DNA from: Girardia tigrina
Taxonomy: Eukaryota
DNA: 50,095 bases
Reading direction: 5' to 3'
NCBI GenBank assembly: GCA_001938485.1
Contig: MQRK01226795.1
Coordinates: forward strand, 24,680 to 74,774
In this document: in pieces, positions 1-50,095 of the stretch
Numbering within the stretch: the stretch's first letter is position 1
Layout: each line of letters opens with the position of its first letter
Made by a program: the position numbers and the translations under genes
Notes under the pieces: model-generated
Databases searched by the model: none
The model's input: only the letters and a program-made list of their open reading frames with translations
Told to the model about the DNA's origin: nothing

Positions 1-829
1 ATATACAATATTTTTCAACATTTATTAATAATAAAATTAGAATGAAATTTACTATGAGAAGATAATTAAAATTTTCATTTCGCCTAATAATTACGGATTT
101 TTTAATTCGAAATTTTTTCAAAATTAAATAATTCAAAAACTTTTAAAATTTAAAAAAGTTAAAAATGATTTTTTAAAAAACAAACAACAATTAAACAATT
201 ATATAAAACTAAAAAATGTTTTCATAAATAATAATTAAGATATTTTAATAGTTAAATAATTAATTAAAGTTTAAAAATATGAATTTAAAAAAAAATTTGT
301 GTTGCGTATGAATTGCGAACTTGCTGATAATGAAAGTGACATAAATGCTACTAAAATTTATAACAATTCTTAACAACTCTTTCTGGGTGTGAGGAATATT
401 TAAAATTGTATGCAGTATGGTTGATTTGAATATGTTGTATATTTTTGTGTTTATACAAATTGACAATTCTGACATAATAAAAATAATGATAATGAAATGA
501 TAATAATTTTATTATTTAAAATTTTTGAAATTAACAATAAAAATCAATTTTAATATTTTTTTAAAAAAAGTATTTAAATGGTTATGAAATAAAATAAAGA
601 ATTATAATTTTTTTAAAAAAATATTTCTATACCATTTCCCGTTCAATTTGAACATTTTATTTTTCAAATTGAACATTTTACCAATTAATCGCAACATTTT
701 ATTATTTAAATTGAACATGTATAAAATAAAAAAAACAAGATATAATAATAGTTTATTAATATATTAACAACTCATAATAACAACTTGTTTAATGATGAAC
801 ATATGGCAATTCAGCTGCGCAGTTTATAA

Positions 830-1858
830 TATTTCGAAGAATGTTCTTAAAATATACCGCACTATCTGACGCCGTGATGTTATGGGTTCAGACAACAATA
901 ATCCATTAGTCCCCAACCTTAATTTTGATCTTACACCATTCTTAATTTTTGAAAAAGCATTTTCAATAGGGTTAAATATATAAGAATAAGGTGAAATGAA
1001 TTTAAATTCAAAATTAAATTTTGAAGTTATTCTTTAAATTTCTTTTTTTATGTATTCTGGCGTTATCCATTATTAAACAAGCTTTTTGCATATGAAGAAC
1101 ATCTCTCAAATAGCAACATAGTTCCGTAATATATTCAGTAAAAATATTAGCATTTACGGTAGAGTTAGCAATTGTTTTGAAATATCCCATTCTGTTGATT
1201 GTCATGCTTGCAATTAAAGAAATTGATCTACCTCTTACTGTTGGTGTTGATACTATAGCACGAGTTCCTTGCTTCGATCTCACATGAGATCTTTTTAAAT
1301 GTAAATTAAATTTATCGACGAGAAATTAAATTTATCCCCTGAGAAATCATTGTTGAAATGGTTGTTAAACCATAGCGCATATTCCTTTCTCAAAATGATT
1401 TTTTCGACCGAATTAACTCTATCCAGCTCTCTATGGGAAACTTTCATAGTTATTTTTAGTTATTCTAGGCATCTATTAATGCTAGAAATTGATATCGAAA
1501 TTTTCGGATCAGCTGCTTGCTCAAGCTTTTCTTTAATTTCTTTAAGTGTAAACTGTGGGTTAAATGTAACGATCTTCTCAATTTTGTTTATATTATGCAC
1601 TGTGAAAACTATTCTTACTGAACCACCTTTGAGGTTAACAATATTGTGCTTGTTAAATTTATTGACTATTACTCTTGCTGAATTATAGTTAATTTGAACG
1701 ATCTCTGATGATTCTAATATACTTTGTCCTTGTTCACAGACGAGTCTAATTAAGCTTTGAAGTTTTTCATTTGATATTTTAGCATATGAAACTCTTGTTG
1801 GGGTTTGATTTGCAGGATTATCTGTCAAGGTAGTATTGTTCGAATAATTTGAATCCAT
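830..1858 (-). pseudogene. Tc1/IS630-type DDE transposase, frameshifted
   Basis: HTH-like N-terminus (1460-1858); catalytic motifs LIMDNARIH and, in a shifted frame, FISPYSYIFNPIENAFSKIK (D-E spacing about 33-34 after repair). 3' limit approximate. Confidence 0.85.
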
Positions 1859-2001
1859 TTTGATTTTTAAAAAAAGAGTGAAATTTCGTTAAATAAATTT
1901 AAACAAATTAATTTCTTTTTTATATTTCTATATTTAATATTAACCCTAACTTATTTATTAGGTTAGTTATAAGTTAAAATTTTTGATTTAAATTTGTGAA
2001 C

Positions 2002-2161
2002 AAAATGTTGCGATTCATTGGTAAAATGTTCAATGTGAAAAATAAAATGTTGCGATTCATTGGTAAAATGTTCAATTTTAAAAATAAAATGCTGCGATTC
2101 ATTGGTAAAATGTTCAATTTAAAAAATAAAATGTTGCGATTCATTGATAACATGTTCAATT
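2002..2161. repeat. 42-bp subterminal tandem repeat (about 4 copies) of the Tc1-like element
   Basis: Unit AAAATGTTGCGATTCATTGGTAAAATGTTCAATTTAAAAAAT; a related inverted copy lies at about 650-720. Confidence 0.9.
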
Positions 2162-2289
2162 TGACCTGAAATGGTATATAAGTTTAGAAAAAAATTTATA
2201 TCATAAAAACACAGTTGAAAGTGCCCAGAATTTTATAAAATCATACCTTTCTCCAAATAAAAATATTTTGAATCAAATTAGTATGGAAT

Positions 2290-2620
2290 ATTGAAAGACT
2301 GAAACCGATTGTTGAAACCATCATATTTTCTGGAAGACAGAATATATCGTTCTAGGGACAGAGAAATGATGGGAACATAATTATCTAACCAGATATTCAA
2401 CTTATCAATGAAGGAAAGTTTAGAGAGTTCTTTCGTTATAAAAGAAATTGTGGTGACTCTATTTAGGAAGAACATTTAAAAATAGCAACTCAAAAGCTAC
2501 ATGTATTTGTAAAAAAATGCAAATCAATTAATTGGATACGGTGGTGATGATTTACTTAAAAAATTTAGAAAGAGTAATTCAAGTTAAATATTATTACGTA
2601 AGCTTTGATTAAATAACAAA
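2290..2620 (+). pseudogene. hAT transposase fragment (PRKRIR/THAP12-like, DUF4371 region)
   Basis: Broken frames read RLKPIVETIIFSGRQNISF*GQRNDG...NEGKFREFFRYKRNCGD...NSNSKATCI...VKYYYVSFD, matching the N-terminal pattern of this hAT group. Confidence 0.75.
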
Positions 2621-4511
2621 ATGATGAGATCCAAAAGGCTGTGGCACTGTTGTAGAATGCTAGGAATTCGAGGGCTGTAAGGATGACTTGTTTGTTGGAA
2701 CGCAGTTGTGTTGTTGTGTCGTTTGTAGTTGAGATGTGTCGTTTGCGTGTAATGTGTTGTGTTGTGAGCGTGTTTTGGCAGTGTTGCTGCGTCGGTGAGA
2801 GTTTTATTTGGCGTGATGTTTGTAATGTTTGTTGTGGTGTGACGGTGTTTCGAGGGGTGGTTCTAACAGTATTGGTACAAAAGTGGGTTGGATGGACAGT
2901 GTATCTTTAAGATGGTATCATGTTGTGTTACATTCCCTTTGTCGGAGGTAATCATTTTTCCTTTTCCTCGGGATCTCTGTTGTTCGGGTGTGGCTTGATT
3001 CTGCTCTGAACACTATTTGGGGATTCCTTGTAGTTCGCGGGTGTCCATGCTGCGTTAAGTGCCCTTTGTCTAGGGGTAAGCTTTCTTCTTGACGGGGTCG
3101 TTCATGTTGTTGATGAGGTTTGGGTTGTTGTTGTTATTTATGATGACGTTGTTGTGGGTGTTAGTGATATTGTGGTTGTTGTTGCAGTCGTCAGTGTTGT
3201 TGATGTGGTGGACATTCAACCCGAAACCAAGTCGCATCAACATTTTCCCTTTATATCGAACAACCTGATATTTTCACAACCCCTGAGATACAAGCAACTG
3301 TAAATATTCGTTTTTTATAATATATTATGCAAAGATTCGTTCCCATTTGACGCCATTTCCTAAGTTTCTCGTTGCATACATCACTGGTCGCTGAATGACT
3401 TGATACATATTGATTCACCTCCCGGAAATCCAACACTGATCTGAACTTACCCTTACTGTTTTGGACAACAGCCATTAACGGAACGACTCTTCCGCCTTGC
3501 CCGCTAAACTCTTGAAGCCAACCTCCGTGAATCCATCTTCTGACTTCCTCATCAAATTCTTCCTGGATCGCTTGCCTGACGGGATAAAGGACGACATTAT
3601 TTTTTAAGTAAAAACGTTCACCTTCTTCAATTAAGTGTTATTTCACAATCCATTTCTCGCTAATAAACGATACTTCAAAATACTTATCGACGATTTGTGG
3701 CTGCGGTCCCGTCTACTTGCAATAGTCCCTTTAACAGCGGTTTCCCTGACGTCAAACGCCACAATATCAACATTACATACATGTTCCATCTCCGACGATC
3801 TCGTTTCTGCTCCAAAATACACATCACCATTCTCTGTAATACACACATGTTGAGCTTCAACCTCAAATGATTTACTTTATTTTGTTCTTTCTTGTTTTAT
3901 GTGACTTTATTTTATTTTATTTTACTTTTTATTTTATGTTATGTTATTATTGGTAAAAGAACAATATATTTTAGTTGTTTCCTTATTCCATCAATACCTA
4001 TAATCAGATCACACCCTGGCAACTTTTCAACAACCAGACCACTCAGAGTAATCGGAATACCCTAATATCTACATTTATCATACACACTTGTGTGCATTCA
4101 ACCGAATCACCATTCATCAACATAATCTATGTTCGTATCCTCTCAGATTTATAAGATCTGTCGACCTAACGCACAACTATCGATCAACTACAACGTGAGT
4201 CCACAAGTATTCTCACAACCACACCATTCACCTCAACATTAAACTCCGGTAACTGCGCACTATAAGACGGAAAACCAGCTGCGAATATCTGGTTCCCAGG
4301 TATTTGTTTTTTTTGTGGTTTCGAACATCTCTTTGGACACTGGCCAGCCATTTGCTTCTTGTCACCACACAAAAAACGGACTCATTATGGTGCCCCACAG
4401 AATTTTGCCAAATGTCCTAGGTCATTATATTTAAAACATCTTTTCACTAACAGTGGAGCAGTGTCATTCCTCTCATCTGCCATCATTCCGCTTGTATTCA
4501 TTTTTTAGACG

Positions 4512-5492
4512 GGTCGTGGGGCCAATTTATAGGAGAATTTCGTACCATAAATCTGGCTGGCGTTTCTGCGCCATCCCTATCATACATGCGTCAGATTTTA
4601 CCATAGAATGCATCATGTCAATTGGAAAATTATCTACTTTAAAATTACTTTTGTTAATCACCAGCATCCGGGCCCATGAGGATGCGGTCCAAAATTCAAG
4701 CTCCCAATCGTCAGTTGTGGTCATTTGAACGCCAAATGGTTTCGCGCTGCGCATCCAATCAATAATTTTAGTCCGCAAGAGGACTTTTTCTCGTTCTCTT
4801 TCTTCACCATACGGTCGAATTCTTGTTTCTCTGCGAATGGAATTCTGTACTGATGATGAAGAACATGAATTCGTAAAAATCCGGGGATATTCCCGAGAAT
4901 TATTAATAAATTTCTCATTATCCGTATCATTGACAATGAAATTAGTAAAGTTTAAATGATTTTGCCAGTCTTTTGTGGATGTAAAACTGATTGATAATTT
5001 CTCTTTGGAGATCGATTCAAAATTATCCGATTTAACAGATGTGATGGGATGTCCGGTTAAAATCGACGGATATATCCACAGAATCTGGTAGATTTGCGAG
5101 CGGATGGTAAAATCTTTATTTAAGTTACCATTGAAATTCAAATAGAATTGTTGTCCGGCTTGGGTGGATGCGAATTTCATATTATTTTTTTTCATTTAAT
5201 TTAATAATTAAGAAATCAATCGATAAAACCTTTTATTGGTTATCAAACTGTAATTCAAATTAATACAGTTAAACAACTAACATTATTAATCAAATTTTCC
5301 TTTTTTTTACATTTTTATCTTTTTCTTAATAACAAAAGTAATTTTAAGTAAATTCATTTTTTTTCTCTTTCTTTTTAACGATAATTTCTTTAAATAAATA
5401 TAAATATATATATGATCATTGGAATTGGAATTAAATTTCAATTCCAAATTTTTATTTTAAATTTCGATCTCGAACATCAATAATCTCCAACA
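4512..5492 (-). mobile_element. LTR-like cassette carrying a host-like ORF, lying between the two halves of gypsy gag
   Basis: Minus strand starts TGTTGGAG (5492), about 300 bp mostly AT-rich, a 222-codon ORF, then ends ...CCCCACGACC (one mismatch from CACGACA). No TSD is visible. Confidence 0.6.
4527..5195 (-). CDS. 222-aa uninterrupted ORF, probably a mosaic; contains a nuclear-receptor LBD helix 3-5-like segment
   Basis: ATG-to-stop ORF without introns. LLRTKIIDWMRSAKPFGVQMTTTDDWELEFWTASSWARMLVI resembles the LBD signature (hhxWAKxhPxF..DQ..LL..W.ELhhh). No DNA-binding domain and no C-terminal LBD helices. Expression unknown. Confidence 0.45.
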   Translation of the reverse strand: MKKNNMKFASTQAGQQFYLNFNGNLNKDFTIRSQIYQILWIYPSILTGHPITSVKSDNFESISKEKLSISFTSTKDWQNHLNFTNFIVNDTDNEKFINNSREYPRIFTNSCSSSSVQNSIRRETRIRPYGEEREREKVLLRTKIIDWMRSAKPFGVQMTTTDDWELEFWTASSWARMLVINKSNFKVDNFPIDMMHSMVKSDACMIGMAQKRQPDLWYEILL

Positions 5493-6221
5493 TCTGAAAA
5501 TCGTCAATTGCAAAAGCAGATTTTGTGTTTTTTAATGGCATCCGGTAACCATTTTATCACAGCGTATTTAACCCATTCATCACTCGCTTTCATGTCAATT
5601 TAATGAACCAACCATTTGATATTGGCACGTACACGTCCACGAGTTCTTCCTCTGTCTTCCTCCTGCAGCATAGTTCTTCAAATGCCGTAGCCCTGTCAAC
5701 ACAGAACGCTTTCTCCATCAGTTTCTCGTAATCATATTTCTCGTCATATGATAGTCCTTCATAAACAATAAAGGCTCACTTTGACAGAAACAGAGACAAC
5801 ATTAACTTCAATTCCGTTAACTTTTTTTTATTTTACACTGAAATATATGTTATGAATATTTGAACAATAAACCAACATTATTAAGAAATCATAAAAATAA
5901 GTGATATTTTAAGTTGTAAAAATCTACCACAAATCTATCAAATACGTAATTTTAAGTGATCGTCACTCAAGTGACAGAATTCAAAAAAACGTAAAAGTAC
6001 ATTTCTCACAGTTCAATTTGTTAAATGAATTAATTTTATAGATTCTAAATGAATAATTTCTATAAATTGTAAAAATAACAAATATTGAGAAAACAAATAA
6101 TCATTTTCTAAAAACTTTCAGTTTGTTTAAATCGTTCATTTTAATTAATTTTTAAACACTGAAATTTTAAATAGATTAATTTATGACAAATTAAGATTTT
6201 TTTTAACAATAACCAAAACCA

Positions 6222-6429
6222 ATGAGTTCTTTATTGTTTCGACGAATTTGTTGTCATGGTATTCATAAAAGAGGAATTTCCAAGCATCCTTATTTCAAAG
6301 AATGGGCGCATAATTTCGTTGCGAAATTGGAACCGCAAGAAATCGAATTGTTGAAATCGGAAATCAATAAATTGAGCGTTTCTCAAACTCATTCTGATAC
6401 GACCGTTTCGTTTTCTAACCTCAGAAAAA
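6222..6429 (+). CDS. TMEM65: TMEM65 exon 1
   Basis: MSSLLFRR...AHNFVAKLEPQEIELLKSEI...SFSNLRK; donor GTTTGA at 6430; 47-nt intron follows. Confidence 0.85.
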
Positions 6430-9400
6430 GTTTGACGACTTGTAATAAACCGATAATTTTCAATTGAACTAATTAGTTTGTATTGCGTATGGAATCCCGT
6501 TTGTCGGGTTCGGATTGCTAGATAACGGCATCATGATCCTCGCTGTAAGGGACACAGATTTACCTTTTTTATCTGTAGTGTTAATAGGGATGTTCATTTT
6601 GTATTGCCGCCGTTTAGAAAGAATTTTTTTTTCAATTTTTATGAAATCTTTTTAAATGTATTTTTCTTACATTTAAAAGAAAAATTGTTAATTCATTAAA
6701 ATAAACTAATTGAAACTAAAGTTATGAAAACGGACCACTCAAAACTAGAGTTTTTTTCATCGGAACATTTCTTGTTTCATGTTTTTTTCCATTATTTTTA
6801 TTGTATATATATATATATATATTTATATGGGGGCATGACATTTAAGTCTCGAAAATTAAGTCTCAGAAATTAAAATTTAAAAAAATGAAAAATTCAAGTA
6901 AGTTTTAGAAAAAAAATTAATATAATAAAATATAAACATAATTATAAATTTAAAGAAAATATAAATATATATTTTGGCTATGAAGAATTAGTTAATTTTA
7001 ATTTCGCTGATCGATATTAACATAATTAATTATTATTATTTATGATTAAAATCCAATTAAAAACTTTAAGTTAAGTATTTTAAATATTACTTTAAAATTG
7101 AAGTTTTCATTTTTTAAAAATTTACTCAAATTTTGCAATTTTTTTACATTTTACTTGAATTTCTCATTTTTTTCTGAAATTTACTTGAATTTTTCTTTTT
7201 TTTAAATTTTAATTTCTGAGACATATATATATATATATATATATATCCATGGAATTTAGAAACCTATTTTTGAAGGCTTTTTACTCAATCAATTTTCTCC
7301 AATCTTTGCACATTTACTCAATCTCGATGACAATAAATGATTATGTGAAAATTTGATCGAAAAAAAACTTTTTAGGGTCCCAGTATGAGAAAATTCTGAG
7401 TTTCCGAACAATATTAATTGAAAAAGATCTACTTATAAAGTATAAGTAGTTTATATTAATTTTTTATAGTTTGTTTTGAAATTATTTTTTTAATTAAAAC
7501 TTTCTTAGCCAAGTAGAGTTCTGTGTGTATAAAGAATAGATACAAAAAAATTAATATTTTGATTTACTAGTTAATGTATCTGTAATAATAATTTCAGTTG
7601 TGTAGAATTCGGGTCAAATTTAGGGTTAGATGTTAGAGTTATTGATTATGGCTAATTTTTATCCTTAACCAATCCTTACCAATAATCCCTCTTAATCCGA
7701 CTCTAACCCTGATTTTTTAAAATTTAAATACCACGTTGCAAAATGTTTCTGGTGTCAAGTTGTCCTGCTGATCGAAATGTAAATAATTTAATAACTCTAA
7801 AAATTTCGTTTTAAAACATTATTTTTGAATTATAAATTTGTATAATAATAATTTTAATTAAATTTTGAATTTAATTTTTGTAATAAAATTGAAATAAATG
7901 GTAATTAATTTATTATTTATTTCAATTTAGTCTCAAAAATTTCGATTTTTAAACAATCATTTTAAATAATTTTTTGTTAAATTTGAAAGAAAAAGTAAAC
8001 TTCATTAAAAATTAAAGAAGAAATTTTTTCCGAGCAAAATAATCTAGTGCCGAGTTGTCTGTTTCCTAAATGTATGTTTTATTCGAAATATATCTGTAAT
8101 AATCCTTTTAGGAAGTTTAGAAGTTGGGTTAGAGCTCGGGTCAGCTTTATGGTTGGATGTTAGAGTTATGGATTGAGGTTATTTAGGTCGTAAACTAATC
8201 AGAACCTTTACCTTTTATTCTACGTTTAACCATAACCCTTCCCTGACTCTAACCCAAAACTTTTAAAAGTTTACATACACCGGTGCAAAGTTTTCTTGTT
8301 CATCAAATTTTAAATAATATAATAACTTTAAATGTTTTGTTTTAAAACATTATTTTTGGAATTATAAATTTTGTATAATAATTTTTTTTAATTAAATTTG
8401 GAAATGAATTTTTGTAATAAAATTGAAATAAATCATAATTCAAAAAATTTATCATTTTAAAAAAATATATACTTATTTTAATAATAATAATTTTGAACTT
8501 TTAAATAATTTTTAATATTTTAATTGATTTGAATGTTTTGAATATCCTCTAAAATTAATTATTATTTTAGAATAAAAAGATAAAATTAAACATTATTTTT
8601 AATTTTGCGTTTGAAAAATATAATAGTTTCTGAGTTTTAAACATTAATCTGGATTTAAAAATTGAAGATTGTTTTGCAAAGAAATATCAGTGGATCGATT
8701 GGTAGAAAAAGTAGAAAATTTGATTATAATAAAAATAAATAATTGAGCTATTATCAAATCCAATATTGATATAACTAACACATGTTTTATTCGAAATATG
8801 TGTGTGTAATAATCCTTTCAGAAGTTGGGTTAAAGTTCGAATCAGATTTAGGGGTTGAATGTTAGATTTATGGTTAGTTTAGTCCCTAAAAAACCAAAAC
8901 CCTTAACTCGTGTCGGACAACCAGTGCGCCTCGATAACTTGAAACATTTAAAAAATGCCGATGTTTTAAATTTATGTTGATAAAAAGTTAATCTTAAAAA
9001 ATATTTAGAAAAATAAATTGCGGTTAATCAGATGGTTGAATAAAGGAAAGTATTTATTTTTAATGGAAATTGAAATTATCGCTGTTCACAATCATAATAT
9101 TTACACCAGAGATGTCAAAAACACGTCTCGTCTCGTGCAAATATTACATACAAATTTCAGTAAAATTAGGACACACACAGCGCGCTTCTTCAATAATATT
9201 GATATTGTAAGTAGCGTTTCTCGGTGTCAAAAAATACACATGTTACACTATTTGTTCAAATTGACTCGTGTTCAATGGGTGTTTTAGCACATTTGTAATA
9301 TTAATTTGGTGCGCCGACAAAGAAAATATTTGGACTTAATGTGTCGTAACTATAAAGAAGTTGCCTTAAACCTTTTCCTAAATATAACCCTAACAATTAC

Positions 9401-12400
9401 TTTAACCCTTACTCTTACCCAGTGATAGACCAACTATGTACCGTGAGATAATTTTCAAGTGCCGCAGTTGAAAAAAATATGTTTTATAAAACAAAATTAT
9501 GGTTATAAATGCTTTTTGTATTCAAGTCAAAAAAACAAAGTCAAGCCCACCCATCTCATTAAAAATTAAATATAGTAAATTTCTACTATTATTATTCGAG
9601 TTTATAACATTTAAAAAAAATGTCATTATATCTCAATAATTGTATCAAGTTGTCCTACTACCCTAAAATTTATTAGTTTTGTTAGAAATAATTTAAATTA
9701 GAGAGGAACAATCCGCGTATGGTATGTGGTCAGACTCATGTTTGCGTGCTGTCCGTCGAAATTTAATTTTGATTTAAAAAATATTTTTTGAATGTTTAAA
9801 AAGCAAACATTCAAATTTAGAAGAGACATTTTTTTGCAGAAATGGATATATTTAAAAATTTTAAATAAACTTTTTAAGTTTTATCAAAATTAGATGATAG
9901 TCCAAACGTTTCATGATTAACCACCCATGCAATGTAAATCATGACATTTTCCAAAAAAAATAATTGAAAGCTACAACCAGTCAAGTCTATACGTTGTACG
10001 TTTGGAAAGTTGTATAGGAGTTGCTTTTTTGCCTAATTATTTACGACTTCGTTACAAAGAAGCCATCCAGAAAATCTCAATAAATTTGGTTTGTTTTTAT
10101 CTAATAACAATTATGTTTTACTGTTGTTTGCAGTATTTCTTTTCATTTATAAAATTTATGCGTTTTATTTACAATTTTATATGCTTACTAATATGTTTAT
10201 TTTGTTAGTTAAGTGAGTCTTAATGTTTTCAATCTAATGACTAGATCCTAATGTTGATATTTTATTATTTTTCATATTTGAGGCATATTAAGAACACCAA
10301 CATGGGTTTTCAAACTTTTATTCTCATTACAATCAGAATTGTGTTTTGGACAACTCTCAGCAAAACTCTCGTCATTCGACATCGTTCTAAATTGATAATT
10401 TTTTATTAATGTTTGTTAATAGACAATTATTCGAACAAATTTTTCATTATTTTCTGATTTTANNNNNNNNNNNNNNNNNNNNNNNNNNNNNNNNNNNNNN
10501 NNNNNNNNNNNNNNNACATCTAAAATATCAATTTTCCATCTGGGTGGGAGAAACACATTTCCAAATACTAAACTCAACATACAAAATTCAACAAAACAAT
10601 TTCAACATACCAAATTTAAAATATTCCTCACAAGGCACATGAGAAATGTTTTCTTATTAAGGTCATTTATTAAGGTTGCTTATCCATGATTTAGATGGTT
10701 TAATCGCCATCATCAGAACAACACTTATGTAGCGCAGTTTGGCATAAATGTTAGGATCCGAGGATTTTATATATAAAGCATCACATGTCCCTTTCGTCAA
10801 ATAATTCTTAATTTATTTTAAAATAACACCAATTAATTTTTAATAAATAATAATAATAATAAATAAATAAATAATAACAAATATTGAATGGTCATTTCAG
10901 AAGTGATTGTTAAAAAAACTAAAATTTAAACATTCTTTCTTAAATGGATGGGCAATACAGAATCATCCCAAAGAATGATTTTGATTAATTTGTTTTAATT
11001 AGGGTGAATATATCGATTTAAAGCTCGGGGTTGTGTTTGGGATTTCAACGATGGCAGGTTAGATCACTTTTATCGATTGTTCGTATATTTTTTAATTTAT
11101 GTGTGAGGAATGTTTTGAATTGTGTGTTGACATTGTGCATGTTGTATTTTGATTCGGATTGTGTCTCTCCTGCACAGATGGATGATTGGTATTTTCTTTG
11201 ATTCTTACTAATTAAAAATAATTTAATTTAATTTTAAAGTAAAAAGATTTAAAATAATTTTTGAATGTATTATTTATTTTTTAATGTAATTTAAAATTTC
11301 AATATATTAAATGTTTAGAAATGTTTAGATTTAATTTCAGCCAATTACATTCTTTATAATTAATAATTTTTATTAACAGATTTTAATTTATAGAAAATAA
11401 TTAGTTTGAACTCAGAAATAAATTGATCAAGAGAGATGTCAAATAGTGAATGCGCTTGTGATAATAATAAATGTTGCAAAACTCATATTGATGTTGTTAA
11501 TAATATGAAAGCATAAAATAAATTTGACTTGGTTTAAAATCAAGGCTTTGGATTTCGAGTCAATTTTCTTTATTTTATTGAGTTGGAGTCGGTAAAAATT
11601 TCCATTTTGACACAAGCATAAATTTAAAAAGGGATCCCTAAACGCTTAATTTAGGCGTGTATTTGGATTCCCATACGTCTTTAACATCTCACTAATTTCA
11701 TTAAATTTTTCGCTGATATTTGTTGTTACCTGTTCATTTTAATTTATCTGGTACTTGCGATTAGTCTTTAATTATAGGTAAAATGTACTCATAACTGCAA
11801 GTGAACATGACTTATCCATTCCCTCAAAGAGTACTTTATAATTACCTCAACATCTCTGGTTGTGACTTCTTGATCTCTTCTCCATTACAGATTATCTTTT
11901 ACGTGTGTTAGGTCCCGATATATTTGACGAACCCATATTGGAATCGAATTCAAGATGGAGAGTAAACATCATTTTAAAATTTTATTTCGATACAAATTTC
12001 TATTTTTTTAAATGAATTTTCGATGCACAAATTATTTTCTATTCACGATTAATTTACAATTTAAAAATTTTACAGTTTTATAATTTTTAAAATTTTACAA
12101 AATTTTTTTTACAATTTTAAATTATCACGTTCAAAAATTTTCGTGAGCACAAAATCCTAACAACGAGCAAACGAAACACTCATTCTGTCAGTTTGAACAC
12201 AAAATCTAACTTATGAAATATCCTTATCATTTCCTTTTCATCAAATAAAACAACATTATGATATATTGATAGACAATCATATTTTGGATCATATCTTACT
12301 GATTTATCAGATACACTTGGTTATTTCACATAACTGCTTGAAATATTTAACAAATCCAGATTTACCATCTTCTGTAGGTATACGTTCTTCAGATTCATCA

Positions 12401-13128
12401 TAGCGCATTAAATCATAGTTATCACTACTCTCTTACAGATGACATAACTACCGCTAGAGTAACAAAATTGAATAGAATATATCAATGTGGTCATTATCTT
12501 TAAGTACTATTTTAACAAGTGGTTGAATTTCATCAGTTATTTCATATAATTTGTAATAAATAATCTTTAAATAAAAAGGTTAGTTAAAACCGAACAATAT
12601 TTTTTGAAAACAAGTAAATAGACCAAGAAATATAATTCTAGTTATTAAATAACATTAAATTTATCAATATGTATCTAAGTGCTGATCTCCTGTCCACATA
12701 GGACAGTATGGAGATTTTCAAATTTAAGAGCATACATCAAACAAGATTTGACCAAATTCTATTCAAATTTCAATGTGTTTAATTTGAATTTAAAAAATGT
12801 ATGGTTAATAAACAAGAAAAACATATACTAGAAAAAATTATTAAGTCTAAATCAAAGTTATTTTTTTTCACTTCGGATCCATGGCGGTGTTCATAATTTA
12901 TAAAAATAACTAGATTTTCTTATCGAAAATAAAAAAACAACGTACATTTTATTAATTATTTTATGTCTAAAATAATCTTGTTCTTTAAATGCCTTTGTCG
13001 TGTTCACCAAATCTTATCAGCAGCAGCAACCAATTAAGAGTTTTCCTAGGTTATAATTAGTTTAATTTTTGATTTTTTTAATTATTTAAAATGTTTTAAT
13101 TGGATTTACGGTCGGCGTCCACAAAACT

Positions 13129-13188
<60 letters not shown>

Positions 13189-16100
13189 NNNNNNNNNNNN
13201 NNNNNNNNNNNNNNNNNNNNNNNNNNNNNNNNNNNNNNTATATATATAAATTACTTTTTAGGTAAAAATAAAATAAAATTTTCATTTTATTATTAATCTT
13301 CTTTGCTATAGTATTATTGATTAATTTTCAACAAATAACGACTTTTAGAGTTAAAATGGAACAATTAAGCAATATGTTATTCATATATTTATACATTTAA
13401 CAAAAAGGTTTTTATATACTCACACCATTGGATTAATTTTTAGTCAAAATATTTTGTTCACAATTTATTACAAAAGGCAATGTTTAAATTTTCGATGCTC
13501 ATATTTTAGACTTATAAAAAGTTTTTAGACAACAATATTATCAAATTTAATTTTAACTAAAATTAAAAGACAAATTATTTTTCAAGTAACAGGTTGTCTG
13601 CGATCCATTCGTAATAGTGGACGCTACTCAAGCATTCTTGTGTAAGTACTTTCAGTTTGCTCGTAATCATATTTGTTGTTCTTTTTAAAAATATTTTAAA
13701 CATTTTTGTAACATAAAATACTTCTATATTAAAAAAAATATTTTTATATACAAAACATTCGTTCTTATCACATGTCCTTAAGTAACTAGGGAATTAATTA
13801 GTTATACGAGTATGAATAGAAACGATAAATAATTTTAAAGAAACTAAATTTAATTATTTGACTAATTTGGACATTCCTAATCGTCATTATCGGTCCTAAA
13901 CTAACCAAAACAATAATAATTAATTTCCTGCAACAAACTTGTAGATATTAGAAAAGAATGGGCATTTTAAAAATTCTGGTGTTTTATAATACATGATAGA
14001 AAGAATGTGCAGAGATTCATCTTGAGAAAGGAGTTGTTTGAGTTAAAGGAATCTGAGATCTTTTATGAATAGTTTTCGATTTATAAATATTTAAAATTAA
14101 GCATTGTTTTTTACTAATCCTGTACTTATAAAAATTATTAATTGAGTAAAAAAAACGATTAACTTGGACAAAAATATATAAATACTTGTCATTTTATCAA
14201 GAGTAGTGAAGAATGCAATTAAGATATATTAAGGAACAGTCAGATATGATTATATTTTAACAAGAGGACGTGTGACTCTCCATAATTTACACAAAACGAG
14301 GTTACCTCTAAGTGATTTCTATGATACAAAATTTATTTCCAAGACTTGCAAATATAGAAGTCATACTATAGGGAAATTCTAAAAATTGAGTTTTTAAATA
14401 TTGGGTTGGCCAAAAAGTCATTCCGTTTTTGAGTACGTCCTAATAAAAAGCCTGAAAATATAAAACGATGTGATAAAATTTAAATTCAATTATATATTCT
14501 GAAACCTTAATTTTCAGACTATGTTTATACAAAATATTAATTNNNNNNNNNNNNNNNNNNNNNNNNNNNNNNNNNNNNNNNNNNNNNNNNNNNNNNNNNN
14601 NNNNNNNNNNNNNNNNNNNNNNNNNNNNNNNNNNNNNNNNNNNNNNNNNNNNNNNNNNNNNNNNNNNNNNNNNNNNNNNNNNNNNNNNNNNNNNNNNNNN
14701 NNNNNNNNNNNNNNNNNNNNNNNNNNNNNNNNNNNNNNNNNNNNNNNNNNNNNNNNNNNNNNNNNNNNNNNNNNNNNNNNNNNNNNNNNNNNNNNNNNNN
14801 NNNNNNNNNNNNNNNNNNNNNNNNNNNNNNNNNNNNNNNNNNNNNNNNNNNNNNNNNNNNNNNNNNNNNNNNNNNNNNNNNNNNNNNNNNNNNNNNNNNN
14901 NNNNNNNNNNNNNNNNNNNNNNNNNNNNNNNNNNNNNNNNNNNNNNNNNNNNNNNNNNNNNNNNNNNNNNNNNNNNNNNNNNNNNNNNNNNNNNNNNNNN
15001 NNNNNNNNNNNACTCGATATGTGGTTACCACATGAACTGAAAGAAATTCATTTGGTGAAACGTATAGACATTTGCGATTCCCTTTTGAAGCGAGAACAAA
15101 GTGATCCATTTTTGAAGCGCTTGATAACGGTTGACGAAAAATTGATTGTTTACAACAATGTGGAACGTCGACAATCATGGACAAAACGTGGTGAGCCTGT
15201 CAAAACGATCCCAAAAGCAGAAATTCACCAAAAGAAGGTTATGCTTTCTGTCTGGTGGGATTTTAAAGGAATTGTGTTTTTGAACTCTTTCCGAGGAATG
15301 AAACCATCAATTCAGACAGGTATTGCTGGAGAAATTGCCTCATTCAATTCAACAGGAACGTCCTGAATTGGCAAATTGAAAAGGAGTTGTAATTCAGCAT
15401 GATAACGCAAGACCGCTTACAAGTTTGACCACTCGCCAGAAACTCTTATCATTGGGTTGGGAGGTTTTGCCGCACCCACCGTATTCTCCAGACTTGGCCC
15501 CGTCGGATTTTCACTTATTTAGATCATTGCAGAATTCCTTAAACAGAAAAACATTCGTCAGTGATGATGACATCAAATCGTTCCTAGACGGCTTTTTTGC
15601 TGACAAAGGCAAAAGGTTTTTATGAATCAGGAATAATGAAGCTACCGGAAAGGTGGAAGAAAGTGATTGAAAATAATGGACAGTATATCGTGTAAAAATA
15701 TTTGTGCATCCATGTCATTTTTTGATAATAAATATTTTAGTAAAAAACGCAATGACTTTTTGGTCAACCCAATGTCTTGTGAAAAAGATACACTGACTTA
15801 ATTGCTTCTATTTATTTACTAATTATGTGATAATTTACAATTATGGGGATCAAGAACCAAGTGCTGGTCACAATTAGTAAACAGGATCAAAGGTGGTGCT
15901 GTACATGTTCGAAAAGAATGGAAATTCAAAGAGCTAAATGAAACCTTTACGGACACATGAAGACCTTCATTCAAAAATTTTGAAGCACGCCTGATGGAGT
16001 TCTAATGAGAAACGATTTTATTGCTCTTTCAGATTGTAATACTCATACTGAACGAATTTGATCAGACCATAATTCTTTATCATTGTAGATCAGAAGTAAT

Positions 16101-19100
16101 CATCATTAAAATCTATATGCTTATCATTAAAATCACCGTAACAACCACAACGTAATTAAACAATACATTTTTTTAGTTCCATTCAAGTTTAAAAAATTCA
16201 TAGATTGATGAACAATGTTTATGTTATAATATTTTTATTTAATTCTTTTAAAATGTTATTGCATCCTCCATTATCAGTAGTGTTATGTGCCGATCAGACG
16301 GAATGTTGACCGATAATAAAACCCCCTTCGTCTGACGGCAAATCTCGGATCGCATAACAAATAAAAAATAAAAAAATGAAAATCCAAATTTCAAAAACTC
16401 AATCGAAAAAAAATTTATTATTAAACAAAAGCATTTTATTTACAATTGTTTTTATTTTAATTATCTGTAAAAATGTTCGTCCAATTATTTCGATCACCAG
16501 TTGCGAGGAAACAACAAAATTATGGATCGTAAAATGATAAAGTTATATTGGATTAGAACATGTGAATATCGGGCATCAAATTCTGCTGGGAAAAGTTTAA
16601 ATAAATTAATTCAAAATTTAAATTTTATGAATTTGTTGGCACTAAAAGTGGCAACATTAGTACTTTCAATAACACAGTTTATATCTTCCAATAACAAGTA
16701 ATAAAAGCTTTTTATTAATACTATAATAGAATTATGATTTCTGTCATTCTGTCTGTCTGCGTGAAGTTCCCGGAGTTCAGTAAAACAAATTTAATTATTT
16801 TTTTAAATATCAAAACAATCGATTGATCCGGAATCTACGCGACGAGGCTATTCCAATGATGTGCCTCCGTCGCCGATCCGACGAGGGGAAGTCGATGAAT
16901 CAACGATGAAAAGGGTCAACATAAATACAAAAAAAACAATATCAACAATATGAAACCCAAAGAAGGAAATATGATGAATTTGGATGAAAAATCGATTGAT
17001 TCTAGACCTATTCGACAAGAGGAGTCCGAAAATCTTGCTCCGTCTCGGATTAGAGAAGTAGAAGTTGGTGAATTCGGTAATAAAAGTATTAATTCATTTA
17101 ATAAATCGATAAATGAATTACATTACATTACTTCCGATCTGCCCCCTCCCACAAAAATTAAGAAGAAAATCAATAGCTTAAATTTTTCTAAGACTTTTGA
17201 CATCAATATAAAAATTATTTATTTATTTAGTTAATTTATTAATAATTTATTCATGCAATTAATTATGAATTATAAATTTGTGTTGGAGCAGATCGGAAGT
17301 CTTTGTTTTTCCAGATATGCTTAATATATTTAACTAATTATTACTATAATAAAATTTTGATTTCTGTCTGTGTGAAGTTCCCGATGATTAAAGGAATTCG
17401 TTTACATTTCGAGGTTTACATTTACAGGTCTGGTGATATGAAGGGTTTCGTAATAGTTTGAAGTTTCATATAATAAAATATTTTTAAGGGAGGCTAATTT
17501 AATTTAATTAATTTGAATTTCACAAATAAATGTTTTGAATTGTATTTTTAGATTTTGATAAGATTTCATTGACGTAGAAAAACGAAATTGTTTTGCCGGC
17601 CCCAATATAAAATCTCGATGTAGAAAAATGCCGTGTATAACATCGATATAACATATTTAATGAGAAAAGTTTAGATTTTCCTTTTAATATATTTTTGTAA
17701 TTTTTATGTTTTTCAGATATTTTTTGTGATTTTTGTTTAATTTTTTTTAATAAAATGTTAAAAAAATTATTGAATCGATCGAAAATTGTAAAACACAAAT
17801 TAAATGTCAAATATTTGGTTAAGATATTTTATATTTAATTTTTGGATATATTTTCGATGGTCTTTTTGATTTAATTGACTGACGCTATTCTATGTATACA
17901 TTTATAAGAATTAATGTGTATAAACTTACAATAAATAATTGTGGTAAGTGATACAATTTTATGTCGGAAAACTTCCGCTATAACCATAAATTACATTGAC
18001 GATTGGTAATAAATGTAACTTCTACAATTTTTATCATATATAGATTTCCTTATTTATTTTAATCAAAGTACTACAGTAATACAGGGGGCGCTAAAAATTG
18101 CCGTTTTCATGTTATTAAAATAAAGTCTTTTTTTAATAAGTATTTTGCATTACATATTTATGTATGTTGTAATGTCCTCTTTTTTTAATTTAAATTTATC
18201 TATTTGCTTGAGTCGCTTAATTTAAATTGTTCAGTCATTGATTCCTTGAAATTCACATGTAATTAGAGTCTAATGATTAGAAAACGCCAAAGGTACATAA
18301 TGACCATTCTATTGCTGATGCTCACCTAGCGATTACATGGTGAGAATGAAATGTTATTAAAGATGGATTAGACGGATTGCCCAAGAATTTTTGCAGGCAA
18401 AACATTCTTTGAAATGATTGAAGGATCTGAAAGTTGTCAGTAAGGACTCAAAATCTTGTTATAGTTCCAAATTATTTGTGAAACGTTATAATGGCATAAA
18501 TCCGCGTTTGTTTATGTTTTTTTTAAAAAAAATACTCTTTTATGTATGATTCTTTTAAGTTAGTCGATTATAAGACATTGGATTTTGTTACTGTTGGGGT
18601 TACTTTTGGTGAACTTTAAATTTTTGATATTTTTTTAAAAATCATATTTATTTTTGTTAGATAAATTAAAAATAATGTTCGACTAATTAAAATAAAATAA
18701 TCTTTAAATAAAAAATTTAAGTTTATAGATAATATTTTTTACTAATTAAAATAAATAAGATTTTATAAAATATATATTTTATAGGTAATATTTCGACCAA
18801 TTAAATTGAAATAATTTTTGTAAAAATTATATTTCACAGATAGTATATTACTAATTAAATGAAATAAGTTTTGTAAAAATTTTAGAGTGATGATAATATT
18901 TTAATTAAATTGAGACAAATTTTTATAACAATTAAGTTTTAAAAATTAATAATTAAAATATCATCTTCGAAGTTAAAGAATATTATAAAGAAGATTTTGA
19001 TATATTTTGTAACACTATTTAAAATAAAATTAGAATGTTTATTGTACACGGAAAGTTTTATTAAAAACAAATAAATTTTATAATTAATGAATCTCTATTA

Positions 19101-19614
19101 AATATAATAAATTTAAATATTGCTAAATATTTTTGTATTTTAAATTTCTAAGTTATTTTTGCAATTTTATTAAAAAACAAATTAAAAAGAAATAATTTAT
19201 ATTCGAATGATTTAAAATCAAAAAAAATCAAAATTGAATAAAATAACATATTTATATATTTATCAATATTATTATTTATATTTAGAATTTTGAGATCTGA
19301 ATTTTGTAATTAAAATATTGTTCATCATAAATTTGTTTCAATAATGAAAATTGTAATAGAAATAAAGTTTACAAAATTATGAATTCCAATTTTAATCACG
19401 AACCTAATAGTTACAAATAAATGTTCCTCTATCAAAATGAGTCTTTAGGGAAAATGTTTAGTGTTAGAGTCTAGGTCTCTTGCAAAAAGAATGAGTATTT
19501 CTTTAAAAACTTAAACAAATGTTGGTTTATACCTTTATAAAGATTTATAAATAATTTGGAACTAACAAGATTTTGAAACAAAATGCAATGTCTTATAATG
19601 GACTAACTTAAAAG

Positions 19615-19654
<40 letters not shown>

Positions 19655-22600
19655 ATTTGAGTATTTTAGCATGGATCGAAACATTGTATTTCTAGAAAAA
19701 CAATATATTTTGTATCAATCTGTGCCATACGTATGATATTGGTATTAGGGTATAAAAATTATGCATATTCTTGTGTTTGTCATGTATTGTCGTTTCGTTA
19801 TTGTCTCATTTTTTTCTAGCTGCTGGCCTTGGTAACCTTATATCTGATGTTGTGGGAATTGGGTGAGAATTGTATATTATTATTATACGGTGTTGTATAA
19901 GTATGTTGTATAGTACCGTTGGTTATATAGAAACTTGGGCATTGAAACTCGGTGTTAAAATGCCTCATCTCAATGCAACTCAAAGGCAACTTCGATCCGT
20001 CAAAGGAGCCGCAAATTTGGTAATGTTACATCTTTTTTGTATATTGATTTGAATTGATTTATTTTGTATTGATTTTATTAATTTAAGAATTATATTATAC
20101 AGATTTCTAAAATTAAATTTTAATGATGCCGTTATATTGACACTAATTTAAATGAATTTTCAATAAATTTTCCTAGTAAACATTAGTGATAAATAAGTCA
20201 ACATTAAAGTCTTTCCTAAATGTACTCGTAACAGCATAAGCTCTATTGGTGCGCATTATATTTAATCATAGATTATATAAAATATACAAGATTATTTAAA
20301 TTTTCTCATACATCTTTATATGAGAGAGTGTAACTGTCACTTCTCGGGGAATCCTCGGCCTTCTTAAGAATGACCGATCATTATCCATAGTTCATTTATT
20401 ATATAAAGCCTTAGATTTATTAACACTTAAAAAATATGGAAAAGGACATTTAGATATCTCTAACCATTGTGTTTACCAGCCGGAATAATATTACTTTTCT
20501 CGGGATCACTCCTTAGTCACTAGCATTGGTGAAACTGACGGTCACTGACATATCATAGACGAGCGCGTTCAAATTATCTGTCGTATTGTCTTCTGTGGTG
20601 TTCCTATTCGTTGATCTGTCAACATATGCCACTGTAACCATCTATCTGTTTTGTAACTTTTATGGCAATTCTCTATAAAGCAAGAATAAGATCCACCACC
20701 TCTGTTGCTGAGACACAGTGTTCAGATGTATGTTTTTAATGTGTCCTTAGTTATTTCTGATCTGCAAAGTCATTGTAACTGTTAGGAAACTTACAAGCTA
20801 CTTTCGTGGAATGCGGTTTGGCGATTAACCTGTCATTAAAAACTTTAATATTTCATATTTAAGATGATATTAAATGGTTATTACTGTTATGAAACTCGTT
20901 TGGAAAATAAAGTGTTCTTCAATCGAATCTAATAACAATAGTTTGATTTAAATTTATAATGATAACAATTAGATCTATTATAATATTATATTAAAAGATA
21001 ACAAACTTCAACGGAAAGATCAAGAAGACAAAAACAAAAATTGATAAGGTAGTCAATAAATCACGAAGAAGATAGGTTACGAGGAATAATAAACAAAGTA
21101 TCACTAAGTTTAACACGTAACAATGATGATAGTTACTTTTTAATTCGATCTCGAAATGATCTTTCGATAATGATGGGAAATATTTCTGTCCACTTTAGTC
21201 GATGGATCGTTTCTTCGACGATTTTCCAATTTGTTTCGTTGCTACACTGGAAAGAATTAAGTCAATGGTTTGGATGTCTCTGTATCCGCCGATGGTCAAG
21301 GTGAATTAGTCAATTCACCGACAGTAATTCGATACGGAAAGATTAATTTACCAACCAACAATTGTTGAGAATATTCGCCAAATGACAATCGCTGTCCTAC
21401 AATATATAAACTGAATATTTTATTTGTGATCAATTTTTATTGATCATCCGAATTCATAATATTACCATAGGCAATATTATGAATTGAATTATAATTAATT
21501 ATAAACACGACACACATATCACAATCTTCATATCAGTAACAGAGCTCAATATTGTAAAAAAAATGAAAAAAACTGACATGTAAATAGAGTTGTGATCCAT
21601 TCTTTTTGTCTCGATGGTATATGCTTGTATTTTATTCGTTTCATTTGGCTGTTCCCTGTAATCTGCGATGATTATTTTCGATATCAAATACATTCATTCT
21701 TCGTTTCTTTTTTTTAAAAAAATTAAAAAAAAACTTTCGTGTTTCTTCTCTTCACTTTCGTTAGTATCTTTCTCATGTTCAGATGGAATGCAAAACGACA
21801 CACTAAAAGAACATACGAAAGAGAATAAAAGAACAGTAGTTGTAGGCAAAACAATATTGTCACAGATCAGAAACAAAAACTACACACACACTCAACATCC
21901 AGGCGGAATGTAGCGCCAGTCAAAAGCCAAAGTCGGCAACAATTACTGAGTGGAAAATAGCAAATGTTGTAATGCTATTTAAATGAAGCGGTTCTGGATA
22001 TAATGCAAATCATTATATAGGTATAATTTTCTTGCAAGTTGCTGGGAAAGTCCTTGTACGGATAATCTTGAATCGAATCCCACAAGTCATGGAAGAGAGA
22101 CAGACCCTTGACCTATCGGTTTTTGATCAAATCGAGGTACATTTTAACTTATAAGTACGCCAAAAGAGATACACAAAGAAGATTGATACAGAAACCAAGA
22201 AGTATATACTGTATTGATTTATTATAAAAGGCTTTCTGTAGTGTCCATAGAGAAGTTCAATTTGAAGGTTTTCATTATATAGGAGAATATTCCATGATTA
22301 TTTCATTACTTTCTTTAGACAAAGTTACAATAAATGAACAGAGTAAGACAAAGATTTGAAACGGTACCATATTTATTTAACTTAGTCTTTTATGATATTT
22401 TACGGAAAGGTTGCGCAAGTGACTCTGAAATGCAAGTCAACAGACCAGTGTATACTGGTGATTTAAATATAATCGATACGGATACTGATCATTTCAACAG
22501 AAATATGTATATAATTGGAAACACATTTTCAGAATTTGGATTAAAAATCAGTACTGCGAAGACGAAAGGCATATGACTTATTAATGATTTAAAGACAGGA

Positions 22601-25600
22601 ATATCGCAAATTAAGTATGAAGAGAACATCAAAGAATTGGTGAAGTAATTCTGTTATCTGGGTAATATATTGATGAGTGATGATTGCAAACGAAAATCAA
22701 TGATACGATGGACGATAAGAAAACTAAAAAAAGCTACCATGAATCTAAAGTTATAGTGTTTCCATTGTATCCAAGATTTTCTTTATAGTTTATAACGACT
22801 GCAAGATTACTATTATACTTGTACACGCATGTCTCTCAGAAAACCTCAACTCAATAGAATCCTTAACAGGGAGCTGAAGATTGATTAAATTAAAGCAAGA
22901 ATGATTCTTGTTTAAAAACGTATTATATTGTTTGCTTTATATTATATGAAAATTACATGGGAATGAATGTAAATGAGGTCAAGCGAGTTCTAAACTCTGA
23001 AATGATATAAAAAGCAACTGATGAGGGAAAGTCTGTCCGGTGACATGTTTTGAGTTTTCTGTGATGTTGAAGATCTCGCGGAATAAAGAAAAAGTCTCTA
23101 TTCGAGAGGTGGTTTCGATAACAATGAGATGTCAAACATATGTTTAAAGGCACTATAACAATTAAGGAGATTATTGAGCAAGGAGATAAATATCCAAAAA
23201 TGATAAAGCCGCGTAATGCAAAGATTAAATACGTTTAGTTTAATATATATAGTTCTATGATGCTAAGTTTAAGAAAAGTACCCTATATTACTTAAAATAT
23301 TGGATTTAAAATAATAATAAGTTGTAGTTTTTATTATCTTTTTTATTACATTTAAACTTTTTATTCGTCATTAATAATGATTTTTTTTACTTTAAAAATG
23401 TAAAAAGTTGATCTTATTTTTTGACTTTATAGATCATTTTTTGACCTTATTTTGACTTATTAAAAAAAATGTAACCTTATTTTGACCTAAACATTACAAC
23501 TCTAAAATGGAAAAAGAATAAAACAATTATAAAATTTATTATTATACATTGCTATTATGTAAAACACAACGTTTTTAGAGTTAAAATTCCTATTTTTGGC
23601 AAGCAATTTACCGAGAAGAGAAAAACTTCTCTCTACACAGGCCGATGTTGGTTGACATTTTAATAAGAGAGCATAATCAGCTGGAGAAACAGTGTCTGAT
23701 TCCATTTTGAAAAGTCTAACAATATAGTTTTTTTGCAAGCAATTTTCTATGTACTGCTTAATTTTGACTGGATCATTGCCAAAACTGAGAGATTTTATCT
23801 GTGAGTAAAGATCTTCGATTGTGTAGGTTGAAAGTTCAGCAAATGTAACCAAATCATTAATTGGAAGATATGTTGAACATATTTCAACGAGATTTTGAGC
23901 AAGATTAGTGGATTGAATAGATTCTTTTGCTTTAGCAACTATGATGCCATCTCTATCGACAGATAAAACAATCCTTTTTACAGCTGGTAGATTTTGTGAA
24001 TAGTAATGAGCTACTGACAGCCAAGACCCCCACCTTGTAACAACTGGCTCAGGTGGACTTCCTATATTAGAGAATAAGTCCTTTCTACCTTTATTTTTAA
24101 TAGTAAGTGCTTTAATACTTGATATGAGATTGTCAACATCTTTATAATATGATTTGATCATAAGTGCACAATTGTGGAGTAAATGAGCTAAACAACTAAT
24201 ATGAAAGATATTTGGGTGCAGAATTTTGATAGTTTCACCTGCTTTGGTCATGTATCGAGCTGCATCCGATATTAGTAGCAGTAAATTATTTCTTGATATA
24301 TCAAACTTGCGAAGATTGTCATCAGCGATTTGAGCGATAATATTGGCATTTGGACTAGAATCTATAGGCCTGCAATCAATAAGAAAGCATGAAGATGGAA
24401 TAGAAATATCTCCGGTCAGTGTATTGACATATTTTTGGCTGTTAATATCAGATACATCTATAACCAAGAAAACCTTTTTGTTGTGAATCTTTCCTTTATA
24501 CCTTTCAGTATATTCTGACATATAAGTTCAACCGCTGATCTACACTTTGAAACTGAAGGCAATGGATTGTTCATGCTAGTACAAAGCTCTTTAATGCTTT
24601 GCTGATGAATTTTTTACAGCGGTATATCAGCTTGCATAAAGCTCTAGTAACTTGATAAGCCCATGAACCCTCTGTTAGTGCTTCATATAATGACAATGTT
24701 GATTGATTTTGAGGTTTTAACAATTTGTCATGCTTTAGACTGTTTCTGTGGGAAGCAACAAAAATTTTTTTTCGCAATTCACAATACAGTGGCACAACTT
24801 ACAGTTAAGCTGATCCCTAAAATTTGTAAATTCGTCTGGATATCTGCTAACTATTTCTTTGACTTTGCTAATGCACTAGATTTCGTTTTAGGCATCTTAA
24901 AACTAGATGAAATATAGAAATTTAAGTATAAAAAACAGAATTACTTTTTATCTGGCAATTTTGAATAAATTTTAAATTATTCAAATTAAAACAAATTTTT
25001 ATTTTACTTTAAATTAAAAAAAAATTTATTTTAAAATTATATTTTTTAATGCTAAATTATGAAAGTTAGACCCGTTTTTTTGTAACTTTGATTTTTGACT
25101 TTATGGCAAAAAATACCGTTATTATCATTTATTAGATTAAACAAATTTGACTTTTAAATTTTTTTTCACTTTATTGACTTATTAAAGAAATTTTTGACTT
25201 TATTGATCTAATAAAATGTCAAATAAGGATTATAAATTCATTTAAATTGCATTTTTAAGCTTTTCAGATTAATCTATTTTAATTTTTAATTTTGACTTTA
25301 TGGCAAAAAATCGCCCTAGTCATTATATTATGCGATGTGCGAATAAGGGAGAATATTTAACTAGTACTATTGCGATGGTGGGTGCTTATAAAATATCCCA
25401 ACCCAATTTTTAATTTTTTTGACGAGTCCGGTTTGAAACACGAGGTCTGATCTCTTGTTGAAAACAAATACGAGCCGTGTTTATACCACTAACACGCCAA
25501 GCGCATGAACATGGTCTAATTGGGACAAAAAATTTCAGAGGTATTGGTTTGACTACGCGGAAAGAGTTCCCAGTGAACATGTCCCCATGCCATCCACTAA

Positions 25601-27565
25601 ACGCACAGTATCACATTTCTTGAGACAGATGACTTTAATGTGTCCGTTTTCCAAGTTGACTTAGACTTAGCCATTGATTTTTAAATTTTCTGTTATCGTA
25701 GACAACACAATTCTCATCGCACTTCAAAATCCGTTGCAATCCACCACAACTGAATTTGTGCAATAGTCAAAAACAGTCGTTAATTCGCCGTTTTTCGCAT
25801 TTCATAGAGTTCGTGCTGAACTCTTGACCACGTTTATTTTTCTTGTTCATTTTATTAAGGTTCTGAATAATAATTTATGGAAAGTTTGGAGTTCAGTGGT
25901 CAGTTAGCATGTTATTTGAGTAGGATGTATGTTTTTTTTATTTTAGGGAATGTATGTGGAAAGTGAAATACTTGGATTGGTTCAGAAGAAGAATTCGCTA
26001 TATTGCTAATACATACTGTGCATCAGCATTTCTTCTTCATGATGATATCCCTAATGTATTTGATCGCTTTAAACCACAATTACTTTTGATTACAGAAGAA
26101 CTGGTAAACTTATTTGAAGAAAGTTATATTCATGGACGGATTAGTTGACAATTGACTGGTGGTAAAATAAATCGAGCATTTCCATTACTTTCTCCGATAT
26201 TGTGCTCTGGATTTGAATCGAATTCAACAGGAATTCTTCTTCCTCAAAACATAGTGGAAGCCTGACTTTTAAGATGGCTAATTATAATTGAATAGATTCA
26301 TGTTGGAGTTTTTACTGTTATTTAAATTATTCAAAATGAACAACTGCAAAATGAAATTTTAACAGAAAGCTCAATGCGTGGGCAACCTAATCCTCAACGC
26401 AAGAAAAATTTAATTATAAGAGAAATGAGAATGATTTCAGGTGGAGGATTTGGTTAGATTTTAATGAACAGTATAAAACGCATAGTGAACAGACAAACTT
26501 TCTACTTTGTATGCTTAAAAGATACTCCTAATTAACAAGTAATGTTTTAAAACTGTAAAAGATCATAATGCCATTTTAAATTTTCATTTATTAAAAACAT
26601 GTTTCATCTTTATGGATGTGAGGAATATTTGGAATGTTGATTTTTCGTGTATTTTTTGCATGTTTAAATGTTGTATGTTGATTTGGGATTGTTTCTCTAT
26701 TAATCAGATGGATGATTAATATTTTAAGTCTTATAATCTGAAACTAATTTATGAAAATTTAGATTTAATATACAAATTTTTAATTTATTATTATTGTAAC
26801 TTAAATAATTTTTATTTTTGTAAATTTTTAAATAATTAAATCAAATTAATGTTTTAAATTATTATAAAAAGTAATTTATTTTTGACGAATAACATTTAAA
26901 ATAAATATTTTCAATAAAATAATTATTTTTAAGTTAGTTCAGATTTTGATCGATGAATTCGACCGAAAGCTTTATTACGGATTGTCATAAAAATGATCCA
27001 AATTGTGATTGTCACAGATGTTGTTACAAATTTGTGAATTCTCTTAACAATCACATCATCAGTTAATCAACTGCTATTGTTTATATAGTTAAGAAGATCA
27101 TTAAATCGTTCATATATTACGTTAAAATACTTTAAAATGATTAGATGAGTCACTTTACACGGTTAAACTACAAGGTAGGTTTCAGGAACTTAATTAACAG
27201 TGCTTCAGTTGTAACATTTGTACATTTCTCAACTGTCTTACACTTTAACATTCACAAATATTTCATGAACGAAACTCGAAAACCCCTTGCATTGACTTTA
27301 TCTTCATTTTTATATCAAAATAACAGATTACATTTATTTGGTCACACCATGTACTACATTTAAAAGTTCCGTTTACAATGTAAACTTTACATTAAAAAAG
27401 TTATATTAATAAATAAAAATATAGTCACAAATGATAATAATTTTTATCTTTCAGGGTCGTTTGATAGGAATCACAATTGGTTGTTTGTTGGGAATGTTGC
27501 CTTTGCTATTGTTTGACTATTCCGACCGCGGGAAGTGTGAAGCAAGTCGGGATAGGGAAAGTTGA
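6222..27565 (+). CDS. TMEM65: Transmembrane protein 65 orthologue, 6 coding exons, 196 aa
   Basis: Exons 6222-6429, 6477-6544, 11003-11057, 19820-19862, 19914-20019 and 27455-27565 join in frame through GT-AG introns (591 nt). Hallmark motifs: GIPFVGFGLLDNGIMILAGEYID..LG..FGISTMAAAGLGNLISDVVGIG..GYIE and GRLIGITIGCLLGMLPL. Basic N-terminus compatible with mitochondrial targeting. Confidence 0.96.
6477..6544 (+). CDS. TMEM65: TMEM65 exon 2
   Basis: ICIAYGIPFVGFGLLDNGIMILA; acceptor AATTAG, donor GTAAGG. Confidence 0.95.
6860..7222. mobile_element. MITE-like inverted-repeat element between (TA)n tracts
   Basis: About 55-bp inverted repeats GTCTCAGAAATTAAAATTTAAAAAAA... / ...TTTAAATTTTAATTTCTGAGAC. 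Confidence 0.7.
7250..7575 (+). repeat. Interspersed repeat (DNA-transposon terminal region), second copy at about 43221-43590
   Basis: Colinear similarity: GAATTTAGAAAC.TATTTTTGAAGG..TTTACTCAATC.ATTTTCTCCAA.CTTTGCACA...AAAAGATCTACTTAT...CAAGTAGAGTTCT...GATTTACTAGTT. Confidence 0.8.
7578..8910. repeat. Three diverged 0.5-0.7 kb units, each with facing degenerate TTAGGG/CCCTAA-like arrays
   Basis: Units begin near 7578, 8091 and 8801 (TGTAATAAT...GGGTTAGA.GTTAGAGTTAT...CTCTAACCC); shared downstream AT-rich block TTTTAAAACATTATTTTTG. Confidence 0.7.
10279..10632 (-). mobile_element. Solo-LTR-like repeat of the TGTGAGGAAT family; other copies start at 388, 11102 and 26617 (+)
   Basis: Shared start TGTGAGGAAT, internal CAGATGGA motif in three copies, AT-rich middle, and related tail (..CAT.TTG.TGTT.TTAATA). 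Contains an N gap; no TSD seen. Confidence 0.6.
11003..11057 (+). CDS. TMEM65: TMEM65 exon 3
   Basis: GEYIDLKLGVVFGISTMA; acceptor AATTAG, donor GTTAGA. Confidence 0.95.
11102..11505 (+). mobile_element. Solo-LTR-like repeat of the TGTGAGGAAT family
   Basis: Starts TGTGAGGAAT; its tail TTGTGATAATAATAAATGTTGCAAAACTCATATTGATGTTGTTAATA nearly matches 32896-32941, the distal part of the LTR that follows the gypsy PPT. Confidence 0.6.
12996..13110 (+). repeat. Truncated relative of the 5' end of the cassette at 41673-42466
   Basis: TGTCGTGTTCACCAAATCTTATCAGCAGCAGCAACCAATTAAGAGTTTT...TTAATTGGATTTACG aligns with the reverse complement of about 42352-42466. Confidence 0.85.
13134..13248. repeat. 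(TA)n microsatellite with assembly gap; others near 6805, 7223, 19618, 27767, 35721 and 44783
   Basis: Seen directly. Confidence 0.95.
14401..15772 (+). mobile_element. mariner (DD34D) transposon, defective, in TMEM65 intron 3
   Basis: TIRs TTGGGTTGGCCAAAAAGTCATT / AATGACTTTTTGGTCAACCCAA; TA on the left, TG on the right; motifs WLPHEL, TVDEK, QHDNARP, HPPYSPDLAPSDFHLF; frameshifts; N gap covers the N-terminus. Confidence 0.95.
16281..16656 (+). mobile_element. Solo LTR-like insertion
   Basis: TGTTATG...GGCAACA termini flanked by GTAG/TTAG (4-bp TSD with one mismatch). Confidence 0.55.
16719..17460 (+). mobile_element. Duplicated Helitron-like 5' ends (16719 and 17342) enclosing an exon-like fragment
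   Basis: TACTATAATA.AATT.TGATTTCTGTC...TGTCTG.GTGAAGTTCCCG occurs twice about 620 bp apart. A CTGT microsatellite after an AT-rich start is typical of non-autonomous Helitron ends. No 3' hairpin/CTRR identified. Confidence 0.45.
18450..19575. repeat. Old foldback element with internal 55-60 bp AT-rich tandem repeats
   Basis: AAAATCTTGTTATAGTTCCAAATTATTT (about 18450) is inverted at AAATAATTTGGAACTAACAAGATTTT (about 19550-19575); tandem ACTAATTAAA units at about 18680-18930. Confidence 0.55.
19820..19862 (+). CDS. TMEM65: TMEM65 exon 4
   Basis: (A)AGLGNLISDVVGIG; acceptor TTCTAG, donor GTGAGA. Confidence 0.95.
19914..20019 (+). CDS. TMEM65: TMEM65 exon 5
   Basis: TVGYIETWALKLGVKMPHLNATQRQLRSVKGAANL; follows a 51-nt intron; donor GTAATG. 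Confidence 0.93.
20888..21122. mobile_element. Short solo-LTR-like element
   Basis: TGTTATG...CGTAACA inverted termini; AATAAA near the right end; no clean TSD. Confidence 0.45.
21124..21512 (-). mobile_element. Decayed LTR-like cassette with coding-like interior
   Basis: Minus strand starts TGTCGTGTT (as at 12996 and, with one change, 42466) and ends ...CTATCATCA; interior is CG-dinucleotide-rich like host exons. Confidence 0.4.
21985..22700 (+). pseudogene. RTE/CR1-like non-LTR retrotransposon reverse transcriptase remnant
   Basis: NANHYIGIIFLQVAGKVLVRIILNRI, VRQ..ETVPYLFNL, YTGDL (degenerate YADD), FGLKISTAKTK, FCYLG; heavily disrupted. Confidence 0.8.
23400..25319 (-). mobile_element. 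hAT-superfamily transposon with a CGGBP1-like transposase, in TMEM65 intron 5
   Basis: Transposase on the minus strand from ATG at about 24895; TTTTGACTT(T)AT subterminal arrays at 23400-23490 and 25090-25300; right end ...AAATCGCCCTAG. Confidence 0.8.
23502..24895 (-). pseudogene. CGGBP1-like hAT transposase; 339-aa catalytic part open, N-terminal zinc-finger region frameshifted
   Basis: Motifs LVIDVSD, LISDAARYM, CLAHLLH (CxxH), VTRWGSW, PTSACVERSFS; N-terminal LYCEL...HRNSLKH remnant. Confidence 0.88.
25555..25855 (-). pseudogene. Highly decayed mariner transposase fragment
   Basis: LQRILKCDENCVVYDNRKFKNQWL...VILCV*W...VHWELFPRSQT echoes the mariner pattern (IVTCDEKWVxYDN..W..; MLCVWW; HxELLP). 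Confidence 0.7.
25950..26430 (+). pseudogene. Mutator/MULE transposase C-terminal fragment
   Basis: CASAFLLHDDIPNVFD...LVNLFEESYIHG...PQNIVEA*..RW...HVGVFTVI..IQNEQ, corresponding to the MULE RTxNxxEAWH region. Confidence 0.7.
26617..27060 (+). mobile_element. Solo-LTR-like repeat of the TGTGAGGAAT family
   Basis: TGTGAGGAATATTTGG...CAGATGGATGATT, similar to 11102 and 10632(-); right limit approximate. Confidence 0.55.
27455..27565 (+). CDS. TMEM65: TMEM65 exon 6 (terminal)
   Basis: Acceptor TTTCAG; GRLIGITIGCLLGMLPLLLFDYSDRGKCEASRDRES*. Confidence 0.95.
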   Translation, partial: GRLIGITIGCLLGMLPLLLFDYSDRGKCEASRDRES

Positions 27566-28368
27566 TTGAAATATAATCTCATATTGTTTATCGGAATTGT
27601 CTTTAATATTTCTATTATTACAACTGTTTGTAGATCGAGAATCACATATTATTTCTTTTTCTGTTTCTTAAGAAACTTTTAATATCAACATATTTTAGGT
27701 GCAATTTTTCAAATCTGTATTTATTTATTAAAAAAAAATTGGATATAAGCTTATTACATTATTTATTATATATATATATATATATANNNNNNNNNNNNNN
27801 NNNNNNNNNNNNNNNNNNNNNNNNNNNNNNNNNNNNNNNNNNNNNNNNATATATATTTGTGTGTAGCGGAACTCTTCGATCTCGAACAATTTCCATTGCA
27901 AAAAAACTTTTCACATAAGGGAGGTTATGTTAAAATATTTATGGATTATATTACTATTAATATTTTTTAATATTATGAAATATGGTTTAAGTTAGAATTA
28001 AAATTTGTTTTAATATTACTTAAATAAAATATCATTAATAGAGTGCTACGTTTTTTTCTAGTTTTAAGATACTATTATAATAGATGGAAGATGTCTTTAT
28101 TCGATAAAATTATTATTTAATGTAATACTTTATTTAGAGAAGTGATTTTATATTGTGTGATGTCGAGAAAATAGTCCTTGATACAAGATGAAGAGGCTTC
28201 TGGCTTAACGGGTTGTAAGTTCTAGTTGAAATTCGTGTTCGAGCATAGTAAATTTGACTTAGATAGGCCTTCAACTTAGAAAGTTGTTCGACTTTAGAGT
28301 TTTTGGTGTATATAAATAGATAAATAATATACATGTATTTAGCACTATGTTTGGTAATTACTTGTTCC

Positions 28369-29694
28369 CAGTGCTTTTTGTCTAGTAAAAAGGTTTGGAA
28401 ACTCCTTTTATATCTGTTTTTACCTTATGTCAGAAAGTACTATAATTGAATTTTTCCACTGAACACAAATTTATTTTACAGGAAATTTAAAGACATAAGC
28501 GCTTTTATAAAAAAATGAGAAACTCAAATAGTTTATTTATAATGAAAAACCGACATGACTAAAGTTTAGGTGGAAAAATCAAAAATGTATTCTATTGTAT
28601 TATGATACTGTACCGTATTAGGCTTTAAAACAACTTCCAGAGTTTTGTCATGCTTTCATCAGACAAATCATCTCGATTTCTTTTCTTGCTTTGTGAGTTT
28701 ACAGCTGAATGTTTACCTTGAAGCAGCCAAGAGTCTACGTACTTTGTAGGATCAAAATATGTTAGTGGAGGGCCGACCATTCTGATGAATAAAAGTGCCG
28801 AGACTGTTTTTGTCATAAGCGAAGCTCTCGTTGGGCGGGTTATCAAATTCATTTGTGAGAATTCCATTTCACACTCGCTGGAAGAAATGGAAATTGTATT
28901 AAGAGCATGTATCAGCGGAAGAATTCTTTCAGAATATATTATTTCCGTAAGATAATCACGGAATCCATGAATGTTTTCTCTTGCGTTAAGTTGCAGTCTG
29001 CTACACAATTTCTCAATTTCCGCTTCTCCAAATGTCAACTGGTTGTTCATGTTATCTGTCCAATGGCTCTGATCTAGTATGCTAGTCCATTGACTTAGTT
29101 CAACATCCTCATTAGACAATAATCTTTTCGCAATTGATTTGCTAAGTTTCTCGTAAAAGACATTTGCATCAATAGGAGGGTCATTTTTGCAGTTTCTGTT
29201 GTGTAGTACTATTTCATTAAATATTAGATGCTCAGCAGCTGTTGTTGCACTCCTGTAGTATGGGCCTGGATTTTCCCTTCGTTCCACGAACACCTGTACG
29301 AGTGATTTTATTTTTTGATTCGCTTTGTAAAGATTCATGTTTCACTGCTGTAGGTCCAAGCTCAATTCAGATAACTCTTGAAGAGCATCACACATCAGAC
29401 CAAGATCCATAACAAATTCAGTTGATGCTATTTTCTTCTTCAAACCTTCATATGTACATTTCTCATTATTACTTCTTGTGGGATCAGTAATTGCTTCTTC
29501 AAAATGATTTACCAGAGCAGCATAATTATTCCACACTGCACGGAAACTTGACGAAACCCATCGCGTACTTAATACCCGTCTAATTTTTAATAACTCTACT
29601 TCAAGTAATTTAGCACATGAATATAGTTCTCTACTATTTCTTGGAGAAGCATGGTATATTACGTATAGCTTATCAAGGAATGATTTAAATCTAT
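28369..29694 (-). mobile_element. 5'-truncated hAT transposon (KIAA1586-like transposase)
   Basis: NRFKSFLDKLYVIYHASP, LSTRWVSS, DLGLMCDALQELSELSLDLQ, dimerisation domain SSSECEMEFSQMN (CERGFS degenerate); terminus CAGTGCTTTTTG at 28369. Confidence 0.88.
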
Positions 29695-30174
29695 TGACCG
29701 GTCAACTGAGTTTGAACGATGTGGGTGAGAGAATCACAAAACACCGGGGAAGGAATAATAGGTCCAAATGAATCACAAAGCGAAAAACAATCCACAAAGT
29801 ATAATTTCACAGACATCGATGATTTATTTAATACAATCATGAGACTCATCAAAGTTGATTTACGATTGAAAATTATTCTTCACGTTTTTTTCAGTTTCAT
29901 CATTTTTAGGTTATTTAAACATTTTTTTTAATTTATCTTTAAATTATTTTCATTCTAATTTAAGCATTAATTTAAGCACACCAACGATTAATGAATTCAC
30001 AATTTATTTGCAATTGTCAAGTTTTCTTTTTTTTTGATTAAAGAAGATACTAAATATTTATGAATAGAATAATTTGTGATTTTGGAGAATTTATAATTAA
30101 TTAAAAGATTATTTTTTCTTTTTTTTAATTTTCAATTTTTCAACCGAAAGAGCGGAGCGTCGGAGGTGGGGTCA
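29695..30174 (-). mobile_element. 480-bp LTR-like cassette between the hAT and gypsy remnants
   Basis: Termini TGACC...GGTCA; GC-rich start, AT-rich block, ATG at 29903, frame open to the end apart from one TGA at codon 8; no TSD or PPT. Confidence 0.5.
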
Positions 30175-30249
30175 GTGAAGTTTTGTGAGACTGGGTGTGT
30201 GAGATCCACAATCCGATGTCCATTTGGAAAAAGTGACCCCTTATCTTTG

Positions 30250-31147
30250 GATTTGGCTGAGTGTTTCGTGATTGTCGTCGTCCTTTAAACGCGGTGCTGG
30301 TTTTAATTTTTTCTATGTTTATGGTTCGTGGATTCCAGTTTACGTCTATGGATACTGTGTTGGTTGTTTGATTGAATGATATCACGCGGTGAGGGTCTGA
30401 GTATCGCATTTTTAAAGACGATTGATTCTCTGTCTTGAGCCATACGAATTGGGAATCGAACAAAGAAGGCGGTATGTGAATGTTCCATAAATGGTTGTTT
30501 GTGGTGGTTGTATCCAGGTTGGCAAAGTGTTTTCTGGCCATTTGGATTTGAACATCCGAGGTTGGATTATCATTGAAGAAAATTGATATTTTTCTGGTTT
30601 TATCTGTAGTTTGTGAGTCTGGAGTCTGTGCAGGACATCTGCTAGATGACTGCGGTGTTCTTCTGCGTTGCGTGATGCTATGATTATATCATCAATGCAT
30701 GCTACTGCGAAGTCCAATCCTTGTAGCACGGTGTCAATGTGCCGTTGAAATGTTTTTGACGTTACAGAGGGACTCCAGAACTGTGGTGACTCTGGTGAGG
30801 AATACTGATGGAGTACTGTTGGTTAATGAATGTGATGTGAAATACTTCTTGAATACTTCGAAAGAAGTATGTGAATTAAGGTGATGCTTTAATTCGTTGT
30901 AGGGCTCGTTGGCTGTCGAAATGTCACTCAATTTGTTTGCGATGGATTGAAGAAGCTCAGATGAGACTATGGATAGAGTGTTGTGAAATAGTGATTGTTG
31001 AGAAGTGATGCGTTGAGACTTGAATCTCAAATCTAGTATTTCAAGCCAACATAGTGGACTGCCTCGTGAGTCTAAGATGTATGGGAATGGTGTTGAAGGA
31101 ATTGATATAGCGTGATTAGAATATTCTCTGATTGATTCCTGATTCAT
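30250..31147 (-). mobile_element. Internally deleted Ty3/gypsy element (gag, RT and integrase-tail pieces)
   Basis: gag PLCWLEILDLRFKSQRITSQ...EPYNELKHHL...TPSVFL; RT GLDFAVACIDDIIIAS..EEHRSHL; GPY/F-like tail SLKMRYSDPHRVI...TINIEKIK. Confidence 0.85.
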
Positions 31148-31229
31148 GCCACCTAGCAGTATAGGGTAAGCCGAGATTTGTGCGTCTTGAAGAATGCCGT
31201 AATGATGTAATGAAAAATGAGAACGTAAA

Positions 31230-32941
31230 GGTTTGAAGCCCGAGGATAACCAAACTGGTTGACCTGAGAGACCAATTCGATATGGAAGAAGTAAAGAAGA
31301 ACAGTAAAAGAGGTAGTGGAGTCATGCATAGAATGCCAAGAAACGAAGACAAGAACTACAAAATCAAAGGAAGAAAATATACAGATAACAGCTTCAGAAA
31401 TGTTCGAAAAGATATACATAAACATTTGTGGACCGTGGAACGAAACAATAAGAAAAGAGAGGTACATTTTCAGAATGATAGACTATTTCAGCAAATATGT
31501 AAGCTTGACAGACATTAAAAGATAGGACAAAGAAACTATTATACAAATTATATTACAAAAATGGATACTAAAATTCGGTGCACCAAAAGAGATACATTTT
31601 GATTGTGGTAAAAGTTTTGAATCGAAAAGAGTTAAAGAAATGTATGAGTCAAGGGGCATTAAACTGATCTTTTCAAGTCCGTACCACCATAATACCAATG
31701 GGATAATTGAAAGGCAATTCTGAACTATTTGGGAGTTCATCCAAACAAGCATTAAAGAGAGAAACTCCTTGAGTTTGGCAGACATACTACCAGAGGTAGA
31801 ATTTGCAATAAACGCTACAAAACAGAAAACGATAGGGTTTAGCCCAGTAGACGTAGTATTTGGGAGGAAAATAGACAGACAAAAATGGCACAGTTACAGT
31901 AAAATGGACAGAGAGAACTTAAGACAAAAGATAAAAGAGAAGAACACGCCGGTGAAAACAGGAACGAGAACAACTTACAAAGTGGATGATAAGGTCTGGA
32001 TTATGAAAGAAATATGAAAGAAAGGCGAAGACAGATTTGAAGGACCTTACGAAATCATTGAAGATTCACGAACAGAGTCATAGACTCAAAGATGAAAATG
32101 ATAAAAAAAATAGTAAGGAATGTAGAGAAATTCAAAAATTTCAAAAACGGGGGGGGATGTTATTACAATAGTAGCTTTTTTTGAGTTCATAAAATTTTCC
32201 AATTTGAAATCTAATCAATTTAATAATTCAATATTTTATATTTCTATTTACAGATTAGGTTAAAATGAGATTTTTATAAAATAGTATAAAAAAAGAATTT
32301 ATATAAAATTAATTTAATATTTAATTTTAATGTGAATATAAAACCTATAAATAGATTTATTAATAAAGTCAATTGCAATTTTATGAAACATAATATTTAA
32401 TTTTTGAGAAATAATAAATAAACTAGAAAACTATTTGGTAACTTTTGATATTAATTCATAAATTTTAAATCAAAAGATAATTTTCAATTTTAATTTTATT
32501 TTTAAAAAGTTATGTTACCGAATCTAAAAAAATAATATTTAAATGATTATGAAAACAAAATGAAAATGTTGTGTTATAGAATGGGGAAATGTAATTGAGA
32601 AACTATTAAATTTAGGAAAATTTAATAAAAGATACAACAAAAACTTTGTGACAAATTTTAATAACTTTATAATTTTCACAAAAAAAGAATAAATTTAAAG
32701 TCCTAATAAATGAAATAACCATATCTATATTTATATTTATTTTTATTTAAAATGGTTTGTGTAAAAAAAGAAAGTGTGAAAGTTTCTAGAAAATATTTGT
32801 TTAAAAAACTTGAATTGTGTTAGAAATAAAGTTTTGCGTTAATGATATCTTCTTTTGATCAAGAACCAAATAATTGTTATAAAAGACAATTCTACTTGTG
32901 ATATTAATAAATGTTGAAAAATCATATTGACGTTGTTAATA
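31230..32941 (+). mobile_element. Ty3/gypsy 3' remnant: integrase, polypurine tract and 3' LTR
   Basis: SCIECQ, INICGP, IDYFSKY, FGAPKEIHFDCG, SPYHHNTNGIIER, FEGPYEII; PPT AAAAACGGGGGGGGA (32143-32157) directly followed by TGTTATT at 32158. Confidence 0.92.
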
Positions 32942-33058
32942 CGTATAAATTTCCCTTTTTAGTCGTATAAATTTCCGTTCGTACAGATGCTGGTCGTATA
33001 AATTTCCATTAGTATAAATTTCCTTCGTATAAATGTTTTCGTAGAAATTTCCACACGC
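32941..33058. repeat. Array of (C)GTATAAATTTCC motifs, probably a DNA-transposon subterminal region
   Basis: About 6 copies of a 12-13 bp motif at 15-30 bp spacing, ending ...TTCCACACGC. Confidence 0.65.
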
Positions 33059-33531
33059 GCATTTGAAGACAGTCTTTCCGATGCCGATCAGTTGAGACAA
33101 TAGATTGAGTAAGTCAGCCTTAACATTTTATTCAAATTAAAAGTAGGTTAACGGGATCGATCGACAATCGATATTACTGGGACATGTATATGACTTGAAA
33201 GCCATTCTTAAACATCAGCGTGAGCAAAATCTAGTGAAAGAGAAACATGTGGAAGATCACGTAAATCGCTTCTTAGATTTCGTTTTCCAATTACAAGAAA
33301 TGGATTGTATTTTCTCGACAATTCCTAATATGACCACAATAAATTATTTATTCAACAATTTCTGCCAACAAATTTTTTAACAAAAAAATTTTACCAATTT
33401 TTAACATTTGAACAAATTCACAACTATGAATCACAATTTTTAATTTTTACATTTATTTTAATTAGATAATTTCTTTTAATTCCACAATTATTAGTTTTGC
33501 ATTCAACTAACAAACACAATTCTTCTTTTCA

Positions 33532-33747
33532 CCCTTTCAACACGATTTTTTTATTTCAGTAATCCATGTAATATTATTGCCCAAAATATTTTTGTAATTA
33601 TTTTGCAATAATCTTTTTTATTCAATCTAGTCAAAATAAATTAGAAAAAAATATTTCGGGCTATAATATTACATGGATTAGTGAAATAAAAAAATCGTGT
33701 TGAAAGGGTGTGCTCTCGGACAATATGTTCCAACAGTGTTGAATGGG
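33532..33747. mobile_element. piggyBac-type MITE with a long internal palindrome
   Basis: CCCTTTCAACAC ... GTGTTGAATGGG flanked by TTCA/TTAA; 33530-33710 forms a near-perfect hairpin with arms of about 65-70 bp. Confidence 0.7.
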
Positions 33748-34778
33748 TTAAACAATTTTTTTCTTTCAAATTTATACAAATTCTTTCATTTCAAATATCC
33801 ATAATAATTTTAATAAAAGTAATATTCACAAGTTAACCACAAATCCACTTCAAAAAACAAAATATTATGAACGCCATTTTAAAGTTACAAAAGACCACTG
33901 AACGGCTTTTCACTAGCAAACCGTCTTTCAATTCGCTAATTCTCATTCATCGTCTCCTTATTATCTTTAATTATTTTCATTGATTCTCAACCCTACACTC
34001 TTATGACCCCTTCGACGGCAGGGCAGCCCGACCAACGTCCCCTCACAATATGAATCAGAATGCAAAACAAGAAACGGAATTTAAATCATAAAACAATTTG
34101 ATTCCCAAAAAATTCTTTGGTAAACTCTTTAGAAGCTTACTTCGACAAGTAGTCCATTCTAGTTTAAATTGACGAAGAGGATCCTAAAAGTGATATTATC
34201 ATTTTAAAAAGTATAAGGGATTTAGTCCAGAATCTTGGTTTTAAAAGACAAGCTGTAAATTTGCTGAAGTTAATGAAATCGATCCTAATAGCATTGGTCT
34301 ATGCTCAGAACGATAGCTGGGGCAGGTTTTTAAGACTTTAAATAATTAAGTATAATTATAAAAATAATTAAATATTCGAAATATTTATAGACTTTATGCA
34401 AATATATTACAATGAAAACTTGAAGTAAATATAAACACAAAAAACACTATTGTAAAAGGCAAAATTTATTATTTTTTTATTGGTTAGATAGTTATGGAGA
34501 TATATTGTTCTTATCGGTCATTTGCATCGCATATTAATGGTTTTGGAAGAACTAATTTATTTACATTTTAATCAAAGTAATTGTTTTCAGTTTTCCATTG
34601 CAAGGCTCTCACTGGTCTGCTGTCCTGCAATGATATGAGGGCACAAGTCATCAACATGGGGTTGTAACTACATTTATAAATTATAAGATTCCTCTGGAGG
34701 AAACTATTCATTGTTGGAAAAATTAAACCACTTATTTTAAGTTACTGAAAAGTTATTGTTAGATAGTTTCTTACGAAA

Positions 34779-35146
34779 ATGTTTTATTTTATTGAAATCC
34801 TTATTGGAATCGTTACATTCTTACGAGCCGAAAATGCAACTGTACGAGTAAGAACTGAATCGTCATGTATTCAAATAAGTTCCGTTTTATACGCCGATTC
34901 ATTTGTATTCGATCTTGGAAGCTCAACCTGCCAAATGTTTTATGTCTTTCCAGGAAACAACACTTGCGGTCCAGTGAGTTATACATCCACGAAGAATGTT
35001 AACAGAACAATTGGTAACAAAACCTTAAATATGTTACCTTAAAAACTGTTTTTACTTAAATATAATTAAGTCTTTTGTGAATTTAACTAATGTTATTTAC
35101 ATCATAAACTGAAGGGTCATCATCAACCGTTTTAGTGCATGACAAA
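34779..35146 (+). CDS. Candidate small secreted Cys-containing protein (possible PAN/apple-like segment); putative exons 34779-35013 and 35115-35146
   Basis: Hydrophobic N-terminus MFYFIEILIGIVTFLRA; C..SFVFD....CQMF pattern; several NxT sequons; donor GTAACA at 35014 and a short in-frame exon ending at GTAAGT (35147). Remainder not resolved. Confidence 0.35.
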
Positions 35147-35718
35147 GTAAGTTTACAATTTATAAAATATAAAAATGATTATATAACTCTTACATACAAA
35201 GTCAAATTCTAAAGTATTATCATTAAAATTTTATTTCCCAGAATTATTTTACAGGAAATTTTCATGGGATTTTTAAACATAATATACATTATAATTTACT
35301 TGGTTGGTAGCAAAAGTTTAGTGCAGAATTATTTTTATCAAGTCTTTTTCTTTAAAGAAGAAATTAAAACTAGAACGAAAAGGTTCAATATTCGAAGGTT
35401 GAAAAATACGAATGGATGTAGAAAAATGTTCTAAAAACACTATTGTGTACGATAACATCGATGTTTTCTGTTGTTCATGTTTCAGTACTACGAATATATA
35501 TTTATTAAACTGTTAATGGGACTACCTTCTGCTAGAAATTTGCCGACATAGTCCTGTATTTTTGCAAGCCCCCCGGATTGCGGTAGGCAATCAATTTGTC
35601 CTGGAATTTCATTTCAATATTGGAACTAACAAGCAAACATTTACAAATAGATTGTATTTACAAATACATTGTATTTCGAATTTTTAATCCATTTTTAATC
35701 CATAATCCAATTTTTAAT

Positions 35719-35770
<52 letters not shown>

Positions 35771-36500
35771 ATANNNNNNNNNNNNNNNNNNNNNNNNNNN
35801 NNNNNNNNNNNNNNNNNNNNNNNATATATATATATATGTGTATATATATTAGGGTGGTCGCAAGAAATCGATGTTGGAATGTCTCTGACGGGAACCCCTA
35901 AAAAGTTGTCAATTGGTATAAAAATGAGAATGTGAAAGTCTCAACTCGATCGGATAAGGTTAAGACCTACCTCATCAGCTCTAAAGTATTAAAATCCACT
36001 GTTTTTTTTCAAAAAATTGAGGATTTTCCGCTATAAAATTAGAACGGCCTATCCTAGGAACTTTTTATTATAGTGTAGTGTAGTGTACATGTACGTATAT
36101 GCGTGCGTATTCGAAAGAAGAAAAAATAAATTTTCTATTCATCGTTATTCCATTGAATTCTGAGCCTTTTATCAATGAGTCAACCTGACAAAAAATGTCA
36201 CGCACACAAACTACAGTGAACTGACTTCTAATTACAAGCAGGTGTTCGAGTGGGCCTACAATGTAGGCCCTACACATAGAGTATGTCAAAAAGGGTCTTT
36301 GTGAGTGAGTGTCTTAGTATGAGACTGTCTTTAATGTTAGGCGACAGTAGCAAGTGTGTGGGTGCTTTTTACTGGGAATTCTCGGAATTGAGTGTACTGA
36401 ATGACTGTTCCTACACGTATATAAGGCTTTTTTGTTCAAGGGTATGTCATTTTCTGTTCATTCCATTGTATTATGAGGTGAGTGTTTCCATCAGAATTTA

Positions 36501-38073
36501 CAGTAGTGCTCAAAAATAACCGGACGCAGTGAAAATTGGCTATATCTCTTGAATGGTATTAAATATATTAATGAAATTTTGCCAAAATGTGTAGCTTAAC
36601 AGTTTGATATCTTTCATAAAAAATTAAATTATTGATAAATCAATAAATTCTTTAATAAAATCTGTTTTTGTAATTCATTTCGCTCATAAATAGTCGGACA
36701 TTTTTTTTGCTCACAAATTCACAACAGTAGTGTTAATATCATTTGATAATGAGATTTCAAACTGGTCCAAGAAAACGTCAATTAACCATTGAAGAAAGAA
36801 AGAATGTTCTAGTGGCTTACAATNGCCTTTTATCTATAAGAAAGACATCTGAGCTTCTCAAAGTACCAAAGTCAACAGTTGGTGACATAAAATTGTCAAA
36901 GGTGCGTGGCACTGCTTCTCAATTGCCAAGATGTGGCCGACCAAGAAAAACTTATAATAAAGAAGATAAAATGATTAAAAGGATATCACAATCGAATCCT
37001 AGACTAACAGCTGTTGATATAAAGTCTGAAATTTCATCTTTTCATGGAATTAATGTTCATGTTTCAACTGTCANNNNNNNNNNNNNNNNNNNNNNNNNNN
37101 NNNNNNNNNNNNNNNNNNNNNNNNNNNNNNNNNNNNNNNNNNNNNNNNNNNNNNNNNNNNNNNNNNNNNNNNNNNNNNNNNNNNNNNNNNNNNNNNNNNN
37201 NNNNNNNNNNNNNNNNNNNNNNNNNNNNNNNNNNNNNNNNNNNNNNNNNNNNNNNNNNNNNNNNNNNNNNNNNNNNNNNNNNNNNNNNNNNNNNNNNNNN
37301 NNNNNNNNNNNNNNNNNNNNNNNNNNNNNNNNNNNNNNNNNNNNNNNNNNNNNNNNNNNNNNNNNNNNNNNNNNNNNNNNNNNNNNNNNNNNNNNNNNNN
37401 NNNNNNNNNNNNNNNNNNNNNNNNNNNNNNNNNNNNNNNNNNNNNNNNNNNNNNNNNNNNNNNNNNNNNNNNNNNNNNNNNNNNNNNNNNNNNNNNNNNN
37501 NNNNNNNNNNNNNNNNNNNNNNNNNNNNNNNNNNNNNNNNNNNNNNNNNNNNNNNNNNNNNNNNNNNNNNNNNNNNNNNNNNNNNNNNNNNNNNNNNNNN
37601 NNNNNNNNNNNNNNNNNNNNNNNNNNNNNNNNNNNNNNNNNNNNNNNNNNNNNNNNNNNNNNNNNNNNNNNNNNNNNNNNNNNNNNNNNNNNNNNNNNNN
37701 NNNNNNNNNNNNNNNNNNNNNNNNNNNNNNNNNNNNNNNNNNNNNNNNNNNNNNNNNNNNNNNNNNNNNNNNNNNNNNNNNNNNNNNNNNNNNNNNNNNN
37801 NNNNNNNNNNNNNNNNNNNNNNNNNNNNNNNNNNNNNNNNNNNNNNNNNNNNNNNNNNNNNNNNNNNNNNNNNNNNNNNNNNNNNNNNNNNNNNNNNNNN
37901 NNNNNNNNNNNNNNNNNNNNNNNNNNNNNNNNNNNNNNNNNNNNNNNNNNNNNNNNNNNNNNGATATCAAACTGTTAAGCTACACATTTTGGCAAAATTT
38001 CATTAATATATTTAATACCATTCAAGAGATATAGCCAATTTTCACTTCGTCCGGTTATTTTTGAGCGCTACTG
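36501..38073 (+). mobile_element. Young Tc1-family transposon of IR/DR type nested in the hATm
   Basis: TA TSD; TIRs start CAGTAG and differ at 2 positions over the roughly 110 bp visible; inner direct repeat GCTCATAAATAGTCGGAC at about 36682; transposase N-terminus with PKSTVGDI, PRCGRPRKT, NPRLTA; catalytic region lies in the N gap. Confidence 0.93.
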
Positions 38074-38211
38074 TATATGTAGTTAACATATGGTAGTTAT
38101 AGGACTAAGCATACTTTTGTTGTTCGTTCAATTCTTTGCAGGGAACCACATCAAAGTAATGTTTCAATATAAGTTTTTAATATTAAATGTTTGTTTTTTA
38201 ATGCTGTAATA

Positions 38212-40618
38212 ATGGAATCACGACCTTCAAAATCGTCGTTTACAGCTTCAAGGATGTCAGTTCCAGGCAGAAAGACAAGATTTTTCTGATTGGATGATGT
38301 CCCATCAAATTAATGGCAGTAAGTTGCCATCCAATAGTGAAGTTTTACGCAGTTTGTTTTACAATAAACGCCAAGTTAAACTATCCAGGAAGTTCTTCTT
38401 TTTTGGCAGAAAGCTAAGATAACTACCAAACATTTAAAGATTGAATTGCGAAGCTTGAAAACTTCACGAGGATTAGAGAAAACTGCAAAAAAATGCAACC
38501 AGAAGCGCAAGTCAAGCTCAAAGTAAGAAAGTGGAAGCTTTTAAGTCAGGGCTTGAAGACCTGTTTGATATTGCACATCAGGACGCACTTAACAACATTA
38601 ATGAATAAGACAAACAGTTTTTGCTCCTTCAGAGACAAAAGGGACCTATTGGCTGTATGGGAGGAGTTGATGTAAAATTCCTACGAGCAGAAGAACGAAG
38701 AGTACAGAGAAAAGCAGCTGAAAGGATGAGACTTAAAAAATCAAAACTGAATCCTATGCGTAAGCCTGAATTGAAGTTTTAGTGTTGTATTTGACACTTA
38801 CCTGCATGTATTCTGTTGTTTTCTAGATGAAGATTTAGAGATGGAATTTTTCAACACAAGCAGTGTCTCAGAAGAAGAGTACATAGAATGGAAGGATCAT
38901 GATGATTTTCAGGACCCAGGTATCGACTCATCACAATCGAAGAAAAGAAAATACTTGCAAAGAAGTCGCGAAATTATTACAGAGAAGTTGTCAGTATTGT
39001 TAGATAGATGTAATATTTCGGATAGAGACGCAGTTAGAATTGTTTCGGCTACTGCCGAAGCATTAGGGCAAGATCCACAGAAGTTAACAGGCAGTAGATC
39101 CACCGTACGACTCCGCAGACAGAAATTTCGAGAGGAAAGAGTAAAGATTATTAAGAATAGGTTTAAAAATTTAGATTTACAAGGTGCTGTCGTACACTGG
39201 GATGGGAAATTTCTGTCACATATATTACATAAAGAAAATGTAGAGAGGTTTGCAATTTTAATAAGTTGTGGTGATGAAGAGCAGTTGATAGGAGATCCAC
39301 AGATGGAAAATAATATGGGGTGTAATCAGGCAAAAACTGTTTTTTCTGAAGTGAAAAAATGGGGGCAGTAAAGAAAAAATAGAAGCAATGTGTTTTGACA
39401 CTACTGCTACCAATACTGGTCGTTTGAAAGGGGCCTGTGTTTTATTAGAACAGTTATTTGAAAAAGATCTTTTATATTTGGCATGTCGCCACCACATCTT
39501 AGAAATAATACTGAAGGAAGTTTTTGATTGCAAAATGGGTTCAACTACTACCCGTCCACCTGATATTTTTAAAAGATTTCAGACAGGATAGTCCAAAATT
39601 GAAAAAAGAAAATATAAAATTGGTCTTCATGATGAACAGACGAAATTAAAAATAAATGTGGTTGATCTCGACCAGATGTATAGTTTTCTTTCAGAGCAAA
39701 TACAAAAACCACGGCATCAGCCCAGAGAAGATTATAAAGAATTTTTACAGTTGTGTTTTATTTTTTTAGGCCGTGTTGCTCCATAAAGCATTTCTTTCAG
39801 AGCTCCAGGTGCCATGAATCACGCTATTCGGATGGCAAAAGCCATATACTCCCTAAAAATTTTCATTTTCAGAGATCAATATTGTTTAAGTGACTCCGAG
39901 ACAGATGTCATCAGAAGTATTTGTTTATTCATAATTAATGTTTTTGTCAAAGTATGGTTTAATGATCCTAGAGCTACATTGGCTTCCAACCAAGATTTAC
40001 AGTTGTTGAAAACCTTAATTAATTATGGAAAAATTGATGGAGACATTGCAGAAGTGGCATTGTCTAAACTTATAAATCATTTGTGGTATTTGAACTTAGA
40101 GCAAGTTACTTTCGCCTTTTTTTGATAAAAGTTTAGACAAACAAATCAAAATAAACATGGCTATAAAACTATTGTCTTTTCAGCAAAACAGTGATGATGA
40201 TGAGATAAGTAAGGTCATTGAGCTTGAGGAAGAAAACACAGAAGACACAAGGATAGTTAAAGTCAAAATTGCTTTGAAAGAAGCGCATTCTTTTTTGGAC
40301 AAAGAAGTCGATTACTTTATTACACCAAAAACATTCAACTTCTTCAAAAGGTTTAACATTTCAACTCATTTCTTACATTCCCATCCGGATGTATGGAATG
40401 AAGATCAGGATTTTTTGATGGAACAGAGAATTGTCAACCGTTTCAGGGTTGTAAACGACACAGCCGAAAGGGGTATCAAATTAATTCAAGACTACAATGC
40501 CAGCATAACAAAAGATGAAGAGCCGAAGCAGTATGTTTTGCAAGTAGTTGATGAATATCGAAAATTATTCCCAGATACAACGAAATTTGCCCTCTCAAAA
40601 CCTCTACTGCCTATTTAA
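38212..40618 (+). pseudogene. hATm-type transposase with one intron (38760-38826), multiple stops and frameshifts
   Basis: VVHWDGK, CFDTTATNTG..GAC, LACRHHILE, PREDYKEFL, HAIRMAKAIY, HLWYL, VVNDTAERGIKL; GTAAGC...TTCTAG intron. Confidence 0.9.
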
Positions 40619-41672
40619 TTATGATGACTCAATCTGACAAATCTACTTAGCAATTCGACCAATCTATCTATTTCTTTGTTCTGATAATTTGGATATAAAA
40701 CCTATTCTGATGTTGCTATTTCTTATTCCTGTAGTTTGTGTTTGAAATGTTCAAGTTATTTTTGTCAATTCATTATGGTTTGATTACAATAAATATTCGG
40801 ATTCGTATTTCAATGTTTCCTCCTCCTCTATCGCACTCCTTTTACCTCCCTGGTTGAAAATCTATTTATTAAAAAGCGTCTTACTTCAAAATTGAAGCCA
40901 AGAGTATTCTCTACAAAACTAAATATCCAAGTTTCTAGGATAAACCGTTCAATTTTCTGGAAAAAAAGTTGTTTTTTAATATTTTAAGTCTGAAGAGGCA
41001 GGTCTTAATGTCACCCAATCGAGCTGAAACTTTTACAATCTCATTTTTACATTAATTGGCAACTTTTTAGGGGTTTCCGTCAAAGTTACGACACAAAAAA
41101 ATATTTCTCCGTGTGCCTTGCGACCACCCTAATATATTAAGTTGGGGAAAAAGTAATCCATTATTTTAATTCATTATTTTAATCCATTATTTTAATTCAT
41201 TATTTATTGATCAAACAATTTCAAATTTATGATCTTTGTTAAGGTAACATTTCACAGTAATTTCACAAAATTTTTTTTGCCTTTTTTTATTCAGTTCTGA
41301 GTTACAGGGTGTTAAAAATAGAAGTCAACAAAGAAAATATTCGGTACATTTTACAGTTTTTATTCGATAAAGGAGAAAATGCAAGCCAGGCAGCTGTTAT
41401 TGTGAATGGTGTTTATGGTACCAATACTGTAACAGCTAATTACACGCAAATTTGATTTCGTCGATTCCGTGGAAGCATTTTTGATGTTAAAGATGTACCT
41501 CTTACTGGCAGGCCTATCGCTGAAAATGTCGATAAAATCTCGGCAATGATCAAAGTTGACCGGCATGTGAGTAGTCGTAGTATCGCACAGGAGCTGAAGA
41601 TCGACCGTAAAACGGTTTTAAACCATTTTGGCAAAGCAGGATTCAAAAAAAATTGATGTTTGAGTTCCACAC

Positions 41673-42466
41673 TGACGTGACTAGGGTCACCGATATCGGT
41701 CGCGTGGATTATCGCGTCAGCCCTGGTCACGTTAGATTTGCCGCCAGCGTGACAGAATCCGTTTTTTGTGGTGATTGTTGTTTTCATTGTCACTTTTCGC
41801 GGAATTCAAGGCGAATGGAAGCAGGTCATTTGACCCATCGATTTGACTCGAGCGTTTGGTCGATTCTTCACTCGAATAATTGATTGATCTCGGTTCTTCA
41901 TTGTTTGGATGAAATATATCTGAGATAAATTTCATTTTGGGCGGATTCAATGGATAGTCCATCGGGAATGATCCGTGATTCGCATTCAATCCCCGCGCAA
42001 ATGCGCCATTTAAACCGCCGGTTAGATCGTTTTGATTCGATCTGTTGACAGCGGCGATCGATGAGGGATGAAAAGCACTGGTATATGCACATAGTATATC
42101 ATAGAAAGAACTGACATTTATTGACTAGAAATATATTTGAATTTCATACATTTGTACAAACTTTACTGATTTAATAAAACAAATTTATATCTTCGCAAAT
42201 TACTGTTAATTGTTTTTTTTAGCAATTATTGGGAAACGAAAATTCAATGTTTTTCGGTAATGTTTTTTTTTTGATCATTCAAAAATTTTCAATTGTTTTA
42301 AAAAATTTTTAAATACTCATCTGAATTTTTCAGTTTTAAAAATTTCAGGGGTCGCAAATCCAATTAAGAAATTTTTTCAAAATTAAAAATCAAAAAATTA
42401 AATTACATATCACTTAAAAAACTCTTAATTGGTTGCTACTGCTGATGCGATTTAGTGAACACTACA
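41673..42466 (-). mobile_element. 794-bp solo-LTR-like cassette carrying host gene fragments
   Basis: Minus-strand termini TGTAGTG...CACGTCA; 5-bp TSD CACAC/TACAC; removing it restores mariner GTT CCA CAC CAA TTA (VPHQL); terminus has a relative at 12996. Confidence 0.9.
41902..41971 (-). pseudogene. Captured fragment of a ubiquitin-conjugating enzyme E2 (UBE2G/Ubc7-like)
   Basis: SFPMDYPLNPPKMKFISDIFHPN matches the E2 core motif FPxDYPxxPPKhxF..hFHPN; similarity stops right after HPN, before the catalytic Cys region. Confidence 0.85.
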
Positions 42467-43220
42467 TACACCAATTAACTCCAAAAAACATGATCGAATT
42501 TCCATCTGCGAAGCATTGGTCAAACAAAATGAAATCGACCAATTTCTTAAACGGATGGTTACTGGGCATGAGAAATGGGTTACATATGACAATATCGTAC
42601 GAAAACGATCGTGGTCAAAGCACGGTGAAGCCTCTCAAATGGTCGCCAAACGACCAGGAAGGTTCTACTGTGTATTTGGTGGGACTGGAAAGGAATCATT
42701 TATTATGAGTTGCTTCCGTATGACCAAACACAGAATTTAGATCTGTACTGTCACCAACTGGACCTTTTGAAGATAGCAATTGATGAGAAACGACCAGAAT
42801 CTGCCAAAAGAAGAGGTGTTGTGTTCCATCACGACCTCTCTAGACCACATACATCTGTAGTGACTCGCCAGAAACTCATGGAGCTTGGTTGGGAAGTTTT
42901 AATGCATCCACCATATAGTCCGGACCTGGCACCAAGCGATTACCACCTTTTTCTCGCATTGCAAAATTTCCTGAGTGATAAGAAATTGGGATCAATAGAA
43001 GATTGTGAAAATCTATTACTACAACTTTTCGCCAATAAGGACCTAGACTTCTACGAGAGAGGCATTATGAAGCTACCTTCAAAATTGCAAATAATTATAC
43101 AACAAAACGGTGCAAATTTGACTCCAAGAGGACAATCCGAAACATGTTAAATAAAGTTTTGAATTTCACGCATAAATAATGGATTTCTTTTTCTCCAACC
43201 TAATACATATATATGTGTAT

Positions 43221-44755
43221 ATAGAATTTAGAAACTTATTTTTGAAGGATTTTACTCAATCTATTTTCTCCAAACTTTGCACAGTTACTCATTTTTGATG
43301 ATAATCAATGGTAATGTGAAAATGTGATAAAAAACTTTCTAAGGTTTTAGACAGAGAAAACGGCCAAATCGGAGTTCCTGAACAATATTAATACGAAAAG
43401 ATCTACTTATTTATAATTAATTATTATTTATAATAATTATTTATAATTATAAGTAGTTTATATTAAGCAAAAAAATTAAATGTAATAGTAATTTTCCCTT
43501 CAACAAAAGATAACAAAAAATTCTCTGGTTCAAGTAGAGTTCTACCAGCATAAAGAATGGATATAAATTTTTTTTGATTTACTAGTTGAATTATTACATG
43601 TTATTTTCAACGTGTAAAAAATTATTAATATCAAAAATATTTATTTAAAATTTTTTTACAAAAAGAATTTTTAGTCAAGAAATCGTAGCAAAATTAATTC
43701 AAATGTGTATTTTTACATCAAAAATGTTGTCCCACCCCATATTCATTCCAAAGTCATCGAATTTCTAAAGGGAGCCAATTTGTTTCTGTTGTCACAGATA
43801 CATCAAATCACGGAAATATAAAACTACTTCCTATAGTTTTCCGCACTTACAATCCTATTCATCTAGTACTAAATAAGAAGATCTCAACTGTTTCAATTCC
43901 TGATGAAAAATCTGAAACAATTGCCAATGAAATCATCAAAGGCACCAAAAGAACTCAATTTAAACGAAACACTATCTGTTTCTCAGCTGGTAATATCAGT
44001 CTTAATTTCAGTGGTTTATATCGACAGAGGAACTTCATCAACCAATTATTGGAAGTGGTTGCAGTACCAATATTATCTACAATAATCCAAGCGGAAGAAG
44101 TGAAGTTCTGAAATTTGACATTGAAATCTTAGTTTACAAAATATACAAAATCATCAAGATCTTTACAACCAGAACAACTGCATTTAAAAATTTTTGCGAA
44201 AAAATGGAACACGTCTACCTACCACTGAAATGTCATTTGTCAACTTGTTTTATTTTACTTTCTCCAGTAATTGATCAAATAATTGAAATATATGATCCGT
44301 TAAAAGAATATTTTGATTCGTTTGAAGACAAAACTGAGTCAGTGTTGAAGAGCTTTTTTACACTCGTTACCAACAAATTCTGGCTGTTGTTTCTCCGAAA
44401 TCAATTAAAGCTAATTAATGACACTATCGGTCGGCAGTTGCAGTATTTGAGATCTCAACTGAGATGCGAATTTTTAAATCAAAATTAGCTAATCAAAGAC
44501 TAGACAAAACTTTACCACAAGATGCTCGTTTGGAATTTAACAAATTAAATAGAGTTACACAGCGAATTTTATTTCCTTATTAATCAAATTTGGGTGGATA
44601 ACAAGATTTCCATTTATGTCAACACGGTTGATGCCATTTTGTCACTGCAATATAATAGTGATTTAACATGCTCAGAATTCTACAAAGACGTAAATGCAAA
44701 TTATGAGGCCCTTCGTAAAATTATGTCACAAGGAAAATATGTAAATGAGGAATAA
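43221..44755 (+). mobile_element. Decayed hAT-like transposon remnant
   Basis: Terminal repeat shared with 7250-7575; FVSVVTDTSNHGNIKLLPIVFR, FSAGNISLNFSG, LLSPVIDQIIEIYDPLKEYF, FWLLFL. Confidence 0.7.
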
Positions 44756-44777
44756 ATTTTAATTTATTATAGATTAA

Positions 44778-44817
<40 letters not shown>

Positions 44818-44820
<3 letters not shown>

Positions 44821-45531
44821 AGGATTTATCTATAGGACTGGGAGGGGGCATCAACCATCTCACGCCCCTTTTGGATTCTAAATGACGCCCCCAAGATGAA
44901 TTTTATAAATGTGTAGTTTTGTGTACAAGAATTAGCTGCATTATGATTAAGCTTCATCCTTAACACTGACACAAGGTCTGTGATGTAGAAGAACTAAATG
45001 GATTTGTTTGGTATGTATTGTTAACGTGTACACTGAAACATATTGCTGCTGATGCTTTGCTATTTGTAATATTACCATGTCGTGTTGTTAGACATAGATA
45101 ATGCAGTAGGCTAGCAGGCATAATATTTTTGGGCAGTGAAGAATACTACTGAGACTTAAGATTTAACTTTCCACTTGCTGCTTGTACAAGTTTTGTCTGT
45201 CTAAAAATTCCAACGGGGTTAATACACTCCAGTTACCACTCTACACTACAGCCATTTATTAATATTAAATATATCCAGGGCATAACGGCACTTTTAGTTG
45301 TAAGCTGTAGCTTGTAGTAGCAGTGCTTGTACACAAGTGATTGTACATCAGTTATTTATTTTTTGGTGCTGCCTACCGCTGGAACAAGATAGCGGGGAGC
45401 GTACAAATCGTGTATATTATAGTATTTAATCAATATTAAAATTAATACGTTTAGTACTACCTTTATCCTTTTTGGCGCCCCCTGGAAGTTTTATCGGCCC
45501 TCCCACGCATCAAAATCTAAATACGCCACTG
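44818..45531. mobile_element. Non-autonomous hAT-like element in a (TA)n tract
   Basis: Right end ...CTAAATACGCCACTG (CAGTGGCG-type terminus); degraded left end TGGAGGATTTA; GC-rich CGCCCC subterminal motifs at both ends. Confidence 0.6.
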
Positions 45532-46599
45532 ATATATATATATTATTTGTAATAAAAAGTAGAAGCTGAAATGTCCTTGAATTTTTCAAAAATGTCCCGC
45601 TTTTTTCCAAATAGCATGGTTGCCTTAATTGTTAAAGAATATAAATTGCTAATAAATGAAACATTTTACCTACGTGATCATTTTTATTATGAAACTTGTT
45701 TATGGCTTTCACTTCTCAAAGTAATAAGGATCGTTAATAATTTTTCTTGTAAATAATTCATCGATTGTCGCGCATTTATAAGACAAGTACACAATGATTA
45801 TTTTTTCAACTAAATTTGAAGAATTCCGAAACTTATAAATTATAAAGTGACAGTAGTTTAATTTTATTTCTTATCTTTATTTTAAAAGTCACTCAATTTA
45901 TCTTTACTTTAAAGGTTTATGGCAGTATATTGTAAAAGACACTTAGGAGATTACTTCATCATTTGTTTCTATTTCCTGCAGCAATGATATTTCCATACTG
46001 AACTAGCTACGTAACATGTCTTTCTTCTGTCTCGTTGTTTGTTTAAAGTAAACATTGTTATTGTTTTTAAAATACAACTCAATTCAATGTGGTCTTCTAC
46101 TAAAAATGACTTTCCCTCAATAAATATATTCAGATATACTCCGGGGGTTTGATATAGTTATTTAGTTTGTTTTAATTCCCTTCTCCCTTTAAAACAATAC
46201 ACAAACAAAAAGTTATCTTTACAGTTTATATTAGTAAGTTCAATTCACATTCACCAAATTTTGAATTATATTTTTATTCTTATAATTTAAAAAATTAATT
46301 TCTATTATGAAATTTTATTTATAAGAGATTCTTTTAGCAGTTATTGAATCAACAAAATTCAACTCACATTCCGTGAAATCCATCCACAGACAAATATTAA
46401 TCGATTTAAACTCTTATGTAATCCTTAAAAAAATATACACATGAACCTCATGTAACTTGTAGTGAGGTTTGAATTAGTTATGAAAAAATATGTGAATTTA
46501 TATCAAAATTTTGTGGAAACTACAATTTTTAAATCGCCTTACAACATGTAGATTAAATGCATGATAAAAGACTGAATCTAATTTGTTTTAATATTCACT

Positions 46600-46887
46600 G
46601 AATTTAACTTGGCGCGCGTTATTGGTGCTATTAAATAAACGTTTGTGCGTGTATTCATTGATTCGTTATTATTCGTGCTACAAGCTATCAGGGCATGACG
46701 GAGATTAAATTAATTCTGGAAGTGTCGCCGAAGTTCAACGGGATCGATTCAGATTCTAATTAATTTTTCGATAAGTTTGAACTTGTATGTTCGATCCGAA
46801 GCTGCGACAAATTGGAAAAAATAGTACCGCTGCTATTTTATGATGAACCTATCGCCAACTTATCCGACGAAATCAAGGAGTCCTATA
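46600..46887 (+). mobile_element. Gypsy 5' remnant: LTR end, degenerate iMet-type PBS and gag start
   Basis: AATAAAC...GTGCTACA (46682), then AGCTATCAGGGC (compare TGGTATCAGAGC) and MTEIKL..PKFNG..FFDKFELVCSIR...LEKIVPL; same gag type as 5495-5800. Confidence 0.7.
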
Positions 46888-47118
46888 CACTGTGCTAGTA
46901 CATTAGAAATGTGCGGCACAATGTGCACTATCGATTAGTACTTTAAAAGTATTGATTAGCACCTCTGGGCACTGTGCAGCGAATGATTAGCACTTTTCTT
47001 TTGGTTGCTATGGAAAGGGTGACGGTTGCTAAGGTAACAACGATCGTTGCCATGGCAACGGGCTACCAACCTCCCTCCGGGGGGGGTCTCTTGAGGAGAA
47101 TGCCCATTTTCCCCTACT
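46888..47118 (+). mobile_element. CACTGTG-ended repeat, short copy (inverted relative to 49279-49766)
   Basis: CACTGTGCTAGTACATTAGAAATGTG...GATTAGCAC repeats...GTTGCCATGGCAAC...CCCATTTTCCCCTACT. Confidence 0.8.
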
Positions 47119-48874
47119 CTTGAACGGTGCTACCAATTTTTTCTCTTAATGTCAACACACATTCAACGGTTGTAACAATTTGTCATATCGATAAAAACGA
47201 GTCACATAACTCGATAACAAACAACAACAATATTAAAAAATAACAATACTATGTTAACCTTAGTACCAGTGTTTCTTTCAGCCTCACGGTTTTGGGGGGA
47301 ACATCGTTTTCTTTGGTGTGTTAGAATTTAAATGTTTTTAATTGATTACATGTGTTGGTATTGCAACTATTTAGTTAACCTTGATCAGCAAGTCAACACA
47401 AACACCAAAGGTAAAAGATTTATTAATAACTAATGCACAATATAGTATGAACGGTGACCCGACAAAATAGCGCCGACCATTGATTTTTATTTTCATTTAA
47501 CTAAAGTAAAAAATAACTTCCGTTATCGAGTATAGGACAATTAACCTCTAACAACATCCAATGTTTTGCATGATTAGATTTTTTAAATAAAAGCTTATAA
47601 ATTTTATTTATAAAAAATATTGAATATATTGATCAAGGAAAATTCATTGATTCAGCAAGGGAAGTAAGCCAATCAAATTTGCGGCCCTTAGACCGCTCTC
47701 AAGTAATCGAGGATCTCGCGGTAGCCAAAATATTCAGTAGCCAGTGATCAGGCTACAACCGCTAGTGCTGCTGCCCACCTGGCCAACCACCCCGGTGGAC
47801 TGATATTTCATTAACCAACAACAGTCCGTCACGCACATTTGTGTATGTATGTTATATATACTTACACTGATACTGACTGACAACCACCCTACTGTACTGA
47901 CACTGCGTATGTATATTTTATATGTACAAAATATGTAGACACATCAATCAGTGCCTAACCTAATATAGTGATGGCATCTCATTCAGCCAATGTTAATATA
48001 TAGACAGGATGATAGAAACTCCTTTATTTTTAAATGTATATGTGTGATGTTGTTTCGCTCCATTGTTTGTATAGTATGACATTATTTGAGTATCATCACT
48101 CGAAAAAATTTGGGTGTTTATTGCTAATTATGGCTTATAATTGGACATGTTTTTAGGTGGACGTGTTAAATTTTGGGCAGTACGTTCTTCCCAGTATAGG
48201 GCTGGAAGAAACACTGCTCAGTACTCAAATTAATTAATTCATTTCTTTAACATTTTTTATATACATAAATTATGCATATCAACAAAACAAATATTATCAT
48301 AGAATGTCATTCATGGGTTGTTCATTCTTGACTTTGAAATTAATTTCAACCTTTGACTTTTCAATAAAGGATGGAGACAAATGATATAAATAACAATAAA
48401 AGGGATCTAGGACATAAACCCCCGAATATAAACACCTAAAGAAAAAAACTCCCCGACAGAAAACCGATTATTTTGAATATTTTTTCTTTATTTCTTAATG
48501 TAATGTGCATAATCATCAGTAAATGGACACAGCAATGTCATTAAAAAATATATTTTCCTTTAAATATCTTATATTTTTTAAAAATAATTGGTAATTTTCT
48601 TAAATACACTCTTCAAAGCGGGTACAAAAGAAATATATATTTTTATATAGAAATAAACAACAACTATATGTAACATTTTATTATTTTCATTTTAATATTT
48701 TCAAATACATATTTTTATATCAACATAAATATTGCCGTTATTTTTTAAATTTATTTTAAGGTAAGAATTATAAATAAATGTTAAATATAAAATGATTATG
48801 CATTAAATTTGTTTTAAAAATAATATAATTAAAATTAACTTTTGATAAAACTATGTCAAGTTGTCAATAACCCA

Positions 48875-49278
48875 TATCCTATTACTTCGAATGTTGATGA
48901 AATCGACATTCCAAATCGTTTAAAAAATGCTCAATGACCAAGATTTCTTTCTGTTTGATTCAGCTTCAGGTAATAATAACAGAATGTTTATCTTGCAACA
49001 CCCGACAATCTTAAACTTTTGGAAACAAAATCTCACTGGTTTATGGATGGAATTTTCAAAACTGCTCCAACTCTTTTTTTCAACTCTATACAATTTATCC
49101 AGTACTTCATGAACGAAAAATTACCTATATTTATGAATTACTACTAAACAAAATTGAAGAAACCTATATGAAGCTGTTTCAGACATTAACCATACTAAAT
49201 GTCAATTTGGAGCCAATGACAAAAGTGGTTGATTTTGAATTGGCAGTTAAGAAAAGTTTAGAAAGAATTTCCTCCGAA
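48875..49278 (+). pseudogene. Mutator/MULE transposase core fragment
   Basis: FFLFDS...RMFI, HWFMDGIFKTAPTLF, QLYTI, LLLNKIEETY..LF, VVDFELA. Confidence 0.85.
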
Positions 49279-49766
49279 AGTAGGGGAAAAATGGGCGTTC
49301 TCCACCACCCCCCGGAGGTGGGGGGGAAACGGTTGCCATGGCAACGGTCGCGATCACCTTAGCAACGGTCGTGGTGACCATGTCAACGGTCGCGATCACC
49401 TTAGCAACGGTCGCGGTTACCATGTCAACGGTCGCGATCACTTTGGCAACGCTTCTCATTGGTCCACGGTTCCCTAGCAACGGTCGCGATCGTCATAGCA
49501 ACGGTCGCGATCACCTTAGCCTAGGCAGCAACGGTTCCAGTTCACTTGGAAACGCTTCTGATTGGTTCCTTGGTTCCCTAGCAACGGTCGCGAAACTGGG
49601 GGCGATCGCCGGCATTCACTACAGCAACGGTGCCGGCGATCGCCGGCATTCACAAAAAAAGTGCTAATCGATCACTGCACAGTGTCCAAATGTGCTAATC
49701 GATATTTTAAAAGTGCTAATCGATAGTGCACATTTTGCCACACATTTCTAATGTGCTAGCACAGTG
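49279..49766 (-). mobile_element. CACTGTG-ended repeat, long copy with a GC-rich 21/42-bp tandem array
   Basis: Same two ends as 46888-47118 in reverse orientation; units GGTCGCGATCACCTTAGCAAC alternating with GGTCG.GGT.ACCATGTCAAC; three GTGCTAATCGAT subterminal repeats. Confidence 0.85.
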
Positions 49767-50095
49767 CTTTTTAAGTTGCACATGTGTAAAAGTACAAAAA
49801 TCAATACATGAAATTTTTTAAAAGTACTAGTGTCAAAAATCGATGATATTTTTTTTTTGAAAGAAAAAAAAATTTTTTTTTCACAGAACGGCTGTCAAAA
49901 ATTTGCCACTTAGTGGCTCGCGGTCCGTACCATATAAATTTGAATAGATTGATCAAAATTATATTTATATAACAAGGTTTTTTTCTTCGGTATTGTGATC
50001 TGATTTTCTTGGACACTGAGTACGACTCCTCGAGCATGAATAACCAATGTCAATCCACCAGTTAGACATATGTAATTGTGTTCATGGTCGATCAA

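Follow-up and report, generated by a model that had tools for sequence, protein, structure and literature searches.

Retroelements are known to take up host transcripts in several ways, and the accounts given here follow the portions of the cited papers drawn on. In animal LTR-mediated retroposition and in maize Bs1, partial spliced mRNAs are captured, with several donors per element (Tan et al. 2016, PMC5131818). Yeast Ty1 has a short 5′UTR, and its primer-binding site (PBS) lies within the gag coding region (PMC5454406). In SVA_F1 (MAST2) and the chimpanzee pt_SVA_D6 (STK40), a spliced host first exon replaces the 5′ part of the element and founds a subfamily (PMC6139936). Planarian Burro/GYPSM1 elements have ubiquitin- and apoptosis-related host domains fused into the Gag polyprotein (PMC6431247, PMC13465017), and in BARE-2, Wis-2 sequence entered the BARE-1 LTR via abnormal template switching (review PMC13317346). 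Three things are already known separately: LTR elements capture mRNA, gag can start within the LTR (Ty1), and first exons can be trapped (SVA_F1). The Ty1 leader is fixed, and SVA elements are non-coding. The literature searched, mostly open papers, contained no description of LTRs that carry host 5′ ends in frame with gag.

The window, the whole stretch of 50,095 nucleotides of Girardia tigrina DNA analysed here (contig MQRK01226795.1, positions 24,680 to 74,774), contains three cassettes (Table 1). In two of the families they represent, the frame leading to gag probably starts inside the LTR, whose middle has been repeatedly replaced by sense, intron-free host pieces likely captured from mRNA. 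As in Tan et al. 2016, partial spliced mRNAs were captured, with several donors per element and further rounds of copying (PMC5131818). Unlike the retrocopies in the portion of that paper drawn on, which replace an internal ORF, cargo here also lies inside the LTR, and both traced LTR cargos have a 5′UTR and start codon and are in frame with gag (PMC5131818). As in Ty1, the 5′UTR would be short and the PBS would lie inside the gag coding region; whereas the Ty1 leader is short, 100–280 LTR codons are involved here and are swapped with host sequence (PMC5454406). The splicing of a host exon to an acceptor in the element would be shared with SVA_F1 and pt_SVA_D6, but SVA is a non-LTR element, whereas exons trapped here must move into the LTR and lead the ORF (PMC6139936). 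Burro/GYPSM1, from a host that is probably similar, likewise exemplifies LTR elements fusing host domains to Gag, and Burro is a giant Gypsy element (>25 kb) with Gag N-terminal and the extra domains behind it (PMC6431247, PMC13465017). Unlike Burro, the elements here are BEL and Gypsy elements of ~5–7 kb, with the cargo lying within the LTR, ahead of Gag. BARE-2 resembles our cargo A and L354 in having foreign retroelement sequence in an LTR, but its insert is not host mRNA, and an in-frame link to gag is not described in the part of the review drawn on (PMC13317346).

All three cassettes were multi-copy (40 candidates scored for each) and, as an earlier note on this DNA had proposed, share a layout of an AT-rich block followed by a frame that runs to the 3′ end; the frame is GC-richer than the block. 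They are LTRs of multi-copy retrotransposons and not the miniature TG...CA elements offered there as an option: gag and pol lie between paired LTRs, and every cassette represents a single LTR from a larger element that bears gag. Among full solo copies, a perfect 5-bp TSD was found in 11 of 14 for family 1 and in 12 of 22 for family 3, and a TSD matching at 4/5 positions in a further one and eight, respectively. In four family-1 elements (L206, L207, L213 and L216), the two LTR ends were present together with a TSD; the LTR pairs of L207 and L216 were 96–99% identical. Family 1 has the TG...CA LTRs, PBS, polypurine tract and short TSD of BEL/Pao elements, and its domain order was DUF1759 gag followed by DUF1758 protease, RT, Peptidase_A17 and integrase (L102, L212; Peptidase_A17 at 4.5e-45 in the BEL pol of L212). 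Most family-1 copies lacked pol. The LTR-to-PBS spacer was 2 nt in 32 of 35 matches, and L419 contained a tRNA-iMet-like piece (CAT anticodon) complementary to the family-1 PBS; at the loci examined, ARAGORN detected no complete tRNA gene. Family 3 was assigned to Ty3/Gypsy on its LTRs, PBS, TSD and the order RT-RNaseH-integrase (L320, L330), which L320 combines with a TSD; its gag matched DUF7041 at 4.9e-4, below the cut-off. In an open-spacer search, the family-3 spacer was 3 nt in all six PBS copies, and this PBS, which we take to be Leu-like, had 45-nt tRNA-like extensions in four copies. Two RNA runs from one public study contained a small share of family-1 words, which is no evidence of expression.

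Table 1. Features of the three cassettes and their surroundings in the window.
Feature	Position	Strand	Remarks
Family-1 solo LTR (cassette 1), BEL/Pao, 854 bp, TG...CA	4623..5476	-	Ends from copies; other copies have paired LTRs and BEL pol
Left 5-bp TSD copy of cassette 1 (ATTGA)	5477..5481	-	
Right 5-bp TSD copy of cassette 1 (ATTGA)	4618..4622	-	
AT-rich block common to all family-1 LTR variants	5196..5476	-	AATAAA at LTR nt 240
191-codon frame, open up to LTR end	4623..5195	-	
Cargo-A head	5041..5183	-	
Terminal 304 nt of a different LTR family	4737..5040	-	Embedded in frame
Family-1 constant LTR 3′ end	4623..4725	-	Common to cargo A, BTB and RWD variants
Decayed gag/protease/RT-like target of cassette-1 insertion	3251..4617	-	Motifs by eye
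Decayed family-3 5′ terminus, fragment	12996..13110	+	Right limit approximate
Family 2, truncated Gypsy 3′ LTR (cassette 2)	29697..30141	-	Lacks polypurine tract and TG start
Decayed Gypsy internal region, DUF7041 gag and RVT_1	30142..31321	-	Upstream of cassette 2
Family-3 solo LTR (cassette 3), Ty3/Gypsy, 794 bp, TG...CA	41673..42466	-	TSD 4/5
Remainder of 'MDNQ' module, sense	41972..42088	-	Frame shared with E2 piece
Exon 3 of host UBE2G2-like gene, final 70 nt	41902..41971	-	Stops exactly at splice donor
Remnant of 'MSDEEP' LTR variant	41817..41901	-	Begins directly past that variant's AG
Family-3 constant LTR 3′ end	41673..41729	-	

Cassette 1 was flanked by a perfect 5-bp TSD, with ATTGA on either side. 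Its copies put the terminal TG at 5476 and the CA at 4623, and not at the previously given limits of 5492 and 4512. The 222-codon frame reported for it is sound for the 191 codons inside the LTR, while the remaining 31 are flanking DNA; in 5′ LTR copies this frame runs on across the PBS. The AT-rich block is likely U3-R. The head of cargo A had relatives at three more distant loci, one bearing an LTR-type tail, and donor searches gave no host donor. The other LTR family embedded behind it has its own 5-bp TSD in L027. An NR-LBD-like piece had been suspected in this cassette. We rejected this reading, since the motif spans the junction of two LTR-derived modules and no NR-LBD was found with Pfam, PDB, Atlas or a HMMER search covering 1.84 billion representatives. 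In the target region of the insertion, the single ORF scanned had no Pfam match.

The ends first given for cassette 3 (42466 and 41673, TSD 4/5) were correct, and the related terminus noted elsewhere in the window proved to be a family-3 terminus, from 12996 on the plus strand. The E2 core piece recognised in this cassette is genuine, with a Pfam UQ_con match at 2.3e-7 and 70 nt (41971–41902) at 97% identity to the host exon. The ATG proposed for the cassette meets a stop after 8 codons and is not the family-3 start, because this copy lacks the ~150 nt that carry the start codon and has a frameshift close to its 3′ end. In other variants, an Arf-family fragment lies in frame and has the constant 3′ end of family 3 as its tail. 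A donor of the MDNQ module was not found among the seven of 150 matches inspected.

In families 1 and 3 the LTR ends were constant and the middles exchanged, and the cargo lies, as had been claimed, inside true LTRs whose ends stay constant through multi-copy families. The middles included UBE2G2, CUX1, Arf, AAA, BTB, RWD and pieces of other LTRs. The expectations that interiors would match unlinked host genes piece by piece and that cargo junctions would be sense and mostly in frame were borne out. Two donor genes were traced, UBE2G2 and CUX1; both captures comprised the 5′UTR, the start codon and the first exons, with the introns removed exactly. For UBE2G2, the 5′UTR and exons of 43, 82 and 119 nt were present, and the donor introns of 46 nt and ~6.6 kb were absent from the LTR. 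This donor, on a contig that stops 76 nt past exon 3, was found with a full-length homolog as the query and was missed by a Pfam E2 family search. The 3′ joint of the UBE2G2 piece lies at the exon's GT, joined to an AG in the LTR, and fits splicing; in another LTR variant, CAG precedes the partner sequence. Such an end, with a host splice donor joined past an element AG as in SVA_F1, was seen in this one case and not at the CUX1 3′ joint, which is mid-exon with 4 exact bases and loose similarity. The CUX1 5′UTR starts at LTR nt 269, 17 nt past AATAAA, the introns are absent, and the cargo has a 51-nt in-frame GT..AG loss. An exact AATAAA near the junction was confined to family 1 and some family-3 variants; the E2 and MDNQ variants diverge ahead of the motif. 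The AAA piece is apparently mid-protein. No donor was found for Arf (8 of 128 matches fetched for context, plus the 10 best loci), for RWD (only a 51% paralog with a RING behind the RWD) or for BTB among the matches listed, which were element copies; the BTB variant had at least 150 matches.

The host pieces in the LTRs were likely copied from messenger RNA. LTR elements holding part of a host mRNA without its introns, as in the LTR-mediated retroposition of Tan et al. 2016, were found, and replacement of an internal ORF between the LTRs was found for CCDC149 only and not for the LTR cargo. The introns and inverted or hairpin ends of Pack-MULE and Helitron captures were not found: the introns are gone and LTR hallmarks are present. 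The internal regions also hold captures of LRR, HSP90, ubiquitin and CCDC149; the last of these takes the place of pol in family 1 and is exactly of the type in Tan et al. 2016, going by the portion drawn on (PMC5131818).

Of the LTR ends, 38 of 61 in family 1 and 34 of 57 in family 3 were reached by a stop-free run of at least 100 aa in a single constant frame; the other two frames gave 0/61 and 0/61 for family 1 and 1/57 and 0/57 for family 3, the copies being related and hence not independent. For these two families, a frame running to the LTR end is more than chance. The frame opens past the AT-rich block, exits the LTR and crosses the PBS towards gag. It was unbroken from the LTR start codon via the PBS into LRR in L209, was interrupted by one stop and one N gap between the LTR and the DUF1759 gag in L102, and entered the gag region with one stop in L326; a fully unbroken LTR-to-gag frame was seen in no copy. 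The free-standing translated LTR of the earlier note was not supported: the frame enters the element's gag ORF through the PBS, and would therefore be the element's own translation start. In-frame start codons also occur at or past the PBS, so the LTR frame is not the sole possible start. The cargo is likely kept in frame because gag translation would start inside the LTR.

In a six-frame Pfam comparison, 13 of 63 sense segments matched (11 inside LTRs) and none of 63 antisense; four of the 11 LTR matches were in a different sense frame in the scanned copy. Shared deletions were in frame in 7/7 cases (p 4.6e-4), of which two may be one event, with one more that could not be classed, and private deletions in 6/15. 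The length from start codon to end was a multiple of three in 14/17 CUX1, 4/8 Arf, 4/7 RWD and 1/3 E2 rows, with some insertions represented by more than one row. For the UBE2G2 piece, pN/pS was 0.29 for shared and 1.07 for private variants (Fisher p 0.0085), values without transition-bias correction of which only the contrast is usable. Third positions accounted for 42% of shared and 34% of private variants (contrast p 0.11), and codon-level selection outside the E2 piece is weak.

We propose that in families 1 and 3 the LTR middles were replaced repeatedly, the capture likely occurring during reverse transcription, and that the cargo would occupy U5 behind a short AT-rich U3-R; the start site, poly(A) site and U5 are predictions from the letters. 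A host 5′ end would join the element RNA by splicing into an AG of the LTR, as the UBE2G2 case suggests, or through template switching at a short stretch of similarity, as for CUX1. Minus-strand synthesis would reach the host 5′ end and then jump to the element 3′ end, so that the new leader would be copied into both LTRs. An out-of-frame start codon there would open an upstream ORF, lowering gag output or making the RNA unstable, and mainly in-frame captures would therefore spread. Repeated rounds would give layered mosaics, and LTR–LTR recombination would leave solo LTRs such as those in the window. The cargo peptide would most likely be a passenger N-terminal extension. A bolder, tentative possibility is that the LTR may serve as an exchangeable leader cassette, with BEL and Gypsy elements systematically adopting host 5′UTRs, starts and N-terminal domains, trading them and being selected for the leader. 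Selection might then act on the translation control or function of the new leader, for example a myristoylated Arf N-terminus as a matrix-like signal, and every solo LTR would be a promoter plus host start exon, a possible seed of a chimeric gene.

Capture into the LTR, as we propose it, would be an exon-shuffling route with the cargo written into the LTR itself. Because of this position, the cargo is doubled in each cycle and persists as hundreds of solo LTRs, which carry a promoter, a host 5′UTR and a start codon. Captures in two unrelated superfamilies of one genome point to a host property and not to one odd element. The system allows direct tests of N-terminal domain gain by LTR elements and of a filtering of captures through cis-selection on gag translation. 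In practice, annotation will take these repeats for truncated host paralogs, and RNA, piRNA and RNAi reagents designed against the donors will cross-map to them.

The captured N-terminal pieces might instead have been selected as proteins on Gag, for membrane targeting or as ubiquitin-system decoys. The Met-Gly start of the Arf piece (membrane targeting), the recurrence of ubiquitin-pathway pieces (E2 cut before the catalytic region, BTB, RWD, ubiquitin), the avoidance of amino-acid change among shared variants of the UBE2G2 piece and the many matches of the BTB variant are consistent with this, as are the apoptosis and ubiquitin domains of planarian Burro elements (PMC6431247, in the part drawn on), one of which is reported as functional (likewise PMC13465017). 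We nevertheless consider it unlikely, since the cargo is freely replaced, truncated and deleted, the domains are only fragments, the codon signal is weak in modules other than the UBE2G2 piece, and cargo A is built from the sequence of other LTRs. Unrelated modules keep their frame relative to the LTR end and PBS, and shared deletions are in frame whereas private ones are not, which argues against ordinary template-switch capture at random places (Tan et al. 2016), where the frame bias would reflect young age and the choice of terminal ORFs, and not gag-tied selection. Random capture would explain the internal captures, including CCDC149 in place of pol, and the mid-exon CUX1 joint at short similarity, and 14 of 17 young retrocopies were in frame with the parent protein in the portion of that study drawn on (PMC5131818). 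The presence of a 5′UTR and start codon in both traced LTR cargos, and a UBE2G2 joint without the G expected from a switch at the shared CAG, make it quite unlikely.

Host exons at 96–100% identity in hundreds of copies would suit a main role as small RNAs against host genes, or a shelter from silencing by resemblance to host mRNA; this is very improbable, as concordance of frame and strand with gag is not predicted by it. The assembly is fragmented and the window is rich in DNA transposons, which could suggest DNA-level capture of the Pack-MULE or Helitron kind or an assembly artefact. Both are contradicted by the exact intron loss and by the presence, at numerous independent sites, of TG..CA ends, a PBS, a polypurine tract and 5-bp TSDs, and are hardly conceivable.

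Cassette 2 was rejected as a carrier of host cargo: family 2 gave no Pfam or PDB match and no third-position excess, and thus no codon signal. The cassette is the 3′ LTR belonging to the Gypsy element at 30140–31321. Neither the TG (30174) nor the CA (29695) previously taken as its ends is a true terminus, as the TG start is deleted and the 3′ half was lost at a hAT junction at ~29697. No family-2 PBS was found after 15 LTR ends. At full length, the family-2 LTR is ~825 bp, and the family was assigned to Ty3/Gypsy on an LTR with TSD and a polypurine tract adjoining DUF7041 gag and RT.

Cassettes 1, 2 and 3, the three minus-strand units of the window described as TG...CA cassettes in the earlier note, were each multi-copy in the genome and belong to LTRs of a BEL/Pao family (family 1) and two Gypsy families (families 2 and 3), respectively. 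Their ends were set by comparing flanks among copies. Cassette 1 had a perfect 5-bp target site duplication (TSD), and the ends assigned to it in the earlier note lay 16 and 111 nt too far out. Of the 222-codon frame described there, the last 31 codons were flanking DNA. For cassette 3 the proposed ends were confirmed, with a TSD of 4/5; this copy lacked approximately 150 nt including the family start codon and was also frameshifted. Cassette 2 was the 3' LTR of an adjoining Gypsy element, with the polypurine tract and TG start deleted and the 3' half cut by a hAT element. Among full solo copies, 11/14 of family 1 and 12/22 of family 3 had a perfect 5-bp TSD. A nuclear receptor (NR-LBD) piece, previously suspected in cassette 1, found no support. 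The earlier observation of LTR-like cassettes with in-frame host pieces was partly confirmed.

The LTRs of each family shared their ends and differed in the middle, the cargo. Family-1 LTRs had approximately 285 nt (5') and 100 nt (3') in common, and between these stretches lay cargo A (the middle of cassette 1), a BTB piece, of which two lengths occurred, or an RWD piece. Family-3 LTRs shared approximately 165–270 nt (5') and 40–60 nt (3'), with UBE2G2, CUX1_N, Arf, AAA_5, BTB or unassigned modules in between. No host gene was traced for cargo A of the window; 304 nt of this cargo were the 3' terminal part of a fourth LTR family, in frame. The cargo-A head recurred in more distant loci (L424–L426), and in the LTR family of L027 and L028 a frame again ran to the LTR end; together these suggest a widespread layout. 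In L354, a family-1 BEL LTR was joined in frame to a family-2 Gypsy LTR end. The Arf cargo of L323 and L386–L395 began with Met-Gly, which may be a signal for myristoylation leading a predicted Gag fusion, and its tail was the constant family-3 LTR end. The RWD cargo had many relatives at 40–70%; in L400 and L439 it resembled the N-terminus of a ligase, which we take to be RNF14-type, cut just before the RING.

Two donor genes were traced. The first was a UBE2G2-like gene on contig C247025. Of this gene the UBE2G2 LTR variant contained approximately 75 nt of the 5'UTR and three exons (43, 82 and 119 nt), without the introns (46 nt and approximately 6.6 kb), and stopped at the exon-3 GT. In another LTR variant, which has a start codon of its own, CAG stood just before the sequence that follows the joint, and the expected prefix was present in 42/44 pattern matches (15 inspected). 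A switch at the shared CAG would have left a G that the joint lacked, which makes splicing the best fit. Of UBE2G2-like exon 3, the window retained the last 70 nt (97%). The second donor was a CUX1-like gene on contigs C240103 and C148618. Its 5'UTR started at LTR nt 269, 17 nt past AATAAA, and the capture was intron-free; an in-frame loss had also removed a 51-nt GT..AG stretch, and the 3' joint lay mid-exon at a short similarity. Donor searches for Arf, RWD, BTB, the family-3 module MDNQ and the cargo-A head found none.

A single fixed frame of at least 100 aa was open to the LTR end in 38/61 family-1 and 34/57 family-3 ends, and the other two frames almost never were in the same ends. This frame crossed the primer-binding site (PBS). 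In L209 it ran gapless and open from the start codon in the LTR to within the LRR. In L102 it was kept as far as gag, interrupted by one stop and one N gap, and in L326 it reached the gag region with a single stop; a fully intact LTR-to-gag frame was found in none of the copies examined. Further in-frame start codons occurred at or after the PBS. Start-to-end lengths were multiples of three in 14/17 CUX1, 4/8 Arf, 4/7 RWD and 1/3 E2 rows, some of which repeat a single insertion.

The elements themselves were ordinary BEL/Pao and Gypsy members. Behind family-1 LTRs, the PBS gave 35 exact matches (spacer 2 nt in 32/35) and was complementary to a tRNA-iMet-like piece. L206, L207, L213 and L216 had both LTR ends and a TSD. 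The usual interior order was LRR, unassigned block, ubiquitin, DUF1759 gag, pol stub, CCDC149 piece and polypurine tract, with an HSP90 piece as alternative first module; L212 had a BEL pol behind the same LTR. Family-3 elements encoded a DUF7041-like gag and RT-RNaseH-integrase, L320 had a TSD, and the PBS is presumably Leu-type. In L294, L297, L305 and L335, the PBS just after the LTR was extended by approximately 45 nt that followed a Leu-type tRNA with its CCA, as would result from over-copying of the primer. The two LTRs were unequal in cargo length in L206 (1635 vs 557 nt) and L320 (5' LTR of 118 nt). Family-1 words made up a small share of two RNA runs, which does not show that the family is expressed.

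In established LTR replication, U5 forms the 5' end of the element RNA and is the part copied first once synthesis has been primed. Based on the position of AATAAA and on where the host 5'UTR begins, the AT-rich block would be U3 plus a short R, and the remainder of the LTR U5. From these sequences, it is likely that a host 5' end joins U5, is copied into both LTRs and is then filtered for frame. The joining would occur by splicing or template switch; the joined sequence would be copied to the cap end, jump to the element 3' end and so enter both LTRs. This route predicts sense orientation, 5'-anchoring and layering, which were seen in the traced cases. The frame would be filtered because the first start codon then belongs to the cargo.

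A six-frame Pfam scan covered 126 segments, taken from 27 diverse LTR copies, and gave matches in 13/63 sense and 0/63 antisense segments. Two of the 13 were internal CCDC149 sequence; of the 11 in LTRs, seven were in the gag frame and four in another sense frame. Deletions common to several insertions were in frame in 7/7 determined cases (p 4.6e-4), a count in which two may be one event and which leaves aside one case without a frame call; private deletions were in frame in 6/15. The pN/pS of the UBE2G2 piece was 0.29 for shared vs 1.07 for private variants (p 0.0085). Five pooled stretches gave a weak third-position signal (42% vs 34%, contrast p 0.11), absent in family 2. We regard a functional cargo as unlikely and capture without selection as quite improbable, while the source of small RNAs raised in the earlier note seems very improbable. 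Capture with filtering for frame remains our preferred reading, and the earlier interpretation of a translated exon-shuffling LTR is supported in part.

The capture of host gene starts inside the LTR, in frame with gag, is a variation on known capture types. Published accounts describe captures internal to elements (Tan et al., PMC5131818), a PBS within gag in Ty1 (PMC5454406), first exons trapped by splicing in SVA_F1 and pt_SVA_D6 (PMC6139936), foreign element sequence in the BARE-2 LTR (PMC13317346) and host domains fused behind Gag in Burro (PMC6431247, PMC13465017). The portions available of PMC11410931, PMC3118150, PMC4558846 and bioRxiv 10.64898/2025.12.11.693146 made no mention of LTR-borne host cargo. 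The combination was not found in the literature searched, supplements and Repbase entries aside.

The genome is 1.43 Gb in a fragmented assembly, and the window is AT-rich and crowded with decayed transposons, features that would suit a planarian-like host.

Features of the window
Feature	Position	Remark
Cassette 1	5476-4623	true span
Decayed DNA transposons (mariner/Tc1 and hAT-like)	14503-15366, 23502-24527, 28625-29701, 36496-38078, 38775-40618, 42629-43150	
GC-rich tandem units of 21/42 bp	49284-49520	inside inverted-repeat element
Inverted arms flanking the tandem units	46888-47008 / 49646-49766	

Cassette 3 lay just upstream of the mariner ORF at 42629. Units resembling the GC-rich tandem repeats also occurred upstream in L062. 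At least 150 UQ_con (E2) matches were present in the same genome, most uninterrupted over nearly the whole domain and frequently with several on one contig, which amounts to an expansion.
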